Shown here in pieces: positions 1 to 64,000 of a stretch of DNA of 64,000 bases (positions are counted from its first letter, which is position 1; the number at the start of each line of letters is the position of its first letter). The position numbers and the translations under genes are program-made. The stretch lies in sequence record PZ154896.1. One strand, written 5' to 3'. This stretch comes from a phage. Under the pieces are notes generated by a model. It was not told the origin of the DNA, searched no databases, and was given only the letters and a program-made list of their open reading frames with translations.

Positions 1-195
1 TTTTTCGACTAAACCTTTCTTAATCAATACACCAATGTTAGAGTTAACAACCGATGCATTGTATTCCGCTTCCAGAGCTTCACGGACATTGGCAGCAGTG
101 GTGAAGTTGTTCTTAATGATATAAACCATTATTGCAGCAGTTTTTTCATTCAGAGCGTTTTCAGAAGCTTTGATGATGTAAGTAACTTTAGACAT
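1..195 (-). CDS. motA: MotA middle-transcription activator, N-terminal part (gene continues beyond window start)
   Basis: Minus-strand ATG ~195 with GGAG RBS; translation MSKVTYIIKASENALNEKTAAIM...NSNIGVLIKKGLVE matches T4 MotA N-terminus from memory. Confidence 0.8.
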   Translation of the reverse strand, partial: MSKVTYIIKASENALNEKTAAIMVYIIKNNFTTAANVREALEAEYNASVVNSNIGVLIKKGLVEK

Positions 196-234
196 TTTAT
201 TTCTCCAATTTGGTTGTTTTGTTTTGATAGGTCT

Positions 235-263
235 ATAATATCATGTTTGAAGCACATGTAAAC
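235..263 (-). promoter_or_regulatory. Early-type promoter (-35 GTTTAC, 17 nt, TGaTATTAT) upstream of motA
   Basis: Read on minus strand; -10 lies in hairpin-forming repeat ggtctat...; followed by conserved aaattggagaa RBS. Confidence 0.5.
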
Positions 264-381
264 TGTTTTGTGAGAAAAAATGCACAAAAAGGAGCCGAAG
301 CTCCCTAATCATGTTTGTCCAACCAGTATAGCCAAATCACTAGTGCAGCTATTGCACCGAGAAATCCTAAGGCTAGGGCAC

Positions 382-1707
382 TCAAAGTGCCTCCAAGTCT
401 TTAGTGTACTCTGTCACAACATCAGTAGACTTCCAATACTCATTTTCTTCTTTCTTAGCTTTAGCTTCTTCTGCCAGTTTACGTGCTTCGTCGGAAGTGA
501 TATGGAAGATGTTAAGGCCTACCAGTTTATCGACATGTTCTTTATACATTTCGATTTGTGCTAGCTCTTCAGTCAAAGCTTTACGAGTCTTGCCCTGAAT
601 CACAATTTCGCCACTGATAACTTTTTTGATGAAGTGTGCCTTAGCAAAAGCAAGTTTAAATGCTTTTTCAGATTCAAGGATTTTGTTGTCAATACGTTTT
701 TGAACGTAAGTCTTACGGACTTCAACAAAATCTTTGATTAAGTCCACTACGTTATCATAGACCGCTAATTTACCCTTTTCATTAATCACTGTGATGTTTT
801 GTGAACGACGTTCGATGAGACTAAAATCTTTCATGATTTTTTCATGACGTAGCTCTTCATCATCAGGCAGCGAATACTCTTTACGGAACTTCACCTTAAA
901 CCCAAAGCCATGTTCACCGCAATCATCTTCCCATGAGATTAGACCTTTGTCTTCCAACGGGTCAAGAACCTTACTCACATACGTTTCACGGTCGAATTTA
1001 TACGGGATTTCAGTTATCTGCATTTGAGTGCGAGATGTGAACTTATATGTTCCGTGAATCTCATAACGCCCATCAACTTCGTGTACTTCACCACGGAATT
1101 CCGGGAATTCAACTTTTGGCTTAGTAACATTTTTACCTTGAAGAGCTTGTAATACAGCCTTTTTGACTGATTTAAAACTATGAGGCAGAATATTTGTTGC
1201 GTAACCAGTTGCAATACCAGAGACACCATTCAAAAGAACTGTCGGAATAATAGGAAGATAGAATTTTGGTGGAATGTGTTCTTTATCTTCATGAGCTGGA
1301 GCATATTCAGTATCTTTATATACGTTATAGAAATTTTTACTTACACGAGCAAAAATATAACGAGATGCTGCAGCTTTTTGGACTGTTCGAGAACCAAAGT
1401 TGCCTTGGCCATCTAACAGTGGATAGTTGTTGTTCCATGTGTTAGCCATCAATGCACCTGCATCTTGTGCAGAAGATTCACCATGGTGATAACCTAAATC
1501 TGCAACACCACCTGCAATTGACGCAAGTTTATGAAATTTTTCTTTATTGCCACGAGCCAAATCTAACGCACGATGAACCACAAAACGTTGAACCGGCTTA
1601 AATCCATCAATCATGTTTGGGATTGCACGGTTTTCAACGGTGTACATCGCGTATGCTAAGGCTTCGTTATCAATAATACTTTTTAGATTACGAGAATTCA
1701 ATTGCAT
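382..1707 (-). CDS. 52: DNA topoisomerase II medium subunit (gp52, GyrA-like)
   Basis: ORF track 441 aa; MQLNSRNLKSIIDNEALAYAMYTVENRAIPNMIDGFKPVQRF... matches T4 gp52. Confidence 0.95.
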   Translation of the reverse strand: MQLNSRNLKSIIDNEALAYAMYTVENRAIPNMIDGFKPVQRFVVHRALDLARGNKEKFHKLASIAGGVADLGYHHGESSAQDAGALMANTWNNNYPLLDGQGNFGSRTVQKAAASRYIFARVSKNFYNVYKDTEYAPAHEDKEHIPPKFYLPIIPTVLLNGVSGIATGYATNILPHSFKSVKKAVLQALQGKNVTKPKVEFPEFRGEVHEVDGRYEIHGTYKFTSRTQMQITEIPYKFDRETYVSKVLDPLEDKGLISWEDDCGEHGFGFKVKFRKEYSLPDDEELRHEKIMKDFSLIERRSQNITVINEKGKLAVYDNVVDLIKDFVEVRKTYVQKRIDNKILESEKAFKLAFAKAHFIKKVISGEIVIQGKTRKALTEELAQIEMYKEHVDKLVGLNIFHITSDEARKLAEEAKAKKEENEYWKSTDVVTEYTKDLEAL

Positions 1708-1711
1708 ATTT

Positions 1712-1852
1712 TCACCATATTAATGAACGAATAGCCATTATAACATCTGAAATGAAAAGCACTACTTGGATTAGCCCAAACATCACACCGTAGTACAGAA
1801 CAGTAAGCAACAACAAGAGCCCGAAGGCTCCTGCTAAGATTTTCTTAATCAT
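1712..1852 (-). CDS. Small hydrophobic membrane peptide (46 aa), ac/stp region
   Basis: Hand-translated MIKKILAGAFGLLLLLTVLYYGVMFGLIQVVLFISDVIMAIRSLIW; start ATG overlaps upstream stop (TAATG); ends just before gene 52 ATG. Confidence 0.4.
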   Translation of the reverse strand: MIKKILAGAFGLLLLLTVLYYGVMFGLIQVVLFISDVIMAIRSLIW

Positions 1853-1998
1853 TACTCGCCTTTTAATACGTTAAAAAGAGCTAAGACCGCTAAGGTACCT
1901 TGTGCCACCGCCTGTTGAAATACTGATGTTTCGCCTGTAACTAAAGTGTTAACGAATAAAAACGACCAACACAACAATGCAATAATCCATGTTACCAT
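1852..1998 (-). CDS. Small membrane protein (48 aa), in the position of T4 ac
   Basis: Hand-translated MVTWIIALLCWSFLFVNTLVTGETSVFQQAVAQGTLAVLALFNVLKGE with GAGGT RBS; identity to ac is positional only. Confidence 0.45.
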   Translation of the reverse strand: MVTWIIALLCWSFLFVNTLVTGETSVFQQAVAQGTLAVLALFNVLKGE

Positions 1999-2010
1999 TT
2001 TAATTACCTC

Positions 2011-2042
2011 AAAAATAAATTAAAGGCCTAACTTAATAGGCC
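2011..2042 (-). terminator. Hairpin plus T-run downstream of ndd
   Basis: ggccta/taggcc stem followed on minus strand by TTTAATTTATTTTT. Confidence 0.4.
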
Positions 2043-2050
2043 CGTATAAA

Positions 2051-2497
2051 TTAGTAACTCTGCAGAATGAATTTGAAATTATCAGCCAGAAGACGGTTCA
2101 TTTCAGTGAGTGTTTGATATTCTGATGTATGGTTGCGAGTGAATGCCAGAGCCAATTGACCTTTACCATAACCAGTGGTCAGTGGTTTCATGTTCTTAGC
2201 TGCAACAAAGATTACATCATATTCAATATTGTTAGTGCCCATAGTACGGGCTAATTGCGAACGGCCTTGACGAATGTGAGAAAGAATTGCATCCAACCCT
2301 TGTTTAGAACGTTGACGTCCTACAAAGAATCGTGCTGCTACTTGACGCCAATCGGATGAACCTTTAACAAAGAAGTAAAAACCTTCACGAGAACGAAACT
2401 CTTTAGAAACTTCAGAACCGTATTCGCCATTACGAACTACTGCAACAACTTCACCGCCAACTGCCAGAAGGTCTTTACGAGTTAAATATTTGGACAT
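2051..2497 (-). CDS. ndd: Nucleoid disruption protein Ndd
   Basis: 148 aa; ...[30 protein letters not shown]...[20 protein letters not shown]...NFKFILQSY resembles T4 Ndd; position rIIB-ndd-52 conserved. Confidence 0.75.
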
Positions 2498-2541
2498 GTT
2501 AATTTCCTCAATTGATTAATGTTTTTGTAATCCATGAGAGC

Positions 2542-2571
2542 ATTATACTCTGCTCTCAAGAGTTTGTACAA
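2542..2571 (-). promoter_or_regulatory. Early promoter cassette (TTGTAC, 18 nt, TATAAT in hairpin tgagagc/gctctca) upstream of ndd
   Basis: Near-identical copy of this cassette occurs again at ~46121-46160. Confidence 0.5.
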
Positions 2572-2573
2572 TT

Positions 2574-2774
2574 TTATTCGGCTATATCAGAACGCTCAAA
2601 AAGCTCTTCAACAGTTAAACATTCAGTGTCATCTTCAATAAAGAATCGAGTCCAACACGTTGGGGCGATACAGTTATGGGTTTGTCCGGCGATAGAAGCT
2701 ACACGAATAAGCTGCTGACCATTATTCAGAACAAATTTTTCACCAATTTCAACATCTTTAAAAAGCTTAGCCAT
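2574..2774 (-). CDS. Hypothetical protein (66 aa)
   Basis: ORF track; own promoter cassette upstream. Confidence 0.5.
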   Translation of the reverse strand: MAKLFKDVEIGEKFVLNNGQQLIRVASIAGQTHNCIAPTCWTRFFIEDDTECLTVEELFERSDIAE

Positions 2775-2802
2775 TTTGTGTTCCTCATGTTTCAGTAGGA
2801 CT

Positions 2803-2832
2803 ACTATACCATAATCCTACCTTGTTGTAAAC
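2803..2832 (-). promoter_or_regulatory. Early promoter cassette (GTTTAC, 18 nt, TGgTATAGT; hairpin gtagga/tcctac)
   Basis: Sequence pattern on minus strand. Confidence 0.5.
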
Positions 2833-2834
2833 AA

Positions 2835-2945
2835 TTAAATTACATTAAAATATGTTAAAGCCAACCATGATCCAGTGAACGAACATGCGATGTAAAAACC
2901 CGTATCACAAATTGTTCTTAGTACAATAATAAGTGCATTTTTCAT
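2835..2945 (-). CDS. Small hydrophobic peptide (36 aa)
   Basis: Hand-translated MKNALIIVLRTICDTGFYIACSFTGSWLALTYFNVI with GAGGT RBS; below track size cutoff. Confidence 0.3.
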   Translation of the reverse strand: MKNALIIVLRTICDTGFYIACSFTGSWLALTYFNVI

Positions 2946-3024
2946 AAGTACCTCAATACAATTGAAAATACTATACAAATCATAGGGATACTAAGAAACC
3001 ATATTCCGATCCACATTTTAGAGC

Positions 3025-3288
3025 TCATATCTCAACTTCCGCGAGTTCCATATATCCTTTGTTGATAACCTCTTTAAGGTCTTTAGAAAGAATAACACTA
3101 AAATGGTCGTTCATATGTCCATTAACCAGACGAGTTATTTCGGCTTCAGATGACATATAAGGCACGTCTGAGTCCCAATGAGATAGACCCAAATGGGTAT
3201 AAATCATCCCTTCGTCATCTGCAGTGTTGTACATTGAAACAAATTCGCCTGTTACTTTATGTTTTGCGTAGAAAAATTTAAATTTCAT
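3025..3288 (-). CDS. Hypothetical protein (87 aa)
   Basis: ORF track; promoter cassette at 3315-3344. Confidence 0.55.
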   Translation of the reverse strand: MKFKFFYAKHKVTGEFVSMYNTADDEGMIYTHLGLSHWDSDVPYMSSEAEITRLVNGHMNDHFSVILSKDLKEVINKGYMELAEVEI

Positions 3289-3314
3289 GATGTTATCCTC
3301 TTTTAGATAGGACT

Positions 3315-3344
3315 ACTATATCATAGTCCTACTTAGTTGTAAAC
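3315..3344 (-). promoter_or_regulatory. Early promoter cassette (GTTTAC, 18 nt, TGaTATAGT; hairpin aggact/agtcct)
   Basis: Sequence pattern on minus strand. Confidence 0.5.
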
Positions 3345-3356
3345 ACTTTTATGAAA

Positions 3357-3833
3357 TTAAAGTTGAAGATACCACCCGTTGTAGTTGCTCTTGCGGACGA
3401 TTTTCTTTAGGTCTTCATGGTCTCCCACGAACTTTATAGAATAAGAGAAGACGTCAGGTGAGGTTTCTTTGACATCTAATATAATAATGCAATCTGCGAC
3501 TCGATGGTTCAAGAAGGGCCCTATGTTGATTCCGTTGCCACCTGGATAATCACCACTGTATCCTGTGGTAACAGAAATCCATTTAGAATCTATCTGGTGT
3601 GTCTTGACTTCTACACGAATTCCACAATACTTGGGGTGGGCTAACACGTCCCATGCATACGTGTACGGGTCTTCTACGTCTTCAATACCTTTATTAACAT
3701 ATCCGTCTAGCCAATTTGCTACTACATACTCTGCAAAGACCGCAACCTTACAACGTCGAACTACATCTTCTTTGTTTTGGTCAGGATTTTGGCTCAGGGA
3801 ATACCGAGCAGTGTCAGCAATCTTCACCTTCAT
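3357..3833 (-). CDS. Hypothetical protein (denB/ndd region); start uncertain, ORF open to 3977
   Basis: ORF track 206 aa overlapping upstream gene; first ATG after upstream stop gives ~158 aa. Confidence 0.45.
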   Translation of the reverse strand: MKVKIADTARYSLSQNPDQNKEDVVRRCKVAVFAEYVVANWLDGYVNKGIEDVEDPYTYAWDVLAHPKYCGIRVEVKTHQIDSKWISVTTGYSGDYPGGNGINIGPFLNHRVADCIIILDVKETSPDVFSYSIKFVGDHEDLKKIVRKSNYNGWYLQL

Positions 3834-3849
3834 TTCACTAGTCAAAAAC

Positions 3850-4137
3850 TCATTCGACAGGATAAATGTCGGAAGATTCTTCAGTCTCAACAGTCCCAAG
3901 TTCGTCTTTACCATAGATACCTCTGATGTGTAGTTCGCCAAAATAAATGCGGTCACCTTCTTCAAGATATTCTGCATCTACAGGCGGAATTTCAATAACA
4001 ACTTCGTCGCATTCTAACCACCCGTAGTGTGCATCGCCAGGATGTTTTACCAATTTAGCGCAATAAACTGATTTACACTTATGATGACCACGAAGATTAG
4101 CAATTTTGGATTCTGATACGTCAAATGGATGAATCAT
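3850..4137 (-). CDS. Hypothetical Cys/His-rich protein (95 aa)
   Basis: ORF track (start trimmed to MIHPFDV with AGGGG RBS); motif HHKCKSVYCAKLVKHPGDAHYGWLEC. Confidence 0.5.
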   Translation of the reverse strand: MIHPFDVSESKIANLRGHHKCKSVYCAKLVKHPGDAHYGWLECDEVVIEIPPVDAEYLEEGDRIYFGELHIRGIYGKDELGTVETEESSDIYPVE

Positions 4138-4149
4138 AATTACCCCTAA

Positions 4150-4174
4150 AGAAAAAAAGGGGACCAAAGTCCCC
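4150..4174 (-). terminator. Rho-independent terminator after rIIB
   Basis: ggggac-caaa-gtcccc stem with 7-nt A-run on plus strand (U-run on minus transcript). Confidence 0.55.
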
Positions 4175-4179
4175 AATTA

Positions 4180-5127
4180 TTATTCTACAAATAATTCAGT
4201 AACGTCTGAAATTACTTCATAACGACAAGTACGCATCTTAGCATCACCATAGTCAACTGGGATAGATACAACATCACGTGGATGAACTTTAACCTTAACA
4301 ACTTTATCTGAGCTAGAACCAAAGTAACGAATATACGATTTAGCGCAAACATGTAGACCACGGGAGCAGGTTTGTGTATCATCATCGTTAACACGAGTAC
4401 GAGGCATTGAAACAACTTTACCAGGCGAGTTATCAAATGTGCCGCTATAGCAATCTAAATAGTCCTTACGAACTACTTTCCATGCGTAGAAATGTCCATC
4501 TTCAGTGATTTCAATATCGTTTGCAACCAAGAAGTCGAATAAACGTTGTACAGCTTTTTCGCTTGGGTTTTCTAACAGGTTTTCAAGGAACGGCAGATAG
4601 AATTTAAAGTCTTCGCCTTTTTCCATAGAATCAATAATACGATTAACCAGGCCAGAACGAATCTCTATACCTTGATAAAATAAACTACCACCTTCAATAA
4701 CAACATTACCGTCAACAAACTTACTAATAGCTTTCTTGATGTTAATAAGTTCGACAGCTTTACTAAGGTTTCCTGCGACCAGATTAGCTTTAATTTCTTC
4801 AAAATTTGCATGACTTGATGGAGTCGCATTGTATGCTACGCGTCCTTCAATAATTGAAATAAATTTAGATGACGCGTTCCATACGATTTCAGGACGATGT
4901 CCGCCGATAATAGGTTCATCATTTTCTGGAACTTCTTCGATTACATAAGAGGCATCGTTTGCTTCAGGGACAACGCCTTCTGCTTTAAAATTCTTAACAA
5001 TCTTACGAAGAGTATCTGTTGAAATGTCGAAGTAATCGGCAATTTCTTTACGAGTCCATTTGCCTGATTCAACCAGGCCGTAAGCTTCTAACTGTTCTTC
5101 TTGGGACAAGCATTTAATATTGTACAT
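4180..5127 (-). CDS. rIIB: rIIB
   Basis: 315 aa; MYNIKCLSQEEQLEAYGLVESGKWTRKEIADYF... resembles T4 rIIB; adjacent to rIIA. Confidence 0.85.
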   Translation of the reverse strand: MYNIKCLSQEEQLEAYGLVESGKWTRKEIADYFDISTDTLRKIVKNFKAEGVVPEANDASYVIEEVPENDEPIIGGHRPEIVWNASSKFISIIEGRVAYNATPSSHANFEEIKANLVAGNLSKAVELINIKKAISKFVDGNVVIEGGSLFYQGIEIRSGLVNRIIDSMEKGEDFKFYLPFLENLLENPSEKAVQRLFDFLVANDIEITEDGHFYAWKVVRKDYLDCYSGTFDNSPGKVVSMPRTRVNDDDTQTCSRGLHVCAKSYIRYFGSSSDKVVKVKVHPRDVVSIPVDYGDAKMRTCRYEVISDVTELFVE

Positions 5128-5136
5128 AATGTTTCC

Positions 5137-7350
5137 TTATTTGGCCGCTTCCACGGCCTTCATGAATTTAACGATTTGAGCGACCTGTTCTTTGGAAAGA
5201 GTACCACGTCGTCCCATGTATTCTGACACAATATGATAATTGGTTTCGAATTCAATAACCATTTTATCATCATTATCGTAAGCATTATCTTTAAGCTTAT
5301 CGAAAATTTTAGCACACAATTCTAACTTCCTGTTCAGGTCTCTGTTATCAGCACCTGCGAATCGATTCCATCCCCAACGATTATTTACTGTTGAAAGTTT
5401 TGCAAAGTCTTTACTGATTTCTTTGTTCTTAGAGCTAAAATACTTACTAAGGAAGTTAAGCTCTTCATTACGAGTAATATGATTCAAATAAGGCTGGGCT
5501 CTACGACTTGGTGATACATACTCATCATAATCCACTTTATCAATTAGCATAATATAGTCATTAATTGATTTTTCAAACAAACATTCTACTTCACCAAGTT
5601 TACGAACTTTCTTAGCAATCTGTGGACGGACTACAGTGAACTCTTTAATACCTGACAAATCAGCAATACGAGTCAAGAAACTAGAATCATAGTTCAACCA
5701 ACCTTTATTTGCGTCAAGACATTCAGCGTTAAAACGATTACGAATTACAACATAACCTTGGATTTCATCAGCTTTACCGGCCGGAATAAAGAGATCTTCT
5801 GATACCCAAACATCGTTTTCATTCTTAAAGAATCGATGAGCACTTGGCGATTTAGGACGAGGCTCATTAGTCCGTTTCCTGACTTCAATCCATGGCTTAA
5901 CGATTTGTAAAAGCTCTGAAGTCTTGTACATGTTAATGTTGTCGCCATCAAAGATAACTTTAAGGCGTTCCAGAAGTTTCATTGCATCTTCGTCTGTAGG
6001 GTCAACGAATAGTACGCTTTTACCAAAACCGCGTGGAACTTTACCGGTTAATTTAACCTCGTCTTTAGACATTTCAATTGAATTAAGAGCTCGCATTAAT
6101 GGAACGCGTCCCTTAACGTCGTCAATAACAATTTCAACATTTTTAATGTTAATGCCAATCAGACTGTTAATTGAAATGGTTGCCGTTGAGCTACCGCTTT
6201 CACGAATACGACGAAGACGAGGGGATTCAACGATATCGTATACGACACCAAGATTACACCACTCAGGCCCCATTTTAAAACGTTTGTACAACTCGGAATA
6301 AGTTAGTTGTTCTTTAGAGTATTTCAGTGATTCAATATTAGACCCAGCCTTTTCCATGTATTTACGAGCGGTATAGCCAAGAGAATCAATTTCACGGAAC
6401 ACATGACGTGGGTATTTACAATCAATCCATTTCTTAGAATCTTCAGCGAACAATTTAGCATCGATTTCTGCAACGCGTTTATGGATATTTGCTACTGTAC
6501 GTTTATCAAATGACAATGCTTCACGAGACGGGGCTACATCTAGTTCACCCATAGGGAATTTAATATAAGCTGTAGTGCATCGCGTCATCATCCATGTTTG
6601 TTCTTTAATAACACTTCCGATTGGATATACAATACCACCATAAACAGCCATGATATTACCACGTTCACCCCATGGAGCTTCCTTGGCCAAATATACATCA
6701 TCGAATTCCGGGAAGTATTTGATATCTTTAACACCACGAACTTCTGCAATATCGCCGAGAGGACGCATAACATAAGCAATTTCGGATGCGAACTTTTCAA
6801 AATCTTCTGGGTTAACAGGCACAACTACTTCAACGCCGGTCCGGTCATCAGGACCCATCTTATCTACGAAGGTTGGCTTAATTTGTGGGCCTGTGTCATC
6901 TTGGTAGATTACGTAACCACGAACTTCACCATTGTGATAAGAAGTAAGGTTAAACGTATCAGTATATGCTAATGGAGCTTTAGAGCCGAGCCCGAATCCA
7001 CCAATGAAATCGTTACTCGATGTTTTAGTTGAAGCAAAATATGAGTTATAGATTCCTGGCTCTTCGTCATTACCTCGAATGGTGAAATCACTCATACCAG
7101 GACCAAAGTCTCGAACTACAAAACGTGGGTCTAAACGACCTGGAGCCTGAACAATAAACTTATCAGTGCAACCATTAAGAATTTGGCCATCGATACAGTT
7201 TGTGATTAATTCACGTACACAAGCCAATTCTTTGTTTGTATAAAGGTCATTAGACAAAATCTTATAAACTTTGCTATTGCCTTGAATAGTAAATGCCGTG
7301 CTCTTACCGCCTGAACCAATAATCGTTTCTTTAGCCGTTTCAATAATCAT
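5137..7350 (-). CDS. rIIA: rIIA (N-terminal GHKL-type ATPase fold)
   Basis: 737 aa; size and position match T4 rIIA; NCIDGQ and DFGPGM ATPase-like motifs. Confidence 0.85.
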   Translation of the reverse strand: MIIETAKETIIGSGGKSTAFTIQGNSKVYKILSNDLYTNKELACVRELITNCIDGQILNGCTDKFIVQAPGRLDPRFVVRDFGPGMSDFTIRGNDEEPGIYNSYFASTKTSSNDFIGGFGLGSKAPLAYTDTFNLTSYHNGEVRGYVIYQDDTGPQIKPTFVDKMGPDDRTGVEVVVPVNPEDFEKFASEIAYVMRPLGDIAEVRGVKDIKYFPEFDDVYLAKEAPWGERGNIMAVYGGIVYPIGSVIKEQTWMMTRCTTAYIKFPMGELDVAPSREALSFDKRTVANIHKRVAEIDAKLFAEDSKKWIDCKYPRHVFREIDSLGYTARKYMEKAGSNIESLKYSKEQLTYSELYKRFKMGPEWCNLGVVYDIVESPRLRRIRESGSSTATISINSLIGINIKNVEIVIDDVKGRVPLMRALNSIEMSKDEVKLTGKVPRGFGKSVLFVDPTDEDAMKLLERLKVIFDGDNINMYKTSELLQIVKPWIEVRKRTNEPRPKSPSAHRFFKNENDVWVSEDLFIPAGKADEIQGYVVIRNRFNAECLDANKGWLNYDSSFLTRIADLSGIKEFTVVRPQIAKKVRKLGEVECLFEKSINDYIMLIDKVDYDEYVSPSRRAQPYLNHITRNEELNFLSKYFSSKNKEISKDFAKLSTVNNRWGWNRFAGADNRDLNRKLELCAKIFDKLKDNAYDNDDKMVIEFETNYHIVSEYMGRRGTLSKEQVAQIVKFMKAVEAAK

Positions 7351-7362
7351 ATTTTTCTCTCA

Positions 7363-7563
7363 TCACAAGTTACGTTTAAAAATTTCTGCCACTTCAAGAA
7401 GTTCTTCTTTAGTAGCTGTATCGGTTTGTATTTTATATCGAATTTCTTTAAAGCGTTCTTTAAAAGACTCTGCCGACTCGATATCAAAAAATCTTTGGAT
7501 AAGCCGGAATTCCCGGAGCACAGCTTTATCAAAAAGTTCCAAGTCCACGTTATATGTTCTCAT
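7363..7563 (-). CDS. Hypothetical protein (rIIA.1 position)
   Basis: ORF track 66 aa immediately upstream of rIIA. Confidence 0.5.
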   Translation of the reverse strand: MRTYNVDLELFDKAVLREFRLIQRFFDIESAESFKERFKEIRYKIQTDTATKEELLEVAEIFKRNL

Positions 7564-7588
7564 AATATTCTCTTCAGTAGATTCCTAG

Positions 7589-7639
7589 GGCACTATTACT
7601 AAAGACCATATAATCTATCATCTTATGTGTAATAGTGCC
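7589..7639. repeat. 11-bp inverted repeat (ggcactattac / gtaatagtgcc) with ~29-nt loop
   Basis: Seen directly between the candidate transferase gene and the rIIA.1-like gene. Confidence 0.5.
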
Positions 7640-7655
7640 TCAGGCTATTCAGGAT

Positions 7656-8756
7656 TTACGCTGTGAAGATTTTATCCCACATCGCAACAACTGCATCTCG
7701 GTTATACTTCTTCCATACTGCTTCAGCACGTTTAACTCGAGCTTCGTATGTGTCAGTGAATTCTAATACAGCTTTTGTGTAAAGCGCAACTACTTCTTTC
7801 TTAGGAGTAGAGGAATCAATTTCTACACGCACAGTATCTGGGTCGTATTCAAATGTCGCATGAGGATAATCCTTAAAAACTAACTGGATTACAGGGACAC
7901 CTTTAGAGATGGCTTCAATAGAACTATTCTCTACTGTACCTGTGTCAGGACAAGTATTAATAAGTGCTTTAGCTGTTTTAAGACGTTCCATGATTTCACT
8001 GTGTGGGGCATCAATAATAACAGGATATTTAGATGGTGGTGCCCATTTGCTTGGACAGTATCCTACACCATTTTCGCCTAGTGCTTTAATCGCTTCAAGA
8101 GCAACATCAGTACGACGCATTTTAGTGTCATAACGTTGTGCACTAATAATCAGATCAGTCGCCGGAAGAACTTCAGGTTTCTCATTCAAACAAATAACCG
8201 GATAATCTTCGGCTTCAAACAACGGATTTGCTCGCCAATAATCATAATCAATTTTGTCAGTCAGACCTGAAGTCATATGGCAATATTTACGTTCAAATTC
8301 ACGGAAGGCTTTAGTAGGAGCATAACTCTTACCACCATTCTTATGAATTTGAATAGTCTGGTCCCAAATTTGAACAATGCCACGAGATACTGGTTCAAAT
8401 GGTGTTGCCATAAAATTCTTATGAACTTTAGAGAGACCTGCGTCTTTAATTGCCTGAACGGTTAGTTTAGTCGGTTCCATAGTAACAACAAAATCGTATT
8501 CATGGATGCCGGCTAGTTCAACAATCTTACGAGCCATAGTATAACTCATACCTAGACTGAATTTAGTCAGATGACCAACAGGATGGTGTGTAACTTTCCA
8601 GTCACCAAACGTGTCATTATCAAAGCCGATATAATCAATATCAGCACCGATGGACACAAGATATTTCAACACATTTAAATGTACTGCTTCAAGGCCACCT
8701 TGTACACGGTCAGGATTAAATGGGACTGCGCGAGATGGGATAAACATAACTTTCAT
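7656..8756 (-). CDS. Candidate DNA sugar transferase (position of the RB69 putative arabinosyl-hmC transferase)
   Basis: 366-aa ORF between rIIA and gene 39; no match to T4 alpha-/beta-glucosyltransferase as remembered; call is by genomic context. Confidence 0.5.
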   Translation of the reverse strand: MKVMFIPSRAVPFNPDRVQGGLEAVHLNVLKYLVSIGADIDYIGFDNDTFGDWKVTHHPVGHLTKFSLGMSYTMARKIVELAGIHEYDFVVTMEPTKLTVQAIKDAGLSKVHKNFMATPFEPVSRGIVQIWDQTIQIHKNGGKSYAPTKAFREFERKYCHMTSGLTDKIDYDYWRANPLFEAEDYPVICLNEKPEVLPATDLIISAQRYDTKMRRTDVALEAIKALGENGVGYCPSKWAPPSKYPVIIDAPHSEIMERLKTAKALINTCPDTGTVENSSIEAISKGVPVIQLVFKDYPHATFEYDPDTVRVEIDSSTPKKEVVALYTKAVLEFTDTYEARVKRAEAVWKKYNRDAVVAMWDKIFTA

Positions 8757-8760
8757 AATT

Positions 8761-8799
8761 AAGCCTTATTAAAATTAAAATGAAGCTCCCGAAGGAGCT
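8761..8799 (-). terminator. Hairpin (agctcc-cgaa-ggagct) plus T-rich tract after gene 39
   Basis: Seen in sequence; probably partial terminator with read-through. Confidence 0.35.
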
Positions 8800-10616
8800 T
8801 AGGACATCCATTCTTTACGAAGTTCAGAATCATCACCCAACAACATTTCAAAGAGTTCTTTCCAATTTTCAGGAAGTTTAACTACGTCGTACACAGGGTT
8901 CTGAATCATTTCACGATATTCTGACTTTTCAAGGGAGCCCAATCCCTTGATGTATCGAATACTATGCTTAGGAAGTGTATCTTTAGCTTCTTCATACTCA
9001 GCTACAGTATAAAACCATTTTTGAGTTTTGCCAATTTGTGCAATAATTACAGGCGTTTTAACAAAGCGAATACGTCCTTGTTCAAACAATTCAGGCCAAT
9101 TACTAAAGAAAGCAAGCAAAGCCGGATAAATACTTCCAAGACCGTCATGATCGGCATCGGTCATAATTGCAATATTACGATAGTTCGTATTCTCTGCCTT
9201 TTCACCAAGAATAAGACCTGTGATAGCACAGATATCGAAGAGCTCTTTGTTCTTCATCATATCAGCATATGACATACCCCAGCTATTCATCACCTTACCA
9301 CGTAATGGGAATCCGCCGTGTAGTTCACGGTCACGAACATCAATGAGATAACCAATTGCCGAATCACCTTCTGTTAAAAACAATGTCGTATCTGCATCTT
9401 TACCACATTGGTTAGCTTTAATATGCTTATGAACCTTAGCTTTAGTTGCCTTTTTAGCTGCTTTAGTTTCTGCGGCCTTTTCTGCTGCCAATTTACGAGC
9501 TAATGCGGCTTCAACAATAGGCATAATCAAGGCTTCGTTTTTAAGAAGTGCCTGAGCAATTTTCTTAGCATCCAATTGGATATGATTACGAATATCACCA
9601 TACGTTGACGTTAAACGTTCTTTAGTCTGAGAATCAAAACGCATGTTGCTCATGTCTCTAATAAACATCAACATTGTGAGACATTCTTTAACACGAGCTT
9701 TAGTGACTTCAATACCCTTATATTTCTTTTTAATGCCGGGCAAAAGATGTTCGCAGATATCATCCATTACACATTCAACATGATGACCACCATTTTTAGT
9801 ATGGATGTTATTCACATAAGTTAAATGACGGAAGCCGTCTGGTGATGTTGTGAATGCTATAGAGACTTTATCATTTTCTTGAATGATGTTATCTTCACCA
9901 AATTGTTTAGCAAATCGTTTAAAATTACCATCAACCTTTTTACCATTAAATGTGAACTTGATATCAGGATAAACGACTGCCAATGTTTGAAGTCGGTCTA
10001 AAGTAATATCTAAATAAATTTGAGATAAATTATGCTCTTCAAATGAAGAGAAATCAGGAGTGAAGATTACTTTAGTGCCTTTACCTTTAGATTTCTTAGA
10101 AGACCATGATTTGTTTTCCATTCCGTTTGAACAGTTAACAGTGATTTCATTTTCGCCATCTGACGTGATGCCTGTAAACAACGTAGAGAAGATATTAGTT
10201 AAACTACTCCCGACGCCGTTCATACCACCAGTCTTACGTTCAGAGTCATCACCAAAGTTACCACCAGCCTTTGGAATAGTCCAGGCTGCTACAGGCCCAG
10301 GAATTTGTTCACCTGTTTGGTCGGTAACTAAACCTTGAGGAATACCACGTCCGTTATCTTCCACTGAGACTTGATTATTTTTAATTTGCACATCAATTTT
10401 ATTTGCAAACTTAAATGATGTACGAATAGCTTCATCAACCGAGTTGTCAATAATCTCATCGATTAATTTAACCAGACCAGGAACATATTCAACTTGTTGA
10501 TATTTACCAAACAAAAAACGCTCGTGGGCTTCTTTAGCCGAAGAACCAATATACATGCCACTGCGTTTCTTAATATGTTCTACATCTGACAATACCTTAA
10601 TTTCATTTTTAATCAT
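8799..10616 (-). CDS. 39: DNA topoisomerase II large (ATPase) subunit, single 605-aa form
   Basis: MIKNEIKVLSDVEHIKKRSGMYIGSS...GyrB-like; length matches T4 gp39 plus gp60 fused. Confidence 0.95.
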   Translation of the reverse strand: MIKNEIKVLSDVEHIKKRSGMYIGSSAKEAHERFLFGKYQQVEYVPGLVKLIDEIIDNSVDEAIRTSFKFANKIDVQIKNNQVSVEDNGRGIPQGLVTDQTGEQIPGPVAAWTIPKAGGNFGDDSERKTGGMNGVGSSLTNIFSTLFTGITSDGENEITVNCSNGMENKSWSSKKSKGKGTKVIFTPDFSSFEEHNLSQIYLDITLDRLQTLAVVYPDIKFTFNGKKVDGNFKRFAKQFGEDNIIQENDKVSIAFTTSPDGFRHLTYVNNIHTKNGGHHVECVMDDICEHLLPGIKKKYKGIEVTKARVKECLTMLMFIRDMSNMRFDSQTKERLTSTYGDIRNHIQLDAKKIAQALLKNEALIMPIVEAALARKLAAEKAAETKAAKKATKAKVHKHIKANQCGKDADTTLFLTEGDSAIGYLIDVRDRELHGGFPLRGKVMNSWGMSYADMMKNKELFDICAITGLILGEKAENTNYRNIAIMTDADHDGLGSIYPALLAFFSNWPELFEQGRIRFVKTPVIIAQIGKTQKWFYTVAEYEEAKDTLPKHSIRYIKGLGSLEKSEYREMIQNPVYDVVKLPENWKELFEMLLGDDSELRKEWMS

Positions 10617-10638
10617 GTTGTCTCCTCGTTATGAAGGT

Positions 10639-10663
10639 ATTCTATCATCCGAAATCTAAAGCA
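10639..10663 (-). promoter_or_regulatory. Candidate MotA-dependent middle promoter for gene 39 (TGCTTTA, 12 nt, TAGAAT)
   Basis: MotA-box-like motif at proper spacing from a -10; overlaps terminator T-run. Confidence 0.35.
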
Positions 10664-10680
10664 AAAAGGGCCGAAGCCCT
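10660..10680 (-). terminator. Rho-independent terminator (gggc-cgaa-gccc plus T-run)
   Basis: Seen in sequence downstream of the 141-aa gene. Confidence 0.5.
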
Positions 10681-11105
10681 TATTTAAATTTAATTTTCTG
10701 AAGTGCATCAATTGCAGCCAAACGCCCTTGTTCACTTTTAACTGTAATGACCACATCACCTGATACGATCACCGAACCATCAACAAATTCTACAGAGCCT
10801 TTTTTGAAATCGACAGATGTATCTGGTTCCGGAACTTCTTCAAAGAATTTAAATTCTGCACCATAAAGCAGAATATCACCTTGCATACTATGAATAGTTC
10901 GGCCATAATCACCTACGGCTTCTACAGCAATCACCGAAACGCCGTAACCAATCATCTCTTCCACAATAAAATCTTTGGACAATAAAGTAGTATGCAGATT
11001 AGTATTAAGACGTTTACCAGTCGTATTAAGAATTCTCAAGAAATTATCTTCCTGACCTTTGATAATACGATATTTCTTACCAACTTCAAAACCTTTAAAA
11101 GCCAT
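10680..11105 (-). CDS. Hypothetical protein (141 aa; goF/comC-alpha position)
   Basis: ORF track; naming positional only. Confidence 0.5.
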   Translation of the reverse strand: MAFKGFEVGKKYRIIKGQEDNFLRILNTTGKRLNTNLHTTLLSKDFIVEEMIGYGVSVIAVEAVGDYGRTIHSMQGDILLYGAEFKFFEEVPEPDTSVDFKKGSVEFVDGSVIVSGDVVITVKSEQGRLAAIDALQKIKFK

Positions 11106-11107
11106 AA

Positions 11108-11287
11108 TTAACCCTTCTTAAGTAAGTCGTAAAAACCACCGTTCACATGTTTAGGAGCAGAAACCCGACGAGTAGACAGACGATGACATTCAGGGCAAAC
11201 ATCGTTTTCTCGTTCAGAAATTCTTTTAATTTTTTCATATTCATGACCGCAATCTTCAGATTGACATTTATAGTCGTATAACGGCAT
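11108..11287 (-). CDS. Zinc-ribbon protein (59 aa, FmdB-like CxxC...CxxC)
   Basis: Hand-translated MPLYDYKCQSEDCGHEYEKIKRISERENDVCPECHRLSTRRVSAPKHVNGGFYDLLKKG; AAGGA RBS. Confidence 0.5.
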   Translation of the reverse strand: MPLYDYKCQSEDCGHEYEKIKRISERENDVCPECHRLSTRRVSAPKHVNGGFYDLLKKG

Positions 11288-11289
11288 TA

Positions 11290-11700
11290 TTATTCCTTAA
11301 AATGTGCTTTCAACATTTGATACAAAGACCATGCCTGGTCGTTATTTTCGATAGTAATCGTCATCACCGGAAATTCAGACAATTCGTCAAGATCATCAGA
11401 ATCTTGCTCTTCGGACGCTAGATATGGATTTTCAACTTCGTCAAAGAACTCTGCTTCATTCGTGGAGAGCCAGATAAAGTTTTCATCAAGGATATCACCG
11501 CCTGTTGCGTATCCAACCGTGCCAGTAGATGTCACAATTTTAGTAGGACGACCAAGATGGTCAACATCTAATACTTTAAATGGTTCCATGCCAAGCCGTC
11601 GTGCATAAATCCCATTATCAGTGTGGTCTTTAATAAACTCTTCTTGGGCACGTTTATCTATAAATTGGTACCATGAGTTAACGCGGAATTTATTAGCCAT
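11290..11700 (-). CDS. Hypothetical acidic protein (~136 aa)
   Basis: ORF track; start placed at MANKF where ATG overlaps upstream stop (TAATG). Confidence 0.5.
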
Positions 11701-11927
11701 TAGTAAGTTTCCTTCCAATAAGTTGTACCGTTTTCAGTGATTTCACGGAAGATACCATAGATAGGCATTTCATCGCCTAGTTTTTCGTAAACGTAAACCA
11801 CTTCGGTGTAGCATAAAAATTCGGTCCAGTTTTTCTGTACAACAACTAAATCAGGATTAAACAGAACATCTTCAAACTCATCGATGTTTGAATCAGTAGT
11901 TACGTTTTTAATGATTTGACGTTTCAT
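11700..11927 (-). CDS. Hypothetical protein (~75 aa)
   Basis: ORF track trimmed to MKRQIIKN start with AGGAG RBS. Confidence 0.5.
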
Positions 11928-11955
11928 AATATTCTCCTCTTGTTTTGATAGGTCT

Positions 11956-11985
11956 ATAGTATCATAGACCATAGTTGTTGTACAT
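11956..11985 (-). promoter_or_regulatory. Early promoter cassette (ATGTAC, 18 nt, TGaTACTAT; hairpin ggtctat/atagacc)
   Basis: Sequence pattern; conserved RBS tatcaaaacaagaggagaa follows. Confidence 0.5.
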
Positions 11986-12509
11986 CATTTTAGCAAAATA
12001 AAATCAACTTGTTCTGCCAATGAACGTCTAAACATTAATTGACAACTTCCGAGGATGAAATCAGGTGCTTCATAGACCGCGATGTAGTATCCTTTAGCTT
12101 TCAAGAGTTCAACATCCACCTGGTCGTCAAACCAAGCGTAAACCGCGTCAACACTTTCAAATCCAAAATAGAACCCTTGGGCCCAATCTTCGCTCAATTC
12201 AAATGTGTGATCAATTCTATAGTATCTTAAGATATTTTGTTCAAGGAGTTTATCTTCATTTACTGTAGGACGATTAGGGACATTATAGTTGTCGCCGTGA
12301 TGGTAGAAGTTACCTGAGAGTATTCCATGCTTATCAAGGAACTCCCATGTTTCTTCAGAGTTGTCGGTGCCTGACCAACCGTATGGTGAGCGAGGTTCTT
12401 TATTCCAAGAGGTTTCCCAAATTCTGACGGCTTTACCGTCTTCGATAGCAATTCCTGGTAATGATTCACGTTGAGTACAAAAACTACGTTCTACGCGGTA
12501 AACTAACAT
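11985..12509 (-). CDS. Hypothetical protein (~174 aa)
   Basis: ORF track trimmed to MLVYRVER start with GAGGAG RBS. Confidence 0.55.
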   Translation of the reverse strand: MLVYRVERSFCTQRESLPGIAIEDGKAVRIWETSWNKEPRSPYGWSGTDNSEETWEFLDKHGILSGNFYHHGDNYNVPNRPTVNEDKLLEQNILRYYRIDHTFELSEDWAQGFYFGFESVDAVYAWFDDQVDVELLKAKGYYIAVYEAPDFILGSCQLMFRRSLAEQVDFILLK

Positions 12510-12535
12510 ATTATTCTCCTCTGGTTGGTATGGAT

Positions 12536-12564
12536 ATAATATCAAAACCAGAGGAGAAGTAAAC
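12536..12564 (-). promoter_or_regulatory. Early promoter cassette (GTTTAC, 17 nt, TGaTATTAT) inside 12-bp inverted repeat tctcctctggtt/aaccagaggaga
   Basis: Seen in sequence. Confidence 0.5.
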
Positions 12565-12568
12565 AACT

Positions 12569-12988
12569 TTATGCAAAAGATGCTGGACAATATTTTTTGA
12601 TTTGGAACTCAGGAACTACCATGAACTGTCCAGCGAAAACGATGTTATAAAGCTTAACACCATCTTCTACCCATTGGTCCGAAATAAAACCAGCAACTTG
12701 ATTCGTTGTCCATGGAGACCCGTCAGTTGCAGAAGCAATAGTAAATTCATGGTCTTTTACAACTAAAACAGACCTGCATAGTTTCCATTTGAACGCTTTT
12801 TCTTCTGGTTCAATGAATTGGCTTTTAACATAACCAATGTTACCATCGGCGTCACGAACTTTAACTTGGTTACGTCCAAAAACCGGATCACTCACATAAA
12901 GAACTTCAACCAACTTCCCGGCAACTTTAGAGCGAGAAGCAACAGATACATATACGTAATCACCTGTAGAGAGATTTACAATATTCAT
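12569..12988 (-). CDS. Paralog family member A (139 aa), conserved C-terminal FISDQWVEDG domain
   Basis: ORF track; shares N-terminal SRSKxAGxLVEV and C-terminal motif with next gene. Confidence 0.6.
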   Translation of the reverse strand: MNIVNLSTGDYVYVSVASRSKVAGKLVEVLYVSDPVFGRNQVKVRDADGNIGYVKSQFIEPEEKAFKWKLCRSVLVVKDHEFTIASATDGSPWTTNQVAGFISDQWVEDGVKLYNIVFAGQFMVVPEFQIKKYCPASFA

Positions 12989-12997
12989 AATAATTCC

Positions 12998-13495
12998 TTA
13001 AGCTTTAAGAGGAGACACATAGCGAGTGATTTCAGATTCTTTAACAACTCGGAAGTCACCTAAGAATACGATATTGTATAACTTTTCGCCATCTTCAACC
13101 CATTGGTCACTAATGAAGCCACACATGATATCAGTTTTGCTTGGATAACCGTATTCGTCGATGTAATCAAATTCTTTATCGGTTATAAATTCAACACCTT
13201 TACACAAGGCCCATTTGAACTGTACATTAGGCTCAACGATATCGCTTGAAGCAAAGTGTGCAGGTGCAACTTCTTCGCTTGAAGCAAATTGGACTCGTAT
13301 ATGTTTTTCCAGGAATTTAGGACTTACGTAAGCATACTGGGCATCTTGTCCGCCAAAACTGGGCATGATTCGAACTTTAACTTCTTTAACACGTCCCATG
13401 CCGTTAGTACGAAGCCCTGCTACTTCAACCAGACGACCTGCAGCTTTAGAACGAGAAGCAGGAGATACACGAAGGATTTCACCAATAGTAATCAT
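12998..13495 (-). CDS. Paralog family member B (~165 aa)
   Basis: ORF track trimmed to MITIGEIL start; motifs SRSKAAGRLVEV and FISDQWVEDGEKLYNIVF. Confidence 0.6.
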   Translation of the reverse strand: MITIGEILRVSPASRSKAAGRLVEVAGLRTNGMGRVKEVKVRIMPSFGGQDAQYAYVSPKFLEKHIRVQFASSEEVAPAHFASSDIVEPNVQFKWALCKGVEFITDKEFDYIDEYGYPSKTDIMCGFISDQWVEDGEKLYNIVFLGDFRVVKESEITRYVSPLKA

Positions 13496-13525
13496 ATTTT
13501 TTCTCTCTTTGTTTAAGTTGAATTC

Positions 13526-13555
13526 ATTATACTCCATCCATCCTTGGATGTACAA
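13526..13555 (-). promoter_or_regulatory. Early promoter cassette (TTGTAC, 18 nt, TATAAT; core attatactccatccatccttggatgtaca)
   Basis: Sequence pattern. Confidence 0.5.
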
Positions 13556-13557
13556 CA

Positions 13558-14052
13558 TTAATTTAGAATATTAACTACTGCACTACGTGGAACCACACTA
13601 AAATCACCGGCATGAACAACGTTCAGAAGTTCAACCCCATCTTCAATCCACTGGTCAGTTACCCAGCCACTTACCGGTCCAGCGAATGGTCGTCGAATTG
13701 AAACAGCTTTACACAACAAATCAGTAGGCTCAATAGGCTTAATCAGAGTACCGTACATACAAGCGATATCCATATCAAAGTGGAGACCATCTTTAACAGG
13801 TGCTTCTTCAATCAACAGTTCAAAGTCGGTGCTTGGAATGGCGGTAGTAGAAATTATACCGTATGAATTTTTAATTTCTAAGAATAACCAAGGGCCTTCA
13901 GCTTGTTTGATAAAGTTAACAATAGTGAAACTATTACCTTGAGTGGCACCTAAAATTTCACAAAACTTTTCGTAAGCTCGCACTGAAGCACCGTACCAGT
14001 TGATTTGTTTTTCGTCTTTCAGGATGTAAGTAGCCGTAGTATTGATATTCAT
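13558..14052 (-). CDS. Paralog family member C (164 aa), C-terminal WVTDQWIEDG domain
   Basis: ORF track; C-terminal domain homologous to A and B. Confidence 0.6.
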   Translation of the reverse strand: MNINTTATYILKDEKQINWYGASVRAYEKFCEILGATQGNSFTIVNFIKQAEGPWLFLEIKNSYGIISTTAIPSTDFELLIEEAPVKDGLHFDMDIACMYGTLIKPIEPTDLLCKAVSIRRPFAGPVSGWVTDQWIEDGVELLNVVHAGDFSVVPRSAVVNILN

Positions 14053-14083
14053 AATGTTTTTCCTGTTTGGTTAAGATAGAAAG

Positions 14084-14113
14084 ATTATACTCCAACCGTC
14101 CTTGGTTGTAAAC
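14084..14113 (-). promoter_or_regulatory. Early promoter cassette (GTTTAC, 18 nt, TATAAT; core attatactccaaccgtccttggttgtaaac)
   Basis: Sequence pattern. Confidence 0.5.
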
Positions 14114-14118
14114 TGGTT

Positions 14119-14796
14119 TTATCGCTGTTTTACACTTAACGGGTCAGGATTCTCAGGGACATCTTCAAGGCCAAGCGCATAACGCTGAGCATATTTTAAC
14201 ATCAAAATATCTTTAGCACAATCATGAATACTATCATGGGCAACGAATCCTTTTAGCGTACCCATCGGTAATGGACACATACTTAATCCTCGTGTCAACG
14301 AGTAAGCTTCGATTGCAGTACGAATATCGCGTTGAGCCCAGAATTTAACCGGTTCTAATTTATCAGTATCAATATCTGGTTCAAGAACACCTTCATCACG
14401 ATAGAGGTCACGAATCAAATCGACCAAGATCGGGAAGTCAAAGCTCATACCACGGCACCACATCTGTGATTTCCATTGGTCAACTTTATTAGCTCGGCAA
14501 TAATCTAAAAAGATTTTAATGCCTTCAAGCGTAGTGACATCGTCTTCAGACGGAGCCAAGTTTTTACGTGCTTCAGCCGATTGTTCTTTCCACCATTTCA
14601 TAGTGGATTTAGCGAAAACTCGCTTCCCTTTCTGAGAAGCTAAATTAAATTTAATTCGCTTACCTCGTTGAACAAGTTCTTCAAATGATTCAACAACTTC
14701 AGGGTCGGAATTATATGCAATAACCGCAAGGTCAATAACAGCCGCTTTTGATGTATTGCCGAATGTTTCAAAATCTATAATAACATCAGTGCTCAT
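14119..14796 (-). CDS. dexA: Exonuclease A (DexA, 3'-5' exonuclease)
   Basis: 225 aa; MSTDVIIDFETFGN... DnaQ-like; position immediately downstream of dda as in T4. Confidence 0.75.
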   Translation of the reverse strand: MSTDVIIDFETFGNTSKAAVIDLAVIAYNSDPEVVESFEELVQRGKRIKFNLASQKGKRVFAKSTMKWWKEQSAEARKNLAPSEDDVTTLEGIKIFLDYCRANKVDQWKSQMWCRGMSFDFPILVDLIRDLYRDEGVLEPDIDTDKLEPVKFWAQRDIRTAIEAYSLTRGLSMCPLPMGTLKGFVAHDSIHDCAKDILMLKYAQRYALGLEDVPENPDPLSVKQR

Positions 14797-14805
14797 AATT
14801 TTCTC

Positions 14806-16119
14806 TCAAATAAAATGGACGTCAAAACGACCACGAGTTGTGCCGACATACAATAACTGTTTAGCTAATTCTGAATCGGCATAATGGATGCACGGTGTAT
14901 AAACAAAGGCCGTGTCAACAGACATACCCTGGGCCTTATGGAAGGTTGATACTGGTAGTGCCTTCACCTTAGTGAACATACGTTTAGCATCCCAGAATTC
15001 GCTCCATGGAGCTTTACCACCTTTATTCCAAAATTTGTATGTTTCTGCGGTCTTAGCCAAAAACAAATTGAATTTATAAAGCTCTTCTTCAGAAGAAATA
15101 ACCTTTATATCTTCGCGGATGTATTCTTCATCATCCCCATATGTTTCTACTGTAAGATTCCAGTATCGTATCATATATTCGCCTGAAACACCACGTGCTT
15201 TAACGAATGTAGACGTTTCTACAGCATCTCGAATACGAACGAATTGACCGTTATTGAAAAGCATTTCGGTAATATTTTTACCATCTAGCTTATATGTCTT
15301 AGTAAACGGCTCTTGTAGAACAATGACTTCGTCTTTAATAAATGGTTTTTCTGTTTCAAGAAGTTTTCGGCGAATAATTGAATTTAACTTGTCCACCGAC
15401 TTATTTGTGAATGCCATCATTCGATTTTCGAAAAGGTCTTCAGGAGTTTTAACGACGTTAAAATAGTTCATCATATACGATTTAAGGTCTGTATATCCAT
15501 GAACGCCGTGCCCATCAACTACTTTATCGTAGATCCATTTGCCGTTACGAATATCAGTCGCAACATCAATAATTGGTGCATTGCTACGTTTAACTTCTGT
15601 AAGGTTGCATTGCACGAAGTCTTTGTGAGTGAAGAAAGGACTTAGATACGCAGTTGATTCGCCTGGGTCTACCGGACGAATCTGGCATCGGTCGCCGATT
15701 CCAATTACTGTACACCATTTAGGGATACTAGCTAACATTATTTTAAACAGAGAACGGTCGCACATTGACGCTTCATCAAATAACAGTACACGGCACAAGG
15801 CTAAGTCGGGAACCTTTTTCTGTTCAAACAATACGTTTTCTTCGTATGTAGTTGGGTTGATTTTAAGAATGCTATGAATAGTCGATGCTTCTTGACCCGC
15901 AAGTTTACTTAGAACCTTTTTAGCAGCATGTGTAGGGGCTGCTAAAATAATACCTGATTCTCCAGAAGAAATAAGGGCTTCAACGATGAATCTAGTAAGG
16001 GTTGTTTTACCTGTACCAGCAGGCCCATTAATAGTTACGTGATGTTTCTTTTCTTTAATAGCGGTCATAACAACGTTGAAGGCGTTTTTCTGGCCTTCAG
16101 TCAAATCATCAAATGTCAT
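14806..16119 (-). CDS. dda: Dda DNA helicase (SF1)
   Basis: 437 aa; MTFDDLTEGQKNAFNVVMTAIKEKKHHVTINGPAGTGKTTL... matches T4 Dda. Confidence 0.95.
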   Translation of the reverse strand: MTFDDLTEGQKNAFNVVMTAIKEKKHHVTINGPAGTGKTTLTRFIVEALISSGESGIILAAPTHAAKKVLSKLAGQEASTIHSILKINPTTYEENVLFEQKKVPDLALCRVLLFDEASMCDRSLFKIMLASIPKWCTVIGIGDRCQIRPVDPGESTAYLSPFFTHKDFVQCNLTEVKRSNAPIIDVATDIRNGKWIYDKVVDGHGVHGYTDLKSYMMNYFNVVKTPEDLFENRMMAFTNKSVDKLNSIIRRKLLETEKPFIKDEVIVLQEPFTKTYKLDGKNITEMLFNNGQFVRIRDAVETSTFVKARGVSGEYMIRYWNLTVETYGDDEEYIREDIKVISSEEELYKFNLFLAKTAETYKFWNKGGKAPWSEFWDAKRMFTKVKALPVSTFHKAQGMSVDTAFVYTPCIHYADSELAKQLLYVGTTRGRFDVHFI

Positions 16120-16427
16120 CGTAAAGTCCCTGCAATTGGAATACTAACAATACGGCCTGTGTCCAGGATTCGTTGATACAATCTTTGCGTCTCCGCATCT
16201 AGTTTAACGTGTTTCATTTCAAGCTTATTAAACCAGAACTTACGCGGAGTTTCGACCATTCTTAGAACTCCCATTTTTAAATCTGTTTTATACTGTGTTT
16301 TCAAAGTATCGAAAACTTTATCTGCAATATCCTTTCTAAAAAATACTGCAGGACGATGCTCATCAAGTGGAACCGGGACAGTAAATCCTTCCATATCTCG
16401 ATAAACTATTGCATATACATAAACCAT
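16116..16427 (-). CDS. Hypothetical protein (dda.1 position)
   Basis: ORF track 103 aa; stop overlaps dda start. Confidence 0.55.
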   Translation of the reverse strand: MVYVYAIVYRDMEGFTVPVPLDEHRPAVFFRKDIADKVFDTLKTQYKTDLKMGVLRMVETPRKFWFNKLEMKHVKLDAETQRLYQRILDTGRIVSIPIAGTLR

Positions 16428-16429
16428 AA

Positions 16430-17176
16430 TTAACCTTTAATCAGTTGGAATAATGATGCGCTAAGTGGTAAGCCACGTTTCAATTTTAATTTACCAATGA
16501 AACCAATCTTTTCAAAACGTTGCAGACCTTGGATAACTTTATCATATGTATCGAAAAGCGATTCAGCGTCAGTTAATTTAGTTTTAGTTTTCCAGTCAGA
16601 ACCTTTAAGAAGAACGTTGAGTTTAGTAAGTTCATGGCCTTCTGCTTGATGTGAGCCATTAATGCGTGCTTTCAAAGCAACAATTCTAAGTTTAGATTCG
16701 TTAGATAAAGGTTGATTTTTCATCATGTTCGCCATATGCTTAACACGATTTTCACGTTTTGCTCGGATTTTTAAAATAGTACCATAAACCTTTTTAATTT
16801 GGGCCCATTTCTTCTCGTCGAGATTAAGTTTCTCTACTTTACGAGCAGAAGGATTAGCGATACGTCTTGCAATGGCATCACGTTTCTCAATAAGTTCTTC
16901 TAATGTTAAATCAGAACGAGCTGTGTTATATTTTTTCTTAACTGGGATAACATTACCTTTAATGTAGCCGATATCGTTATTAAAACGTTCTAAGGATAAT
17001 TTCTCACCTTCAACAGAGTTATTGAAAGATTCACCTGAGTAAGCGCAGACCTTTTGATCAAGAATGTTTTTAAGGTAATTAAAATCTAAGTTAAAATCCT
17101 TAGAGCGTCTCTTCGCAGAAGCTCTGGTGTGGTCAAGACGACGATTGATTTTGTTAATTTTATTATTTGATAACAT
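16430..17176 (-). CDS. Basic protein in T4 srd position (Srd-like, positional)
   Basis: 248 aa; between dda.1-like and mod-like genes; contains degenerate HNH-like stretch CAYSGESF...NDIGYIKGNV. Confidence 0.45.
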   Translation of the reverse strand: MLSNNKINKINRRLDHTRASAKRRSKDFNLDFNYLKNILDQKVCAYSGESFNNSVEGEKLSLERFNNDIGYIKGNVIPVKKKYNTARSDLTLEELIEKRDAIARRIANPSARKVEKLNLDEKKWAQIKKVYGTILKIRAKRENRVKHMANMMKNQPLSNESKLRIVALKARINGSHQAEGHELTKLNVLLKGSDWKTKTKLTDAESLFDTYDKVIQGLQRFEKIGFIGKLKLKRGLPLSASLFQLIKG

Positions 17177-17225
17177 AATATTTTCCTCTGTCTTACGGAC
17201 GTTAGGTCATTTAGCTGATAGGTCT

Positions 17226-17254
17226 ATAATATCATGCCCTCAGGTAGTGTACAC
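17226..17254 (-). promoter_or_regulatory. Early promoter cassette (GTGTAC, 17 nt, TGaTATTAT; ggtctataatatcatg core)
   Basis: Sequence pattern. Confidence 0.5.
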
Positions 17255-17328
17255 TCTTTTTTCATAAAATGCTTTAATTTTTTATGTGTTATAATGGTTC
17301 TGAGTTCCATCCGGTTATTCCAATTCAG

Positions 17329-17937
17329 TCAGTAACTGACAATAGACAGATTCCAGATTGTATAACGTCCATCTTGAATAATAGAATCTACACGCAGTGT
17401 AGTCCCTATAGGGAGCATAAATTCACATTCGTCAGATATAAGTCTAGCATTAGACCGTCTTGTCGCTTCAGGGAAAGCTCCGTTGAACTCACAAGACGGT
17501 GCAGCCAGAATCATATTAAGCATATGTTCACGGAAGTTGAAAGCAAATGGTGCATCTTTGACGCAGAACATATTAAATGTTCCATAAAAATTATATGAAG
17601 CGAAGTTACGTGCTACACCAAACACCGGACTAAAGCTCATTACTCTGTCAAATTTAATAATACTACCAACGCCTTTATCATCGAGTGTGGCCATAGTTTT
17701 CTTAGAGATTCCACGATACATTGTCTCAGGAACAGAAGACGTCCAATTTCTACGAACAATTGCACTTAAATCTTGTTGGATGCTATCAGGCTTGTTTTCC
17801 ATACACTGCCACAGTACACTTTGTTCAATGTCGCTGAATTGACTATCAATTTCGTACTGCAATACATCTTGATATTCGGGGTTTTGAGCACGACGAACCA
17901 TTTCTTCAATTTCACATTCATTATACGGCATAAACAT
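17329..17937 (-). CDS. ADP-ribosyltransferase, ModA/ModB family
   Basis: 202 aa; candidate R-S-EXE motifs (YRGIS...SFSP...ECEF); position matches T4 modA/modB. Confidence 0.7.
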   Translation of the reverse strand: MFMPYNECEIEEMVRRAQNPEYQDVLQYEIDSQFSDIEQSVLWQCMENKPDSIQQDLSAIVRRNWTSSVPETMYRGISKKTMATLDDKGVGSIIKFDRVMSFSPVFGVARNFASYNFYGTFNMFCVKDAPFAFNFREHMLNMILAAPSCEFNGAFPEATRRSNARLISDECEFMLPIGTTLRVDSIIQDGRYTIWNLSIVSY

Positions 17938-17965
17938 TTAGGTTTCTCCTGTGGTTGATAAAAGT

Positions 17966-17995
17966 ATAGTATCATCGTCAGTAGAGTTTGTACAC
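17966..17995 (-). promoter_or_regulatory. Early promoter (GTGTAC, 18 nt, TGaTACTAT) for mod-like gene
   Basis: Sequence pattern. Confidence 0.5.
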
Positions 17996-18095
17996 TAAAA
18001 ATTCAACATTTTCAAATGAATGATTTTGTTAGGTATTCGCGTTCTTGAAGTTCAGATTGACATGTCATGATAGACCTCCATTTAAAGATAAGCCT

Positions 18096-18124
18096 ATCAT
18101 AACACGAGAGGAGGGAATGTAAAC
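18096..18124 (-). promoter_or_regulatory. Early promoter (GTTTAC, 17 nt, TGtTATGAT) upstream of an 18-codon mini-ORF
   Basis: Sequence pattern; GGAGG RBS and ATG follow. Confidence 0.4.
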
Positions 18125-18284
18125 TACTTTTTAAGCTTTCCTACTAAAGGTCCATCAGGGCCAGGTTGTTCTAACATGAATAAGGATGCTTTAAAAAGCA
18201 ATGTCAACCCTTTCACCATTCGATACCATGTCTCAAAGTCTTTTTCCTTGATTTCTAGTAAGAATTTCTCTTTAAATTTCTCTT

Positions 18285-18473
18285 TCATTTCCAAGGACTC
18301 CATGGTGGAGGGTCGTCATAATAAGAGGCAAGGTCTTTCAGGGCTTCAACAGGTAAACTAAAGCCGTGACGTTGTATAATACTATCTAGTTCATCAACAA
18401 GTTCACTACGATGCACTTTAGGAGCCTCAACTTCAGGCTCATCAAACATACTCATCAAGTCCATATTATTCAC
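18285..18473 (-). CDS. Hypothetical acidic protein (62 aa)
   Basis: ORF track. Confidence 0.45.
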   Translation of the reverse strand: MNNMDLMSMFDEPEVEAPKVHRSELVDELDSIIQRHGFSLPVEALKDLASYYDDPPPWSPWK

Positions 18474-18930
18474 CGAGATAAAAACTAGCAGGTTCAGAGA
18501 ATGTTTCTAGTGCTACACCTTTTGTCTTAAAAAATTTCCAAATAGCTCGTTGCAAATGGGTTAAATCTGCTAATGATGTAATAAAGTATTTTTTAGCAAA
18601 ATACTTATGGTCTCGCTTTTCAAACAGGTCTAAACGCTTTTCAGGATTCACATAAACGGCATTTTCCGTAGATTCATAACCTAAGTCCTTTATGCCTTCT
18701 TCAAGACTAAACGGAGAATTTTTAGAACGAGTAATAGCTCCAACTCGCTCTACACGAATTTTGTAACCTTTAGGAATCTGCAATTTACAGAATTCTTCTA
18801 CGATATATTGCGGATTATTTAGACTTTTGTTAATGAGAATAGCTATTTCTAGTGGAGTCTTATCTTCTACTGGTATATGTTTAAAAGACTTGGCTTCAAG
18901 CAAATACATTTTAAATAACATAGCATCCAT
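18466..18930 (-). CDS. Hypothetical protein (154 aa)
   Basis: ORF track. Confidence 0.55.
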   Translation of the reverse strand: MDAMLFKMYLLEAKSFKHIPVEDKTPLEIAILINKSLNNPQYIVEEFCKLQIPKGYKIRVERVGAITRSKNSPFSLEEGIKDLGYESTENAVYVNPEKRLDLFEKRDHKYFAKKYFITSLADLTHLQRAIWKFFKTKGVALETFSEPASFYLGE

Positions 18931-19109
18931 TATAATTTCCTCGATGGTTCACCCATATAAAGTTTTACAATACGTTCGCCTTCATCTTCGATGAGCTTCT
19001 CTTCGTGTTTCTGGAATTCTTTAGCCATATTCTCTTCAAGAACATCCAGCCAATCTTCCGGACCGACACCATCGTCCCAGCTTTTAAACCATTTAACTAT
19101 CTTGTTCAT
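18930..19109 (-). CDS. Hypothetical protein (~59 aa)
   Basis: ORF track trimmed to MNKIVKWF. Confidence 0.4.
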   Translation of the reverse strand: MNKIVKWFKSWDDGVGPEDWLDVLEENMAKEFQKHEEKLIEDEGERIVKLYMGEPSRKL

Positions 19110-19306
19110 TCGCAGCTCCCTGAGCTTGAACCACAATCAGAATAACTTGACCCAGAATCGCCAGGCCAAGACGATACGTATGAATGATTATAATCGGAAG
19201 AGCTTGAAGCATTAAACTGTTTTGTTTTTGGACGAACAACTTCTTCCATCATTCCGTCGCCGATATATTCCCAACTTTTTTCGTGTGTATCAGGAATAGG
19301 CATCAT
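19106..19306 (-). CDS. Hypothetical protein with Ser-rich C-terminus; start uncertain
   Basis: ORF track 107 aa overlaps upstream gene; first in-frame ATG after upstream stop used. Confidence 0.35.
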   Translation of the reverse strand: MMPIPDTHEKSWEYIGDGMMEEVVRPKTKQFNASSSSDYNHSYVSSWPGDSGSSYSDCGSSSGSCE

Positions 19307-19319
19307 ACCTTCGCCTGGT

Positions 19320-19547
19320 TTAACAGCAAACAACTTCTTCAGCATCGTAAGCATTAATTGTTCCTCGAACAAAACGGACACCACCGTCATCCCAACGGAT
19401 TTCGGCATTAAATTTGACGTCTTCACCATCCATCATGAATGAGTGTACGACTACATCATCGTAATATCCAAGACCGTATTTCAACGAAACTTCTTGAGCA
19501 ATCAAAGCACCTAATGTGTTATTAGGTTTAATCCAACGATTTAACAT
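19320..19547 (-). CDS. Hypothetical protein (~75 aa)
   Basis: ORF track trimmed to MLNRWIKP with GAGGAG RBS. Confidence 0.5.
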   Translation of the reverse strand: MLNRWIKPNNTLGALIAQEVSLKYGLGYYDDVVVHSFMMDGEDVKFNAEIRWDDGGVRFVRGTINAYDAEEVVCC

Positions 19548-19611
19548 ATTGTTCTCCTCTTGAGTAAGTAAGAATATCTTAACACAGTTTTTAGTGGTTG
19601 TAAACTGTAGA

Positions 19612-19640
19612 AACAAAAAAAGGAATCCCGAAGGATTCCT
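19612..19640 (-). terminator. Rho-independent terminator after soc
   Basis: aggaatcc-cgaa-ggattcct stem preceded by 7-nt A-run on plus strand. Confidence 0.6.
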
Positions 19641-19648
19641 TAAATTAT

Positions 19649-19885
19649 TTAACCACTTACTGGCGTAGGGGTAAACATTGCAGCGTTCTTAGTTTTCCAA
19701 TCAGCTGCATCAGAAACTACAGTAGAATATGCTGCCTTTTCTGATGGAAAGATTTGGTAATGAGAATCCGCAATCCGATGTTCGTTTGAATAAATCTCAA
19801 ACGGTACAGAAACTTCCATACCTTTAACTTCTTTGCCTTCACCGGCTGGATGCGTAAAGGTTTTGATGTTTACATAACCACCCAT
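19649..19885 (-). CDS. soc: Small outer capsid protein Soc
   Basis: 78 aa; GYVNIKTF...YQIFPSEKAAYSTV resembles T4 Soc; late promoter upstream. Confidence 0.85.
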   Translation of the reverse strand: MGGYVNIKTFTHPAGEGKEVKGMEVSVPFEIYSNEHRIADSHYQIFPSEKAAYSTVVSDAADWKTKNAAMFTPTPVSG

Positions 19886-19916
19886 AATTAACTCCTTTGT
19901 TGTTTAATTACAGGTG

Positions 19917-19924
19917 TATTTATA
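19917..19924 (-). promoter_or_regulatory. Late promoter TATAAATA for soc
   Basis: Exact T4 late consensus ~30 nt upstream of soc ATG. Confidence 0.6.
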
Positions 19925-19930
19925 ACTTAA

Positions 19931-20452
19931 TTAGTAACCATTATCCTGGCGTTCAAAGTTGTGTTGGTTTTTCAGGTAATACAGTTTGAAGATTTCTTCA
20001 GCAGAAAGTCCTAGACCTTGGAACATATTTAGAACGAAATGTAGAATATCAATCATTTCAAATTTAATTTCAAGCTGGTCTTCAGGAGACAGTTCATCGA
20101 TACGACGATTTCGATATTCAGCATGTTGTGCTTTCCAAGGCTTCCATACAGAGCTAGCGGCTTTTTCACCATTGCTCATACCACCAAGTGAAGTCAGCAG
20201 TTCACGGAATTCATCATCAATATAATCTTTCTGATTACGCAGCCAATCAACAACATCACCAGCAGTGGCCAATTCATCAGGATGTTTGTTATGTTCAGGC
20301 TTGTCATTTGCCAGACGAACCTGTAAAGATTTCTGCATATCAAGCATTACCTGCAGAGGGTCTTTATCTTCATGAATCAGAGCATTAAAATAAGCTTCTT
20401 CTGCTTTATCAACACCAGAAATAAGTTGTGAACATTCGTTAAAGTGCGCCAT
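19931..20452 (-). CDS. 56: dCTPase-dUTPase (gp56)
   Basis: MAHFNECSQLISGVDKAEEAYFN...DPLQVMLDMQ...LYYLKNQHNFERQDNGY matches T4 gp56. Confidence 0.9.
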   Translation of the reverse strand: MAHFNECSQLISGVDKAEEAYFNALIHEDKDPLQVMLDMQKSLQVRLANDKPEHNKHPDELATAGDVVDWLRNQKDYIDDEFRELLTSLGGMSNGEKAASSVWKPWKAQHAEYRNRRIDELSPEDQLEIKFEMIDILHFVLNMFQGLGLSAEEIFKLYYLKNQHNFERQDNGY

Positions 20453-20485
20453 TATTTTTCCTTTCAATTCAGTATAAGAGAGTTA

Positions 20486-20510
20486 ATTCTAACATTAATT
20501 TTATAAAGCG
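20486..20510 (-). promoter_or_regulatory. Candidate MotA-type middle promoter for gene 56 (cGCTTTA, 12 nt, TAGAAT)
   Basis: Motif and spacing; one mismatch to MotA box. Confidence 0.3.
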
Positions 20511-20541
20511 TAATAAATAATAAGGTAACTAAGGAGATATT

Positions 20542-20739
20542 ATGTTTAAACTTCCATCGTTAATCAACGCTATTAAAGGCAATAAAAAGAAAACTGCTAT
20601 CGCTGCAATAGTTGTGGGTGGCATTATTTCATGGAACTTCGGGATTGCGCCATTGTTAGTTGCCCATGGTGTTATGGTTCCTTCTGTTCCATTGGATACT
20701 GTAGTTGATTTGGCCTTTGCTATTATAGGGCTTGTTTAA
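20542..20739 (+). CDS. Small membrane protein (65 aa) on the plus strand
   Basis: ORF track; AAGGAG RBS 5 nt upstream of ATG; two hydrophobic segments; convergent with gene 61. Confidence 0.4.
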   Translation: MFKLPSLINAIKGNKKKTAIAAIVVGGIISWNFGIAPLLVAHGVMVPSVPLDTVVDLAFAIIGLV

Positions 20740-21758
20740 ATCTTCGAATAACGAGATAACCTCATTTTAGCATGCAACCCACTTGAAATATTCTGTTTCA
20801 TATATTCTAAAATTTCTTGTGGTGTTGCATTTTCTTTCATTACCATATCATTCACATCCTTTGATCTCCACGGAGCTCGGTCCCAGAACATGACACGTTC
20901 GCCTGCATCAACTAATCGCTTCATGCGAGCTATAGTATCCGGATGCCTAGGTTCATTATCCATTACCCATACCCGACGTTCTTTAAATGGTACCACATCT
21001 AAATCTATTGAGCCGCCTGTAATAGCGATTGCATTGGGTATGAATAAACTATCAATAGGGCCTTCCATTACCCAGACGTCTCCTTCCTTAACACGTTCAA
21101 CACCATAAATTTTTGTTGCAGACTCAAATGCTTTAATAGTGATATATTTCTGAGGAGCATCTTTACGAAGTGCACGTCCTTGGAATGACTCGGCCTTCCC
21201 ATCTTTATTAAAAATAGGAATCACTAAACGTGGTTCTGGAATCTCTTTCTTATACGTACCAGGTTGAATCTTGTTGACCAATTTGGGCCATTCTAATGTG
21301 AACCATAATCTGTTCCATGATTCTTTAGGAATGCATCGAGACTTAACATATTTCACAATAGGATGCTCTTCAGGCAGCTTGTCCAGACGAGAACAAGACG
21401 GCAAAGAATTTATAGTCTTTTTCTCTGGCTCCGGCTTAGCTTCAGGAACCTTTTCAATCTTTGGTTCCATTCTAGCTTTTTCTTTACGAACTTCCATTAG
21501 ATATTCGCGGTAAAGCTCTTCATCATACTCTTTTAAGTATCCGGAAATTGTATTGTGGTATTGACAATTATAGCAATGTACATTACCAGGAGTACCGCCA
21601 TAATACCATCCACGAGCTTTCATTGCATCTGTCTGGGAGTCGCCACAAACTGGACATCGAAATGTTAATTTAAATGTACTTGAATTATTGATTTGTCTAA
21701 AACGAGGTAGGTGAGAAAACGCACGATAAGCAAATTCATTATCTATCCATTCAGCCAT
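20736..21758 (-). CDS. 61: DNA primase (gp61)
   Basis: 340 aa; zinc-binding CPVCGD...CYNCQ plus TOPRIM-like core; position next to 41. Confidence 0.9.
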   Translation of the reverse strand: MAEWIDNEFAYRAFSHLPRFRQINNSSTFKLTFRCPVCGDSQTDAMKARGWYYGGTPGNVHCYNCQYHNTISGYLKEYDEELYREYLMEVRKEKARMEPKIEKVPEAKPEPEKKTINSLPSCSRLDKLPEEHPIVKYVKSRCIPKESWNRLWFTLEWPKLVNKIQPGTYKKEIPEPRLVIPIFNKDGKAESFQGRALRKDAPQKYITIKAFESATKIYGVERVKEGDVWVMEGPIDSLFIPNAIAITGGSIDLDVVPFKERRVWVMDNEPRHPDTIARMKRLVDAGERVMFWDRAPWRSKDVNDMVMKENATPQEILEYMKQNISSGLHAKMRLSRYSKI

Positions 21759-21797
21759 AGTATTCTCCAGAGGCCTTAAATTAATAAGGCCATCATA

Positions 21798-22292
21798 TCA
21801 CAACTTATTAATATTTACTTTAATTCGCTTTCTTTTCTTGGAAGGAATTTGTTCTGGACCTTTATTTACGACTGCACCTGTAGTTGTTCCTGATGCAATA
21901 GCTTGAGGACTACCGCCTGAATCACCAGCAACCATATCCTCAAATAAAGGGAGTTCTTTAAATATTTCTTTCTGTTGTTCTTCCGTAATGTTATAGCGTG
22001 AAGCTACAGCACTCCAGGCAGACATCATTGAGGCCATTCCATTAAGACCTGGAACAGTGCTCATCATTCGCTTCATTGAACGAACTGAAGCATGAAAAGG
22101 TGTATACGCAGCTTTCTCTTCGGGAGTAGAAGGACGTTTAAGAACACTTCCACGTTCATCGATGATTTTGGCTTCGTATGCTTTCCATTCGGTAAAAGGT
22201 TTTTGCATTAGTCGAATAAACTTATATGCATAAACAGAATCTATTGCAGTGTTAATAATACCCATAGGTACCTCCTGAGTATATTTAATCAA
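21798..22292 (-). CDS. Hypothetical protein (164 aa)
   Basis: ORF track. Confidence 0.55.
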   Translation of the reverse strand: MIKYTQEVPMGIINTAIDSVYAYKFIRLMQKPFTEWKAYEAKIIDERGSVLKRPSTPEEKAAYTPFHASVRSMKRMMSTVPGLNGMASMMSAWSAVASRYNITEEQQKEIFKELPLFEDMVAGDSGGSPQAIASGTTTGAVVNKGPEQIPSKKRKRIKVNINKL

Positions 22293-22482
22293 TTACAAAG
22301 ATTGCTTTGTCACCATTTACATCTGTGACTTCATATGTAGTGCCTTCATACTGTGGAATATTCCAAATTACACCATCATTAGCTTTTACGCTAATATGAC
22401 ATTGGTGTTTTGAAACAACTTCATAATCTTCAAAACTTGTAAAAACACTAATTTTAGAACCAGTGCAAATTGCAGTAGTCAT
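22285..22482 (-). CDS. Hypothetical protein (65 aa)
   Basis: ORF track. Confidence 0.4.
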   Translation of the reverse strand: MTTAICTGSKISVFTSFEDYEVVSKHQCHISVKANDGVIWNIPQYEGTTYEVTDVNGDKAIFVID

Positions 22483-22483
22483 T

Positions 22484-23143
22484 TTAACCTCGATTCATAA
22501 ATGCATTAAATATTTGGTCATCAACAGAAATTTCTAATTCGACTTCAATTGCTTCAGCCTTTTCTTCAGGTGGTAATTCGTATCCACACACTACAATTTT
22601 TTCATCGATATCAAAATACACAGAAGCAATATGATTAATGTTATTTTCGGTTAAGTCTAAATCAACATCAACATCTTTTTGACCTACACTTAAAGGATAA
22701 CTAATACGGGTTATTTTATTATCTTTAACAAAGAGACCACCGACATACTCTGTACTACGTTTGAAGTCTACACGTTTCCGAAATGAAAGATATGATGCAT
22801 CTTTACCGTGAGCTCGGCTCATAGGGCATAATGAATAGCTAGAATATGAGATGTCAAATCCTACACCTTCAATATGAGCCAACGCGTCATGATTAAACCA
22901 ATTATAATCATATGCCAAATCCATTATATTGTAATATGTGAAAGGCACCGGATTAACATCATACGTTGTACCTTTAAAATCTGCCCAGGCAACGATTTCG
23001 TTATCTTTAACAATTACAAAAATTACACCAATATGGTATCCGTTATTATTTTCATTCGGCGTTATATTATAACATTGTGCATTAGGAAATTTACCATATT
23101 TAAATGGCGCATTTTTGTGCATATAATAAATCATATTATTCAC
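22484..23143 (-). CDS. Hypothetical protein (219 aa)
   Basis: ORF track. Confidence 0.55.
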   Translation of the reverse strand: MNNMIYYMHKNAPFKYGKFPNAQCYNITPNENNNGYHIGVIFVIVKDNEIVAWADFKGTTYDVNPVPFTYYNIMDLAYDYNWFNHDALAHIEGVGFDISYSSYSLCPMSRAHGKDASYLSFRKRVDFKRSTEYVGGLFVKDNKITRISYPLSVGQKDVDVDLDLTENNINHIASVYFDIDEKIVVCGYELPPEEKAEAIEVELEISVDDQIFNAFMNRG

Positions 23144-23429
23144 CTGTGATTTCGGTTACGATATCTTTGTTATCGAAATTAGGGTCACAATACAAAACAT
23201 AATTGTACTGCATGATACCACCAGATTTAAGTTGTTCAACAACTTTATTAACCATATTAGGACGGTCTCGTTTAGTGATGTTCATGATATCAGAGAAGAT
23301 TTGTTGTTCAACATCTTCTTGATTTGCAGTCATTGACCACTCACAGAGGTCTTTATCATAACCTGCCGTAACTGGAGCTGGTGCACATGATACTGCGAGT
23401 AAGATTGCTGCCAATGATAACTTTTTCAT
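23136..23429 (-). CDS. Secreted or lipoprotein-like protein (97 aa)
   Basis: N-terminal signal peptide MKKLSLAAILLAVSCAP. Confidence 0.5.
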   Translation of the reverse strand: MKKLSLAAILLAVSCAPAPVTAGYDKDLCEWSMTANQEDVEQQIFSDIMNITKRDRPNMVNKVVEQLKSGGIMQYNYVLYCDPNFDNKDIVTEITGE

Positions 23430-23458
23430 TTTAACTCCTTAGTTGATTTGATAGGACT

Positions 23459-23488
23459 ACTATACTATAGTCCATCTATAATGTAAAC
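23459..23488 (-). promoter_or_regulatory. Early promoter cassette (GTTTAC, 18 nt, TATAGT; hairpin ggacta/tagtcc)
   Basis: Sequence pattern. Confidence 0.5.
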
Positions 23489-23492
23489 AAGT

Positions 23493-23741
23493 TTATTCTT
23501 TTTCGCGAATAATAATTACTTGTTGAGGCTGCTGAGCAGATTTCTTTTCGGCAACGATAGACCAAATTAAAGTTCCAATCCAACCAATCATCGTCCAGTT
23601 AAAGAGTAAAGATACAAAGAAGATTGCTGTTGTGCTTTTTGTGCCACGAATAAGTGCGATTACCCAAGGCAACATGTAAATGACGATTGAACCAATACCT
23701 GCGATTAAAACCGCTACTGAACTAGCTACGAATAATTCCAT
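23493..23741 (-). CDS. Superinfection-immunity-like membrane protein (Imm-like)
   Basis: 82 aa, two TM segments, LPWVIALIRG...NWTMIGWIGTLIW resembles the Imm family; not in the T4 imm position. Confidence 0.55.
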   Translation of the reverse strand: MELFVASSVAVLIAGIGSIVIYMLPWVIALIRGTKSTTAIFFVSLLFNWTMIGWIGTLIWSIVAEKKSAQQPQQVIIIREKE

Positions 23742-23769
23742 GTTAATTTCCTCTTGATTTGTTATGTTT

Positions 23770-23799
23770 ATAATATCTTGTTTTAACTTTGGCGTAAAC
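23770..23799 (-). promoter_or_regulatory. Early promoter (GTTTAC, 18 nt, TATTAT) for imm-like gene
   Basis: Sequence pattern. Confidence 0.5.
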
Positions 23800-23802
23800 C
23801 AA

Positions 23803-24171
23803 TTAATTAAATTTGTTTAAACGTTCAATACACTGGACGTAGTTATTTGCGATTTGTTTCTGTGTAGGCTCTTTACCGGTTGTTTCAACATAGCGAATGA
23901 ATGCGATTTCAGTAGCCTGTAGACAATGTTCTTTAACGCGCTGTTCTTTTGACATAGCTACGGTATCAGAATCACGATAACGTTGAGCATGGGCATCAGC
24001 TTGAATCATTCGATTACCTACAGTAACCGGGTCTTCCACTTCAACTTTAGGTTGGTCATACTGTTTAACATTCGGATTGTAAATCAGTTGGCCAACGTTA
24101 TTAGGGATAAAGCCGTGGGCACCACATCCGGTTAATCCAAATACCATTGCTAAAGCGATTAATTTTTTCAT
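23803..24171 (-). CDS. Lipoprotein (122 aa)
   Basis: Signal peptide with canonical lipobox LTGC. Confidence 0.55.
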   Translation of the reverse strand: MKKLIALAMVFGLTGCGAHGFIPNNVGQLIYNPNVKQYDQPKVEVEDPVTVGNRMIQADAHAQRYRDSDTVAMSKEQRVKEHCLQATEIAFIRYVETTGKEPTQKQIANNYVQCIERLNKFN

Positions 24172-24199
24172 TTCAATTTCCTCTGTAGTTGATAAAAAG

Positions 24200-24229
24200 A
24201 TAGTAACACAGTATGTGGTGCTTGTAAAC
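24200..24229 (-). promoter_or_regulatory. Early promoter (GTTTAC, 18 nt, TGtTACTAT)
   Basis: Sequence pattern. Confidence 0.5.
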
Positions 24230-24242
24230 AGTTATTTTAAAA

Positions 24243-24431
24243 TTATCGAAAATCTGCTTCGAAAACTTTCTCGTCATTAACAAACGCTTTAACTAATGCG
24301 TTGTTCACTTCAGCAAGTTGTATCGCAACCCACTCGATTTCTTCACGGTCACCTGATAACATGATATCTTTAGTGAACATCTCGCCGCTTTTAAACCAGC
24401 CAATAAAAGTAACTTTAGTTAATTTGCTCAT
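24243..24431 (-). CDS. Hypothetical protein (~62 aa)
   Basis: ORF track trimmed to MSKLTKV. Confidence 0.4.
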   Translation of the reverse strand: MSKLTKVTFIGWFKSGEMFTKDIMLSGDREEIEWVAIQLAEVNNALVKAFVNDEKVFEADFR

Positions 24432-24745
24432 ATTTCCTCGCAAAATGCCCATTCAGCGTGATAAACTGTAGCACCTTTAGTATTATTCATTTGAACTACG
24501 TCTACCGGAGAAATTACTCGATAGAGACGTGGTTCACCTCCATAAGAGCGTGCTGCTCGTCCTGCATAAATCTTTGCTAAACCGATATCTTCAGTAAAGA
24601 ATACACGATCCAAGTTTTTCTTACGCCCAGTTTCAGACAGAACTCCTGTTTCTTCAGGAGGACAAAGCATGTTTTCGATGTTAGCTGAACTACTTGAACC
24701 GTGATAAAAAATCTTAAATTCTGCTTTACAATCAATGGTTTTCAT
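24428..24745 (-). CDS. Hypothetical protein (105 aa)
   Basis: ORF track; GAGGAG RBS; promoter at 24775-24804. Confidence 0.5.
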   Translation of the reverse strand: MKTIDCKAEFKIFYHGSSSSANIENMLCPPEETGVLSETGRKKNLDRVFFTEDIGLAKIYAGRAARSYGGEPRLYRVISPVDVVQMNNTKGATVYHAEWAFCEEI

Positions 24746-24774
24746 TTTGTTCTCCTCTTGGTTGGTGTAAGTAC

Positions 24775-24804
24775 ATCATATCATGCCTAGAGGAAGATGT
24801 AAAC
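24775..24804 (-). promoter_or_regulatory. Early promoter (GTTTAC, 18 nt, TGaTATGAT)
   Basis: Sequence pattern. Confidence 0.5.
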
Positions 24805-24811
24805 CCCGAAA

Positions 24812-24833
24812 GGAGACCGAAGTCTCCTTTTTA
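24812..24833. terminator. Stem-loop ggagac-cgaa-gtctcc after gene 41; T-run is on the plus-strand side
   Basis: Seen in sequence; orientation of function ambiguous. Confidence 0.4.
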
Positions 24834-26276
24834 TTAAAATTTTAACTCATTGGCTAAGCTATCTAGGTCAGCACGTGTTGTTTTGGCTTTACCTACGCGT
24901 TCCGTACGATTCACCTCTGCCTGACGCATCTGAGCACCTGCGTTTTCATTTACTGTGTTAGGTGTGTTCATGCCTTCTTGCTCAATCTCAACCCATTTCT
25001 GGTTGCCTTTACGTACACCCATCAGGAATTTATTCCACTTATTCTTATCACCGTATCGTGATTTGATTTGTTTGATAAGTTGTTGTTCAGCTTGTGCAAG
25101 TTCTTCGGTTTCAATTACGGCCAACATGAAATCTGCCGTTGCTGGTAAACCTGCTGATTCTGCAATATCGCTCATGTTCATATCCGAAGCATCCCATGCT
25201 GCACGTCCTACTTGAGCGGCAGTCCATAGAACTGTTTCAGATTCTACTGCTAATGCACGAAGTTCTTCTGCGATAGCTTTAACTAATGTGTAGCTATTTT
25301 CAGTGTAAACTCTGATACGGCAAGACCCACAAATACCTAAGTAATCAACCATGATTACAGATGGCACAAAGTTCTTCTTGAGTTTCAATTCATTAAGCAA
25401 TGCACGGAATGTATTAGCATTAGCTCCGCCAGTAGGATACTGTTTAACTACTAAACGTCCTAATGTGGATTTTGAACGCCATTTTTCCATCTTGGCTTTA
25501 TATTCAGCATAAGATACGTTACCATCATCAATATCATCGAGCGATACGTCAAGCATGTTTGCATCTATACGCTTAGCACAAACTTCTTCAGCCATTTCCA
25601 TAGAAATATAAAGAACATTATGACCTGTTTGAAGATAATCTGCAGCAAGTGAACAAAGGCCTAAAGATTTACCGACGTTAACACCGGCCATTAAAACGTT
25701 CAGTGTACCAGTTTCAGCACCACCTTTAGTGATTTTATTCAGAATGTTTAATTTGAACGGGACCTTACGTGCTTTGTTCAGATAAGAAAGCCAGCGGGCT
25801 TCATAGTCTTCCATCCAGTCATGTCCAACATAACTATCAAACGAAATTGAAAGTGCTTGACGCATAATATCAGGAATAGCTCCTACATCAGGCATTTTCT
25901 TGTTACGTTGTTCTGGAGGTAGTTCAGCATTAGACTGAATCTCAATGATTTTGGATGTAGCATTATACATCGCTTTTTGCTGGACATATTTCTCAGTTTC
26001 TTTAACCAACCATTCGTGGTCTTCAGGAGTATCAGCCAATTTTTCAATTAGGTCTGAAGTTCCTTTATATTCGGCTTCAGTTAAAGAACTGTTATCTAAA
26101 GCCACCTTTAACGCATTGATAGATGGCATTGCATTATATTCGTTAACGTGGCTCTTTATAATTTTAAAGACATTTTTTGCCGGTCCACGCTCAAAATACT
26201 CAGAATCCATATAAGGCCAGACCTTAGAAAAATAAGCCTGGTCATATACTAGATGAGACAAAATAATTTCTACCAC
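24834..26276 (-). CDS. 41: Replicative DNA helicase (gp41, DnaB-like)
   Basis: 480 aa; Walker A GVNVGKS; T4 gp41-like throughout. Confidence 0.95.
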   Translation of the reverse strand: MVEIILSHLVYDQAYFSKVWPYMDSEYFERGPAKNVFKIIKSHVNEYNAMPSINALKVALDNSSLTEAEYKGTSDLIEKLADTPEDHEWLVKETEKYVQQKAMYNATSKIIEIQSNAELPPEQRNKKMPDVGAIPDIMRQALSISFDSYVGHDWMEDYEARWLSYLNKARKVPFKLNILNKITKGGAETGTLNVLMAGVNVGKSLGLCSLAADYLQTGHNVLYISMEMAEEVCAKRIDANMLDVSLDDIDDGNVSYAEYKAKMEKWRSKSTLGRLVVKQYPTGGANANTFRALLNELKLKKNFVPSVIMVDYLGICGSCRIRVYTENSYTLVKAIAEELRALAVESETVLWTAAQVGRAAWDASDMNMSDIAESAGLPATADFMLAVIETEELAQAEQQLIKQIKSRYGDKNKWNKFLMGVRKGNQKWVEIEQEGMNTPNTVNENAGAQMRQAEVNRTERVGKAKTTRADLDSLANELKF

Positions 26277-26285
26277 GATAACTCC

Positions 26286-26627
26286 TTAAAAGAATTTAAA
26301 TTTTTTCTTGGTCCGTTCATTAAAAGCTTGTTGTACTTGCATTGTAACACATTTTTCAACATGTGGTGCAAGTTCTGCTTTTCTGTCCTGGTCAAGAACT
26401 GCAAAGTCCATTACGATTTTACCATCAACCCAGTCTAGTTTTGTAATATAGACTATATGATGAGAACCATCTTCAAGCGTAATCAGAATCTCTTGAATGA
26501 CATTTTCCATTGCTGAACGGATAATTTTAAGAGATTCATTAAACACTCGTTCTTTGCGAATGTCTTCCCCTTCCGAAGAAGGGGATTCATCAACGATTTC
26601 TAGATTTAAATCATCGAGATTATTCAT
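26286..26627 (-). CDS. Small protein in gene 40 position (head-vertex assembly protein in T4)
   Basis: ORF track; ATG overlaps end of uvsX; identification positional. Confidence 0.5.
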   Translation of the reverse strand: MNNLDDLNLEIVDESPSSEGEDIRKERVFNESLKIIRSAMENVIQEILITLEDGSHHIVYITKLDWVDGKIVMDFAVLDQDRKAELAPHVEKCVTMQVQQAFNERTKKKFKFF

Positions 26628-27792
26628 CGAAATCTTCCATTTCGTCAAGGTCGTTTTCTATATCTGCTGCAGACGGAGCATCAGAAGTTTTAACCGGAAC
26701 TTTAGTTGTTGCTTTGCAATTAATAAGGTCGTTAACAGCATCATCAACTTCTTTAATAGAAGAGATAGCACCTAGTTTATATTTAGTTTCAATTGCATCT
26801 CGGAAAGGTTTGTGTTTAAACAACGGTCCCCAGAATTCTACACAATCAGTAGCTTTAGCACGCCATGATTTTTCTTCACGAATCATTTCGCCTGTTTCTT
26901 CGTCAAGGAATTCGCGAGCATACCACCCGGCTTTAGGCTTAACTACAAAACCAATTTCAGTTGCCATTTCTAACAAGCCACTGAATGGGTCAATACCACC
27001 ATCGAAATTAACCGTGATTGGGAAAGTAGATTTTTCTTTAACGGTGCGAGATTTTTCCGCTTTCAACGTGAAGTCATAACCGGTCAATTCTGTACCTTCT
27101 TTAACCTGACGTTTAGAGATAAAAAATACCGTGTTGGCAGAATAAAGAATACCTGTACCACCACCCATAATCTCTTTAGGATACAATCCGCCGATTTCCA
27201 TTGCTGTATGGTTGATTGCAACACATGGAATATCTTTAATAGTCAGATACGGGGTCACAATGCGGAACAGAGATTTAAGTGCCTTAGCACGAGACATATC
27301 ACCTACAACTTTCTCGTTCAATGCATCTTCGGTTTCTTTCTTAGACGCAGTATTACCGATTGAATCGATAAAGATAATAACTTTATCACCGCGTTCAATC
27401 GCGTCAAGCTGATTAGTCATATCAACTTTAAGTTGTTCGACAGATTGAATCGGAGTATGAACTACACGGTCTAAATCAACACCCATTGAACGAAAATAAG
27501 ATTCTGAAGCACCAAATTCCGAATCATAGAACAAACAAATTGCATCTTTATATTTCTTCATATATGCTGCAACCATGGTCAGTCCAAACAACGTTTTAAA
27601 GTGTTTAGAAGGAGCAGCAAAAATAGTTAAGCCTGATTGCAACCCAGCATTCAGTGCACCACCTAATGCAATATTCAACATCGGAATACGAGTAGGGACT
27701 TCATCACGATTATTAAACAGCTTAGACTTGGTCAAGTCTGCAGTCATTTTAGAAGTAGAAGCTTTAATCAGACGAGATTTTAAATCAGACAT
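26620..27792 (-). CDS. uvsX: UvsX recombinase (RecA-like)
   Basis: 390 aa; MSDLKSRLIKASTSKMTADLTKSKLFNN... matches T4 UvsX. Confidence 0.95.
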   Translation of the reverse strand: MSDLKSRLIKASTSKMTADLTKSKLFNNRDEVPTRIPMLNIALGGALNAGLQSGLTIFAAPSKHFKTLFGLTMVAAYMKKYKDAICLFYDSEFGASESYFRSMGVDLDRVVHTPIQSVEQLKVDMTNQLDAIERGDKVIIFIDSIGNTASKKETEDALNEKVVGDMSRAKALKSLFRIVTPYLTIKDIPCVAINHTAMEIGGLYPKEIMGGGTGILYSANTVFFISKRQVKEGTELTGYDFTLKAEKSRTVKEKSTFPITVNFDGGIDPFSGLLEMATEIGFVVKPKAGWYAREFLDEETGEMIREEKSWRAKATDCVEFWGPLFKHKPFRDAIETKYKLGAISSIKEVDDAVNDLINCKATTKVPVKTSDAPSAADIENDLDEMEDFDE

Positions 27793-27891
27793 TGTATTTT
27801 TCCATAGGCATCATTATATTTTACTCATGTTTAAAAGATAAGACGATTATATACTAACGGTTATACAGCATTTAAAACTTTAAACAGGCTC

Positions 27892-28440
27892 TTAACGAGC
27901 CCATTTGATAATTTCTGTAATCAAATAATTACGTTCGCTTGCATTAAATCCTATAACTTTGTTAGCGCCATCATGATTAAGTAATTGATACGTTTGGATT
28001 TCGTTATGAATTGCAAACTCTTCAAAATATGAAATGACTGTATTAAACCCGAATGAAGACAAAGTAATAAGGTCGTCTTCAAAACTTTCAGTCATTTCGT
28101 TACGTGTTAAAATAATTGTGAACACATCATGGTTTTGGCAAAGACGAACATAATCCTGTTCATAAACGTCGAGAACCGAGTCCGCATCTTGTCGAATACG
28201 TCCATAAACCCAGTTACTAATATATCCACGGTCTAGCAGATAAATCTTAGTAGGGTCTAAATAATTCAACATCGTTTCGAAACAGCCAACTTCATTTCGA
28301 GACTTAACATCGAAACGTCCATCAACTGTTCGTTTAGGGAAATCAATCTTTACATATCTTTCACTAATTTCCATTATGTCATTAATGAAAGTTGTTTTAC
28401 CAGCATTATCCGGGCCATCTACTAAAATAATTTTAGCCAT
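27892..28440 (-). CDS. P-loop kinase, thymidylate/dNMP-kinase-like fold, substrate unknown
   Basis: 182 aa; Walker A ILVDGPDNAGKTT and LDRGY motif. Confidence 0.6.
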   Translation of the reverse strand: MAKIILVDGPDNAGKTTFINDIMEISERYVKIDFPKRTVDGRFDVKSRNEVGCFETMLNYLDPTKIYLLDRGYISNWVYGRIRQDADSVLDVYEQDYVRLCQNHDVFTIILTRNEMTESFEDDLITLSSFGFNTVISYFEEFAIHNEIQTYQLLNHDGANKVIGFNASERNYLITEIIKWAR

Positions 28441-28441
28441 T

Positions 28442-29341
28442 TTATTCCTCGATTACGACATCTTCATATTTAGGTATATTATACGGCGAAGAAATTAAAG
28501 CATTAAAGTAGATGAACTCACCAAGACCTGGATGGAATACTTCTTCAGGATTTTCGAAATATTGAATCTTCGGTCGTCCTTTAAGAATTTGATAGTACTC
28601 AGTTTTAGTTGGTTTAAAAATTCGAATCAGCGCTTCTTCAGGATACTTATTTCTGTCGAAGCTATTATTTGGATCGGTTATATAAAGCGGTTGACCTAAT
28701 TGAATTGCACATTCAACCACTTGTTCAAAACGATAACACGGGTCACTAATTCGAAATGGATGAAAAATACCATCTAGATGAATAGGAGCCAAATCACCTA
28801 CAAGACGCTGCATGATGGAAGGACGTATAACTTTCTGGGTTACGATAATCTTATTACCATCGGCACCAGCGTTAACCAGCACTTCCTTTTGACGTTTATT
28901 CAACACAGTAGTTTGAAGTGAACGATTAACCGACAGCATGTCGGTTTTTAAGAATTCGTCAATATAAAAACGTGGTTTATTAGGGTCTGCAGTGATATTG
29001 AAATTGAATTCCACATCAAAAGCGCCGTCATATCCAGTGATATCTGTGATTAGAAAATCACAATCATAATAAGCAATTAATGAATCAACAACAAATTCAT
29101 TTTCAGACCAGAAATATTTACGAGTGTTATACGCGTTATCTTTATACCATAATGGAACAAACTTAAATTCCGGAAAAAGACGTTCACATTCTTTAATATC
29201 AGATGCATTACGTGGATATGTAATCACATCACCTGGATTAGCACGGTGCAAATGAAGTTGGAAGTTGCCATCCTTAAGGATAGCATACTGTCCAGTTTCA
29301 TAAGACCGCATACTCAAGATAGGTACGCGGAAAATAGCCAT
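28442..29341 (-). CDS. Hypothetical enzyme (299 aa) occupying the T4 beta-gt slot
   Basis: ORF track; between 42 and uvsX; no match to T4 beta-gt as remembered. Confidence 0.5.
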   Translation of the reverse strand: MAIFRVPILSMRSYETGQYAILKDGNFQLHLHRANPGDVITYPRNASDIKECERLFPEFKFVPLWYKDNAYNTRKYFWSENEFVVDSLIAYYDCDFLITDITGYDGAFDVEFNFNITADPNKPRFYIDEFLKTDMLSVNRSLQTTVLNKRQKEVLVNAGADGNKIIVTQKVIRPSIMQRLVGDLAPIHLDGIFHPFRISDPCYRFEQVVECAIQLGQPLYITDPNNSFDRNKYPEEALIRIFKPTKTEYYQILKGRPKIQYFENPEEVFHPGLGEFIYFNALISSPYNIPKYEDVVIEE

Positions 29342-30057
29342 TAGTCAAGGAATCCTTTAACATAATCAAAATCACGTTCAAACACATGGGCACTTACCAT
29401 GGTATGAGTATAATCACCAACTTCTACACCACATTCGTTAGCGATATAATGAAGTAATTTTCCTTGGAGATAAAAATCCAACTGCATAACAACAGCACAG
29501 TTCTGAGAACGCATATGACAGTGGGTATAAAGCTTACCATCACGAATATAATAAGTCACTGAGTCAGTACATGGATATTCAAGTGTTTCGTCCGAATCAA
29601 GCAAAGCCTGATCTGAACTTTCAAGAATTTGAAACACAACTCTTCGTGAATTAGGTTTCTCTTTAAGTTCTTTTAGAAGAGCTGGTAATTGGGCCGCAAT
29701 GCGAGGACCATAGAAAGTGTTGAAGTTCGCCGGCAAAACATCTGATTTTGGTTTAGAAATAAATTTAGCGACATTAGGATATGCCTTAAACGCTTCTTCT
29801 GCGTTGGTACCGCCAGAAATCATAAACTTCCAGAAGTCTTCGGCATATTCATAAGAGATGCGGTTAATACGTGGGTCGGTCATTTTGAATGTTGACGGGG
29901 TATCAACAACTACTGTCATAGACCCAATTTCATTACAACGTCCAATACGAGAATCAGTTACGAATTCCGGGTTTTCTAAAATTTCACGATTGACTGCTTT
30001 AAATGCGGTTTGAAAATCTGCGGCTTTGATATATTTCATTGTGTTATGTTTTCCCAT
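29341..30057 (-). CDS. 42: dCMP hydroxymethylase (thymidylate-synthase fold)
   Basis: 238 aa; NSRRVVFQI...CTDSVTYYIRDGKLYTHCHMRSQNCAV... homologous to T4 gp42. Confidence 0.8.
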   Translation of the reverse strand: MGKHNTMKYIKAADFQTAFKAVNREILENPEFVTDSRIGRCNEIGSMTVVVDTPSTFKMTDPRINRISYEYAEDFWKFMISGGTNAEEAFKAYPNVAKFISKPKSDVLPANFNTFYGPRIAAQLPALLKELKEKPNSRRVVFQILESSDQALLDSDETLEYPCTDSVTYYIRDGKLYTHCHMRSQNCAVVMQLDFYLQGKLLHYIANECGVEVGDYTHTMVSAHVFERDFDYVKGFLD

Positions 30058-30076
30058 GTTTACCTCAATACAATTT

Positions 30077-30100
30077 ATTATATACTCAATTCGTAAAGCT
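30077..30100 (-). promoter_or_regulatory. Candidate MotA-type middle promoter for gene 42 (aGCTTTA, 11 nt, TATAAT); second MotA-box-like copy ~30133-30139
   Basis: Direct repeat cgtaaagctt twice upstream of gene 42. Confidence 0.35.
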
Positions 30101-30178
30101 TATTTGAATTTCTTGATAATGTTGATATAACGTAAAGCTTCAGCATCGATACTTCCAAGAACACTATGAAGAAATGCA

Positions 30179-30340
30179 TCAGCGTAGTATTCCAATTGAA
30201 CAGGTTTCTTTAATCACTTTAGCCGCTTTAGTTTCAAACAGGCCCATCAGGGCCTTTTTAAGAATTTGTTCGTTGCTGTTAATTTTCGTAGTCAAAATCT
30301 CTTCATTAAGTTGGTGGTTAAAAGTTTTTCTAGAAATCAT
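30179..30340 (-). CDS. Small protein (53 aa) translationally coupled to the 386-aa gene
   Basis: Hand-translated MISRKTFNHQLNEEILTTKINSNEQILKKALMGLFETKAAKVIKETCSIGILR; ATGA overlap with upstream stop. Confidence 0.4.
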   Translation of the reverse strand: MISRKTFNHQLNEEILTTKINSNEQILKKALMGLFETKAAKVIKETCSIGILR

Positions 30341-31497
30341 TCCGGGTACCTCAAAGCGTCATCAGAGTTAGTTATATCAATAATAGATATAGAGTTTTCT
30401 GCTAACCCGTTTTTAGATAATTGACGTTTATAATATCTTTCACAATATGTACACGTCGTCCCGCAGATTTCATTAGCACAATCGAAATCTGGATGTCTGA
30501 ACCACCTTTTTTCTAAAAAGCCATCTAACAAAGAGGTTTCAATATTTACTGTATGTGAAAACTCTGTCTCATTTTCAAGAGTGAAAATGGTCTCTAAAGG
30601 CTTCCACAGTTCTAACAAATTACCTTCAAACTTTTCAGAAGCATAAGCTTCAAGAACTTTCAAAATGTAGTCTGTGCTACCTGTACGTCCTGAAACTTTG
30701 AATTGAGTGATACCAATATCATTATAAAGTTTCAAATCTTGAGGACGAACAAAACGAGTTCTCAACCAGTTAAATGGATCTGTATCACGAGCTTTAATAC
30801 AGTGCTGCATTGGATATCCATTTAAAGATTTGGCATCATCTACTGTAACATCGGTGCTATGGAAAATATAGCAAGAGTCACGATAACTACAATGTGTTGT
30901 ATACCCTTTACCAGCATTAGAACAGAACTCATTTACAAGAACTTCAAATATTATATTGTTCTTATTACAAAACTCTGCTGCACGCTTCAGGAAAGAAACT
31001 GAACGGTTCTTATGAATTCCGCAGCAGACCTTTTTGATATTATATTGGTCATGCAAGTATTTGATTTGAGTTACAGCATCGACATGTAGAATTGTTGAAA
31101 CTTCAATCTCAATGTCTTTATTGACTTCACGAACAATTTCCATAACAACAGGGTTAGCGATAGTAATACGCCATACGCCTATTGACCAAAGATACTGAAC
31201 ATAATCCTGAATAGCTTTCTTCTTCCACTCAACTAGTTCTCTTTTTGAACCAGGATTTATCGTGTTGAGTGTATAGTTAAAGCAAATACCTAATTCGTTA
31301 CAACGTTTAACGTAATCTTCTAACATCTTTTTGTCAACGTCAGGAAGCCTAAAATCAGGTCTGGCTGCTACAAAAGCCATTTCTCTTGTAGAGCCGTATA
31401 CTTCGTTTATCAAGCTATTAGGATAAGTTTTATTGAGCTCTACGATTTTATCAAGAAGAGCTAAATCAAAATTCGTTCCGATTTTAAAAGTATTCAT
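30337..31497 (-). CDS. Cys-rich putative enzyme (386 aa), unknown fold; C-terminal Cx4Cx3Cx2C metal-binding-like motif
   Basis: ORF track; CANEICGTTCTYC motif; member of sugar-pathway gene block. Confidence 0.55.
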   Translation of the reverse strand: MNTFKIGTNFDLALLDKIVELNKTYPNSLINEVYGSTREMAFVAARPDFRLPDVDKKMLEDYVKRCNELGICFNYTLNTINPGSKRELVEWKKKAIQDYVQYLWSIGVWRITIANPVVMEIVREVNKDIEIEVSTILHVDAVTQIKYLHDQYNIKKVCCGIHKNRSVSFLKRAAEFCNKNNIIFEVLVNEFCSNAGKGYTTHCSYRDSCYIFHSTDVTVDDAKSLNGYPMQHCIKARDTDPFNWLRTRFVRPQDLKLYNDIGITQFKVSGRTGSTDYILKVLEAYASEKFEGNLLELWKPLETIFTLENETEFSHTVNIETSLLDGFLEKRWFRHPDFDCANEICGTTCTYCERYYKRQLSKNGLAENSISIIDITNSDDALRYPE

Positions 31498-31552
31498 TTT
31501 TACATCTCGCGTTAATTGATGCGATGGTTTTTTGCAGGTCTTACTTAAATTA

Positions 31553-31939
31553 TTATAGATTCGGTTTATATGATTTAAATGTTTCGAATTCGCCTTTATT
31601 CATAAGAGCTTTGAATTCGTCAGGACGCATAGCTTTGTCGTCGATAATCCAATCATATACTGGTTTATGTGTTAGCAAATTATGGTACTTCAATCCAATG
31701 TTTGCCAAGTTCTGAATCAGACTTGGGAGAATGTCAATTGCTATACGACCAGGACCTACTGACTTCATACCGCGAGCAGTGTAAAGCGTTATTGTATGCC
31801 CTGCATCATACAGGGCATTAATGGCAGACACCATTTCGACGTCTGGTTTGAAGTTCACGTAATCACGATTGTTATTCCACTCTGTTATACAATCATCGAC
31901 ATCAAAACAAAGATTAAGCATGTTTTTTACACGGTGCAT
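31553..31939 (-). CDS. HAD-superfamily small phosphatase
   Basis: Motif I FDVDDCIT, motif III/IV HKPVYDWIIDDK; start ATG overlaps upstream stop (TAATG). Confidence 0.6.
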   Translation of the reverse strand: MHRVKNMLNLCFDVDDCITEWNNNRDYVNFKPDVEMVSAINALYDAGHTITLYTARGMKSVGPGRIAIDILPSLIQNLANIGLKYHNLLTHKPVYDWIIDDKAMRPDEFKALMNKGEFETFKSYKPNL

Positions 31940-33624
31940 TAGATTCGTTCCCATTGATGAGTGATATCGCCACCGATTGGACGATAGGAAACACCAGTTT
32001 CTTTATCAGTTAGTACCCATTTACCAGGATTTTTTGTAATCAGAGTAGCCGTTACAGGTTCTGCTACGTCATAACTAATAGAGCCGTCCTGAAGTACACG
32101 GCCCATGTTACGTAATTGCTTAGTCAGAAGTTCCATACCTTTATAATATGCGGCTACCGCTTTAAGTGGATTATTCTTGAAATAACCACCTAATGCAATC
32201 CAGATAATTGCTACAGCCAAATGATGATACTCGTTAAACGAACTCATCTTTCCATATTTGTAAACTAATGGATTGATGTTAATAGTCACATTACAAGTTG
32301 TTTCATCAATAGTAAACTGTCCCCAGGTCGGATTAGCATTGAATTCATCATAACCTGAAACAGCATAAAGCACTTTAGCTTCATCATACAATTTTGGCCC
32401 GTAAATCTTGGTTTCGCCAAAATATCCACGAGGGTCGATAAACTTGACTTCACCATTATCAGTAATCATAGTATTACTGAAGTTCGGGTCGCCATGAATA
32501 ACAGAGTACTGTCCCTGAGAACGGTTATGATAACGAATAAGGTGTTCTAAAGCTTGTTTCAGCATTGGCTTCAGACGCCCAATCTTAGTGTAGTTCACAT
32601 GTGTGATTTTACCAAATGAATCAATCAATGGTTGAATACTTTCACAACGATCAATAACTTTCGTATAGAACTCTTTAGTGAAATCACGACGAACAGTTTC
32701 AGGACTTACAAAATAAGTGTCTGTGCTGAATTTCAGTGCGTCTAAAATTGCATCAACAATTTGTGGACGAGCAAGACTCGATTTGGATTTAATATATTCA
32801 AATGCCGGCTTACCTTTAATGCGTTCCATTTCAAAGTTATTTTCATTAACAGAAACTAACTGAGGAACTGAATCTGATTTCACTTTAAGATACCATGAAA
32901 TCTCATCTTTCTGAAGAGCTCGGCCCTGTTCGGTTAATGCGAATTTAGTTACAGTTTCTTCACCGATTTCAACTGCATTAAAACTACGATTAAGTTCACG
33001 AACTTCATGAGCCTTTTCAAGTTTAGGCATATCACCTAAATCAATTAGATTCATAAGCTCTGATTTATTGAATGCGCTGCCGTAAAGGAATTCTACGAAA
33101 TCACGTCCTTTGCAGTATTCATGAATTTCCTCATCAGTAGAACCCATATAGAATTCCCAGTCTTTGAACTGATAAATTCCTACAACATTACCACCTGTTG
33201 AACCTACGTTAGTGATATTTTCACCGTCGAAATTATATCGACATTCGTCACCCTTAACATAGATTGCGTTAACATTCCAAGACCATGAACCAAAATCAGG
33301 AATAATATCACACCAGTTAACAATTACATTATGGCCGTCTAAATCTTTGTGTAATTTAGCAAGAGCATAAGCAGAACCATATGCTTCATCAACTGTACGA
33401 ATAGTCACATTGAACCCTTCTTGCTCACAATAAGCTCGAACAGTTTCAGCAAATTTTGAATGAACTACTACAATAATTTCATCTGCGCCAAGGTCAGAAT
33501 AAATTGTATACAAATTGCTCAGAATAGTGTCTTGTTTATAGTTAACAAGCACCTTAGGAATATGATGCGTTATTGGATACAAACGAGTTGCCAGTCCAGC
33601 ACCAAGAATAACAGCTTTTTTCAT
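31939..33624 (-). CDS. Bifunctional sugar-1-phosphate nucleotidyltransferase (N-term) / APH-ChoK-fold kinase (C-term)
   Basis: 561 aa; N-term AVILGAGLATRLYPITHHIPKVLV; C-term HGDPNFSNTMI...IDPRGYFG kinase motifs. Confidence 0.7.
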   Translation of the reverse strand: MKKAVILGAGLATRLYPITHHIPKVLVNYKQDTILSNLYTIYSDLGADEIIVVVHSKFAETVRAYCEQEGFNVTIRTVDEAYGSAYALAKLHKDLDGHNVIVNWCDIIPDFGSWSWNVNAIYVKGDECRYNFDGENITNVGSTGGNVVGIYQFKDWEFYMGSTDEEIHEYCKGRDFVEFLYGSAFNKSELMNLIDLGDMPKLEKAHEVRELNRSFNAVEIGEETVTKFALTEQGRALQKDEISWYLKVKSDSVPQLVSVNENNFEMERIKGKPAFEYIKSKSSLARPQIVDAILDALKFSTDTYFVSPETVRRDFTKEFYTKVIDRCESIQPLIDSFGKITHVNYTKIGRLKPMLKQALEHLIRYHNRSQGQYSVIHGDPNFSNTMITDNGEVKFIDPRGYFGETKIYGPKLYDEAKVLYAVSGYDEFNANPTWGQFTIDETTCNVTININPLVYKYGKMSSFNEYHHLAVAIIWIALGGYFKNNPLKAVAAYYKGMELLTKQLRNMGRVLQDGSISYDVAEPVTATLITKNPGKWVLTDKETGVSYRPIGGDITHQWERI

Positions 33625-33665
33625 GTTGTGGTCCTCATTGGTAAGTAGGAGTATTGTACACTATT

Positions 33666-33809
33666 CTAGTTAAAGCATTCATACTTTGCTTGTAGTCCAA
33701 TCATAATCCATCCGATTACAAGTGTTGGAATCATTACTGGAGCCGTTAAGCTCCAGTAGATAGTCATGATAAGCATCAATAGTAAAAGTCCTATTGTTAT
33801 TGCTTTCAT
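33666..33809 (-). CDS. Small membrane protein (47 aa) coupled to isomerase gene
   Basis: Hand-translated MKAITIGLLLLMLIMTIYWSLTAPVMIPTLVIGWIMIGLQAKYECFN; ATGA overlap. Confidence 0.4.
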   Translation of the reverse strand: MKAITIGLLLLMLIMTIYWSLTAPVMIPTLVIGWIMIGLQAKYECFN

Positions 33810-34441
33810 TGTTCGCCTCGTAACATGGCACCTAGTGCACCACCAGGGTGGAACTTAAGGAAGTCATTAGAGGTAAATCCACGCTCAGACGAAAGGTTGA
33901 TAGCAAACGTATCGATAAGCGCTAACAACAATGTAGTGGACATAGTCGGAGCCAGAGAATTCTCATCAACCTCTACTGCGATGCCTGTACAGAAAGAGTA
34001 ATCAAAAAGGGCTTCATTTTCTTGTGGAATGTCTGGGTTACAATGCAACAGAATCTGTTTGACGTTCGGACGAATCATTTTAAGATGCTTAGCCACGCCT
34101 ATCATTTCTTCAGTTTTACCAGAACGACTAATATGAATCAACACATCATTAGGCGCAATGAATCCTGCATCACCGTGAGAATAATGCCCGGTGTTCAAGT
34201 ACATACTCGGGATACCGAGTGAAGCAAATGTCTCAGAAGCTTTAGTTGCAATATTAGCATTCTTACCAACACCTGTAATAATTACTCGGCTTTCATAATT
34301 ACTAAGTCCGGGGCGTCGAAGAGTTTCTAGAATAGCATTATAACGAGCAGGGTTTTGACTAATTACTTTGGCCATAGCGGCCAAAGAAGAAGCTTGTTTT
34401 ATGATTGCGTCAATAGCGATAGTAATAGGAGTAGTTTTCAT
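33806..34441 (-). CDS. SIS-domain sugar-phosphate isomerase, KdsD/GutQ-like (arabinose-5-phosphate isomerase-like), no CBS domains
   Basis: 211 aa; ITGVGKNANIATK...HGDAGFI...ISRSGKTEE...LAPTMSTT...FHPGGALG parallels KdsD SIS motifs. Confidence 0.7.
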   Translation of the reverse strand: MKTTPITIAIDAIIKQASSLAAMAKVISQNPARYNAILETLRRPGLSNYESRVIITGVGKNANIATKASETFASLGIPSMYLNTGHYSHGDAGFIAPNDVLIHISRSGKTEEMIGVAKHLKMIRPNVKQILLHCNPDIPQENEALFDYSFCTGIAVEVDENSLAPTMSTTLLLALIDTFAINLSSERGFTSNDFLKFHPGGALGAMLRGEQ

Positions 34442-34481
34442 ATTTCTCTCATTTAATTAGTTTACCGTCCATGTCATTATA

Positions 34482-37193
34482 TCAAAAATCGAACATATCG
34501 AACAGAGATGCTTTCTTCTCGTAATCGAGTTTCGCTGCTGATGTGAATCCTTCAAGTGGTTTAATAAATGTCTTCTCAAGGAGAACAGTGTAGTCCATCC
34601 AATGAAGTACGTCGTCTTTAATTAAATCTGTGATTTCAGTACCAGAAGGCCATGCGATACATTTATCACCGAATGGGTTTCCTTCACGTAAAGGCAGAAC
34701 ATATACTTTTTCACCTTCTACAACTTGCGGTGCATCGATATTACCTTTGATAGCCCGGTTATACGTCAGAATTCCACGAATATGGAACGGGCATTTGGGA
34801 CCAGGGAATCCACCTACATCATATTTAGCAATGTTATTCGCAGAAGATACCGACGCGATGCTAATATAATTCAATTGACGGAATTCTTTTTCAAACTCTT
34901 TAAAATATTCTTGTAATGATTCTTCACCTTCTTGAAGCATACGACGAATACATTCTTTAAGAGCTTTCTGTACTGCTTTAGGAGTCGAAGATTTCTGAGT
35001 CTCTAGACCCATGATTTTGAGTTTAGGCTCAGCGTAACGAGTACCTTCCATATCCCACACGTTTAATGCATAACGTTTCTTACCAGTCCAGAATCCACCA
35101 ATACCTTTAGAACCGAGTGGAGGCCCAGCGATAGCTTCTCGGTCCATGAACATTAAGTGTTGTTTATTGTTCATGTATTCACACATTTCACGGAAACCTC
35201 TATCAATAGCTGGTTCCATACGTTCACGTGCAAACTTATCTAAGAAGTCTACCCAATGGTTGGTATCACGGAATTTAGATTCACCAACCTTATCGATAAT
35301 TTTATCAGCAGATACGTAAATAGAGTCTGTATCACCATAAAGAACGAAAGCTTCACCTTCTGTACCACAAACTTCATTCAGATATTCATTAACTTTACGT
35401 TCAATCCACTGTAAAGCCATTTGCCCGAATGTTGTGATTGCAGTAGCATTACGCAAATCATAATAACGAAACCAAACGTTGCCAAGTGCACCATAAAGTG
35501 AGTTGATAAGCAATTTACGGTTAATTTGGGCAGTCATACCTGCAACTTCAGTACGTTGAGCTCTAAACAACATTTCATTAAGAGATTTAGCAGACAACTT
35601 TTTAATCTTTTCTTTAATCTCATCGCTGAAGTCGAAACGATAATCAACATCTAATGGTTCGTCAACAGAAAGATTAGGATTATGCAATGCCTCTTTAATT
35701 ATTTCGCCATTACGTTGAGCCGCAAGCATATAACCTTTATGTTCTTTACGTTGATTAAAGACCTTAGTGATTTCAGTTGGAACTACACCATCACGATCTT
35801 TATAATACATCATGCCGTTAGGAGAACAACTGTACACATCAGAAGGACGTTCAGCAACAGCGTTAATATAATCATGCAATGGAGCTACTTTAAACGTTCC
35901 TGCTATTGTTTCTGGGCTAATATTCACTTGGCGAATAATACTTGGATACAGAGATGTAAGGTCGAAACTCATTACATATTTGTATCGATTTGGAATAGGT
36001 TCCTTAACAAAAGCGCCGGGATAAGGTTGAACCGGGTGAGAACGACCTTGTGGAATCACCTTGTTCTGCTCTTTAAGGCTATTAAAAATAATAGCATCCC
36101 AAGTTTTAATTGGACTGAACACAGATTGAATCTGTATCTTAGCATAATAACCCATGTCCAAACTCAAGTTGATGAACTGACGCTTAGCATCAATTTGCAA
36201 TACACGATACACGTCGATAATGTTATAAGAAATATATCGTTGGTGATTGCTTTCACGAAGCTTAGAAATAGGGCCGTCATATTTCAGTTTACCAACGTTC
36301 AATTCAAATTCTGAAATGTAATCCAGAGAATATGACGGTTGATTGGTAAAAGAGAATTTTTTGTAAAGGTCAATGTAATCAAGAACAGAGATACCGAACA
36401 ATGTAATGATTTCACGAGAACCATACATGTTTTCAATAACTTTAACACGAGTTTTACGATGTGGTGATAAACGTTTCGCAGTAGATTCACCAAAAATATT
36501 CTTGATTCGGTTATACACATACGGAATATCAAATGACTCAACGTTCCATCCAGTCAAAATGACAGGAGTTTTCTGTTGCCAGAAGTTGAGATATTCCATC
36601 AACAATTCTTTTTCGTTATTGAACGGCATATAAATGATTTTATCGATAATTTCGGATGGAACTTCATCACCGCCTTGTTCTTGAAGCTTAGCAGCGATTT
36701 CAATAGACCATTCTTCTACATTACCATATGGAGAATTCAATAGATCAAATACGTAGAACCTGTCGTCAATTGAGTCATAATGGGTGATAGCATCAATCGG
36801 ATGTTTTGCTTGTGACGGCTCAGGGAACCCATCCGGAGATGTTACTTCGATGTCGAAGTTAGCCACACGAATTTTTGTATGGTCGTATTTGATTTCATAG
36901 TTATAAGTGTCAGACAAATACGCCAATTTGAAATCGTCCATGCCAAGTGCTTCAAGTCCGATATCTTCCATGCGTTTAATCCATTGGGAGGCATCACGCA
37001 TATTGGCGAACAACTTACGAGTACACGGCTTACCGTAGATATCGAAATATTTCGTAGCCTGACTTTCTGGACAATGAGCAAACAGTGATGGTTTATATTC
37101 TACTTCACGAGTACGTTCACGGCCGTTAGAATCGATGTAACGTTCAAAAATTGAATCACCAATCTGTTCAACCGTTAAGTAAAATTCTTTCAT
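34482..37193 (-). CDS. 43: DNA polymerase (gp43, family B)
   Basis: 903 aa; MKEFYLTVEQIGDSIFERYIDSNGRERTREVEYKPSLFAHCPESQATKYFDIYGKPCTRKLF... matches RB69 gp43 as remembered. Confidence 0.97.
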   Translation of the reverse strand: MKEFYLTVEQIGDSIFERYIDSNGRERTREVEYKPSLFAHCPESQATKYFDIYGKPCTRKLFANMRDASQWIKRMEDIGLEALGMDDFKLAYLSDTYNYEIKYDHTKIRVANFDIEVTSPDGFPEPSQAKHPIDAITHYDSIDDRFYVFDLLNSPYGNVEEWSIEIAAKLQEQGGDEVPSEIIDKIIYMPFNNEKELLMEYLNFWQQKTPVILTGWNVESFDIPYVYNRIKNIFGESTAKRLSPHRKTRVKVIENMYGSREIITLFGISVLDYIDLYKKFSFTNQPSYSLDYISEFELNVGKLKYDGPISKLRESNHQRYISYNIIDVYRVLQIDAKRQFINLSLDMGYYAKIQIQSVFSPIKTWDAIIFNSLKEQNKVIPQGRSHPVQPYPGAFVKEPIPNRYKYVMSFDLTSLYPSIIRQVNISPETIAGTFKVAPLHDYINAVAERPSDVYSCSPNGMMYYKDRDGVVPTEITKVFNQRKEHKGYMLAAQRNGEIIKEALHNPNLSVDEPLDVDYRFDFSDEIKEKIKKLSAKSLNEMLFRAQRTEVAGMTAQINRKLLINSLYGALGNVWFRYYDLRNATAITTFGQMALQWIERKVNEYLNEVCGTEGEAFVLYGDTDSIYVSADKIIDKVGESKFRDTNHWVDFLDKFARERMEPAIDRGFREMCEYMNNKQHLMFMDREAIAGPPLGSKGIGGFWTGKKRYALNVWDMEGTRYAEPKLKIMGLETQKSSTPKAVQKALKECIRRMLQEGEESLQEYFKEFEKEFRQLNYISIASVSSANNIAKYDVGGFPGPKCPFHIRGILTYNRAIKGNIDAPQVVEGEKVYVLPLREGNPFGDKCIAWPSGTEITDLIKDDVLHWMDYTVLLEKTFIKPLEGFTSAAKLDYEKKASLFDMFDF

Positions 37194-37274
37194 TTAATTT
37201 CCTTTAGACGAGTTATTGTCTTTTGTTTGTTGATGAACTTATTATACTCCAAATGGGACCGAAGTCCCATTGCT

Positions 37275-37643
37275 TTAATTACCAATTGTATATTTTGCTT
37301 TCAAAGTCCAGTCATCTTTCTGTTTAAAAGAGATAACACGGAAGTTATTAGTCAGGCCAAACAGATCTTCACGAGCAGAGTCTTCAATAACAATCAATCC
37401 CCAGTCTTCAAGCAACTGGGCAATCGAATCACGTCGCTGATAGTCTTCACCATCAATATCAACCTGACGTCCGTCCATACGCAACATTTCTTTAAAGTGG
37501 ACGATATAGTACTTACCTTGCTTTTGGAGGATATGACAAGACTGGTAAAGGACTTTATCCTTGTTATTAGCGATGCCCATACGGGTCAAAGTCTCTTTGA
37601 CTTTCAGAAAATCTTCAGGGTTCTTCAATTTAATTTCGATCAT
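37275..37643 (-). CDS. regA: RegA translational repressor
   Basis: MIEIKLKNPEDFLKVKETLTRMGIANNKDKVLYQSCHILQKQGKYYIVHFKEMLRMDGRQV... matches T4 RegA. Confidence 0.9.
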   Translation of the reverse strand: MIEIKLKNPEDFLKVKETLTRMGIANNKDKVLYQSCHILQKQGKYYIVHFKEMLRMDGRQVDIDGEDYQRRDSIAQLLEDWGLIVIEDSAREDLFGLTNNFRVISFKQKDDWTLKAKYTIGN

Positions 37644-37645
37644 TT

Positions 37646-38209
37646 TTACCATTCCAATGCTAATTTTTTAAATTGTTTTTGTTCTTTCACATTTTTTGTA
37701 ACTTCTTTGAGAAACTCATCAGTGACCATGGCCTTCAGTTCTTTAAGGACTATTGGCAGCTTGTTATTTTTTTCAAGGAGCCGCTTATACTCTGTAGCAT
37801 CATTCATGTTGATTGTGTAATGTTTCATCAACAATTTGATAACTAGTAACTCTGAAGTGTCTTCGACTAGTTTAGCCCATTTAGAGAATCGACGACCACG
37901 CGGAATTGCCGCCATCATATAGTTGAAGTGCGCTTCATCACTTAATTCAGAACCGACTAAGTTCATCATGTAAACAGCTGGCATACATTCTGGGAACTGG
38001 GATAATGAGTTCTCAACCATAAATTTTGAGTAGTCGACCTGAGCAATTGACATAGATTTCTTTTCATTAATAGCATTAATGATTTTAAAGAATTCATTCT
38101 CAGGTTTTTCTTTAAACATATCAGCACATTTTTGAATCGCATCAGCGTCATTAGACTTCCATGCAATTTGGTGCTCGTTAAGCCGGACGTCATCATCGAA
38201 TAAGTTCAT
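37646..38209 (-). CDS. 62: Clamp-loader small subunit (gp62)
   Basis: 187 aa; size and position between regA and 44. Confidence 0.85.
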
Positions 38210-38210
38210 A

Positions 38211-39173
38211 TTATTTCCAAGTCAGTTCGCAGGTCAGTTGAAGAAGCATATACATAACGTGTAATTCAATATTACTTGCTAATCCATGAAACTTATTGTT
38301 TTCGCCTGCAATTTCATAAAGCGAAATAATACTTTTACCAGGTGCAACTTGGTCATAACATTCTGAAACTAATTTATCGATGAACCATGAATAATCTGCG
38401 GCATATTTTGGAGCTAATGCACGAAGCTGTTTGATATCTTTGTTCTTCATTGCTTCGATAACATCGGAGACTGTGCCACGGTCATTAGTTACGATAGACA
38501 AAATACCCGCATCAAGAACACCTTTAGACGAGTACTGGTCTAATTGACCGATTGTGCGACGAAAGTCCGGGAAGTTCTTTTTAACCAGAGCTGCAACAAC
38601 TTTCATATCAGCGATTTCGATATTTTCGTTCTTACAGATTTCAACCATACGATGAATCATTTTCTTCATCATCGAGATTTTATCTTCTTCGGTTGGACGT
38701 CCGAATTCGATAACTCGACAACGACTACGTAATGGTTCAATAATTCCGTCGATGTTGTTAGCAGTAATAACAATAGAGCAGTTACTAGAGAATTCTTCCA
38801 TAAACGTACGAAGGTGACGTTGTGATTCGGCGAGGCCACTACGGTCAAATTCATCAATAACAATAACTTTAGGCTTGCCTTCCATTGAGACTGAACGAGC
38901 AAATGCAGTTAACGGACCCCGCACAAAATCAATCTTACAATCAGAACCGTTGACAAACATCATTTCAGCATTGATATCATTACATAATGCTTTTGCTACG
39001 GTTGTTTTACCTGTACCAGGAGAAGGAGAGTGCAAAATAATATGAGGAAGTTTTCCTTTAGATACTAAAGACTTGAATGTTTCATGGTCATACGCAGGCA
39101 GAATACATTCATCAATGGAAGAAGGACGATATTTCTGTTCTAGAATGTGTTCTTTAGGATTGATAGTAATCAT
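38211..39173 (-). CDS. 44: Clamp-loader large subunit (gp44, AAA+)
   Basis: 320 aa; Walker [11 protein letters not shown]; T4 gp44-like. Confidence 0.95.
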
Positions 39174-39248
39174 GTAATTTTCCTCATTATCATTAAACTG
39201 GAGGATTTCTCCTCCATAATCGTATCACAATAAACGTAAAGCTTTGAC

Positions 39249-39935
39249 TTAGAAGTCGTGAGTAGAATCGGCTTCCATCGCAATAACATAACTTACTTGA
39301 GAGCTTTCAAACTTGGCTGCAACTTTATCACCAGCTCCCCACAACATTACTTTATAATTACCTGGCTGGATTTTCATATTAGCCATATTGATTACGAAGT
39401 TAAAGTTGTTAGAACCATCATAATCGGTAAGAGTCAAAGAATACTTAGGACGAGTTAGTCCAGAATCTTCAACTTTATTGTAACCATTGATAACAATTTT
39501 ACCATCTTTATTTGTAATAGCAATTGTATCAATCTGAAGACCACGTGAAACTCGAAGCAATTGTTGAAGGTCTTCGGCTTTAATTTCAGTAATCACAGAA
39601 GCCACTGGGAATTGAATTGGCTTATTAGGAAAAACAATGGTGCTCTTGTCAGCGGCAGGCCAATAAACTGTGGAACGTGTATCTGCAATTTTAATATTGC
39701 CATCGGTGTGCATTGAAATTTCGGCATCATCAGACACTAGACTCAAAATGCTTAAGAAGCTATTCAAATCATAAAGTGCTACGTCAAAATCAATTTCATC
39801 AGAGATATTTGCTTCCGCATAAGTGGTGCCATTAACTGCACGAGTCATAATAAATTTACCTTGACTCAGCAGAATGCCGGAGTTAATAGAGGCAAAGTTT
39901 TTCAGAATAGCGATAGTATCTTTAGACAGTTTCAT
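39249..39935 (-). CDS. 45: Sliding clamp (gp45)
   Basis: MKLSKDTIAILKNFASINSGILLSQGKFIMTRAVNGTTYAEANISDEIDFDVALYDL... matches T4 gp45; ends ...EADSTHDF. Confidence 0.9.
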   Translation of the reverse strand: MKLSKDTIAILKNFASINSGILLSQGKFIMTRAVNGTTYAEANISDEIDFDVALYDLNSFLSILSLVSDDAEISMHTDGNIKIADTRSTVYWPAADKSTIVFPNKPIQFPVASVITEIKAEDLQQLLRVSRGLQIDTIAITNKDGKIVINGYNKVEDSGLTRPKYSLTLTDYDGSNNFNFVINMANMKIQPGNYKVMLWGAGDKVAAKFESSQVSYVIAMEADSTHDF

Positions 39936-39977
39936 TTTATTTCCTTTCAAGACAATTCAAAGTTTATAACAAATTTA

Positions 39978-40394
39978 TTATGCAGCAACCATTTGCTTTT
40001 TAATAGCTTCAGGCAGTGATTCAATATATTCTGGAATTTTAGAAGCAACAATTTCGCCAGCTGCAATTAGCTGTTCGTCGGCATCAACACAGTAGAAATC
40101 TTCCAGACGCTCAGAACCATCTTTATCAAGAACGATTTTTCCGCCGGCTTCAATAGAATCTTTATAGTGCTTACGCATCAGATGAATCCACATATCAGAT
40201 ACATCGTTATCAATAAAACCATAAATCATAAAACGAGTTTCTTGTGGCAAAGATTGGAGTTTTTTAGCACTTGCGTCATCACAATGCAGGACCCATGCTT
40301 TACGAACACGATTATGGTTATGCGGGTTAGCGTCAGTACGGATAGAAGTAACTTTCAGATCAGCAGCAGTGAAACCTTTAGCAGTAGTAAACAT
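39978..40394 (-). CDS. Hypothetical protein in rpbA position (RNA polymerase-binding protein A in T4)
   Basis: ORF track 138 aa; positional. Confidence 0.45.
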   Translation of the reverse strand: MFTTAKGFTAADLKVTSIRTDANPHNHNRVRKAWVLHCDDASAKKLQSLPQETRFMIYGFIDNDVSDMWIHLMRKHYKDSIEAGGKIVLDKDGSERLEDFYCVDADEQLIAAGEIVASKIPEYIESLPEAIKKQMVAA

Positions 40395-40406
40395 ATTATT
40401 TCTCTC

Positions 40407-40607
40407 TTATTCGTAGAAGTCGGTAACTGTCCATGCGGAATTGCGATTAGACATTATTTTATTATACTCATCTTTAAAAGCAGATTTGAGCATTTGTTCA
40501 GTAACAATATGTTCTTCACCTGAAAACGTATTGGTCAAAACATATTTTTTAATTTCAGGGACAACGAGAAGATGTTGGCCGGTTGAATACTCCATGTTGT
40601 TCTCCAT
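40407..40607 (-). CDS. Hypothetical protein (66 aa)
   Basis: ORF track. Confidence 0.4.
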   Translation of the reverse strand: MENNMEYSTGQHLLVVPEIKKYVLTNTFSGEEHIVTEQMLKSAFKDEYNKIMSNRNSAWTVTDFYE

Positions 40608-40649
40608 TTAATTTGATGTGGTCATTATAACCACATCGTGTTAAAGCGT

Positions 40650-42338
40650 TTATGAAACAGTCATTACAGTAAATCGTCCAACTTTGCTCATTTGAAGATG
40701 TTGTCCATAAGCTTGTGGGTCATGGTCTCTGTGACTAATTATAAACACGTTTGCATCGGTTAGAGAGTTAAGAATTGTTGAAATAGCTTTAATACCTTCA
40801 GAATCAGTCGCGGAATCCATGACTTCGTCCATAATTAATGTATTGATTCTAACACCAGAGACCTTTTCAGCAATATCTCGCCATGTAAACAACAATGCGA
40901 TATCGATACGCGCTTTTTCGCCTTGACTAAATGAAGCATAACTGAACTCTTCACGGCCACGTGATTTTATAGATTCATTGAATTCTTCATCAATAGAAAA
41001 CACGTAATCAGCTTCCATGATTTTAAGATAATGGTTAATCTGCTTGTTGAACAGAGGCACATATTTTTTAATGATAGCACCTTTAATACCGGAATCTTTT
41101 AACATATCTGTGATAATACCACGATGGTATTTTTCAAGAACGATATCTGATTTTGTTTTAATGATTTTATCAAGTTCTTTTTGAAGCAAAGCTATCTCAT
41201 CAGCGTGGTCGATAAATTCCGCCGAGGCTTGTTCTATTGCAGCTTTAACTTTCTTAGCTTTATCAATAGTGGCAATCATTGCTTGTTTCTTGGTACGAAT
41301 ATCAGATGCAAGGTCCTGTTTAGTCTTAACATTAGCTCTATATTCGTCCACTAGGACACTCAGATTATCTCTGTGGCATGTAAGTTGCTCGAATGAGTGA
41401 TTACATTCATGAAGCTTATCGGTAATCTTAGTGACAATAGGATCACCCTGGTGCAACTGTGATGCACAAGTAGGACATGTACCACCATCATGATACATCT
41501 TAATAACTTTGTTATACGAGTCAATTTTAGATTTAATCAAGAATGCTTCTTGTCCTATCTTGTTGAATGCCTCAGTAGGGTCTTCGTCAAGAACGATATT
41601 AAGTAGACGCTCATTAGCTTCTTCGATTTCTGCTTTTAATGAACGAGCTTCTTTGGCTAGGTCGTCATACATGTTCTGTAGACGCGCTACGTTATCACCA
41701 GATAATTTCTTTTGACGTTCGATATTCTCGTTATAAATCTTAATTTGTTGGATAATACCATCTTTCTTGGCATCGAGAACTTGACCCTGGGAATTAAGTT
41801 CTCGAACTTGAGACTTATTGATTTTATCCATTTCGGCGAGTGTGCCGACTTCTAAAAGGTCTTCGACAAGTTTTCTACGAGCAGGGGTGCTAAGAGCCAT
41901 GAAAGGGGTATACCCTGCCGTCCCAAGCACAACGATTTGTTTAAAAGACGCGTATGACATTCCGATGCTACGTTCAAATTCTTCTTGGAAGTCACGACTG
42001 CTGGCAGATTCATCAAGACGAACACCGTCAACGGAGATTTCGAAAATATTGGGCTTTTGGCCACGTTTAATGAAGTATTTTTTACCATCGAATTCCATCC
42101 AAAGCTCAACTAAGAGCTCTTTCTTGTTCGTGCTATTAATGATTTGCCCTTTCTTAACATCACGAAATGGTTTACCGAAAAGTCCGAAAGTAATGGCTTC
42201 TAACATCGTAGATTTACCACCACCATTTTTACCTGTGATTAAGGTCTTTTGGACTTTATCTAATTGGATATCGATAAAATTTTGCCCAACAGACATTATA
42301 TTTTTATAACGAACACGATTTAATTTAAATGATTTCAT
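40650..42338 (-). CDS. 46: Recombination endonuclease subunit gp46 (Rad50/SbcC-like)
   Basis: 562 aa; Walker A GKNGGGKST, coiled-coil middle, CPTC zinc hook. Confidence 0.9.
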   Translation of the reverse strand: MKSFKLNRVRYKNIMSVGQNFIDIQLDKVQKTLITGKNGGGKSTMLEAITFGLFGKPFRDVKKGQIINSTNKKELLVELWMEFDGKKYFIKRGQKPNIFEISVDGVRLDESASSRDFQEEFERSIGMSYASFKQIVVLGTAGYTPFMALSTPARRKLVEDLLEVGTLAEMDKINKSQVRELNSQGQVLDAKKDGIIQQIKIYNENIERQKKLSGDNVARLQNMYDDLAKEARSLKAEIEEANERLLNIVLDEDPTEAFNKIGQEAFLIKSKIDSYNKVIKMYHDGGTCPTCASQLHQGDPIVTKITDKLHECNHSFEQLTCHRDNLSVLVDEYRANVKTKQDLASDIRTKKQAMIATIDKAKKVKAAIEQASAEFIDHADEIALLQKELDKIIKTKSDIVLEKYHRGIITDMLKDSGIKGAIIKKYVPLFNKQINHYLKIMEADYVFSIDEEFNESIKSRGREEFSYASFSQGEKARIDIALLFTWRDIAEKVSGVRINTLIMDEVMDSATDSEGIKAISTILNSLTDANVFIISHRDHDPQAYGQHLQMSKVGRFTVMTVS

Positions 42339-42574
42339 ATGTATTCTCTTCGAATGAAGTCCTCTACATATTTTAACATGTCATCTCTATCAGCAAAATA
42401 TTCATCTAGTTCTGCGTACATAACAACACCCGGTGCGTACTCACAGGTAACATACATTGTTCCAAAGAAACGAGGAGTTGATTCCTCGTAATTCTCAGTC
42501 CATTCAACGATACCAATATAACCGTCACCAATACTAAATTCATGACGATGGATTTCGTAATCAGTCTTCGTCAT
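42335..42574 (-). CDS. Hypothetical protein (46.1 position)
   Basis: ORF track trimmed. Confidence 0.45.
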   Translation of the reverse strand: MTKTDYEIHRHEFSIGDGYIGIVEWTENYEESTPRFFGTMYVTCEYAPGVVMYAELDEYFADRDDMLKYVEDFIRREYI

Positions 42575-42818
42575 TATACGCGTCCTCAATACACGCTTCA
42601 GCCATTTTAAGAATAGAGCCAGGAGTATCGTCGTCCATTATATTAAAGCTAAATTCAATAGCCCAGTCGGTGCAGACATGAACTGCTTTAACTTCATTGC
42701 CTTCAACGCGTAATGGCTCAATCCAATACTTGATAGTGTTCTCAAATCCATCATCGTCTTTAACGTCCATTTCAACTTCAAGCCTGAGTCCAGCATTGTT
42801 AAATTCATCTAAAGTCAT
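42561..42818 (-). CDS. Hypothetical acidic protein (85 aa)
   Basis: ORF track. Confidence 0.5.
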   Translation of the reverse strand: MTLDEFNNAGLRLEVEMDVKDDDGFENTIKYWIEPLRVEGNEVKAVHVCTDWAIEFSFNIMDDDTPGSILKMAEACIEDAYNDED

Positions 42819-43834
42819 TGTGTTGCCTCAATATAAAGTTCGTTGGAATATTTGACCAGCGCTTCTCTGTCTTCGTCTGAGATATCTGGAATCGCGTCAA
42901 TATATTCTTTAATGATATCTTGAAGTGATTTAATCTCGATTTCCTGGTCATCATCAGATTCAACACTGTTATCAACTTTAGAAACCATACGAAGAGAGTG
43001 AACTACTTTTTCAAGTTCAGATTCAAACTTAGTCAACTCTGAATCAATTTCTGATACTATAACACGTAAGGCTAGATTAGTATAATCAGAATAATTGATT
43101 TTGCCTTTAAACGGATAAGTGATTCGTCGATGCCATGTTGTTTCATTAGGAATAAATTCCATACGTTCAACATCAGTGTCAAATACCCAGAATCCGCGCG
43201 GGTCGTTCTCATCACCTGCAGTAAGTGTCCATGGTGTCCCAATATATTTAACGTTAGCAGCTTCAGAGATTGTGTGGAAGTGGCCGGACCAGACTTGTTT
43301 ATAGGTCTTTAAGAAATCAGGTTCAAGCCCATGAGACTTCATTCCTTTATAGAAATAAAAGCCGTTCAGTTCCCAGTGACCAACACAATACGCGGCAGAA
43401 GAAGTCTTGATGTGCTCTAAGATTTCACCTGTATTTTCTTCACACATCCATGGAACGATATCAATTAGACATCCGTCAAAATCTACAGTAGTTGGATGCT
43501 CATAAATAGTAAAGTTTTCAAATTGAGTTAACAATTCAGAAACAGTGTTAGGTGTTATTGTATTCTTGAACGCCATGTCATGGTTTCCTATCGTGACATG
43601 AACGTGAATGCCTGCTTTAGAAATCATATCAACGATTTCACGATTGAATTCCATTGTACGATGTGTTATTGCTTTACGGACGTCAAACCAATCACCGTAC
43701 TGAATCCAAGTTTTAATCCCGTGTTTCTTAGAGTATTCAATTGCTTGACGAATACCATCACGTTGAATATCTTGAACCCATGGGTCGTCTTGTTTGACTC
43801 CGATATGGAAGTCGCCTAAGTGCAAAATTTTCAT
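42815..43834 (-). CDS. 47: Recombination endonuclease subunit gp47 (Mre11/SbcD-like)
   Basis: 339 aa; MKILHLGDFHIG... phosphoesterase motifs. Confidence 0.9.
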   Translation of the reverse strand: MKILHLGDFHIGVKQDDPWVQDIQRDGIRQAIEYSKKHGIKTWIQYGDWFDVRKAITHRTMEFNREIVDMISKAGIHVHVTIGNHDMAFKNTITPNTVSELLTQFENFTIYEHPTTVDFDGCLIDIVPWMCEENTGEILEHIKTSSAAYCVGHWELNGFYFYKGMKSHGLEPDFLKTYKQVWSGHFHTISEAANVKYIGTPWTLTAGDENDPRGFWVFDTDVERMEFIPNETTWHRRITYPFKGKINYSDYTNLALRVIVSEIDSELTKFESELEKVVHSLRMVSKVDNSVESDDDQEIEIKSLQDIIKEYIDAIPDISDEDREALVKYSNELYIEATQ

Positions 43835-43879
43835 ATTATTTCCTCATTAGTTAATTCATTCTATCATCCGTTTATAAAG

Positions 43880-43907
43880 CAAAAAAAAGGAACTCCGAAG
43901 AGTTCCT
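43880..43907 (-). terminator. Rho-independent terminator after gene 47
   Basis: ggaactc-cgaa-gagttcc stem preceded by 8-nt A-run on plus strand. Confidence 0.6.
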
Positions 43908-44079
43908 ATCCACATAGTACACCGTACAAAGGCTCATTTGAACTTTTAAATCGAATGGGCTTGTATGTAATAGTTCCTTCGGCTTTAGCTTTATCATAAG
44001 ACTCTTTAAAACGTCTCATTCTTTCTGCTTTGCCTTTACGGATTTTATCGAAATTTTCAGAGGTCAGGTCGTTCGTCAT
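43906..44079 (-). CDS. Small basic protein (~57 aa)
   Basis: Hand-translated MTNDLTSENFDKIRKGKAERMRRFKESYDKAKAEGTITYKPIRFKSSNEPLYGVLCG; GAGGTGA RBS. Confidence 0.35.
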   Translation of the reverse strand: MTNDLTSENFDKIRKGKAERMRRFKESYDKAKAEGTITYKPIRFKSSNEPLYGVLCG

Positions 44080-44118
44080 GCACAATCACCTCTCAGAAAA
44101 TACCTAAATCGATTTCTC

Positions 44119-44322
44119 TCATCGTTTCCACCATTTCTTAACTTGAAATGAATCAACCCACACGAGTTGTTTTGGGTCTGCCTTTACAATAGGTGGACAA
44201 ATTTCTGTAATAGAACTGTCGTGATATTCCTTTTCAGAGATTTTAACACAAAGAGGACCTCCCAATTTAAGGGTGAACCCTGCGTTCAGCTTCAGACGTT
44301 TAAACTTTGTTTGAACTAGCGC
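44119..44322 (-). CDS. Hypothetical protein; start uncertain
   Basis: ORF track 73 aa overlapping upstream ORF. Confidence 0.3.
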   Translation of the reverse strand, partial: ALVQTKFKRLKLNAGFTLKLGGPLCVKISEKEYHDSSITEICPPIVKADPKQLVWVDSFQVKKWWKR

Positions 44323-44623
44323 CATTAATGATGTCCTCAATAGCCTGACGAGTAGTAACCCACTGGATTTTAATTAACTTGTCATTATATGGTTGTCGTA
44401 GAATATCCCGAGATTTCTTAATAGCATATTCGTAAGCTTCGAAGTTGTTTTGAATTGCTGCTTCTTGAGCATGAGCATAAAGACGGTTTAGTTCAAAACG
44501 ATTCTTTTTAAGAATCTTTTCGGATTTTTTACGTGCTTCAGCTTCATTTTTCTTTTGGATTTCTTGTAGCATTTTAGCTACTGCATCTTCTGCTTCTTTA
44601 TTTTCAATAATCTCGGTAGTCAT
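44300..44623 (-). CDS. Hypothetical protein (107 aa)
   Basis: ORF track. Confidence 0.5.
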   Translation of the reverse strand: MTTEIIENKEAEDAVAKMLQEIQKKNEAEARKKSEKILKKNRFELNRLYAHAQEAAIQNNFEAYEYAIKKSRDILRQPYNDKLIKIQWVTTRQAIEDIINGASSNKV

Positions 44624-44624
44624 A

Positions 44625-44832
44625 TTATCTCATTAAATTAAAATAAAAACGTCCATCCTCTTCAATACAGAACTCATACTCAACTGGAGTCCCATTTATC
44701 GAAAATGACACGTCATGTGGGTTCAAAGGGTCGATGTCAAAATTAATTTTAAATTCACGACCCAACAGTTTTACCAAATAAGGGATTGCTTCGTCAAAAG
44801 GTTCTTCTAAGTAGTTAGAGATGTCAATTGTC
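44625..44832 (-). CDS. Hypothetical protein (~69 aa)
   Basis: ORF track trimmed to start after gene 55 stop. Confidence 0.4.
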
Positions 44833-45381
44833 ATCCTCATATAAAAAATCCAAACTAGGCGAATCGCTAACAACTTCCTTCTTTTCAGCCCCAGGAGCTT
44901 TATAAGCGGATTCTTCATAATGCGTCATTTTATCGTAGATGTCTTGAATAAACGTTTCATCTACCAACGCTACCATATCATCGTCATGACTGTCGTAGAC
45001 ATTATGAACGAAGTAACTATATTTCTTTGCAACTTCCTTACGTTCTTTTTTGATACGTTGGACAAAAGCATTAAAACAAGCTCGAGTTATGTATGCATGT
45101 GGGTTATTGTACTTAGTTTCGTCGAAATTATGAAGTCCCTTAATAGAGGCTTCAATCCCATCTGCAATCATCTCCTGCTTCCAAGACTGGGTATATCCTG
45201 AAAAGTTGAAACGTTTGGACAGGCCTTCGGCGATAAGCATAATTGCTAAACCGATGGTATCATTCTGACGAATAATTTTGTTTGGGTCTTTATTATTTAA
45301 GAGCTCCTTTTTCCACTCGATTATAGCGGCGAGAAGCTCTTTATTATTCACATAATTATTTTTAGGTTTTTGTTCAGTCAT
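44824..45381 (-). CDS. 55: Late sigma factor gp55
   Basis: 185 aa; ...[19 protein letters not shown]...[40 protein letters not shown]... matches T4 gp55. Confidence 0.9.
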
Positions 45382-45402
45382 AAGTACCTCTTAGCTCAAT
45401 TC

Positions 45403-45436
45403 ATAGGTCTATTATATCATAATATTTAGAGACCTA
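45403..45436 (-). promoter_or_regulatory. Hairpin (ataggtct/agacctat) enclosing extended -10 TGaTATAAT upstream of gene 55; MotA-box-like TGCTTTA nearby
   Basis: Seen in sequence. Confidence 0.4.
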
Positions 45437-45536
45437 TCTTAAAGCACGAGATACTATCAAAGATACGTAACTTTCATAAAGTTGTCGACTTAAAATTCAC
45501 CAAACTTTTCTTCGGTTATAGCGATTCAAGATAGTT

Positions 45537-45764
45537 TCATTCTATTTCCTTTGCTGCAAATAAGGCAGCATCCAACGAATCAAATTGGTCAACGAAATCA
45601 ATATTCAACGCATCGTCAACCGTAGCATATAACCACCATTGTTTGAATTCATATTCTAGGATAAATCCAGGCCCTTCAATCTGAGGAAGACCTAGGCTAT
45701 TTGTACCAACTTCGTAACCAGCTAGACGCAGGTCATTAATCAAAGTTTCTGTTAATACGCTCAT
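45537..45764 (-). CDS. Hypothetical protein (75 aa)
   Basis: ORF track. Confidence 0.5.
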   Translation of the reverse strand: MSVLTETLINDLRLAGYEVGTNSLGLPQIEGPGFILEYEFKQWWLYATVDDALNIDFVDQFDSLDAALFAAKEIE

Positions 45765-46093
45765 TTTACCGCCTTAACAATTTTCAGGTCAACGAATTTT
45801 TTCTTACGTTGATTTTTCATACGACGGATAGTTTTTTCAGAGATTTCATGTTTCTGATAAGCTTTAGATTCAACACCAAATGCAGCAACGTCAAATTCAG
45901 AAAGAATATATTGTACTAGAATTTCGCGAATAGAATTACGTCCAATTTTCTGGTCGTGTTTTTGCATGATTTCATAAAGACGGAATTCCCACGCGTCAAG
46001 AACTTGAGGAGTAACAATATTGCCGGATTCAAGAAGAGCAACAACTTTATCGAAAGCGAAAGAATTAACTACATTTTTGATTTTAGTAGACAT
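45761..46093 (-). CDS. Hypothetical protein (~110 aa)
   Basis: ORF track trimmed to MSTKIKN with GAGGAAA RBS. Confidence 0.5.
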   Translation of the reverse strand: MSTKIKNVVNSFAFDKVVALLESGNIVTPQVLDAWEFRLYEIMQKHDQKIGRNSIREILVQYILSEFDVAAFGVESKAYQKHEISEKTIRRMKNQRKKKFVDLKIVKAVK

Positions 46094-46130
46094 ATTATTT
46101 TCCTCGGTTGTTTTATTATCCAATGAGAGC

Positions 46131-46160
46131 ATTATACTCTGCTCTCAAGAGTTTGTGCAT
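46131..46160 (-). promoter_or_regulatory. Early promoter cassette, near-duplicate of the ndd cassette (tgagagc-attatactct-gctctca)
   Basis: About 38 of 40 nt identical to 2531-2570. Confidence 0.5.
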
Positions 46161-46399
46161 TATTTCGTGATAAGATAATGTAAATAGTTTGCTTGACGAA
46201 CACTGATATCAACACCCATATCAAAGATACCTTTATAGAACGGGTATTTGTTTTCAGTAGAATCTAGACTAAAAGCCTTTCCACCACAACTAACGGTAAT
46301 AGCATCAGTTAAAGTGTCATATACAAACTTAATAGTTGAACCATTCACTACGACTTCAAGACGTTTTTTCGATGTAGTAATGTCTAATTCTTGTTCCAT
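46160..46399 (-). CDS. Hypothetical protein (79 aa)
   Basis: ORF track. Confidence 0.5.
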   Translation of the reverse strand: MEQELDITTSKKRLEVVVNGSTIKFVYDTLTDAITVSCGGKAFSLDSTENKYPFYKGIFDMGVDISVRQANYLHYLITK

Positions 46400-46462
46400 G
46401 ATATTTTCCTCATTTTAAGATGATAGGAAGATAATAACATGTCTTCCTATCGTTGTACATTA

Positions 46463-46675
46463 TTAACCGAACTTTTTAGCGCCTTTCCAGCCTTCGTACA
46501 TAACTGCACAAGTCAGTAGTACAGCGTGCTGGCATTCTTTGTATTTGTAAATCCAGAACCAACGTAAAAAGTCTTCATCATCAACACCGTTGAGTTTCAT
46601 ATTGGCAAAGAATTCGGCACGTTCTTCACGAAGTTGCCATGACACAATATTTTCAGGATTCATTTTGTGTTCCAC
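46463..46675 (-). CDS. Hypothetical protein (70 aa)
   Basis: ORF track. Confidence 0.5.
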   Translation of the reverse strand: MEHKMNPENIVSWQLREERAEFFANMKLNGVDDEDFLRWFWIYKYKECQHAVLLTCAVMYEGWKGAKKFG

Positions 46676-46794
46676 GCCCCATTTTCATCGATGAACTTAA
46701 TCCAGTCATTTACAGACCATTTAGTTGTATCACCCTTTGGATTAGCATTTAAAGTATATAATCCCTGCTTAAAAAGCATTCGTTTGATATTCAT
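46660..46794 (-). CDS. Hypothetical protein (~44 aa)
   Basis: ORF track trimmed to MNIKRM with GAGGAAA RBS. Confidence 0.35.
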   Translation of the reverse strand: MNIKRMLFKQGLYTLNANPKGDTTKWSVNDWIKFIDENGAWNTK

Positions 46795-46801
46795 AATTTC
46801 C

Positions 46802-47095
46802 TCAACTGTAACGATAACATTCGTTAGCTTTACGTTTGGCTTCAGTATGAGAAGTATTATAATCATAATCTTCTTTACTGTAAACATCTTTTTTCAACTT
46901 ACGAACTTCTTTGCGAAGTTGTCGATTCATTTCATTCTTGACTTCAGAATCAACGCCTTTCATACGTTTCCATTTATCTGAGCGGAAAATGTTTTCAACC
47001 ATGTCTTTGTGGCTAACACCGTCAGGAGCTTTACGTTTACCAAAATAGTCGTAATCACGAACTTTCAAATCTTTACGACGATACGTTTTACCCAT
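46802..47095 (-). CDS. Hypothetical basic protein (~97 aa)
   Basis: ORF track trimmed to MGKTYRR with GAGGTA RBS. Confidence 0.45.
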   Translation of the reverse strand: MGKTYRRKDLKVRDYDYFGKRKAPDGVSHKDMVENIFRSDKWKRMKGVDSEVKNEMNRQLRKEVRKLKKDVYSKEDYDYNTSHTEAKRKANECYRYS

Positions 47096-47102
47096 AAGTA
47101 CC

Positions 47103-47351
47103 TCAGAGGTTGATTGATACAATGCGTTTGATAAAATTCACTTCACTTACTGAAAGGTCTTTAAGACCGATTGATTCTAAACGCTGAGTAAGCGTCAACA
47201 TTGGGATATAGTCCCAGTGTGTTTTAGACGTTTGATAAGTATGGACGCCATTAGCAATTTCAACATGCAAATCGGAAATGGTAACGAATACTGGACGCTC
47301 ATCATTAACTTTAAGGGTTAGAACAACTTTCTTTGAATCTAAACTAATCAT
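47103..47351 (-). CDS. Hypothetical protein (82 aa)
   Basis: ORF track. Confidence 0.5.
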   Translation of the reverse strand: MISLDSKKVVLTLKVNDERPVFVTISDLHVEIANGVHTYQTSKTHWDYIPMLTLTQRLESIGLKDLSVSEVNFIKRIVSINL

Positions 47352-47530
47352 GGCTTAATTTCCTTCGCAATTGAACAGAAGATACCGCGGTCACAAAGCG
47401 TTTCACCAATTTCTGGATATTTGATTGAACGGTACCAAACATCCAGGCTTGAAACTCTGGTTATCTGTACTGCATTACCATTGACAGAATAGTACTGGTC
47501 GACCTTAATTTCTTTATCTTCAATTGTCAT
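47348..47530 (-). CDS. Hypothetical protein (~60 aa)
   Basis: ORF track trimmed to MTIEDKEIK with AGAGGAAAA RBS. Confidence 0.4.
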   Translation of the reverse strand: MTIEDKEIKVDQYYSVNGNAVQITRVSSLDVWYRSIKYPEIGETLCDRGIFCSIAKEIKP

Positions 47531-47695
47531 TTTATTTTCCTCTATAGTAGATGGTTTAATCTTAACACATCTATTGAGGATGTAAACTGTTTTATGAAAA
47601 TATTTTCGATTTGAGAGGGGCACAAGGAGATAGTGAAGTGAAGATTCCAATGGATTATATTAGAAATGAGATAAAGAAGACCAGGCGGCACCTGG

Positions 47696-48019
47696 TCAAT
47701 CTTCTATGATATCAGAGTCATATCCTAATGAAATCAAGGACTTTTTAAACTCTGCAATATTCTTTTGTTTCTTATCATTTAAAAATATGACAGGATAACG
47801 AATATTAAGTGAAGTGAATCCTGCACGTTTAGCAAGAGATACGATTAAAGGACGGTCATATTCAATCTTACCATTATTAGTGAGGACTTTATAAAATGTA
47901 TAAGGAGCATTGAGCTCCTTTAAAAGTTTTGTAACAGTATAACATCCCGGACAACGTCCTACTTCTTCAGGGATGCCATAAATTTCAATCTTGTTCTTTA
48001 AGTTCGAGTTTTGTTCCAC
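47696..48019 (-). CDS. Glutaredoxin-like thioredoxin-fold protein (CPGC active site), NrdH-like; start uncertain
   Basis: ...IEIYGIPEEVGRCPGCY...RYPVIFLNDKK... within 150-aa track ORF; N-terminal extent unclear. Confidence 0.5.
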   Translation of the reverse strand: MEQNSNLKNKIEIYGIPEEVGRCPGCYTVTKLLKELNAPYTFYKVLTNNGKIEYDRPLIVSLAKRAGFTSLNIRYPVIFLNDKKQKNIAEFKKSLISLGYDSDIIED

Positions 48020-48302
48020 GAGAAATAATTCCTTGGTAAGCCCAATAAGGAGGATTAACAGAATCCTCACCAGAGTTTTCTTCAGGAAAATAAACCTGGA
48101 TAACAAATCCGGATGCATCAAAGGTAAAATAAACCGTAGGTAATTCACCTAACAATTCGGCATGAGCATTAATTTCTTCGAGATCTCGTTCACGCCCAGC
48201 CCAAAAACTAGGATTTAGACTACATTCATAGAAATAATAGTCATTACCGAACATATCAAAACCTTTCCAACTCTCTACCACATACTGCTCAAAACTAATC
48301 AT
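47985..48302 (-). CDS. Hypothetical protein (105 aa)
   Basis: ORF track. Confidence 0.45.
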   Translation of the reverse strand: MISFEQYVVESWKGFDMFGNDYYFYECSLNPSFWAGRERDLEEINAHAELLGELPTVYFTFDASGFVIQVYFPEENSGEDSVNPPYWAYQGIISRGTKLELKEQD

Positions 48303-48304
48303 AA

Positions 48305-48520
48305 TTAAGCCTTTTTATCAAGAACAGAATTCAGTTTATTAGTAATTTTGTCCAAACGTTCATTGAATTCGCTGGAGGATAAACCCTTTTCCGGAGAAAT
48401 TAAACTAATCAAGAAAAATACAACAGTAAAAGGAATAAGAAAAATAGCTCCAACTGCCATAAACAGAAAGAATGTTACAGTTGTAAGAAAATCAGCTAAA
48501 CCTTTACGAAATTTATACAT
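48305..48520 (-). CDS. Small membrane protein (71 aa)
   Basis: ORF track; hydrophobic core. Confidence 0.5.
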   Translation of the reverse strand: MYKFRKGLADFLTTVTFFLFMAVGAIFLIPFTVVFFLISLISPEKGLSSSEFNERLDKITNKLNSVLDKKA

Positions 48521-48630
48521 ATTTACCCTTAATTAACTAAGCATTGATAAGCACTAAACTATATTGCGAATAAAATTCTGGACCAAAACGAAAAATCATG
48601 TCATTTATAGTATCCATAATGTAATTCAAT

Positions 48631-49101
48631 TTAATCATGTTTCCACACCCCATCGGTATTTGACCAAAGTCGCTGATTATCTGATCCTCGCCACAGCTTT
48701 TTAGTCGGAAGATTTTTCTCGTACTTCCCATCAATAATAACATCAACATATTTAAGCATTTCTAGTTGTTTAATATCTTCAAACTTATATCCTGTCCACA
48801 ACCAAATGCTTTTATTGGGATAAAGATTTTTTACTGTTTGAACGATGCAATGAACAACATCTCTGTTGTCAGGATAGAGAGGGTCACCTCCGGTTATAGT
48901 CAATCCTTCTATATAATCATTATTCAAACATTCAATTAATTGTTCTAGTGTCTCTCCAGTGAATGGAATGCCATTTCTAGCATTCCATGTTGATTTATTA
49001 TAACACCCTTCGCATTTATGCAAACAACCTGTAACGAAAAGAACGACCCTGCATCCAGAGCCATTCACAAAATCGCAGGGATAAAATCTATCGTAATTCA
49101 T
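48631..49101 (-). CDS. nrdG: Anaerobic ribonucleotide reductase activating protein NrdG (radical SAM)
   Basis: 156 aa; CDFVNGSGCRVVLFVTGCLHKCEGCYN; adjacent to nrdD. Confidence 0.9.
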   Translation of the reverse strand: MNYDRFYPCDFVNGSGCRVVLFVTGCLHKCEGCYNKSTWNARNGIPFTGETLEQLIECLNNDYIEGLTITGGDPLYPDNRDVVHCIVQTVKNLYPNKSIWLWTGYKFEDIKQLEMLKYVDVIIDGKYEKNLPTKKLWRGSDNQRLWSNTDGVWKHD

Positions 49102-50915
49102 TGGTGTTTAACCCTATGCATGATTTCTTTATTTTTACCGAGATTAAATCCGCGTTCGTTCGGATTTCCCAAATAACCGCATGTTCTTCTTATAGTATTC
49201 ATCTTTTTAGGATCAGTTTCTCCACAAACTGAACAAACAAATCCGTTTTCAGTAGGAGTCATTTCATGAGTACTTCCGCATGTAAAACATTTATCTACTG
49301 GCATATTAACACCAAAATAATCTAAATGTTGCGCAGCATAATCCCATACAGCCTCAAGACCTTTTAGGTTATTTTTCATATCAGGAAGTTCAACATAAGA
49401 AATGTGACCGCCTGTTGCAATGAAATGATATGGGGCTTCGCGAGAAATCTTTTCAAATGGAGTAATATTTTCTTCTACTGAAACGTGGAAACTGTTAGTG
49501 TACCAGCCTTTATCGGTGACATCTTTTACACTTCCATATTTTTCTGTATCAAGTTTACAGAAGCGATAACAAAGGTTTTCAGCAGGAGTAGAATATAAAC
49601 TAAAAGCAAATCCAGTTCTTTCAGACCACTGTTTAAGATGAGCATTCATTTTAGTTAAAATTTCTTGTCCAATATCACGACCGACAAGAATATTCAATTC
49701 GTGAATACCAATGTATCCCAAAGACACTGAACTTCTACCATTTTTAAATAACTCAATTATATCGTCATCAGGTTTAAGACGAACCCCGAATGCACCTTCT
49801 TGGTAAAGAATAGGAGCTACAGTTGCTTTAACACCCTTTAAAGAACTAATTCTACACATCAAAGCTTCAAAACACAGATCCATTCGTTCATTAAATAGCT
49901 CAACAAATTTCTGTTCATTGAATTGTGTTCCAATATAAGAATCTAATGCAATACGAGGAAGATTCAGTGTTACAACACCAAGATTATTACGTCCATCAAG
50001 AATTTCATTACCAGTCGAATCTTTCCATACACTCAAGAAACTACGACAACCCATTGGAGAAACAGGAATAGATGAACCGGTGATAGCTTTATTATTCTTA
50101 ACTGAAATAATATCAGGATACATTCTTTTGCTTGCACACTCTAGAGCAAGCTGCTTAATATCATAGTTCGGATCATCTTTATAAAGATTAACACCTTCTT
50201 CAACAAACATAACAAGTTTAGGAAAAATAGGAGTTATCCCATCGCGTCCAAGGCCTTTAATACGATTTTTCAGAATTGCTTTCTGAATCATTCGTTCAGC
50301 CCAGTCAGTTCCCATACCAAACGTAATTGTTACAAAAGGCGTTTGTCCGTTTGAACTAAAGAGAGTATTTACTTCATATTCATAAGCTTGGAATGCATCG
50401 TATACGTCTTTTTCTGTTTTAGATTGGGCATAATTCAACGCATCAGCGATTTGCCATTTTTCTGCATCTTCAACATGTTTAGCGTATGTGCGTTTAACAT
50501 AAGGAGAAAGAACTTTATCGACATTCGCAAATGTAGTTCCGCCGTACTGGTGTGAAGCAACCTGTGCGGTAATTTGTGCCATAATTGCAGTAGCAACGCC
50601 AATAGATTTAGGCGTTTCAATTTGAGCATTACCTAGCTTAAATCCATTCTCAAGCATCCCCTTTAAATCGACTAAACAGCAATTAGTAAATGGAAGAGCA
50701 GGAGAATAATCAATATCATGCATGTGAATGATTCCGCTTTCATGCGCATTCATAATAAAAGACGGGACCATATTTTTGGCAATGTGCTTAGACACAATAC
50801 CAGCCATAAGGTCCCGTTGAGTTGGAAAAACACGAGAATCTTTATTAGCATTCTCGTTCAAAAGATCTTTATTAGTTTTATGAATTAATCCTTCAATTTC
50901 TTTTTCAATTTTCAT
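49098..50915 (-). CDS. nrdD: Anaerobic ribonucleoside-triphosphate reductase NrdD
   Basis: 605 aa; C-terminal zinc/glycyl-radical region ...CFTCGSTHEM...CSVCGE...RTCGYLGNP; uninterrupted. Confidence 0.95.
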   Translation of the reverse strand: MKIEKEIEGLIHKTNKDLLNENANKDSRVFPTQRDLMAGIVSKHIAKNMVPSFIMNAHESGIIHMHDIDYSPALPFTNCCLVDLKGMLENGFKLGNAQIETPKSIGVATAIMAQITAQVASHQYGGTTFANVDKVLSPYVKRTYAKHVEDAEKWQIADALNYAQSKTEKDVYDAFQAYEYEVNTLFSSNGQTPFVTITFGMGTDWAERMIQKAILKNRIKGLGRDGITPIFPKLVMFVEEGVNLYKDDPNYDIKQLALECASKRMYPDIISVKNNKAITGSSIPVSPMGCRSFLSVWKDSTGNEILDGRNNLGVVTLNLPRIALDSYIGTQFNEQKFVELFNERMDLCFEALMCRISSLKGVKATVAPILYQEGAFGVRLKPDDDIIELFKNGRSSVSLGYIGIHELNILVGRDIGQEILTKMNAHLKQWSERTGFAFSLYSTPAENLCYRFCKLDTEKYGSVKDVTDKGWYTNSFHVSVEENITPFEKISREAPYHFIATGGHISYVELPDMKNNLKGLEAVWDYAAQHLDYFGVNMPVDKCFTCGSTHEMTPTENGFVCSVCGETDPKKMNTIRRTCGYLGNPNERGFNLGKNKEIMHRVKHQ

Positions 50916-51385
50916 TTTAAACTCTTTCTAAGCTGCTTTTTGAATGAAGCTATTAATTGTGTTTTGGTATCAGATTCATTATATTCAAATCCTCTTTGAA
51001 GCATCTCAGCCATCATTTCCTCTTTACCTAGTCTTGAGAACTCTTTAGTTTTGTCTGGAACAAAATTAGGATGGATATTATTATCAGAATAATCTTGTTT
51101 CAAATAAGCAAGAAGAGCTTCAAGCCATTCGAGGTAGTCGACATCACGTCCTTTAAGACCGGAACGGTTGAACTTATGCTTCATTTGGCCTTCTGCTGCG
51201 TTGCACAGATTACAGAGTAATCCACGAACTCTACCGGCTTTTGGCCCGTTTAATTCATGGTCGTGGTCAAGATGGTTACCTTGAACATCAGGGTCTAATT
51301 CACGGTGGCAAATAGGACACTTACCATTCTGTGCATCATAAAATTTTTGTTTTTCTTCTTTATATTTTGCGCCTGATAATAACAT
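50912..51385 (-). CDS. 49: Endonuclease VII (gp49, Holliday junction resolvase)
   Basis: 157 aa; MLLSGAKYKEEKQKFYDAQNGKCPICHREL...HLDHDHELNGPKAGRVRGLLCNLCNAAEG... matches T4 endo VII. Confidence 0.9.
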   Translation of the reverse strand: MLLSGAKYKEEKQKFYDAQNGKCPICHRELDPDVQGNHLDHDHELNGPKAGRVRGLLCNLCNAAEGQMKHKFNRSGLKGRDVDYLEWLEALLAYLKQDYSDNNIHPNFVPDKTKEFSRLGKEEMMAEMLQRGFEYNESDTKTQLIASFKKQLRKSLK

Positions 51386-51390
51386 GATAA

Positions 51391-51422
51391 ACCCTTACCT
51401 TAAATAGATAAGGGTATTTATA
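51391..51422 (-). promoter_or_regulatory. Late promoter TATAAATA (51415-51422) abutting hairpin accctta/taagggt that contains the gene 49 SD
   Basis: Matches the architecture known for T4 gene 49 (early transcript masks RBS, late transcript starts inside hairpin). Confidence 0.55.
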
Positions 51423-51423
51423 A

Positions 51424-51603
51424 TTTAGTAAACGTTATAAAAGTCTCGATGAAAACGTTTATATTGTCGAATCATTTTCTTAGTAGGACGTGTTACTGAA
51501 ATAATTGAAGTAGTCATAGTCGGATTGTTTGGAGCACCAGTCATAACAAATTTCCAGGATTTTTGTCCATTTTTTCTTTCACCATAAAATAATTCAGTTT
51601 TCA
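51424..51603 (-). CDS. Small protein (~59 aa)
   Basis: Hand-translated MKTELFYGERKNGQKSWKFVMTGAPNNPTMTTSIISVTRPTKKMIRQYKRFHRDFYNVY. Confidence 0.35.
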
Positions 51604-51613
51604 TAATAAACCT

Positions 51614-52024
51614 TTAACTTAAACGTCTTTCTAAATATTCAATGTATTCCGCTGCTGCTTGCATCAGATTACCTTCATAGCCGTCATTATTTTCTTGTGC
51701 GGCTAATTTAGCTAAAGCATAAGAAATACGTTCCCCTTCGAATTCACCAAGTTCACTGTCACAAACTACTTGGTCAATTTCTTCGAGTTCATCTATTGAA
51801 TTGGATTCCCAGAAACACCAAAAACTGATATCACGGTCGTGGATGCAAAGTTTCTCGCCTGTAGACAACATTACTTCAACGATGCCACCCGACAGGTCAG
51901 CCGTTGTTGAAATACCAATTACCTTGATGATTGTTCCTTTCTTTAATTCAGGAAACTTGACTTGTAGTTCTTCATCTTCTTTAACAATCTTGAACCATTT
52001 ACCGCGAGTTTCAGAAATATTCAT
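51614..52024 (-). CDS. Hypothetical protein (~136 aa; pin region)
   Basis: ORF track trimmed to MNISETRG with GGAG RBS. Confidence 0.5.
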   Translation of the reverse strand: MNISETRGKWFKIVKEDEELQVKFPELKKGTIIKVIGISTTADLSGGIVEVMLSTGEKLCIHDRDISFWCFWESNSIDELEEIDQVVCDSELGEFEGERISYALAKLAAQENNDGYEGNLMQAAAEYIEYLERRLS

Positions 52025-52064
52025 AACCATACTCCATATCAATTAATTCATTTATTGAAGGTTC

Positions 52065-52094
52065 ATCATAACACGTTTCTTCGTCATTGTAAAC
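52065..52094 (-). promoter_or_regulatory. Early promoter (GTTTAC, 18 nt, TGtTATGAT)
   Basis: Sequence pattern. Confidence 0.5.
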
Positions 52095-52143
52095 TGTTTC
52101 GACGTCTGGCTCGACTGTCTCCCATCGAGCCGAATACCACGGT

Positions 52144-52479
52144 TTAACCGCGGAGCTTATTGAGCTCTTCATAATCAATCCAGGATTCTAGCCCAGATGG
52201 CAAATCAGATTCAACGTTCCACAGAAGCTCTTCGATGGCTTGTAGGCGATTATATTCTTCAACAGTAATAGTAACCATTGTTTCAGGCTTTTTAACCATC
52301 ATGTCATTCATCAGAATGTACAGGTCTTCACAAACAGCCGGGTCGTCCCATGTCCATATTTCAGCATCTCGAACCAATGAAGTCGGAATCGAATTTAAAA
52401 CTTCAAGCTTAGTAGGAGCGTCAGGGCCGAGAAGAGTTGCTACAAATTTATACGCTTTGGCGAAATCAATATCGTTCAT
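52144..52479 (-). CDS. Hypothetical acidic protein (111 aa)
   Basis: ORF track. Confidence 0.5.
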   Translation of the reverse strand: MNDIDFAKAYKFVATLLGPDAPTKLEVLNSIPTSLVRDAEIWTWDDPAVCEDLYILMNDMMVKKPETMVTITVEEYNRLQAIEELLWNVESDLPSGLESWIDYEELNKLRG

Positions 52480-52737
52480 TTAAAATATTCTCGCAGTTGG
52501 TCAAATCCACCAATGTGACTTCCGTCAGGAGCAAACACTTGAGGCATAGTCAATCCGACTTGTGATTCACGTCCAAGCTTAACCAGAAGCTCAGCAATTT
52601 TCTCATCATCGAACACACCTTTTTCTGGCATAACATTAATGAATTCGAATGGCTGTTTCTTAACAGTCAGCAATCGTTTCGCATTATCACAATAAATGCA
52701 TTTATGAATAGTAGAGTCATACCCGTACACTTTAAAC
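52476..52737 (-). CDS. nrdC: Thioredoxin NrdC
   Basis: MFKVYGYDSTIHKCIYCDNAKRLLTVKKQPFEFINVMPEKGVFDDEKIAELL... matches T4 NrdC. Confidence 0.85.
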
Positions 52738-53145
52738 ATTATTTTTCCTTTCATCAATTAAATATGCAACGCCAAATACAATACATGTAATAAAACCTGT
52801 GATACAGATAGAAACCAACAACACTGTACCAAAGAACCAAATCAAGTTATCTTTAGTAGTTTGTTTGATATCCATCTCACGAATTTCTATAGCTATCGTA
52901 TCACCTTTATTAAGAAGCGTATAAAACGATGGTGATACATGCCTGTCAAAAACTCGACCTTGTTCATCTTTATAAACTGCAATAAATTCCAATTTAGAAT
53001 ATTTTCCTGTAGATTGACCTGAAATTAATTCCACTACCTCCACAGGAATTACTTTAGTTTCCATGTAAGTATTCTGGCTGTTCCAAATGAATGGAATGAC
53101 GGCAAAAACTAAAGCTGCAATAAAACAACGAAGGCTATATCTCAT
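52732..53145 (-). CDS. Membrane protein (137 aa)
   Basis: ORF track; N- and C-terminal TM segments. Confidence 0.5.
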   Translation of the reverse strand: MRYSLRCFIAALVFAVIPFIWNSQNTYMETKVIPVEVVELISGQSTGKYSKLEFIAVYKDEQGRVFDRHVSPSFYTLLNKGDTIAIEIREMDIKQTTKDNLIWFFGTVLLVSICITGFITCIVFGVAYLIDERKNNV

Positions 53146-53450
53146 TATAATGTTCTCTCAAATTTGTGGAAGCATTTACGGCATTTCAATTTCAAGTTAT
53201 CAGTGGTCCAGTTAACCAGTTGGACTTGGATAGTTCCACATTCCGGACATGGATGTTTTGCTGCCGATTTGGCAGCATTTTCACGTCGTTCAACCATTTT
53301 CATGATTTCGTTCCATGCCGGAGTAACGAACTCTTCTTCACCGTGGATTTTATCTCGCTGAACAAATTCAATCTTTGAACTATCGTCAATAAACTTAACC
53401 AAGCTGTGATTAGTGCTCATGTCAATATCCTCTAAAAGACGTAGTTTCAT
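53145..53450 (-). CDS. Zinc-ribbon protein (101 aa)
   Basis: C-terminal CPECG...CRKCFHKF. Confidence 0.5.
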   Translation of the reverse strand: MKLRLLEDIDMSTNHSLVKFIDDSSKIEFVQRDKIHGEEEFVTPAWNEIMKMVERRENAAKSAAKHPCPECGTIQVQLVNWTTDNLKLKCRKCFHKFERTL

Positions 53451-54400
53451 TATAAAACCTCAATGGCATTTCGTAAACCATCAGCTTTTGCATTCAGAGC
53501 TTTTAATGATTTAGTTTGTTCTGCAATCTGGACTTCGACTTCTTTCAGACGAGATTTGAGATATTCGCGTTCTTCTCTTAAGTTATCAACTTTTTCTACT
53601 TTAGGTTCTTTAATAGGCTTAGGCTTATACGTATTAGGGTTCTTCAGCTTAATTTGAATACGAGAACTGTATAACATTGAACCGTTATCTTCGGATTCGT
53701 CGAACGTTTCAACAACATCCATAGTCTCTAACAATGTAATAAGTTTATAAGACAACGAACGAACGGTTTTGTTATGCTTATTAATTTCTTCAGCTTTCAT
53801 GGTACCGAGATTACGTGAGTAGTAATAAGGAACCTGGATATCAATTGACAATGATGCGTTACCATTACCAGTTGGTTTGAATACTGCAGTAACCCAATCT
53901 TTAACATGAACTTTATTTGTACGACCATCACCGCCTGTGAATAATTTACGTGAATGTTTAAAAAGCATATTCACTTGATTATTAAATTCACAAGCAAATT
54001 TATCAGCAAATTTAGTTTCAGGAATGGTAGATAACCAATCAGCTAAATGAGTCTTTTTAACATCGTTAATAATAGTAAATTCAACCAAATCAGTTTTAGA
54101 TGTCACAGATTTAATAAAGCTCGGCTTCATAAAGTTTTTAATGTTATCGCGAGCTACAGTAGAAGATAATAAACGAGAACGTTTGAACCATTGAAGCAGT
54201 GTCCCTAATGAATGAGAATACGCATTCTGAGTATCTTTACAGATATGATTTTCTTGACCTGTGTATGTACCAAAATCTCGAAGAATACCACTTACTACAA
54301 CTCGGTGTGGAACATCAAATCCTAATGAACCAGAAGCACGTTGGGCATGAACGTTAGCGATAAGACCTGCAAAATAATCAATGTAATGTGAACGTGTCAT
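53450..54400 (-). CDS. Hypothetical protein (316 aa) with C-terminal coiled coil
   Basis: ORF track; heptad-like C-terminus; cassette promoter upstream. Confidence 0.55.
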   Translation of the reverse strand: MTRSHYIDYFAGLIANVHAQRASGSLGFDVPHRVVVSGILRDFGTYTGQENHICKDTQNAYSHSLGTLLQWFKRSRLLSSTVARDNIKNFMKPSFIKSVTSKTDLVEFTIINDVKKTHLADWLSTIPETKFADKFACEFNNQVNMLFKHSRKLFTGGDGRTNKVHVKDWVTAVFKPTGNGNASLSIDIQVPYYYSRNLGTMKAEEINKHNKTVRSLSYKLITLLETMDVVETFDESEDNGSMLYSSRIQIKLKNPNTYKPKPIKEPKVEKVDNLREEREYLKSRLKEVEVQIAEQTKSLKALNAKADGLRNAIEVL

Positions 54401-54428
54401 AATATTTTCCTCTCGTTAAGATAAAAAG

Positions 54429-54458
54429 ATTATACTCCAACCATCCTTGGTTGTAAAC
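54429..54458 (-). promoter_or_regulatory. Early promoter cassette (GTTTAC, 18 nt, TATAAT; core attatactccaaccatccttggttgtaaac)
   Basis: Same cassette as at ~14084 and ~55422. Confidence 0.5.
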
Positions 54459-54462
54459 TGAT

Positions 54463-55395
54463 TTATGATTTTAATGCATTCATTGCGTTAAAAAGTTTAG
54501 AGTACTGCAACTGGAGCTTAGTAACTACTTGTTGAGCATCACGAAGCTTAGCTTGTGCTTTGTCAAGTTCAACAGACAGTTGGTCCACAGTGGCTTTGAT
54601 TTGATTATAATAGTAATCTTCGGCAGGAAGAAGTCCGTTAGAGATTTCCAGTTTAGTCGACGGTGTGCCGTTAAACATAACAGGTTGTGCTGAAGCTGAA
54701 TTAATCTTACCGATAGTCGGGGCGACAATAATTGACGCTTCGAACGTTGCATTTTCCTTTTTAAGATTTTTATAATATTCAGAGTCTTTGTGCCACCATG
54801 GCGCAGGAACCTTTTTACCAATAGATACACGAGCCTGGATAGCGATATGGCCCTTATTCTTGATAATGTCTATAATATTAAGCTCACGAGAATAAATTGC
54901 TTTAATCTGGTGAATATTATCACCTAACACTTCCAACGCTTGGTGGAATACACGAGCAACGTTATCATTCTTAGGTTTATACGTAAGAGTGAACTCGTTC
55001 TCACTGATAACCATGATTTCTAACTTATCGTAAGTATATTTCAAATGTTTCATGTTAATTGCTTGAGGACGAATACGAGAAGCAATGGCCATCAGATTGT
55101 TAAGGTTATTTCTGAACTGTTTAGCAAAATATTGTCCATAACCGCCGATACAAAAATTACGAAGTTTCTGTTTGGCTAATAAACGGCTGAACTCACCATT
55201 TTTAATGAACTCTTTAACGGGTGTGTTAGTAACGCATTCAAATTGAGTAAACTTACGAGAATTAATCCCATAATATGAACAGATTTCCTCAATCTCTTCA
55301 GGAGTCTTTACAGGCATACGGATAGGATTAGGACCTGGGGTATATGCGTTCGAGGTAAATTCTTTGATAAGTTCTCTACGTGTAATAGAAGCCAT
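54463..55395 (-). CDS. Hypothetical protein (310 aa) with C-terminal coiled coil
   Basis: ORF track. Confidence 0.55.
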   Translation of the reverse strand: MASITRRELIKEFTSNAYTPGPNPIRMPVKTPEEIEEICSYYGINSRKFTQFECVTNTPVKEFIKNGEFSRLLAKQKLRNFCIGGYGQYFAKQFRNNLNNLMAIASRIRPQAINMKHLKYTYDKLEIMVISENEFTLTYKPKNDNVARVFHQALEVLGDNIHQIKAIYSRELNIIDIIKNKGHIAIQARVSIGKKVPAPWWHKDSEYYKNLKKENATFEASIIVAPTIGKINSASAQPVMFNGTPSTKLEISNGLLPAEDYYYNQIKATVDQLSVELDKAQAKLRDAQQVVTKLQLQYSKLFNAMNALKS

Positions 55396-55421
55396 TTTAT
55401 ATTCCTCATGTTGAAAAATTT

Positions 55422-55451
55422 ATTATACTCCAACCATCCTTGGTTGTACAT
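55422..55451 (-). promoter_or_regulatory. Early promoter cassette (ATGTAC, 18 nt, TATAAT)
   Basis: Sequence pattern. Confidence 0.5.
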
Positions 55452-56446
55452 CATTCCTTAAGAAGTTTTACTACTTGAATAAGATTAGCTCGTTCTGTTT
55501 TATTTTTACTGTTTAAGCCTGCTAATCGTGAGATTTCATCATCAGTCTGTTGAATAGTTACATTAAGTTCGTTAATCAAAGCTTCAAAGTATTTGATTTG
55601 CTCAGCATGTTTTGATTCAAATTTCTGAACCGGAATAACGTCTTGGTTTAGTTCATCAATAAGGTCTTTAAGAGCATCTTCTTGGTTGATATCATATTCA
55701 ACTTCTTTTATTTCTTCAACGAGCTCGTCTTTATATCTAACGTCTTTTAGTCCTGGTGCTGGTCCTGAAATCTCTTCTTTAAGAGTACAAACATATCCAA
55801 TACGGTATCCAATGCCGTCTCGCTTGATATCAACTTCGTCAATAAATCCACAATGTTTAAGACCAGAGCCGATTAGGTCAAAATATCCTTGACGTCGTCC
55901 TTCAAACGTTACACGAACTACTAAGACAGTTTTACCTGCAACCTTTTGAAGCTCACATTTATAAAAGTCTGTTGAACCTGAATAACGTGGATGAGTTTTA
56001 AAGTTCATCTGACGATCTAGGCCCATTTGTAAACGTGCTGATACAGCCAGAAAACGTGTTTGGTTCTCGTTAAGATGAGCAACAATCCATTTCAAAGGCA
56101 TTTTACACTGTTCACGACCGAACAAATCAGTACGTCCTAGATTACGCAGGATGTTGTTAGAGTTAATCATCGACAGAACGTTAAGTTTATTCAGCGCGCT
56201 GAAGATTCCATCGGCCATTGATTTTCCGTAACCTTTACACGCTTTAATAAGCGCTCGCGGTAGATTAGTATAGATTTCAGACGGCATATGAAAATCAAAT
56301 TTACTAGTCAGTAATTGATGAACTTGGATAGCAATTTGCTCATAATTAAGTGCTCTGCGATCATTATGGTCTTTAAACCACACTTTAATCTGTGAAGCAC
56401 ATAAACCGTTAATTTCATGTTTTACCGCATCAGATGTAATGCTCAT
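55451..56446 (-). CDS. Hypothetical protein (331 aa) with C-terminal coiled coil
   Basis: ORF track. Confidence 0.55.
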   Translation of the reverse strand: MSITSDAVKHEINGLCASQIKVWFKDHNDRRALNYEQIAIQVHQLLTSKFDFHMPSEIYTNLPRALIKACKGYGKSMADGIFSALNKLNVLSMINSNNILRNLGRTDLFGREQCKMPLKWIVAHLNENQTRFLAVSARLQMGLDRQMNFKTHPRYSGSTDFYKCELQKVAGKTVLVVRVTFEGRRQGYFDLIGSGLKHCGFIDEVDIKRDGIGYRIGYVCTLKEEISGPAPGLKDVRYKDELVEEIKEVEYDINQEDALKDLIDELNQDVIPVQKFESKHAEQIKYFEALINELNVTIQQTDDEISRLAGLNSKNKTERANLIQVVKLLKE

Positions 56447-56508
56447 AACTATTTCCTCAGATTGAATTGGAACTCAAAACCATTATAACCCGTCCTTGGG
56501 TAAAGCGT

Positions 56509-57036
56509 TTATGCGTGAACCGTCTTTAAACGTTCTTCAAATTTACGAAGAGTACTAATACGTTCTGATTTCTGTTTTGTATAGTTTGCAATACGTTCTG
56601 AAGTGAGAGCGTATCGTTCGTTTACTGTTTCTTTCATGAAGTCAGGGATTTCACGAGAAGCTTTAATTTCATCAAACTTATCGAGTACTGCCTGGTCTTC
56701 AGCGATTAAATTTTCGTACATCTCGATATCTTTCTTGATAAACTCGATATCTTCCTGGGTTACTTTGGATAAACGAGATGCTTTATCCTTTTTGTACTGC
56801 TCGTTAGTTTCACGAGACCAGAATAATGTACGTTTTTTGTTAGTGTTTTTGTAGACTTCCACAATTCCAACTGAATCGATGATAGCAATCCAATTCCAGC
56901 GAGATTTGAAAATCTGACCTCCGTCCACGGTAATCTCGTTACCATAAGCAACGTCATTAAAGAACTTGCTTTGTGCTTCAGATTTAAATTTACCGTCGTT
57001 ATAATTTACCAGGTTGAAAATATCTTTAGCGTTCAT
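56509..57036 (-). CDS. Hypothetical protein (175 aa)
   Basis: ORF track. Confidence 0.5.
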   Translation of the reverse strand: MNAKDIFNLVNYNDGKFKSEAQSKFFNDVAYGNEITVDGGQIFKSRWNWIAIIDSVGIVEVYKNTNKKRTLFWSRETNEQYKKDKASRLSKVTQEDIEFIKKDIEMYENLIAEDQAVLDKFDEIKASREIPDFMKETVNERYALTSERIANYTKQKSERISTLRKFEERLKTVHA

Positions 57037-57063
57037 GTTTTACCTCCAGTAGTTGATAGGTCT

Positions 57064-57092
57064 ATAATAACACAACCATAGACCTTGTAAAC
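57064..57092 (-). promoter_or_regulatory. Early promoter cassette (GTTTAC, 17 nt, TATTAT; hairpin ggtctat/atagacc)
   Basis: Sequence pattern. Confidence 0.5.
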
Positions 57093-57094
57093 AA

Positions 57095-57382
57095 CTAAAA
57101 GAAACTTTTTTCGGTATTTTTTCCACTGAACCAAACCGATTTCGGAATTTTCTGTAATTTTTCAGATTTAAGTTTCTCTTCCTGTTCTTTCTTATATGCA
57201 TCCTTGTCGTACTGGAACAACTCTAGGGCATTCTTTTGTAGACGGTCTAAGGTAATTAAGGCTTTAGTTTTTCCTTTCAAGGAAGAGTCCTGGCGAACCT
57301 CCTCGCTATATTGCATCGTAGAACTAACCATACGATGAGCATACAGTTCTACTGCTGCTTTAATTTTTTGCATAAAATCCAT
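57095..57382 (-). CDS. Hypothetical protein (95 aa)
   Basis: ORF track. Confidence 0.5.
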   Translation of the reverse strand: MDFMQKIKAAVELYAHRMVSSTMQYSEEVRQDSSLKGKTKALITLDRLQKNALELFQYDKDAYKKEQEEKLKSEKLQKIPKSVWFSGKNTEKSFF

Positions 57383-57520
57383 AACATATCCTCTTTGATT
57401 TGTACAACATTATTTTTAAATAGTTCTATGCCCTCAGTAGGTTCCTGGTGTCCTTCTTTGAGGTAAGCCATATGATTATTCATCTTTATGGCTTTTGTTA
57501 CCTCAGAACTTCCTATAAGC

Positions 57521-58501
57521 TTATTTCAGTAAAGTTACTTCAGAGATTTCCTCCCAACCATCTTTATCAGTTGAAATAAAATCTGCTACATAAAGAGCCG
57601 TACGTAATGATACATTGCGAAGACGAGATACGTTAGCCTTCATCCAGGACAATGCTTTATACGTTTCTGCATCTGTCAGACCACGTTTCTGCATCATGTC
57701 AGTAGATAATATTACGTCTTCAACTCGAACCATAATCTCTTCATTAGAGTGTACTCCAAGGTCGAGATACACTGAACGAGATACTAAAGCTTGAAGGTGT
57801 GGGGCAAGTTTCGAACCGCGTTCTAACTCTTTATCGATATCAACGTTTGTAATGAAAACGATAGTACCTTCAAACTCAAATTCTTTATCAATACCCTTAT
57901 CATCGAGATAAGATGACGCAGTGCTCCAGCAAACTTTGCGTTTATCTCCAGTATCTAATGCTGCTTTAAGAAGGTTCAAGATGTCCATATCTGAGAATAC
58001 GTCAACGTCGTCGATTAAGAGAACGCTGTCTGCATCACGGTTGAGCCAAAGTTGTTCGTAAAGGCCGATACCAGAGATTTTACCATTAATGCTTTTATAT
58101 TTGATGAAACCGTTATCATTAGCATTATTAAGTGCTTTATCCAGAGAATACGTCTTACCAATACCAGCTGCACCTGAAATAATGAGTGAACGAATTTTAC
58201 CATCGATAATGCCATTCGTCATCATGTTCATTACTTTAAAGCGTTTGTTGATACGAGTTTTCATATCTTCAGTGCTTTCAACGACTGCAACCGGTGACGT
58301 CTCAACTCCTTCCATTACGATGTCTGATTTGAAGACCCATACTCCACGTTCAGAACCATCAATCATAACGAAAATTTTACCATCACCTAAGTGGGAACAT
58401 TCAGGATTAAGCTTTGCTGGGAACCATGTCTTTGTGGCAACATAAGAACCAGAGATTTCGTTATTACGATAGATACCTTTTTTGATTTGAACGTTGAACA
58501 T
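57521..58501 (-). CDS. P-loop NTPase (AAA-like), function unknown
   Basis: Walker A ISGAAGIGKT, Walker B VLLIDDVD; start moved to MFNVQIK where a GGAG RBS exists. Confidence 0.55.
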   Translation of the reverse strand: MFNVQIKKGIYRNNEISGSYVATKTWFPAKLNPECSHLGDGKIFVMIDGSERGVWVFKSDIVMEGVETSPVAVVESTEDMKTRINKRFKVMNMMTNGIIDGKIRSLIISGAAGIGKTYSLDKALNNANDNGFIKYKSINGKISGIGLYEQLWLNRDADSVLLIDDVDVFSDMDILNLLKAALDTGDKRKVCWSTASSYLDDKGIDKEFEFEGTIVFITNVDIDKELERGSKLAPHLQALVSRSVYLDLGVHSNEEIMVRVEDVILSTDMMQKRGLTDAETYKALSWMKANVSRLRNVSLRTALYVADFISTDKDGWEEISEVTLLK

Positions 58502-58539
58502 TTTATTCTCCAATTTACTCATTTCGTTTCGATAGGTCT

Positions 58540-58568
58540 ATAATAACATGTTTAAAGCAAAAGTAAAC
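58540..58568 (-). promoter_or_regulatory. Early promoter cassette (GTTTAC, 17 nt, TATTAT; gataggtctataataacatg core; RBS aaattggagaa as at motA)
   Basis: Sequence pattern. Confidence 0.5.
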
Positions 58569-58570
58569 AA

Positions 58571-58789
58571 TTATTTGAGACGAGATTTTTTGGTAAGAGG
58601 TTGAAAGAACACTGCTTTACCGGCTGGGGTTAAGGTGACTCGTAATGCATTACCGATTCCTAAGGATGCTTTAACTAAACCTTTAGCTTTCAGTTCACCG
58701 AATGCTTGACGTTGGTCTGCATCACGAGTGTTAACCATAAGACCTTTATCACCTGCTTCACGAATCATTTCTAACATTTTGGTTTTCAT
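58571..58789 (-). CDS. Hypothetical protein (~72 aa)
   Basis: ORF track trimmed to MKTKMLEM with GAGGAGAA RBS. Confidence 0.45.
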   Translation of the reverse strand: MKTKMLEMIREAGDKGLMVNTRDADQRQAFGELKAKGLVKASLGIGNALRVTLTPAGKAVFFQPLTKKSRLK

Positions 58790-58817
58790 TTTGTTCTCCT
58801 CTTGTTTTGATAGGTCT

Positions 58818-58846
58818 ATAATAACATATCCTAAAAGCATGTACAC
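58818..58846 (-). promoter_or_regulatory. Early promoter cassette (GTGTAC, 17 nt, TATTAT)
   Basis: Sequence pattern. Confidence 0.5.
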
Positions 58847-58876
58847 TACTTTTTAAAAATATTTTAACCCCCTAAA

Positions 58877-58892
58877 GGGACCCGAAGGTCCC
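58877..58892 (-). terminator. Hairpin gggacc-cgaa-ggtccc after the secreted-protein gene (weak T-run)
   Basis: Seen in sequence. Confidence 0.35.
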
Positions 58893-58897
58893 CACAT

Positions 58898-59179
58898 TTA
58901 CTTATCGCACTTAGCAACATAATTAGGCATATCACAGAATACGGAGCGAGTAACTACTCGGCCCTTTGACCATGCTTCAGTTGCTTGTCCGGCTGTGCTA
59001 TTAATATAGCTTGATCTAATGTTCTCAATACCCTGAGAATGTGATGCGTTTACCGAACCATTAGAAGACCCAGAAGTCTGGTTACCACCAGCTCCTGTAC
59101 TACCGCTGGCTGCACCCGTGGTAGCACCAACAGAGAATGCCATCATTACTGCGAATAAACCAATTACTAATTTTTTCAT
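58898..59179 (-). CDS. Secreted Gly/Ser-rich protein (93 aa) with signal peptide
   Basis: MKKLVIGLFAVMMAFSVGATTGAASG...; late promoter immediately upstream. Confidence 0.55.
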   Translation of the reverse strand: MKKLVIGLFAVMMAFSVGATTGAASGSTGAGGNQTSGSSNGSVNASHSQGIENIRSSYINSTAGQATEAWSKGRVVTRSVFCDMPNYVAKCDK

Positions 59180-59210
59180 ATTTACCTCAAGTTAATGGTT
59201 ATTTATCTAC

Positions 59211-60200
59211 TTATTTATAGTAAGAATTATGATTTTCGAGATAGACTTGTTCAAGGAAGTCATCCCAGAAACTCATATCTACTTTTTGTTGCATACCGTT
59301 CTTGGCAGCTTGTTCTGACGCATGTTCAACTTGGTCAACGATATCTTCTAGGAATTCTTGTACAGTTTTAAACGTATGTTTACCAAGCTTAACATCGAGA
59401 ATAAATGGAGCATCCTGAAGTGGGTAAACCAGGTCGCCTGTTTTGTAAATTTCCAATAATTGAAGTCCACCACGACATGCATGACTCAATGCTTTCCAGT
59501 CAATACCTTCGTTAGCTTCTGCCTTACGAGCACGTTCACCATAGTTCTCTTCTAGTTTAACCAGGATGGCATTGAACTCTTTATTGGTTAATGTGTCTTG
59601 GAATTTACGGTCCAACAGATTATAGAATGTTTGCTTACCTGTTTTCTCGTTTTCGGTTTCAACCCATGAAGCAAATTCACCTACAGGCAGAACATTCTTC
59701 ATATGGGATAAACGAATTACTGCACCATTATCAAAGTATTGTCCCCATTCATTAGAACGTTTAAGGGCTTGACGAAGAACAGCCAGTCGAGAACCCTTGA
59801 CACCGTATTTAGAAGCTTGCTTACGGACATACCCTAAATAAGATTTCATGTTAGTGGTATAGAAACGAGACCTGTTATCTTGAATATACTTCCATACATC
59901 AGGCAAATCAGATTTAACTACTAAACTTGGTGGAGTGTGAAGCATATCTAATGCGACGGTTTCACCATCCGCAGCTAGTTTAAAGAAATATTTGAGACTA
60001 TACAACTCATGGTCCACGTCGTCTTTTGTGTTCTTAGAAGATGTGTTATTCGTGTTTTTGCTCATATGTTCTTTAACGTTACCGGTCAAAATATCACGAG
60101 CATGAGGGACATAAATTTCTTTAAAATCAACGTCAGATTCAGGAGTAGACGTTCCATAAAGGTGGCTACCAAAGTAAGCCTTAACAATCGTTTTCATCAT
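59211..60200 (-). CDS. Polymerase-beta-superfamily nucleotidyltransferase (329 aa), function unknown
   Basis: N-terminal AYFGSHLYGTSTPESDVDF (GS...DxD nucleotidyltransferase motif). Confidence 0.55.
   Translation of the reverse strand: MMKTIVKAYFGSHLYGTSTPESDVDFKEIYVPHARDILTGNVKEHMSKNTNNTSSKNTKDDVDHELYSLKYFFKLAADGETVALDMLHTPPSLVVKSDLPDVWKYIQDNRSRFYTTNMKSYLGYVRKQASKYGVKGSRLAVLRQALKRSNEWGQYFDNGAVIRLSHMKNVLPVGEFASWVETENEKTGKQTFYNLLDRKFQDTLTNKEFNAILVKLEENYGERARKAEANEGIDWKALSHACRGGLQLLEIYKTGDLVYPLQDAPFILDVKLGKHTFKTVQEFLEDIVDQVEHASEQAAKNGMQQKVDMSFWDDFLEQVYLENHNSYYK
59212..59219 (-). promoter_or_regulatory. Late promoter TATAAATA
   Basis: Exact consensus ~33 nt upstream of the secreted-protein ATG. 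Confidence 0.5.
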
Positions 60201-60212
60201 TTAGCCTTATAT

Positions 60213-60671
60213 TCAAGAGTAGGACAGATTTTTTTCTTTACGAGCTTTAAGGTATTCACCTATTAATGATTTCTTACGTTCAATAGGCTCAAGTCCATTT
60301 TTAATTCGTTCTTGGTTTTGCGCAATGAGCTCAATTTCTTTATAATATTTTCTGTCGTTATATTTGTCTAACAACCAAGACGGACCAATTACCAACCCGG
60401 TAGCAATAAAAGCCATGACTGCTACCATTAAAATGCCTACACCAATTGAGGCCGGAACTAATGTCCATAGACTGCTAAAAACAAAGAATCTAGTTAAAAT
60501 TTCCTGGCCAATGATTACGACTGCTGCTAAAATCGCAAATCCAATAATTGAAACAGACAATACTGGGATTAACGTTTTCCAAAAATAAGCACACAACGTT
60601 TTCGGGCGATTCCATGTACTATTGAACGCGGCATAAATTTTAAAGTGCCAAGAGTTTTCATTGATAATCAT
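60213..60671 (-). CDS. Multi-pass membrane protein (152 aa)
   Basis: ORF track; several hydrophobic segments. Confidence 0.5.
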   Translation of the reverse strand: MIINENSWHFKIYAAFNSTWNRPKTLCAYFWKTLIPVLSVSIIGFAILAAVVIIGQEILTRFFVFSSLWTLVPASIGVGILMVAVMAFIATGLVIGPSWLLDKYNDRKYYKEIELIAQNQERIKNGLEPIERKKSLIGEYLKARKEKNLSYS

Positions 60672-60680
60672 AATAATTCC

Positions 60681-61211
60681 TTATTTCAAAGTCGGGATAA
60701 TAGAATCAAGATAAGCTTTAAGAGCAACTGCTTCATCTTTGTCTAATGTAACGATATGTTGACGAAGGTCATCAATTTGACGAATAACTACGACATCACC
60801 ATCTTCATAAGAAGGATTAACGCCTAGGACTGTTGTATAGTCAGGGCGGTCCTGACTTGTAATAAAAGCATTACGGCATTTAGCCCATTGAAGTTTGGCC
60901 TTTTTGGCTGTTTCAGATTCCATGAATTCTTTCACTTTAGCGACGAATGTTTTCCAATTATTAATAGAAAAACATTCGTCTTCAGTTTCGATATTAACCC
61001 CACTATAAAGTCCATGATAAAAACGAACTTGAAGGTCTTCACCAATGTTAATTACAGATGCATGTCCTGGTGGATTGAGTTTCAAAATCTTGTCCAGTTC
61101 CATAGGAAGAATAGTAGCAGCATCATCTTCTTGTGTCAGAACATACACATAACCACGTTTTTCGATACATAAATCACCAAACAACTCGGTTGTTTCAATT
61201 ACAGTTTTCAT
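60681..61211 (-). CDS. Hypothetical protein (~176 aa)
   Basis: ORF track trimmed to ATG MKTVIET. Confidence 0.5.
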   Translation of the reverse strand: MKTVIETTELFGDLCIEKRGYVYVLTQEDDAATILPMELDKILKLNPPGHASVINIGEDLQVRFYHGLYSGVNIETEDECFSINNWKTFVAKVKEFMESETAKKAKLQWAKCRNAFITSQDRPDYTTVLGVNPSYEDGDVVVIRQIDDLRQHIVTLDKDEAVALKAYLDSIIPTLK

Positions 61212-61212
61212 A

Positions 61213-61392
61213 TTATTCACCAATTAAAGTTTCAACAAAATTCACCAAAGCATTCTGGCAAGCATCAACCTGATTTTCATAAAAGTCTTCGTTATCATTT
61301 ACCGCATGATAAGCTACATCATTCAAATCTGAATCGGCTTCACGTAAGTCACGGATAAGGTCCATCAATTTATTAGCTTGTTCACGGGTCAT
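61213..61392 (-). CDS. Small acidic protein (~59 aa)
   Basis: Hand-translated MTREQANKLMDLIRDLREADSDLNDVAYHAVNDNEDFYENQVDACQNALVNFVETLIGE; coupled to neighbours. Confidence 0.35.
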   Translation of the reverse strand: MTREQANKLMDLIRDLREADSDLNDVAYHAVNDNEDFYENQVDACQNALVNFVETLIGE

Positions 61393-61499
61393 TTTACCAT
61401 ACTCGTTTCAATAAGATTCACTATGCCGTTTACCATGTTATAAGTAAACATCGGATAATTGTATTGTACTACAACATAAGCGATAAGCAAAAGTTTCAT
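61389..61499 (-). CDS. Mini-ORF (36 aa, hydrophobic)
   Basis: Hand-translated MKLLLIAYVVVQYNYPMFTYNMVNGIVNLIETSMVK; GGAG RBS; ATGA overlap with next ORF. Confidence 0.25.
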   Translation of the reverse strand: MKLLLIAYVVVQYNYPMFTYNMVNGIVNLIETSMVK

Positions 61500-61527
61500 T
61501 TTGTTCTCCATTTGTTTTGGTAGGATT

Positions 61528-61557
61528 ACTATATCATAGTCCTACCAAGACGTAAAC
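61528..61557 (-). promoter_or_regulatory. Early promoter cassette (GTTTAC, 18 nt, TGaTATAGT; hairpin ggtagga/tcctacc)
   Basis: Sequence pattern. Confidence 0.5.
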
Positions 61558-61763
61558 TACCGATTGTGTTTTAAATGTTGATAAAGTTCTTCAACTTGTT
61601 TAGGGTCCAAAACAATTAAGTCATTTTCTTGGCGAAGATAAATCAATCCCTTATCCCCAGGGCCATTTTTACAAAACATCGCCACCATATCATCGTCTTC
61701 AGCGCTTTCAGGTAAAAGTTCAAGTACACCGTCTTCAGATTTTCCAGTATAATCGTAAAGCAT
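61557..61763 (-). CDS. Hypothetical protein (~68 aa)
   Basis: ORF track trimmed to MLYDYTGK with GAGGAC RBS. Confidence 0.45.
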   Translation of the reverse strand: MLYDYTGKSEDGVLELLPESAEDDDMVAMFCKNGPGDKGLIYLRQENDLIVLDPKQVEELYQHLKHNR

Positions 61764-61770
61764 AATGTCC

Positions 61771-61950
61771 TCACATAATCTCGTTAACATACATTTGCAA
61801 TTCGGTGTGGGCGTCGGCCATCTTTTTCATAGCTCTGTTAATGTCGATGTCTCCATCTTCGCAACCATGAGCATTTTCCCAATCAGATACCGCATTAGCG
61901 TACTCTTCAATCAAAAACATCAACTTAGAAATCTTTTCTTTACGTGTCAT
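61771..61950 (-). CDS. Hypothetical protein (~59 aa)
   Basis: ORF track trimmed to MTRKEKISK with GAGGAGAA RBS. Confidence 0.45.
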   Translation of the reverse strand: MTRKEKISKLMFLIEEYANAVSDWENAHGCEDGDIDINRAMKKMADAHTELQMYVNEIM

Positions 61951-61977
61951 AACGTTCTCCTCTAGTAAGTAAGGACT

Positions 61978-62006
61978 ACTATAACACAACCTGAGGAGAA
62001 GTAAAC
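61978..62006 (-). promoter_or_regulatory. Early promoter (GTTTAC, 17 nt, TATAGT) inside inverted repeat ttctcctc/gaggagaa
   Basis: Sequence pattern. Confidence 0.5.
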
Positions 62007-62016
62007 TGATAGATGC

Positions 62017-62045
62017 CAAAAAGCCCCAACCGTAAGGAAGGGGCT
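62017..62045 (-). terminator. Rho-independent terminator after rI
   Basis: agcccc/ggggct stem preceded by A-run on plus strand. Confidence 0.5.
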
Positions 62046-62051
62046 AGTAAA

Positions 62052-62354
62052 TTAGATAGATGTAGGCTCTAATTTTATTTTCATGAACTCGGCAAATTGT
62101 CTGGCAGTTTTTATGCCTTGTTCATGACATTCAAATGCATCATCACAGGGGCTATTTTTGTAATGCTTTACCATATACTTATAGAATTTTTCAGAATTCT
62201 CGACATTTTGAATTTCAAACAAAGTATATACGTTTTTAATCCCTGATTCCATAAAGTTATCAAAATATGGGTCGGTGTACGCAGTACCAACGATAGGAGT
62301 TGTTGCTGCAAAAAACCCCAGCATCGCCATGACAGCTATCGCTCTTAAGGCCAT
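62052..62354 (-). CDS. rI: Lysis-inhibition antiholin RI
   Basis: 100 aa; MALRAIAVMAMLGFF...DPYFDNFMESGIKNVYTLFE...YKNSPCDDAFEC...MKIKLE resembles T4 RI; adjacent to tk. Confidence 0.7.
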   Translation of the reverse strand: MALRAIAVMAMLGFFAATTPIVGTAYTDPYFDNFMESGIKNVYTLFEIQNVENSEKFYKYMVKHYKNSPCDDAFECHEQGIKTARQFAEFMKIKLEPTSI

Positions 62355-62366
62355 ATAGGCCTCCTG

Positions 62367-62579
62367 TTAATTTTGGCCAGTATTTATTTTTCGCCTTTGG
62401 ACGGCCTTAACATCTGTGAGGTATTTTTCCAGCTTGCGCTTGCGTGTATAATCAGCTTTAGAACCAGTTTGACGGATATCCTCGTTTAAATGAGAAATAG
62501 AATGTCCTAATTCTCTTCGGATTTCATCCAATTGGGTTACAGTAAGATTACGAAGTTGTCTTTCGTTTAATTGCTGCAT
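62367..62579 (-). CDS. Hypothetical basic protein (70 aa), late-promoter driven
   Basis: ORF track; TATAAATA ~25 nt upstream. Confidence 0.5.
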
Positions 62580-62603
62580 ATATACCTCTTGGTTAGATAT
62601 TAG

Positions 62604-62611
62604 TATTTATA
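62604..62611 (-). promoter_or_regulatory. Late promoter TATAAATA
   Basis: Exact consensus overlapping tk stop region. Confidence 0.5.
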
Positions 62612-63188
62612 ACAACCCTGTCAAATCGTTCCAATGCTTCCGGCATAATGACACATATCTATCGGTGTCACCAATTTCAATTTGACTGCCATCTGTAATT
62701 GGAAGTCCGTCTTCCGTGACTCTAGCTACCATTGTGGCTTTTTTACCACAATGACAGACACCTTTAAGTTCAACAAGCTTATCGGCAATAGCCATTAATG
62801 CTTGAGAACCTTCAAATAGATTACCTTTAAAATCTGTTCGTAGTCCATATGCCATTACCGGCACATTGTATACGTCAACAATACGACTAAGTTGATACAC
62901 CTTTTCAGTAGTTAAGAACTGAGCTTCGTCAACAAATACACAATGAATATCCTTTTGTGCTGCAGCCCATTTATAGAATTCAAAGATATCCATGTCTTTT
63001 GTAATTATATTGGCGTCCTGACGAATACCAATACGAGAGACTATTTCACCTTTTGAATCGCGAGTATCAATAGCCGGTTTAAGAACTAATACACCCATGC
63101 CACGTTCTTTATAGTTATGGGCGGCAGTCAAAAGAGAAGCAGATTTTCCAGCATTCATTGCTGCATAAGTAAAAATTAAACTCGCCAT
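62607..63188 (-). CDS. tk: Thymidine kinase
   Basis: 193 aa; MASLIFTYAAMNAGKSASLLTAAHNYKERGMGVLVLKPAIDTRD... and C-terminal zinc CHCGKKAT...CRKH. Confidence 0.9.
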   Translation of the reverse strand: MASLIFTYAAMNAGKSASLLTAAHNYKERGMGVLVLKPAIDTRDSKGEIVSRIGIRQDANIITKDMDIFEFYKWAAAQKDIHCVFVDEAQFLTTEKVYQLSRIVDVYNVPVMAYGLRTDFKGNLFEGSQALMAIADKLVELKGVCHCGKKATMVARVTEDGLPITDGSQIEIGDTDRYVSLCRKHWNDLTGLL

Positions 63189-63189
63189 C

Positions 63190-63378
63190 TTAGTCCTTAG
63201 TTAAATTTTCTAAATATGTTTCTAAATCATTTTCAGCTTTATCGATAGATTTTACTAATTCGTAGTATGTTTCAGCATCTCCATAATCCGAAGCCAATTC
63301 AAAAGATAAATCTCGTTCTAAACTAATAATTTCGCTGATTAAAAATCGTATTTCATTCTTTTGTTCGCGAGTAATCAT
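63190..63378 (-). CDS. Hypothetical acidic protein (62 aa)
   Basis: ORF track. Confidence 0.45.
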   Translation of the reverse strand: MITREQKNEIRFLISEIISLERDLSFELASDYGDAETYYELVKSIDKAENDLETYLENLTKD

Positions 63379-63581
63379 AAGGAATTTATATAATCAATAA
63401 GTTCTTGTTCTTTATCGTCGAAATCTTTACACAGTTCTTCGTATTCGTCGGTATTAAAAGGACCGCATTCATCGCAAACTTTTTCCAATTCACTATTTTT
63501 ATCCATAACTTCGTGAATAAGAGAAAACAGTCTGTCTTTTTGTTCTTTACTTAAACTCATAACCATGTCACCTTTAAGCAA
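63375..63581 (-). CDS. Hypothetical protein (68 aa)
   Basis: ORF track. Confidence 0.45.
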   Translation of the reverse strand: MLKGDMVMSLSKEQKDRLFSLIHEVMDKNSELEKVCDECGPFNTDEYEELCKDFDDKEQELIDYINSL

Positions 63582-63769
63582 TATTCTTCTACATGTTGTT
63601 TACGGCCTTTCTTATCGATAAAAGTATATTCAACGAATGTTCCGATGTAGTCTTTATCTACATCATGTGGACTATTAATTGGGCATTTGGTACGACAAAT
63701 GCGTTCCCATTGACGAATAATTACTGCCTTATTCTTTGGGTCATATGGATGTGGATAATGTATATTCAT
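63557..63769 (-). CDS. Hypothetical protein (~70 aa)
   Basis: ORF track trimmed to MNIHYPHPYD; ATG overlaps upstream stop. Confidence 0.45.
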   Translation of the reverse strand: MNIHYPHPYDPKNKAVIIRQWERICRTKCPINSPHDVDKDYIGTFVEYTFIDKKGRKQHVEEYCLKVTWL

Positions 63770-64000
63770 AATAATGGTTCCCAATCAACAATCACAATTT
63801 CTAGTTTAGTGGAATACGTATCTAAAATCTCTTCGATGATATCCCAGTTTCCGCCACCGATACCTGCACCAATTCTTGGCATATAAATTACAGGCTTTGT
63901 TATCTTATTCTTTCCGAATTCATTTAATTCTATTATACAATTCATTAAAGCATAGTACTCAAAATTAGGTCCCGGCTCAAACTGCGTATAAAGATTAAAG
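63766..64000 (-). CDS. C-terminal part of a protein with Gly-rich macro-domain-like motif (gene starts beyond window end)
   Basis: Hand-translated ...NEFGKNKITKPVIYMPRIGAGIGGGNWDIIEEILDTYSTKLEIVIVDWEPLL; tentative. Confidence 0.35.
   Translation of the reverse strand, partial: FNLYTQFEPGPNFEYYALMNCIIELNEFGKNKITKPVIYMPRIGAGIGGGNWDIIEEILDTYSTKLEIVIVDWEPLL

Follow-up and report, generated by a model that had tools for sequence, protein, structure and literature searches.

The question raised by this locus is what the repeated units in front of its genes are, in which a promoter, often an inverted repeat, and a ribosome-binding site (RBS) recur together. The window, i.e., the whole stretch of 64,000 nucleotides that was analyzed (PZ154896.1), is 95-98% identical to Mosigvirus (RB69-like) phages in megablast comparisons, and its sequence identifies it as the early region of a coliphage of this RB69-like group. 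Essentially all genes of the window are carried by the minus strand. Our main reading, to which we assign a probability of about 80%, is that the cassettes are modules for early-gene expression in an RB69-like T4-type phage, that about half of them contain a hairpin, and that they act as homology patches.

A weight matrix comprising a GTTTAC-like -35 element, a spacer of 17-18 nt and an extended -10 element, (TG)nTATAAT, was used with a cut-off of at least 14 bits. In the window it detected 30 sites on the minus strand versus one on the plus strand, while 100 dinucleotide shuffles yielded 0.59 sites on average and two at most. An independent pattern search gave 11 matches versus 2.6 expected, all but one being minus-strand matches. 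Applied to 57 kb of T4, the weight matrix found 18 minus-strand and no plus-strand sites. The recurring promoter-RBS architecture claimed in an earlier note is thus real, and its figure of "at least 19 genes" was an undercount, because 28 of the matrix sites have a gene start downstream. In 20 of these 28 cassettes the end of the -10 element is 26-31 nt away from the ATG, and in 18 the upstream stop codon is at most 15 nt away from the -35 element. The 24 nt 5' of the -35 element contain 72% A+T, compared with 63% window-wide. One-to-one matches in the published list of RB69 early promoters (PMC1524935, Additional file 3) were found for 27 of the 28 cassettes; the promoter-like site before nrdC.2 (53418-53478), which is located inside the end of nrdC.3 and is uncertain, had no counterpart in that list. 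Taken together, the enrichment by strand and against shuffles, the match to the RB69 list and the fixed spacing to the ATG support the view that each repeat combines a T4-type early promoter with an RBS. Promoter activity and the position of +1 we infer from the T4/RB69 consensus. The region from 25 to 46 kb, home of the core replication genes, contains no cassette.

The proposed module is about 60 nt long and spans the interval from the stop codon of one gene to the ATG of the next. It consists of an A/T-rich stretch, an early promoter (GTTTAC, 17-18 nt, TGnTATAAT) that the host sigma-70 RNA polymerase would read, a discriminator that contains C (AGNCCTA), about 20 nt of leader, and the Shine-Dalgarno (SD) sequence. 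A hairpin of 6-12 bp is added in about half of the cases; its 3' arm begins in the final bases of the -10 element and reaches about +1.

The cassettes, all on the minus strand, are named below by their higher coordinate where a name is needed. The -10 element is in the loop of the hairpin before ndd (2495-2571; TGAGAGCA, 2551-2558, with TGCTCTCA, 2535-2542; dG -13.9) and of the 10-bp hairpin before the homologue of RB69 ORF075c (46397-46460; GATAGGAAGA with TCTTCCTATC; dG -13.4). It is covered by an 11-bp hairpin, G-U pairs included, before ndd.1 (2772-2832; dG -13.6) and by GGACTA/TAGTCC before sp (23427-23488; dG -11.1). Further hairpins were found before the homologue of RB69 ORF270c (3286-3344; TAGGACTA, 3324-3331, with TAGTCCTA, 3308-3315; dG -13.2), before cef (11925-11985; GGTCTAT/ATAGACC), before nrdC.8 (57034-57092; AGGTCTAT, 57078-57085, with ATAGACCT, 57058-57065; dG -13.4), and before a 36-codon ORF (61497-61557; 9-12 bp, TTGGTAGGA with TCCTACCAA; dG -14.5). 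The cassette before gp55.2 (46091-46160) has a weak -35 element, ATGCAC, and the same hairpin as cassette 2571. Another group has its hairpin in the spacer: AACCA-agga-TGGTT before nrdC.3 (54398-54458) and before nrdC.5 (55393-55451; -35 element ATGTAC), AACCA...GGTT before a motB-family gene (14050-14113), and, before a second motB-family gene (13493-13555), ATCCA-agga-TGGAT, which differs from the AACCA/TGGTT family by a compensatory change. The hairpin before gp55.6 (47528-47587) is weak, and none was found before srd (17174-17254), which has a long leader, before modA (17935-17995) or before imm (23739-23799).

The claim that inverted repeats accompany the -10 element therefore holds for only about half of the set. 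Ten of 28 had a fold z-score below -2, compared with 8% of the control segments, and nine of these ten had a dG of -9.5 to -14.5 kcal/mol. Among 30 cassettes in a partner-swap analysis, the native 5' and 3' halves gave a stem of 6 bp or more in 13, versus 5.6 expected (P=0.0003), and hairpins recurred in 10 of 23 RB69 promoters that lie beyond the window. A set of 11 same-register sequences (window, RB69, ST0 and T4), which were picked for having hairpins and represent only 2-3 related families, had 87.6% of its cells paired, versus 35-54% with the partner slid, and both sides were altered in seven of the 11 pairs. The RB69 counterpart of cassette 46160 carries two compensatory double changes, the ST0 counterpart a U-G intermediate; on the other hand, a few single substitutions within the genus break pairs. 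The partner swaps, the fold z-scores, the replication in RB69 and the compensatory changes all argue that pairing is maintained; at the level of sequence comparison it was shown that the pairing is kept by compensatory change and that the hairpins are selected.

It is very unlikely that the repeats have no function of their own and arose as side effects of duplication, template switching and gene conversion, with selection acting on promoter and RBS strength only. Such an origin would suit the half of the cassettes without hairpin, the sub-families, which have clearly spread or been homogenised, and the cassette before motB.2 (12507-12564), whose spacer repeats the RBS block in inverted orientation, as a rearrangement might leave it. 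It is at odds with compensatory changes that hold the register across families and in counterparts from two genera, with the same hairpin frequency in an independent part of RB69, and with native arm combinations outdoing swapped ones.

The transcript start had been placed inside the hairpin. This was not borne out: with the -10 element at -12 to -7 (numbering of PMC1524935), the predicted +1 coincides with the 3' end of the hairpin or comes directly after it, and the cassette's own transcript would thus lack the structure. Only transcripts that arrive from upstream, or single-stranded DNA, would carry the hairpin. Sense and antisense folds did not differ in stability (P=0.30), and RNA-level and DNA-level roles are inseparable by this comparison. 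An action in DNA, as a cruciform or hairpin or as target of a structure-specific protein (endonuclease VII, a recombinase) that tunes promoter opening or cassette exchange, is along the lines of what the authors of the PeSL (promoter-early stem-loop) papers speculated. The lack of a sense-strand preference in fold energy or G-U content, arms that vary in sequence while pairing is kept, which suits recognition of structure rather than sequence, and the hairpin centre at the -10 element, the melting region, are compatible with it. Yet the stems are short and A/T-rich, and the U-G intermediate between compensatory states, a single case, is fine in RNA and a mismatch in DNA; on balance we regard an action in DNA as unlikely.

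The function that we prefer is that of an intercistronic 3'-end or attenuator structure, which the embedded hairpin may provide for transcripts from upstream. Of the 18 cassettes whose -35 element is abutted by a stop codon, 12 had an embedded hairpin, versus one of the ten with a longer gap (P=0.006), an association that was found post hoc; other RB69 regions and T4 had the same direction, not significantly (11 of 21 versus 5 of 19, P=0.12). Upstream of at least five longer-gap cassettes there is a separate terminator-like hairpin that is rich in G+C and, in four cases, has a UUCG loop. UUCG terminators are located at 291-305, by the cassette before the gene upstream of gp52 (193-263; RB69 Pe:162713; without embedded hairpin), at 19622-19639, just upstream of the cassette before mrh.2 (19545-19605; RBS GGAGAACAATA), at 24812-24827, by cassette 24804, and at 58877-58893, by the cassette before the homologue of RB69 ORF102c (58787-58846); a further terminator is at 62023-62044, by the cassette before mobD.2a (61948-62006). 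Being A/T-rich and not followed by a U-tract, the embedded hairpins do not qualify as canonical intrinsic terminators. They would stand in for a separate terminator in those cassettes whose -35 element adjoins the upstream stop codon.

The proposed conserved RBS block was verified: TATCAAAACAAGAGGAGAA occurs at 11932-11950, in the cef cassette, and at 58794-58812, with 0.07 occurrences expected by chance. AAATTGGAGAA is found at cassettes 263 and 58568, the latter before nrdC.10 (58499-58568). In T4 early mRNAs GG*AGRAYARAA is the cleavage consensus of RegB/S1 (PMC3014915). Four exact matches to GGAGRAYARAA were detected versus 0.17 expected, all on the minus strand and all at cassette SD sequences, and four to five further SD sequences or cassette leaders match with one mismatch. 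As in the RegB/S1 sites of T4, the blocks GGAGAACAAAA, present at cassettes 58846 and 61557, and GGAGAATAAAA, at cassette 58568, fit the consensus exactly; in contrast to T4, the sites here are predictions from the sequence, and half of the cassette SD sequences are of the GAGGAA type, without GGAG. The gene regB is present in RB69, just beyond the range covered by the window. Because the best-conserved SD sequences are the RegB/S1 consensus, early mRNAs that carry it probably undergo immediate translation, followed by inactivation by RegB.

It had also been suggested that read-through transcripts have a masked RBS, i.e., that an arm 5' of +1 pairs with the RBS and only the cassette's own early transcript is translated. 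The principle is established for T4, where the genes e, soc, 49 and I-TevI have RBS-sequestering hairpins and an internal promoter (PMC3014915). In cassette 12564 the spacer TTCTCCTCTGGTT (12546-12558) complements the SD region AACCAGAGGAGAA (12514-12526) over 13 bp, lowering the predicted SD accessibility from 0.59 to 0.03, and it is the only RBS of the set that is predicted to be strongly masked. Cassette 62006 has an 8-bp duplex of TTCTCCTC (61993-62000) with the SD GAGGAGAA (61955-61962). A like design in other sequence is found in RB69 Pe:20537 (TTCTCCAGTAG with CTACTGGAGAA) and in the T4 motB.2 promoter (TCCTCGGT with ACTGAGGA), and RB69 Pe:61376 has a matching spacer arm, TTCTCCTCTAG. 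As a general trait of the set, however, masking was not supported: spacer-SD pairing was confined to these two of 28 cassettes, the predicted SD accessibility in read-through RNA was 0.44 for the 28 native cassettes versus 0.45 with swapped upstream sequences (P=0.30), and the number of masked SD sequences was not above the permutation expectation. The common hairpins stop at about +1, roughly 10 nt short of the SD, and in several cassettes (11985, 23799, 23488) the SD was even more accessible than in swapped controls. A masking switch is thus an improbable explanation for the cassettes as a whole. In the two exceptions the SD lies in one arm and the sequence 5' of +1 provides the other, as in the T4 genes, whose internal promoter is late or middle, while it is early here.

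The near-identity of 2531-2570 and 46121-46160, and of 14084-14113, 54429-54458 and 55422-55451, was confirmed exactly as quoted. The cores of cassettes 14113 and 54458 are 96% identical, though the latter precedes an unrelated gene; more generally, near-identical cassettes precede unrelated genes, and where the genes are not homologous the similarity breaks off sharply at the edges of the cassette. The sub-families may have been kept alike by gene conversion or cassette transfer. The common blocks of 13-27 nt (-10/discriminator and RBS) would, because modules share them, serve as short homology patches, and recombination between adjacent modules would delete or exchange the small genes between them. 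Comparison with relatives showed that cassettes took part in three independent deletions of small genes, with hybrid cassettes as junctions. The cassette at 24743-24804 joins the promoter half of RB69 Pe:20971 to the RBS and ATG of RB69 Pe:20537, with the crossover in the GGAGAACAAAATG block and one ORF lost (about 415-430 bp). The other two, different hybrid junctions remove ORF 58571-58789 in relatives, with cassette 58568 as downstream and cassette 58846 as upstream partner; ST0, 308Ecol and PNJ-6 cross over in TATTATAGACCTATC, Mizar in GGAGAA. The recombined cassettes (24804, 58568 and 58846) have no significant embedded hairpin and crossed over at plain homology blocks; exchange therefore does not require the hairpin, which also speaks against a role of the structure in DNA. 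Indel boundaries were further seen about 13-25 nt 5' of the -35 element before imm.1 (24169-24229; 206 bp), at the ATG of cassette 47587 (phage SQ17 lacks 47348-47526), and, recurrently, at 52026-52032 in the pin cassette (52022-52094), which is located within the 3' end of the upstream gene. The cassette that drives modB in RB69 (18066-18124) here precedes an 18-codon remnant, the product of a 508-bp deletion. Cassette-mediated shuffling thus stands for these three deletions and the near-identical cassettes before unrelated genes, but not for most of the about 20 other indels between relatives, which have no link to a cassette.

Early promoters were predicted for RB69 by Nolan et al. 2006 (PMC1524935, Additional file 3), and the matched cassettes share with them the -35 element, the -10 element and C residues at -3 to -1. 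Stem-loops, hairpins or inverted repeats do not occur in that paper and recombination is not addressed, and RB69 is mentioned in neither PeSL paper (PMC2839356, PMC4122927). By their architecture, which matches that in RB49/phi1 and T4/PST, the cassettes are, as the earlier note had supposed, of the kind already described as PeSL, for RB49/phi1 by Arbiol et al. 2010 (PMC2839356) and for T4/PST and KVP40/nt-1 by Comeau et al. 2014 (PMC4122927). Only about half of the cassettes here have a stem. The stems of RB49 are rich in G/C (GGGG..CCCC), and for one of them transcription termination has been demonstrated, in contrast to the A/T-rich stems without U-tract described here at sequence level only; in RB49/phi1 the stem-loop is mostly between -35 and -10 or overlaps the -10 element (PMC2839356). 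The shared layout is an A/T-rich stretch that includes the stop codon of the preceding gene, then an early promoter of sigma-70 type, a stem-loop, an SD sequence and the ATG, and the T4/PST consensus (TTTACW..TAYWAT with AGNA-loop-TCNT stems) fits the stems found here (AGGA..TCCT). PeSL cassettes are likewise concentrated in variable regions, and crossovers between neighbouring cassettes, between the -10 element and the ATG, likewise delete small ORFs.

The window matched more than 100 genomes of Mosigvirus (RB69-like) coliphages at 95-98% identity when its three thirds were searched with megablast, and the top relatives were ST0, 308Ecol101PP, and phi25-307. According to the RB69 annotation, its content is the classical T4 early region. 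From low to high coordinates the gene order is gp52, ndd, denB, rIIB, rIIA, gp39, motB, dexA, dda, modA, soc, 56, 61, imm, 41, uvsX, 43, 45/44/62, 46/47, 55, nrdG/D, 49, pin, the nrdC series, and tk, and essentially all genes are encoded on the minus strand. An Rfam scan of both strands of the whole window at the gathering thresholds revealed no known RNA family.

A loose regular expression for the promoter motif gave 32 matches on the minus strand, which precede genes, versus 13 on the plus strand. A generic sigma-70 consensus scan was uninformative (58 sites versus 68 expected), and only a T4-type matrix discriminated. This weight matrix consisted of two blocks, the -35 element plus flanking positions and the extended -10 element, with a spacer of 16-19 nt and a cut-off of at least 14 bits. 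It yielded 30 sites on the minus strand versus a single site on the plus strand, and dinucleotide shuffles (n = 100) contained on average 0.59 sites and at most two. For 28 of the 30 minus-strand sites a downstream ATG with a Shine-Dalgarno (SD) sequence was present. The earlier note had described promoter-hairpin-RBS cassettes in front of at least 19 genes between positions 235 and 62006; the weight matrix search that it had proposed bore this out, showed the number to be an undercount, and identified these two positions as the first and the last cassette.

In all 28 cassettes, which are named here by their upper coordinate, the SD and the start codon form the 3' end of the element, and in 20 of them the -10 element ends 26-31 nt before the ATG. 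The 24 nt upstream of the -35 element have an A+T content of 72%, compared to 63% window-wide, and in 18/28 cassettes a stop codon of the upstream gene lies within 15 nt of the -35 element. Typical features of T4-type early promoters are present, i.e., GTTTAC at -36 to -31, an extended -10 element (T at -7, A at -11), and an A-rich upstream region, and the genes behind the cassettes are orthologues of T4 early genes (ndd, motB, modA, imm, sp, nrdC.x). Based on the matrix columns, the published description (PMC1524935), and the position 5' of early genes, the cassettes are predicted to be strong sigma-70-like early promoters with a spacer of the 17-nt class. Per 8 kb along the window 4, 4, 6, 2, 0, 3, 4, and 5 cassettes were found. 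The region from 24.8 to 46.1 kb, which contains the genes 41, uvsX, 43, 45, 44, 62, 46, and 47, is devoid of cassettes, and the cassettes are thus preferentially placed in the hyperplastic regions.

The cassette promoters are in part already known from RB69, for which Nolan et al. 2006 predicted 58 early promoters and deposited their coordinates (PMC1524935). The 30 published sites in or beside the syntenic range were mapped onto the window, and 27/28 cassettes coincided with a listed site. The words stem-loop, hairpin, and inverted repeat are absent from that article. The one cassette without a listed site, 53478, is a promoter-like site at 53418-53478 and lies over the stop/start junction TAATG between nrdC.3 and nrdC.2. 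If it were active, its transcript would not include the annotated coupled start, translation would begin at an internal ATG (53420), and the protein would be 10 residues shorter. High-scoring early promoter matches were also found inside coding sequences without a nearby gene start, at 49025 (nrdG), 46885, and 45000 (gene 55); the match at 46885 figures in the published RB69 list, and the nrdG site has a T4 counterpart. In addition, an inverted repeat around a TATAAT (ATAGGTCT...AGACCTAT) is located at 45403-45447, upstream of gene 55. It shares the discriminator block of the early cassettes, lacks a GTTTAC -35 element, and adjoins a MotA-box-like TGCTTTA, and may represent a middle promoter with the same -10 module.

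The near-identities between cassettes noticed from the sequence, i.e., 2531-2570 with 46121-46160 and 14084-14113 with 54429-54458 and 55422-55451, were exact. Cassette cores with 85-96% identity precede non-homologous genes that are tens of kb apart; such pairs are 54458 and 14113, 2571 (ndd) and 46160 (gp55.2), and 263 and 58568 (nrdC.10). The similarity of the cores ends at the cassette edges. Some pairs, e.g., 58846 and 11985 (cef), are alike only in the half from the -10 element to the RBS, and, thus, the cassettes are themselves mosaics. T4 also has near-identical cassettes (TACTATacaactatcaactactgatacgga-ttggagaat) before three different genes, with -35 elements at about 27080, 167086, and 163673.

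The claim that the -10 element sits in or beside an inverted repeat was true for about half of the cassettes (13-15/28), and the others had no significant stem. At least five of the latter have a separate terminator-like hairpin upstream; these G+C-rich hairpins are located at 291-305, 19622-19639, 24812-24827, 58877-58893, and 62023-62044, with four C(UUCG)G tetraloops. Three types of embedded stems were distinguished. In type (a), the 3' arm begins with the final one or two bases of the -10 element and extends to about +1, the 5' arm lies in the spacer, and the loop holds most of the extended -10 element. The arms are TAGGACTA/TAGTCCTA in cassette 3344 (with variants at 2832, 23488, and 61557), GGTCTAT/ATAGACC in 11985 and 57092, TGAGAGCA/TGCTCTCA in 2571 and 46160, and GATAGGAAGA/TCTTCCTATC in 46460, and the stems have free energies of -9.5 to -14.5 kcal/mol. 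Type (b) is a short stem wholly within the spacer (AACCA-agga-TGGTT in 14113, 54458, and 55451, with the compensatory variant ATCCA/TGGAT in 13555). In type (c), the spacer pairs with the SD region, over 13 bp in 12564 (motB.2) and 8 bp in 62006 (mobD.2a).

The pairing was tested by swapping the two halves between cassettes: stems of at least 6 bp were formed by own halves in 13/30 cases versus 5.6 after swapping (P=0.0003), and stems of at least 7 bp in 8 versus 2.5 (P=0.001). A folding z-score below -2 was obtained for 10/28 cassettes versus 8% of random 44-mers (Mann-Whitney P=0.0002). Outside of the window, the hairpin frequency was replicated with RB69 promoters (10/23) and was lower in T4 (3/17). 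In 11 same-register sequences from the window, RB69, ST0, and T4, 87.6% of the cells pair, versus 35-54% after a shift of the 3' partner by 1-3 columns, and both sides change in 7/11 pairs; as the sequences were selected for their hairpins and comprise only 2-3 families, they illustrate a maintained pairing and do not prove it. Examples are two compensatory double changes between the RB69 promoter Pe:42515 and cassette 46160, a U-G intermediate in the ST0 counterpart of 46160, and the T4 motB promoter, in which the frame AAACTCTTG-stem-AGAGTATAAT-stem is kept and GGGACC/GGTCCC replaces GAGAGC/GCTCTC.

The proposal that transcripts start inside the hairpin was not supported. With the -10 element at -12 to -7 (numbering of PMC1524935), the 3' arm of type (a) reaches about +1 and never goes beyond +4, so the predicted start is at the 3' end of the hairpin and the cassette's own RNA would therefore lack it. 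It is predicted that this hairpin can form only in read-through RNA or in single-stranded DNA. A second proposal had been that the RBS of read-through transcripts is masked. Partition-function accessibilities of the SD region were calculated, with the upstream half of another cassette as control. The mean unpaired probability was 0.65 in the own transcript, 0.44 in the native read-through RNA, and 0.45 in the swapped chimeras, and native and swapped upstream halves did not differ (P=0.30). Hence, masking was rejected as a general property of the cassettes; any pyrimidine-rich upstream sequence makes the purine-rich SD less accessible. Only cassette 12564 had a strongly masked SD, with an unpaired probability of 0.03. 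With other sequences, the type (c) design is also found in the RB69 promoter Pe:20537 and in the T4 promoter that corresponds to that of motB.2, and RB69 Pe:61376 has a matching spacer arm. Judged from these sequences, spacer-SD masking is probably a real but rare device, analogous to that of the T4 genes e, soc, 49, and I-TevI (PMC3014915). At 12540-12558 (+) the spacer of 12564 is an inverted copy of the leader/RBS block TATCAAAACAAGAGGAGAA with one mismatch in 19, which suggests that the spacer-SD repeat arose by inverted duplication.

The conserved RBS blocks had been listed correctly, and their occurrences in the window were exact. Strong RegB/S1 cleavage sites of early mRNAs have the consensus GG*AGRAYARAA (PMC3014915). 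Four exact matches were found, all on the minus strand and ending at the cassette-gene ATGs 24745, 58501, 58789, and 61499, versus 0.17 expected from shuffles. Matches with one mismatch are present at four to five further SDs or cassette leaders (12509, 19547, 40595, 47530, and probably 46111). Because of the four exact matches at cassette SDs and because RB69 encodes regB, just beyond the range of the window, the block is best read as a putative RegB recognition site.

The distribution of the embedded hairpins was suggestive of an association with abutting stop codons. They were present in 12/18 cassettes with a stop codon within 15 nt of the -35 element versus 1/10 with a longer gap (P=0.006), with thresholds that were chosen after the data had been seen. 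Upstream of at least five of the long-gap cassettes there is a separate terminator-like hairpin that is rich in G+C, and four of these hairpins have a UUCG loop. For embedded hairpins and abutting stop codons, other RB69 regions and T4 showed the same trend, which was not significant (11/21 versus 5/19, P=0.12). The complementary distribution of embedded and stand-alone hairpins suggests that upstream transcripts without room for a terminator may use the embedded hairpin as their 3'-end or attenuator structure. The embedded hairpins have no U-tract, which argues against canonical intrinsic termination, and a sense-strand bias as evidence for an RNA role was not found, as sense and antisense folds are equally stable. 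For these reasons, together with the post hoc thresholds and the non-significant retest, we give the 3'-end/attenuator role about one chance in three. A further, rather unlikely reading is that the 44-nt core is dual-coded, i.e., that it would act as an early promoter in DNA, while in read-through RNA the bases from the -10 element to +1 would pair with the spacer to form a hairpin that replaces a stand-alone terminator or 3'-end stabilizer at abutting stop codons. If this were true, the promoter and the RNA structure would share one overlapping element and evolve together in it, and every small early gene would be a self-insulated, portable unit.

Cassette-mediated gene shuffling was analyzed by aligning the entire window with RB69, 308Ecol101PP, and ST0, and its part from 44.7 to 64 kb also with PNJ-6, Mizar, and SQ17. 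About 20 distinct indels of at least 25 bp were found. Three of these are cassette-by-cassette recombinations, with independent hybrid junctions and the crossover inside a cassette. First, 24743-24804 is a hybrid of the promoter half of RB69 Pe:20971 and the RBS/ATG of Pe:20537, joined in the GGAGAACAAAATG block, and one ORF was lost. Second, the ORF 58571-58789 is absent in ST0, 308Ecol101PP, and PNJ-6, with the junction in the TATTATAGACCTATC block common to the cassettes 58846 and 58568. Third, Mizar also lacks this ORF, and as its junction lies in the GGAGAA block, the deletion is an independent event. One-sided indel boundaries were found at the ATGs of the cassettes 47587 and 52094 (positions 47526 and 52026-52032). 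The check proposed in the earlier note, whether cassettes mark insertion boundaries, gave three hybrids and two one-sided cases, and most of the indels are not cassette-bounded. The cassettes in all three events (24804, 58568, and 58846) have no significant embedded hairpin; shared sequence blocks and not hairpins recombine here.

The other indels comprise intron or homing endonuclease insertions (40599, 50378, 50856), deletions with 0-5 bp microhomology (including 18025, modB; 24242; 45459), and whole-gene losses without cassettes. A cassette origin was rejected for the deletions at 18025, 24242, 45459, 19927, 51421-51613, and 58880-59210, which are located at gene ends or show 0-5 bp of microhomology. 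Chained BLAST suggested a 3.1-kb replacement at 58559-61671, which realignment resolved into a 278-bp cassette-to-cassette deletion and a separate insertion of about 270 bp. At the modB junction (18025, 5-bp microhomology ACAAA), 508 bp of RB69, ST0, and 308Ecol101PP are missing, and the early promoter 18124 now precedes an 18-codon remnant ORF (18012-18068). The window lacks all three 0.7-1.0 kb insertions of its relatives at 40599-40661, 50378, and 50856-50909; those of ST0 lie between 46 and 45.2 and between nrdD and 49, and that of PNJ-6 and SQ17 lies inside nrdD and carries an annotated homing endonuclease. Viral contigs were also searched for distant ndd loci, to follow the evolution of one promoter, and only three near-identical loci were retrieved.

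Taken together, the initial observation was confirmed and its interpretation was partly supported. Three look-alikes could be told apart, a maintained -10 hairpin, a rare spacer-SD masking of the RBS, and an RBS block best read as a RegB site. The general understanding of T4 biology is unchanged. The cassettes mark natural, self-contained sites of insertion and deletion, which is relevant to annotation and to the engineering of therapeutic Mosigvirus phages.

The suggested resemblance to the promoter-early stem-loop (PeSL) cassettes of T4-type phages is borne out by the architecture, which is like that of the PeSLs of Arbiol et al. 2010 (PMC2839356) and also matches those of Comeau et al. 2014 (PMC4122927). 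The PeSL stem-loop lies mostly between the -35 and -10 elements or overlaps the -10 element, and the crossovers fall between the -10 element and the ATG (PMC2839356). Only about half of the window cassettes have a stem-loop; six of the eight defining features were scored as present, and one of these six, the stem-loop, only in part. In the literature library that was searched, no article links PeSLs with RB69, and with the present results, which include direct evidence from junctions, the PeSL picture also covers the RB69 group. One small ORF was deleted twice, at different crossover points within the same cassette pair, which supports the view that modular gene exchange in T4-type phages uses regulatory cassettes as linkers.

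Follow-up and report, generated by a model that had tools for sequence, protein, structure and literature searches.

In this study, we analysed a 64,000-nt stretch of phage DNA (PZ154896.1; hereafter the window) from the genome of an RB69-like T-even phage (Mosigvirus), in which the gene at 7656..8756 probably encodes a UDP-sugar-dependent, GT4-like GT-B transferase of cytosine hypermodification that would add a second arabinofuranose (Araf) onto DNA. Arabinosylated 5-hydroxycytosine (5hoC) is a recently clarified hypermodification of phage DNA, which prevents type II restriction and has effects on CRISPR and on type IV restriction systems, and the number of arabinoses alters which defences a phage escapes. 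To know the gene that sets the second sugar is useful for the engineering of Mosigvirus therapeutic phages and for the interpretation of host-range data. The gene is already known as RB69-type ORF003c/gp3: descriptions of it go back to 2018, the HY126 crystal structures came out in 2025, and papers from 2025–26 placed it in its pathway, which makes it a real but ordinary finding. The contribution of the present analysis is a corrected annotation, in which the product becomes a putative chain-extending transferase of 5hoC-linked arabinose and is no longer an 'hmC arabinosyltransferase'.

Chemistry of the modified base

Arabinose in RB69 DNA was described by Thomas et al. in 2018, who took ORF003c to be the sole arabinosyl-hmC transferase, a proposal that came from HMM/HHpred comparisons and not from biochemistry (PMC6024577) and that the reading in an earlier note on the window matches. 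Using MS/MS and NMR, Lee et al. identified the base in 2026 as 5-hydroxycytosine, made as 5-hydroxy-dCMP by a thymidylate-synthase homolog (PMC13326640), and in RB69-type DNA the arabinose is ether-linked to 5-hydroxycytosine, not to hydroxymethylcytosine (PMC13326640, PMC13390438). The earlier note had named hmC as the acceptor base, a reading that we reject on the LC-MS/NMR data of these papers (PMC13326640, PMC13390438). RB69 DNA contains mono-arabinosyl bases together with beta-D-Araf-(1->3)-alpha-D-Araf chains, while the tri-arabinosylated DNA of Acinetobacter phage DLP3 carries a third Araf in beta-(1->5) linkage (PMC13326640). A mixture of mono- and di-arabinosyl forms was reported for Mosigvirus NP in an independent study (PMC13390438), Bas46 and Bas47 are doubly arabinosylated (PMC12923530), and Shewanella phage Thanatos, which has a single syntenic transferase, is mono-arabinosylated (PMC13326640).

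With respect to the enzymes, the published proposal gives the initiating (alpha) step to RB69 gp46:47 and the second transfer, of a beta-arabinosyl group onto the first arabinose, to gp3 (PMC13326640). DLP3 gp76 and gp77 add the third Araf onto RB69 DNA from UDP-Araf in vitro, being active only together and inactive on bare 5hoC DNA (PMC13326640). The initiating step on bare 5hoC DNA was reconstituted by no single transferase (PMC13326640), and the assignment of first and second step is therefore still a proposal. Bas46 without the arabinosyltransferase Aat is sensitised to a defence system (PMC13216743); the name 'Aat', used by Mahler et al., probably denotes the chain-extending family of DLP3 gp76/gp77 type, and in Bas46 Aat is expected to be bas46_0103.

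The gene and its locus

The ORF listing contains one ORF on the minus strand at 7656..8756, with an ATG start and a length of 366 aa, exactly where and as long as the earlier note had it. From the sequence, a Shine-Dalgarno element AAGG can be read 7 nt before the ATG (8764..8767, minus). The gene lies on the same strand as rIIA (5137..7350, minus; 737 aa), followed by rIIA.1 (7363..7563, minus; Pfam T4_RIIA1, E 2e-30) and, on the other side, by the fused 60+39 gene for the topoisomerase II large subunit (8799..10616, minus; 605 aa, GyrB/HATPase/Toprim domains). The T4 gene order here is rIIA-rIIA.1-60-60.1-mobA-39 and that of RB69 is rIIA-rIIA.1-ORF003c-60plus39; the arrangement rIIA.1 / transferase / fused 60+39 is common to the window, HX01, HY126, RB69 and Bas46. 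Since rIIA.1 is retained at 7363..7563, the transferase gene replaces only 60/60.1/mobA of T4. The earlier note, which had put it in the place of rIIA.1, gene 60 and mobA, was thus right for gene 60 and mobA (to which 60.1 has to be added), not for rIIA.1. Its further proposal, that this is the locus of the candidate arabinosyl-hmC transferase of RB69, is borne out, as the gene is the ortholog of RB69 ORF003c/gp3 (NP_861693.1; 98.6% identity by tblastn). HY126 XAN60436.1 and Bas46_0103 are likewise orthologs, and bas46_0103, found at the same locus, is annotated 'putative hmC-arabinosyltransferase'.

A 1.5-kb query around the gene matched 168 phage records, almost all of them Escherichia/Shigella Mosigvirus phages, with identities of 95–99% in 157 of the 168. 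Codon differences from three orthologs are mostly synonymous (HX01 11:2, HY126 18:5, RB69 21:5). This bias towards synonymous changes, together with phage homologs at 36–44% identity and a crystallised protein at 99% identity, shows that we are dealing with a real gene and not a chance ORF.

Two hairpins flank the gene. The terminator scan returned a UUCG-tetraloop hairpin, AAGCTCC-TTCG-GGAGCTT (8783..8800, minus), which overlaps the 60+39 stop codon just upstream of the transferase gene and is terminator-like, with a weak T-run and an unexceptional fold energy (z -0.9). The spacer from the transferase stop codon to the rIIA.1 start codon (7564..7655, minus) holds a long hairpin with a perfect 11-bp stem, GGCACUAUUAC/GUAAUAGUGCC, and the region 7564..7660 folds with an MFE of -28.6 kcal/mol (z -4.3), a stability equalled by 0 of 200 shuffles. 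The promoter scan around the transferase gene gave 10 sites where 13 were expected, which is at or below chance, and neither tRNA genes nor Rfam families were found within the window.

Family membership and fold

In the PDB, the sequence search returned a single entry pair, 9iqz/9ir0, with 363 of 366 residues identical; 9iqz is titled 'phage HY126 glycosyltransferase' (apo) and 9ir0 '...with UDP'. The three differences between the encoded protein and the PDB sequence (G164A, S242A and S315F) are all common to the PDB sequence and the HY126 GenBank protein XAN60436.1, which itself differs from the PDB sequence only at residues 288–289. Over its full length (residues 1–366 of 366) the protein matches PHROG 8302, a family of 'unknown function', with E 3.5e-222. 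The Pfam search yielded no family at E<=1, neither Glycos_transf_1 (PF00534) nor Glyco_transf_4 (PF13439), NCBIfam gave no family either, and with the profile as with the single sequence no glycosyltransferase family was reached in Pfam, NCBIfam or the PDB sequences; distant homologs reached PF20706 GT4-conflict with sub-threshold matches only (E 0.003–0.07). An exhaustive HMM search through 1.84 billion representative proteins recovered only 11 relatives, so that the transferase family must be considered very small. The named homologs are phage-derived in every case, and the only contig found to encode the distant homolog P0008 is 1.5 kb long and without gene context. Comparison of the family profile with T4 a-gt and T4 b-gt by hhalign revealed no relationship (probability below 1%), and neither hhalign nor BLASTP detected similarity between the protein and the 299-aa transferase of the donor-synthesis block described below. 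A recent common origin of the gp3-type transferase with the block transferase or with T4 a-gt/b-gt was rejected on these null results.

The first AlphaFold model, built from a 6-sequence alignment, was unusable (pLDDT 59) and was replaced after more homologs had been collected. The model from 13 sequences, with pLDDT 91.1 and pTM 0.88, displays two Rossmann-like alpha/beta domains with a cleft between them. This is the GT-B fold that the earlier note had expected from fold prediction, and in the Foldseek search against the PDB the model superposes on 9iqz_A, the first match, at TM 0.97 and on 9ir0_A at TM 0.93. The next matches are GT-B enzymes of GT4 type, namely tetrahydrobiopterin glucosyltransferase, LmbT, BshA, PimA and MshA, with E from 1e-12 to 1e-9. 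Because sequence profile searches are silent here, the link to GT-B comes from the fold comparison only.

The family alignment shows conservation of G20-G21, which follow strand 1, of two arginines where the C-terminal domain begins (R208 and R214), of the stretch NTCxxTGTVENxSxEAISxGVPV containing E276 and E281, and of an unusual motif HATFEYDP (H299–P306). By analogy with GT4 enzymes, G20-G21 would be the Gly loop, R208/R214 the phosphate-binding basic pair and the E276/E281 stretch the carrier of the ribose-binding Glu. The E-x7-E motif of GT4 enzymes, with its positions assigned by the same analogy, is not kept: E281 is nearly invariant, position 273 is a nearly invariant Gly, and the family carries E276-x4-E281 instead. 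Indirectly, via the 99%-identical protein in 9ir0 and the conserved R208, R214 and E281, the protein is predicted to bind a UDP-sugar in its C-terminal domain.

In structure, the protein is nearest to enzymes whose substrates are small molecules, lipids or glycans, and its gene lies apart from the modification block, as would suit a glycosyltransferase that is unrelated to DNA modification and serves a non-DNA acceptor, such as a protein, a small molecule or a glycan of the host envelope. We regard such a role as very improbable, since the gp3 family is confined to phages with the arabinosylation block and is encoded inside that block in Acinetobacter phages, its homologs act on DNA (PMC13326640), no more than 11 relatives turned up among 1.84 billion representative proteins, and the named homologs are all from phages.

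The donor-synthesis block

Seven genes between uvsX (26620..27792) and the DNA polymerase gene (34482..37193) form the block at 27892..34441, which begins 19.1 kb from the transferase gene at its near edge and ends 26.8 kb away at its far edge. The physical separation of transferase and donor synthesis in the earlier note is therefore correct, and its 'about 25 kb' is a fair figure. All seven genes are on the minus strand. The first encodes a nucleotide-kinase-like protein, ortholog of RB69 gp45 (27892..28440, minus), with weak dTMP-kinase P-loop matches only; the syntenic genes in KARL-1 and LC53 are annotated thymidylate kinase. It is followed by an intact ORF for a 299-aa protein, ortholog of RB69 gp46:47 (28442..29341, minus), for which no Pfam or PDB sequence match was obtained. 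In the gene 42 position lies the thymidylate-synthase homolog, the 5-hydroxy-dCMP synthase (29341..30057, minus; Pfam Thymidylat_synt, E 2e-15), whose product is near-identical to PDB 9iqc/9ir2/9iqu (E 2e-160). Donor synthesis is represented by a HAD-type phosphatase (31553..31954, minus; RB69 gp51 / HY126 AfhF analog; NCBIfam capsule biosynthesis phosphatase, E 4e-13), which converts Araf-1,5-P2 to Araf-1-P (PMC13326640), a bifunctional NTP-transferase/kinase of UDP-arabinofuranose synthesis (31939..33624, minus; RB69 gp52:53 / HY126 AfhE analog; Pfam NTP_transferase, E 8.5e-10, with weak kinase-like matches; role from PMC13326640) and a SIS-domain arabinose-5-phosphate isomerase (33806..34441, minus; RB69 gp55 ortholog; Pfam SIS, E 1e-10; role from PMC13326640).

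The remaining gene of the block (30337..31497, minus) encodes a Peptidase-U32-family protein, ortholog of RB69 gp50 (Pfam PF01136, E 6e-11; weak UbiU match), and is more intriguing than the transferase gene. The U32-family protein occurs in 222 phage records, with no Acinetobacter phage among those listed. A chorismate-mutase remnant between this gene and the thymidylate-synthase homolog was not found by tblastn with the LC53 protein.

The gene of the 299-aa transferase adjoins the gene-42 homolog, a place that is held by b-gt in T4, and this b-gt-like position fits a role as the primary base-modifying enzyme. Consequently, the split modification system proposed in the earlier note has to be redrawn: the gene at 7656..8756 does lie outside the block, but the block has its own transferase, so the split would run between core and chain extension.

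Distribution and copy number

By tblastn, the 299-aa block protein was found in 349 phage records from many genera, including Escherichia, Acinetobacter, Klebsiella, Serratia, Enterobacter, Proteus and Yersinia phages, and among the matches listed it mostly adjoins the thymidylate-synthase homolog. The transferase at 7656..8756, in comparison, was found in only 212 phage records, comprising Mosigvirus-type Escherichia/Shigella phages at identities of at least 95%, 55 Acinetobacter phages at about 42% and one Tegunavirus. The family is absent from block-carrying records named Klebsiella, Serratia, Proteus, Yersinia or Shewanella phages; Serratia phage LC53, for example, has the block and no gp3-family member. 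From the 349 versus 212 records and from block-only phages such as LC53 it follows that the block transferase is universal and the gp3 family accessory. The phyletic pattern thereby supports a chain-extension role for the gp3 family, although it does not prove it.

The same pattern bears on the assignment of the initiating step. About 137 phage records have the thymidylate-synthase homolog and the 299-aa protein without a gp3-family member. If gp3 initiated, these block-only phages and Thanatos, which is mono-arabinosylated and has its single syntenic transferase (PMC13326640), would have no means to arabinosylate. This argues against the protein at 7656..8756 being the enzyme that places the first arabinose on the modified cytosine, as originally proposed for RB69 ORF003c (PMC6024577) and as the annotation of Bas46_0103 implies. 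That the 299-aa block protein, which would then do something else, is without a sequence-detectable glycosyltransferase signature, and that activity of its DLP3 homolog on 5hoC DNA was not reconstituted (PMC13326640), speaks for such an initiating role. However, the gp3-family homologs of DLP3 work on DNA that already carries arabinose but are inactive on bare 5hoC DNA (PMC13326640), and the base is not hmC (PMC13326640, PMC13390438), so that we consider an initiating role unlikely and keep to chain extension. Accordingly, the DNA sugar transferase proposed in the earlier note stands with respect to the GT-B fold and the orthology to ORF003c, while its step shifts from the first sugar on the base to the proposed second one, on the first arabinose.

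The number of gene copies differs between the groups, with one copy per record in Mosigvirus and two in Acinetobacter phages among the matches listed. In the Acinetobacter phage KARL-1 the gene order is isomerase, bifunctional enzyme, phosphatase, thymidylate-synthase homolog, 311-aa transferase, kinase and two glycosyltransferases, which is the order of DLP3 gp83 to gp76. Full-length alignment with our protein gives 43% identity for KARL-1 gp208 (E 1e-109) and 40% for gp209 (E 3e-98), and KARL-1 gp209/208 were equated with DLP3 gp76/77 from this identical gene order.

Since DLP3 gp76 and gp77 are active only as a pair (PMC13326640), the protein might likewise be promiscuous or dependent on a partner, either active only as part of a complex that includes the block transferase or adding both sugars, in which case no single step could be assigned to it. 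We judge this improbable: each listed Mosigvirus record has one gp3-family place, the protein and the block transferase have no detectable sequence similarity, and the titles of 9iqz/9ir0 name only the HY126 protein and UDP.

Copy number and chemistry run in parallel. With 0, 1 and 2 copies of the gp3 family, the reported chain lengths are one Araf in Thanatos, two in RB69, NP and Bas46/47, and three in DLP3, these few phages being the source of the chemistry. Quite possibly, although we put this forward tentatively, the gp3 family acts as a portable 'chain-length cassette', in which 0, 1 or 2 copies would give one, two or three Araf per 5-hydroxycytosine and the Mosigvirus copy would have moved from the block to the rIIA-39 hotspot.

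Proposed pathway

For the early steps of the pathway we follow published work. The 5-hydroxy-dCMP that replaces dC in the phage DNA is made by the thymidylate-synthase homolog, UDP-D-arabinofuranose is the product of the block that lies between uvsX and gene 43, and the 299-aa block transferase is proposed to attach the first alpha-D-Araf at O5 of the base. After replication, and on the DNA, the transferase at 7656..8756 would then use UDP-Araf to add another D-Araf at O3 of the first, base-proximal alpha-Araf, a step that we infer. The product would be beta-D-Araf-(1->3)-alpha-D-Araf-5-hydroxycytosine, which would protect the DNA against restriction and further defences that target nucleic acids. 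The closest relatives by structure are of the retaining type, whereas the linkage attributed to the product is beta, and the two agree only with a donor that is UDP-D-Araf in its beta form. We therefore predict this anomer as the donor of the gp3-type transferase. If the cassette reading is true, the combination of a GT4-like, usually retaining fold and a beta linkage would imply a UDP-beta-D-Araf donor and, in the unrelated 299-aa initiating enzyme, an inverting transferase.

Comparison with known systems

RB69 ORF003c/gp3, the HY126 protein and Bas46_0103 are the same gene as the one described here, with 366 aa, the same locus, 98.6–99.2% identity and only 3 to 5 amino-acid substitutions. 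The transferases of Acinetobacter Lazarusvirus-type phages (DLP3 gp76/gp77; KARL-1 gp208/gp209) are full-length homologs in which the conserved motifs of the family recur. They are tandem paralogs located inside the block beside the kinase gene, in phages with tri-arabinosyl DNA, whereas the window has one copy, 19–27 kb off, and belongs with di-arabinosyl DNA.

Retaining GT-B enzymes of GT4 type (BshA, PimA, MshA, BH4 glucosyltransferase and sucrose-phosphate synthase) are 10–15% identical to the protein, which differs from them in having Gly273 for the first Glu, in its acceptor, a sugar on a DNA base, and in the beta-furanoside attributed to it as product. T4 a-gt and b-gt differ in the sugar (Glc compared to Araf here), in the base (5hmC compared to 5hoC) and in genomic locus; moreover, their acceptor is a hydroxyl of the base, while that of the present transferase is probably a hydroxyl of a sugar. 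In function, it is therefore closer to the beta-alpha-glucosyltransferase of T2/T6, the builder of gentiobiose, than to a-gt or b-gt of T4.

Discussion

The cluster of arabinosylation and UDP-arabinose genes contains a peptidase-U32-family protein (30337..31497, minus strand; Pfam E 6e-11, with a weak match to UbiU), to which PMC13326640, the paper revising the modified base to arabinosylated 5-hydroxycytosine, gives no role. In Serratia phage LC53 the corresponding region is 4492..6002, and a gene annotated with a chorismate-mutase domain, which has no counterpart in the window, separates the U32-family gene there from the thymidylate-synthase homolog. The U32-family protein is conserved at an identity of at least 82% over 222 phage records, whose hosts are Enterobacterales and Shewanella, which we take to be facultative anaerobes. 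None of these 222 matching records is Acinetobacter-named, while the putative initiating transferase of the cluster, by contrast, is present in 57 Acinetobacter-named records. Prephenate-dependent formation of ho5C and ho5U in RNA involves the U32 proteins RlhA and TrhP (PMC5727448, PMC6599085). Taking together this host and phage distribution, the chorismate-mutase neighbour in LC53 and the prephenate-dependent RNA hydroxylation, the U32-family protein could provide an O2-independent route to 5-hydroxycytosine, as a backup to the O2- and flavin-dependent synthase.

The putative initiating transferase itself (28442..29341, minus strand) is encoded by one unbroken ORF of 299 aa, unlike in the RB69 reference, where it is split into ORF046 and ORF047, a split which is a sequencing error according to PMC13326640. 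Sequence searches of Pfam, NCBIfam and PDB all returned no match for this protein, and its length seems short for a GT-B enzyme, the compared GT-B chains comprising 340–440 residues.

For the 366-aa GT-B transferase, a probable second arabinose-adding enzyme, Shigella phage JK45 (MK962757.1 / NC_054940.1) may be a natural knockout, in which mono-arabinosylated DNA would be the point of interest. There, some 500 bp of inserted sequence appear to break up the gene, since the 1501-bp query matches as two pieces across 2004 bp (2164..4167) and the BFVD entry for JK45 is a 136-aa transferase fragment with 99% identity.

In the window, the 92-nt spacer from the stop codon of this gene to the start codon of rIIA.1 is occupied by a long hairpin with a perfect 11-bp stem (GGCACUAUUAC ... 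GUAAUAGUGCC) on the minus strand. The computed fold of 7564..7660 has an MFE of -28.6 kcal/mol (z -4.3; equalled by none of 200 shuffles), and the hairpin could be a processing element, a stability element or a terminator. At the other end of the transferase gene, the terminator scan found a UUCG-tetraloop hairpin (AAGCTCC-TTCG-GGAGCTT; 8783..8800, minus strand) of statistically ordinary stability (z -0.9). It overlaps the end of the fused gene 60+39 at the stop codon, and the transferase start codon lies 27 nt further on.

Judged by ORF lengths and T4 gene order, the putative nrdG (156 aa), nrdD (605 aa) and gene 49 (157 aa) at 48631..51385 (minus strand) appear to adjoin without interruption, whereas the corresponding stretch of T4 holds mobC and the I-TevII intron. 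In phage HX01 an HNH homing endonuclease gene directly follows gene 60+39 (6313..6996); it is absent from the window (10616..10680 compared), HY126 and Bas46, which shows the Mosigvirus rIIA-39 region to be an insertion hotspot, as it likewise is in T4, where it carries mobA.

What the first reader, a model, noticed from the sequence alone, without database searches (positions are those of the whole stretch)
12569..14052. Tandem trio of paralogous genes sharing a C-terminal W-[IV]-[ST]-DQW-[IV]-EDG domain
Three adjacent genes (139, about 165 and 164 aa) share a conserved C-terminal domain. Two also share an N-terminal SRSKxAG[RK]LVEV segment, while the third has a different N-terminus. Each has its own promoter cassette or tight coupling. 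A family with variable N-terminus and conserved C-terminus next to dexA suggests diversifying host-interaction or anti-defence proteins.
Basis: seen in the sequence. Interest (0 to 1): 0.45.

Follow-up and report, generated by a model that had tools for sequence, protein, structure and literature searches.

The report
T4-like phage motB.1–motB–motB gene cluster
The three neighbouring genes are the already described MotB/MotB.1 family of early T4-like phage proteins, here with two motB copies plus motB.1 as reported for phage RB69; they are conserved and under purifying selection, so the finding is real but ordinary.

Summary
Three adjacent minus-strand genes (139, 165 and 164 aa) share a C-terminal domain. 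Two also share an N-terminal SRSKxAG[KR]LVEV segment.

All three score above the Pfam cut-off for PF17613 (motB). The window is a Mosigvirus-type T4-like phage, about 97% identical to phages ST0 and DCP548.
- Gene B is the MotB orthologue (45% identical to T4 MotB).
- Gene A is a second motB copy.
- Gene C is the MotB.1 orthologue.

The shared C-terminus with differing N-termini, and RB69 carrying two motB plus one motB.1, were published in 2021 (PMC7827196).

- The shared domain models as an SH3/Tudor-like barrel. This is not the OB fold proposed in the literature.
- It is neutral to acidic, whereas the KOW N-domain is basic.
- dN/dS is 0.04-0.31, and about 0 in the C-terminal domain of gene C. 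The genes are therefore conserved, not diversifying.
- The family is tiny: about 27 clusters among 1.84 billion representatives.

Most likely function, by homology: early proteins that coat DNA and remodel H-NS-bound chromatin. This is firm only for gene B.

Verdict: already known, low interest.

The parts
13558..14052 (-). Gene C: MotB.1 orthologue, 164 aa. LSm-like N-domain, disordered linker, MotB-family C-terminal domain.
   Evidence: PHROG 2333 E 2.4e-81 over the full length; PF17613 36.8 bits on residues 88-159. 39% identical to T4 MotB.1, E 3.7e-27. AF2 model pLDDT 79.9.
12998..13495 (-). Gene B: MotB orthologue, 165 aa. KOW N-domain, about 29-aa disordered linker, C-terminal domain.
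   Evidence: PF17613 128.1 bits over the full length; PHROG 1671 E 3.1e-62. 45% identical to T4 MotB, E 6.5e-42. AF2 model pLDDT 77.9 with residues 66-89 disordered.
12569..12988 (-). Gene A: second, diverged motB copy, 139 aa. Same two domains, almost no linker.
   Evidence: PF17613 77.3 bits; PHROG 1671 E 9.9e-51. 41% identical to B and 38% to T4 MotB. Orthologues at 80% identity or more occur in 208 phage records, none at 60-80%.
13307..13495 (-). KOW/SH3-like N-domain of B (residues 1-63), carrying SRSKAAGRLVEV; net charge +5.
   Evidence: The Pfam KOW model PF00467 matches 3 of 18 family N-domains, best E 6.5e-6. HHpred KOW assignment for T4 MotB in PMC7827196.
13220..13306 (-). Length-variable, acidic, disordered linker of B (residues 64-92), with the quasi-repeat FASSEEVAPAHFASSDIVEP.
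   Evidence: pLDDT below 50 for residues 66-89. Orthologues of 151-191 aa differ mainly here. dN/dS is highest here, on small counts.
12803..12988 (-). KOW-type N-domain of A (residues 1-62), carrying SRSKVAGKLVEV; net charge 0.
13801..14052 (-). N-domain of C (residues 1-84): five strands plus a helix. It is the LSm-like fold type described for T4 MotB.1, GoF and Frd.2.
13735..13782 (-). Short linear motif HFDMDIACMYGTLIKP in the disordered linker of C (residues 91-106). The family consensus is roughly DG[YF]VxDxD[IV]xxMY.
   Evidence: Low pLDDT for residues 87-104. The motif recurs in linkers of distant KOW-type members and is absent from the 143-145-aa T4-type MotB.1.
12998..13219 (-). Shared C-terminal domain of B (FKW...LKA, residues 93-165, plus stop); net charge -5.
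   Evidence: Strands 100-112, 118-134, 137-144 and 147-152, a short helical turn, then strand 156-160.
12569..12793 (-). Shared C-terminal domain of A (residues 66-139, plus stop).
13558..13728 (-). Shared C-terminal domain of C (PTDLL...NILN, residues 109-164, plus stop). It is the short MotB.1 type, lacking about 15 residues of the first hairpin.
   Evidence: dN is about 0 against dS 0.3-0.5 versus other Mosigviruses.
14084..14112 (-). Early-type promoter in front of C (TTTACA, 17 nt, TATAAT).
   Evidence: 11 of 12 consensus matches. Part of the repeated 27-nt cassette.
13526..13554 (-). Early-type promoter in front of B (TGTACA, 17 nt, TATAAT). It overlaps the 3' end of C.
   Evidence: 10 of 12 consensus matches. 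Same cassette. It lies inside the spurious 186-aa extension of B.
12989..12997 (-). 9-nt B-A junction with the Shine-Dalgarno sequence AAGGA. A is co-transcribed with B and translationally coupled to it.
   Evidence: Sequence. The same 9-nt spacing is seen in RB3, RB69, HX01, APCEc01, SHSML-52-1 and moha.

Best explanation
This is the motB.1 - motB - second-motB block of the dispensable early region (between dexA and cef) of a Mosigvirus-type T4-like phage.

Each gene encodes a small all-beta protein with three parts: an N-terminal SH3-like barrel, a disordered acidic linker, and a shared C-terminal barrel that is the hallmark of Pfam PF17613. The N-barrel is KOW-type in B and A and LSm-like in C.

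The genes are expressed immediately after infection from host-sigma-70-type early promoters. One promoter precedes C. One precedes the coupled B-A pair.

By homology with T4 MotB, gene B most likely makes a protein that:
- binds double-stranded DNA without sequence preference and spreads along it;
- sits on DNA together with host H-NS/StpA and changes the H-NS binding pattern;
- thereby loosens H-NS silencing and modestly raises phage yield.

My reading of the anatomy (inferred, not shown): the basic KOW N-domain is the DNA-contacting part. The invariant, neutral-to-acidic C-terminal barrel is a common docking or oligomerisation module. On this view A (N-domain with no net charge, no linker) and C (acidic, LSm-like N-domain) are variants that bring a different head to the same partner.

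Shown here: gene identity, paralogy, architecture, promoter motifs, purifying selection, distribution. Taken from T4 experiments: DNA binding, H-NS/StpA co-purification, toxicity, two-fold burst effect. Inferred: the division of labour between domains, and any activity of A and C.
For: Identity:
- PF17613 scores above cut-off for all three genes; PHROG 1671 (A, B) and 2333 (C).
- B is 45% identical to T4 MotB, A 38%, and C is 39% identical to T4 MotB.1.
- The window is 95-97% identical to Mosigvirus genomes in which these genes are annotated MotB or transcriptional regulator.

Architecture:
- AF2 models have pLDDT 78-80 with two confident beta domains and a disordered linker.
- The C-terminal domain shows the strand 4 - short helical turn - strand 5 signature of SH3-like barrels.

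Charge:
- KOW N-domains of most canonical MotB orthologues carry +4 to +9 (+2 to +3 in three).
- Linkers carry 0 to -12.
- C-terminal domains carry -5 to +3.

Constraint:
- dN/dS is 0.04-0.31 overall.
- In the C-terminal domain of C there are 0 non-synonymous against 14-15 synonymous differences.
- Synonymous divergence between the paralogues inside the conserved motif is saturated.

Expression: early promoter cassettes and a 9-nt coupling.

Function of the T4 orthologue:
- Kd(app) 0.04-0.1 uM on unrelated dsDNAs, with full DNase I protection at about 1.5 MotB per bp.
- H-NS/StpA co-purification, toxicity in E. coli, two-fold burst-size effect (PMC6070864, read).
- Altered H-NS footprint, and 75 host genes up-regulated, about one third of them in the H-NS regulon (PMC7827196).
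Against: - Gene B is not basic overall (pI 5.8, net -2) and A is neutral (pI 6.6). T4 MotB has pI 9.2, the property that first suggested DNA binding. Transfer of tight non-specific DNA binding to these proteins is therefore not safe.
- No experiment assigns DNA binding to either domain. The literature proposed the C-terminal domain as a DNA-binding OB fold (PMC7827196).
- A T4 motB knock-down barely changes the phage transcriptome, and whether MotB touches H-NS directly or only through DNA is unresolved (PMC6070864).
- Deleting T4 motB.1 gave no phenotype under laboratory conditions (PMC12152347).
Confidence: 0.7

Rival explanations
1. The literature's domain model: the shared C-terminal domain is a cold-shock-like OB fold that binds DNA. 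All three proteins would then be DNA-coating proteins that differ only in their accessory N-domains.
For: HHpred of T4 MotB matched residues 69-149 to the eIF5A C-terminal OB domain (PMC7827196). The C-terminal domain is the one module common to all members. The T4 MotB C-terminal domain is slightly basic, net +1.
Against: - The models show a strand 4 - short helical turn - strand 5 layout, typical of SH3 and not of OB.
- The domain is net -5 in B and -2 in C, and its invariant core D-Q-W-x-E-[DE]-G is acidic.
- Gene C is acidic throughout (pI 4.65).
Confidence: 0.15
2. One reading: a rapidly diversifying set of anti-defence or host-range proteins, in which duplication and N-terminal swapping track variable host targets.
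For: - Location in the dispensable, mosaic early region.
- Copy number varies: 1 in a Klebsiella Marfavirus, 2 in T4, 3 here.
- Domain shuffling: at least four N-terminal architectures on one C-terminal domain.
- A natural B/A recombinant exists (P0155).
- dN and dS are higher than in dexA and dda, indicating allele exchange.
Against: - dN/dS is well below 1 in every domain except a few linker comparisons based on fewer than 10 substitutions.
- Orthologues are 88-98% identical across the genus.
- The A type forms one tight group in 208 records.
- No match in PADLOC or NCBIfam, though these libraries do not model anti-defence genes.
- No published defence phenotype was found.
Confidence: 0.1
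3. RNA-directed regulators. KOW and LSm-like heads are classic RNA or ribosome/RNAP-binding modules, so the trio might act on transcripts, on elongating RNA polymerase or on translation, not on chromatin.
For: - KOW domains of NusG/Spt5 and ribosomal proteins appear among the fold hits.
- The MotB.1 N-domain shares the LSm-like fold with GoF, whose D25Y mutant raises gene 41 mRNA and protein (PMC12152347).
- The historical name is 'modifier of transcription'.
Against: - The nucleic acid co-purifying with T4 MotB was DNase-sensitive and RNase-resistant, and ssDNA was bound about 6-fold more weakly than dsDNA (PMC6070864).
- MotB.1 had little effect in the gene 41 reporter assay.
- The T4 transcriptome is almost unchanged without motB.
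Confidence: 0.1
4. Gene A is a decaying, functionless duplicate of motB.
For: It has lost the linker and the positive charge of the N-domain. It has no promoter of its own.
Against: - The reading frame is intact.
- dN/dS is 0.10-0.18 with dS up to 0.59.
- It is conserved in 208 records across two genera, always 9 nt after motB.
- All invariant residues of the C-terminal domain are kept.
Confidence: 0.03

Closest known systems
Bacteriophage T4 MotB (NP_049626; Pfam PF17613, PHROG 1671)
   Same: Gene B aligns over its full length at 45% identity, and A at 38%. Both have the same KOW N-domain with SRSKAAG[KR]LVEV, the same C-terminal domain, the same early-region location and an early promoter.
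   Different: T4 has one copy; this phage has two, 9 nt apart. T4 MotB is basic (pI 9.2), whereas B has pI 5.8 and A pI 6.6. The linker differs in length and sequence. The gene order differs: T4 runs dexA-motB.2-motB.1-motB-cef, and this phage runs dexA-motB.1-motB-motB'-motB.2-cef.
T4 MotB.1 (PHROG 2333; 'Category 2' of PMC7827196; LSm-like family of PMC12152347)
   Same: Gene C is 39% identical. It has the same N-domain and the same short-type C-terminal domain, and it lies directly upstream of motB.
   Different: Gene C (164 aa) carries a 20-residue linker insert with the FDMDIACMYGTLIKP motif, which the 143-aa T4-type protein lacks. The 119-aa T4 reference protein is cut short by a one-base insertion found only in NC_000866/AF158101.
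RB69 motB pair plus motB.1 (NP_861700, NP_861701, NP_861703)
   Same: Same genus, same order, same three genes and the same 9-nt spacing. [quoted passage not shown]
   Different: In the RB69 reference, motB.1 is broken by two single-T insertions. This leaves a 29-aa ORF, the paper's 'Category 3'. Gene C in the window is intact.
Anti-H-NS proteins T7 gp5.5 and T4 Arn
   Same: They have the same proposed outcome as MotB: relief or alteration of H-NS silencing by a small early phage protein (PMC7827196).
   Different: They are unrelated in sequence and fold. gp5.5 binds the H-NS oligomerisation domain and Arn is a DNA mimic, whereas MotB binds DNA itself. No direct MotB-H-NS contact has been shown.
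Eukaryotic 'royal family' barrels (Tudor, chromo, PWWP, BAH) and KOW domains
   Different: Sequence identity is only 6-22% and there is no profile-level similarity. No PDB sequence relative was found. An aromatic cage was not examined. This is a fold resemblance only, not membership.

Membership tests
MotB family (Pfam PF17613) | Score at or above the curated gathering cut-off of 25 bits | tested here: met
   A 77.3, B 128.1 and C 36.8 bits.
MotB proper (PHROG 1671; 'Category 1' of PMC7827196) | KOW-type N-domain plus C-terminal domain, alignable over the full length to T4 MotB | tested here: met
   Met for B (residues 1-163 on profile positions 2-160; 45% identity) and A (38% identity, E 3.9e-25). 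Not met for C, which matches only through the C-terminal domain.
MotB proper | Strongly basic protein (T4 MotB pI 9.23) | tested here: not met
   B has pI 5.77 and A pI 6.57. Only the N-domain of B is basic, at +5. This is a property of T4 MotB, not a formal criterion, but it matters when transferring function.
MotB proper | Non-specific dsDNA binding, H-NS/StpA co-purification, toxicity in E. coli | not testable with these tools
   Known only for T4 MotB (PMC6070864, PMC7827196).
MotB proper | Early gene in the dexA-cef interval of a T4-like genome, with a host-type early promoter | tested here: met
   Synteny is shown. Promoter consensus matches are; these are motifs, not transcription data.
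MotB.1 subfamily (PHROG 2333) | LSm-like N-domain joined to the short MotB.1-type C-terminal domain (PTDLLCKAV...GWVTDQWIEDGVELLNVVHAG) | tested here: met
   Gene C matches PHROG 2333 at E 2.4e-81 and is 39% identical to T4 MotB.1. The AF2 N-domain has five strands and a helix. Its C-terminal domain is 76-88% identical to other members.
OB-fold (cold-shock-like) DNA-binding domain, as proposed for the MotB C-terminus | Five-stranded barrel with OB topology and structural neighbours among OB proteins | tested here: not met
Tudor/'royal family' readers | Aromatic cage that binds methylated Lys/Arg | not tested
Known anti-phage defence or annotated bacterial families | Match to a PADLOC or NCBIfam model | tested here: not met
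   No hit at E of 0.1 or better.

The most novel reading that the evidence does not exclude
The invariant C-terminal barrel is not a DNA-binding OB fold. It is a Tudor/SH3-like docking module that targets one common partner, such as H-NS/StpA filaments or another nucleoid or replisome protein, or that mediates hetero-oligomerisation among the paralogues. The exchangeable heads (basic KOW, uncharged KOW, LSm-like, and the 180- and 250-aa forms in other phages) and the linker motif DG[YF]VxDxD[IV]xxMY would then deliver different activities to that partner. The trio would be a modular toolkit for remodelling host chromatin, possibly acting as counter-silencing or anti-defence factors in natural hosts.
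Probability: 0.15. Interest if true: 0.5.

Novelty: already known. Interest (0 to 1): 0.18.

Why it matters
The finding itself adds little. The family, its shared C-terminus with differing N-termini, and the two-motB-plus-motB.1 arrangement in this genus are all published, and the genes are routinely annotated.

Three by-products may help people working on MotB:
- The shared domain looks SH3/Tudor-like and acidic, which shifts the likely DNA-binding role to the KOW head.
- Mosigvirus MotB proteins are not basic, so T4 biochemistry may not transfer directly.
- The T4 reference MotB.1 (119 aa, 13.8 kDa) is truncated by a one-base difference that is absent from every re-sequenced T4. Constructs based on it lack half of the conserved domain.

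Tried and rejected
- Extra copies of the C-terminal domain in the window: none beyond the three (tblastn).
- Recent gene conversion between the paralogues: rejected. Synonymous sites inside the conserved motif differ and dS is saturated.
- The two barrels of MotB as an internal duplication: hhalign of N-domain against C-domain profiles gives 1.2% probability.
- Sequence relatives with solved structures: none at E below 0.1 for either the C-domain or the full-length profile.
- Remote homologues outside T4-like phages:
  - A profile search of 1.84 billion representatives gave 34 hits.
  - About 27 are real and all are small MotB-like proteins.
  - The long hits are Ig-repeat proteins matching GYQWQKNGV and were discarded.
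- The BFVD fold search returned mostly MotB-like proteins of T4-like phages, plus weak hits to unrelated phages.
- PADLOC and NCBIfam: no hits.
- The 186-aa reading of gene B (start at 13558): rejected.
  - Its extra 21 residues are the translation of the promoter cassette.
  - T4 and RB69 MotB start at MI[IT][NI]IGE.
- MotB.2 (11985-12509) as a fourth family member: rejected. It shows no similarity to the C-terminal domain (E 0.45); some records label it 'transcriptional regulator' without support.
- Plus-strand ORFs in the interval are 81 aa or shorter, lie antisense to the genes, and have no family match or other support.
Full report
**What is there.** All genes in this part of the window run on the minus strand. 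In the direction of transcription the order is:
- dda (14806-16119)
- dexA (14119-14796)
- gene C (13558-14052, 164 aa)
- gene B (12998-13495, 165 aa)
- gene A (12569-12988, 139 aa)
- a 174-aa gene (11985-12509)
- cef, goF, a 39.2-like zinc-ribbon gene, a second goF-like gene, and topoisomerase gene 39

The 3-kb stretch is 95-97% identical to Mosigvirus genomes such as ST0, DCP548, 308Ecol101PP, HX01 and APCEc01. The window therefore comes from a T4-like phage of the RB69 group.

- BLASTP gives A-B 41% identity (E 1.8e-28), A-C 62% over the core of the C-terminus (E 1.5e-10), and B-C E 4.6e-9.
- All three pass the curated Pfam cut-off for PF17613 'motB'.
- Ten columns are invariant across 24 family C-domains: L, V, G, D-Q-W, E, L, N, V.
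The residue before [IV]-[ST]-DQW is F in A and B, and W only in C.
- Only three copies of the domain exist in the 64 kb.
- The conserved peptide is encoded by different codons in the three genes, and synonymous divergence between the paralogues is saturated. The duplications are therefore old and the similarity is maintained by selection on the protein.
- The remark about promoters is also correct. C and B are each preceded by a strong early-type promoter (11/12 and 10/12 consensus matches).
- These two promoters are copies of one 27-nt cassette, which occurs four times in the window against none expected.
- A begins 9 nt after the stop of B, behind AAGGA, so it is expressed as the second gene of a B-A pair.

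**What the genes are.** Comparison with the annotated T4 region gives the assignments below.

| Window gene | T4 counterpart | Identity | E-value |
|---|---|---|---|
| B | MotB | 45%, end to end | 6.5e-42 |
| A | MotB (second, diverged copy) | 38% | 3.9e-25 |
| C | MotB.1 | 39% | 3.7e-27 |
| 174-aa gene | MotB.2 | 34% | 1e-15 |

MotB.2 is unrelated to the shared C-terminal domain.

- PHROG puts A and B in 1671 ('MotB-like transcriptional regulator') and C in 2333.
- The gene order differs from T4. T4 runs dexA-motB.2-motB.1-motB-cef. The window runs dexA-motB.1-motB-motB'-motB.2-cef.
- All seven other Mosigvirus loci fetched share the window's order: AV111, 308Ecol101PP, HX01, APCEc01, SHSML-52-1, moha and RB69.
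- The B-A pair, with its 9-nt spacing, also occurs in the Tequatrovirus RB3 downstream of a T4-type motB.2-motB.1. The pair therefore moves between genera as a unit.
- A-type genes at 80% identity or more are found in 208 phage records, with none at 60-80%. The C-domain as such is found in 906 records.

**What was already published.**
- Patterson-West et al. 2018 (PMC6070864) showed that T4 MotB is toxic in E. coli. It binds dsDNA of any sequence at 0.04-0.1 uM, modified or not, and spreads along it.
- The same paper showed that MotB co-purifies with H-NS and StpA and doubles burst size, while hardly affecting the phage transcriptome.
- The 2021 follow-up (PMC7827196) showed that MotB changes the H-NS footprint and up-regulates 75 host genes, a third of them in the H-NS regulon.
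- It predicted a KOW N-domain and an OB-fold C-domain by HHpred.
- It described four categories of homologues sharing the C-domain with different N-domains, and suggested motB and motB.1 arose by duplication.
- A 2025 paper (PMC12152347) assigned the MotB.1 N-domain to an LSm-like fold shared with GoF and Frd.2. It found no phenotype for a T4 motB.1 deletion.

- AF2 models built on family alignments are moderately confident: pLDDT 77.9 for B and 79.9 for C. Each shows two well-predicted beta domains and a linker below pLDDT 50.
- The two proteins share only the C-domain. That domain also shows the strand 4 - short helical turn - strand 5 layout characteristic of SH3-like barrels.
- I therefore read the shared domain as an SH3/Tudor-like barrel, not an OB fold.
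- This is an inference. The tool gives no residue ranges, and the N-domains are SH3-like too.
- The N- and C-domain profiles show no similarity to each other (hhalign probability 1.2%).
- The Pfam KOW model hits three of the more distant family N-domains, best E 6.5e-6.
- No family member or sequence relative has a solved structure.

**Charge and the likely division of labour.**
- T4 MotB is basic (pI 9.2, net +6). Gene B has pI 5.8, A has pI 6.6 and C has pI 4.65.
- Across 32 family members the KOW head of most canonical MotB orthologues is basic (+4 to +9; +2 to +3 in three). The linker ranges from 0 to -12, and the C-domain runs from -5 to +3.
- The consistently basic part is therefore the KOW head. 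It is the better candidate for the non-specific DNA contact.
- The invariant core of the C-domain (D-Q-W-x-E-[DE]-G) is acidic. That fits a protein-docking or oligomerisation surface better.
- Gene A has an uncharged head and no linker. Gene C is acidic throughout and has an LSm-like head.
- If A and C act on the same pathway, they probably do so through the shared C-domain and not by coating DNA.

**Selection.**
- Nei-Gojobori estimates against seven Mosigvirus relatives give whole-gene dN/dS of 0.10-0.18 (A), 0.19-0.31 (B) and 0.04-0.18 (C). The values for dexA and dda are 0-0.07.
- By domain, the C-domain of gene C has no non-synonymous change in four of the seven comparisons, against 14-15 synonymous changes in three of them.
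- The C-domains of A and B mostly lie at 0.03-0.24.
- Only the linker of B reaches values above 1, on fewer than ten substitutions.
- The genes evolve faster than the neighbouring replication genes and show signs of allele exchange, with higher and patchy dS. They are nevertheless under purifying selection.
- What diversity the family has comes from domain shuffling and from linker insertions and deletions, not from rapid point substitution.
- The MotB.1-type C-domain is 76-88% identical on proteins with an LSm-like head, a different 180-aa form, a 250-aa two-headed form, and a KOW head.
- One metagenomic protein (P0155) is a clean hybrid of the B head and the A tail. It is the expected product of unequal recombination between the tandem copies.

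**How narrow the family is.** A profile of the C-domain searched against 1.84 billion cluster representatives found 34 proteins at E of 0.001 or better. About 27 are real. The rest are Ig-repeat proteins matching a short stretch. All real hits are small MotB-like proteins, and most are KOW-linker-C-domain. The viral fold library likewise returns mostly MotB-like proteins of T4-like phages of Escherichia, Klebsiella, Yersinia, Serratia and Enterobacter, plus weak hits to unrelated phages.

**Verdict.** The genes belong to a named family whose paralogy and copy number in this very genus are in the literature. Novelty: already known. Interest is low, with minor value in the structural re-reading of the shared domain, the charge difference from T4 MotB, and the T4 and RB69 reference-sequence errors noted in passing.

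Noticed in passing
L001 (T4 NC_000866.4) 3642-4151, record 7141-7650; compare L012 (MT984581) 470-901: The T4 reference motB.1 carries one extra G (ATTGGAAGATGG instead of ATTGAAGATGG). This truncates the protein to 119 aa (13.8 kDa) in the middle of the conserved C-domain, and the rest of the domain is intact in the +1 frame. Only AF158101 and NC_000866 have the extra base. At least eleven other T4 records (e.g. T4T HM137666, KJ477684-6, MT984581) are one base shorter and MT984581, the record checked directly, encodes 143 aa (16.2 kDa). PMC12152347 quotes 13.8 kDa for MotB.1, so its plasmid constructs probably lack half the domain.
   Followed up: yes
L011 (RB69 NC_004928) 4877-5373: The RB69 reference motB.1 has two single-T insertions 55 nt apart in the C-domain. 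They split it into the annotated motB.1 and a 29-aa ORF. That ORF is the lone 'Category 3' peptide of PMC7827196. It is either a sequencing error or a laboratory-strain pseudogene.
   Followed up: partly
protein P0155 (metagenome, 173 aa): A natural hybrid with the head and linker of gene B type fused to the C-domain of gene A type. It looks like collapse of the tandem motB pair by recombination within the conserved FKW region.
   Followed up: partly
window 13735-13782 (-), and linkers of P0177, P0180, P0185, P0187, P0188, P0190, P0060: A conserved short motif, roughly DG[YF]VxDxD[IV]xxMY (HFDMDIACMYGTLIKP in gene C), sits in the otherwise disordered linker of many family members. It is missing from T4-type MotB.1 and from gene B. 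It is possibly a docking peptide; the partner is unknown.
   Followed up: partly
window 12514-12558 (-): A 13-bp hairpin (dG -20.6 kcal/mol, z -4.1) lies between gene A and motB.2. Its loop holds the -10 box of the motB.2 promoter, and its 3' arm holds the motB.2 Shine-Dalgarno sequence GAGGAG. Read-through transcripts from the B-A promoter would hide the ribosome site, whereas transcripts from the proximal promoter would not. The palindrome is exactly conserved in 5 of the 7 Mosigvirus loci fetched.
   Followed up: partly
window 10680-11105 (-) and 11290-11703 (-): There are two GoF-family genes (both PHROG 622: E 8e-22 and 1.4e-38) where T4 has goF and gene 39.1. The dexA-to-39 interval therefore holds several paralogue sets of small beta-barrel proteins.
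   Followed up: partly
window 54429-54455 and 55422-55448 (-); genes 53450-54400, 54463-55395, 55451-56446 (-): Two more exact copies of the 27-nt early promoter cassette precede adjacent 316-aa and 310-aa genes. A third, 331-aa gene lies upstream. All three belong to PHROGs of unknown function (1435, 2351, 2257) and have coiled-coil-like C-termini. This may be another tandem family.
   Followed up: partly
window 13496-13558 (-); L002 3599-4159; L004 4560-4628: Several public records annotate gene B as 186 aa (MLYIQGWMEYNEFNLNKERK...), or annotate a separate 22-aa 'modifier of transcription'. These extra residues are simply the translated promoter cassette. The real start is MITIGE.
   Followed up: yes
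window 12998-13495 and 12569-12988 (-): Mosigvirus MotB proteins are not basic (pI 5.8 and 6.6; orthologues mostly pI 5-8.5), unlike T4 MotB (pI 9.2). Tight non-specific DNA binding may not be a general property of the family.
   Followed up: partly
L010 (Klebsiella phage PWKp16, Marfavirus) 3142-3585: This phage has a single 147-aa MotB-like gene between dexA and cef, with no motB.1 or motB.2. This may be the minimal, possibly ancestral, state of the locus.
   Followed up: no
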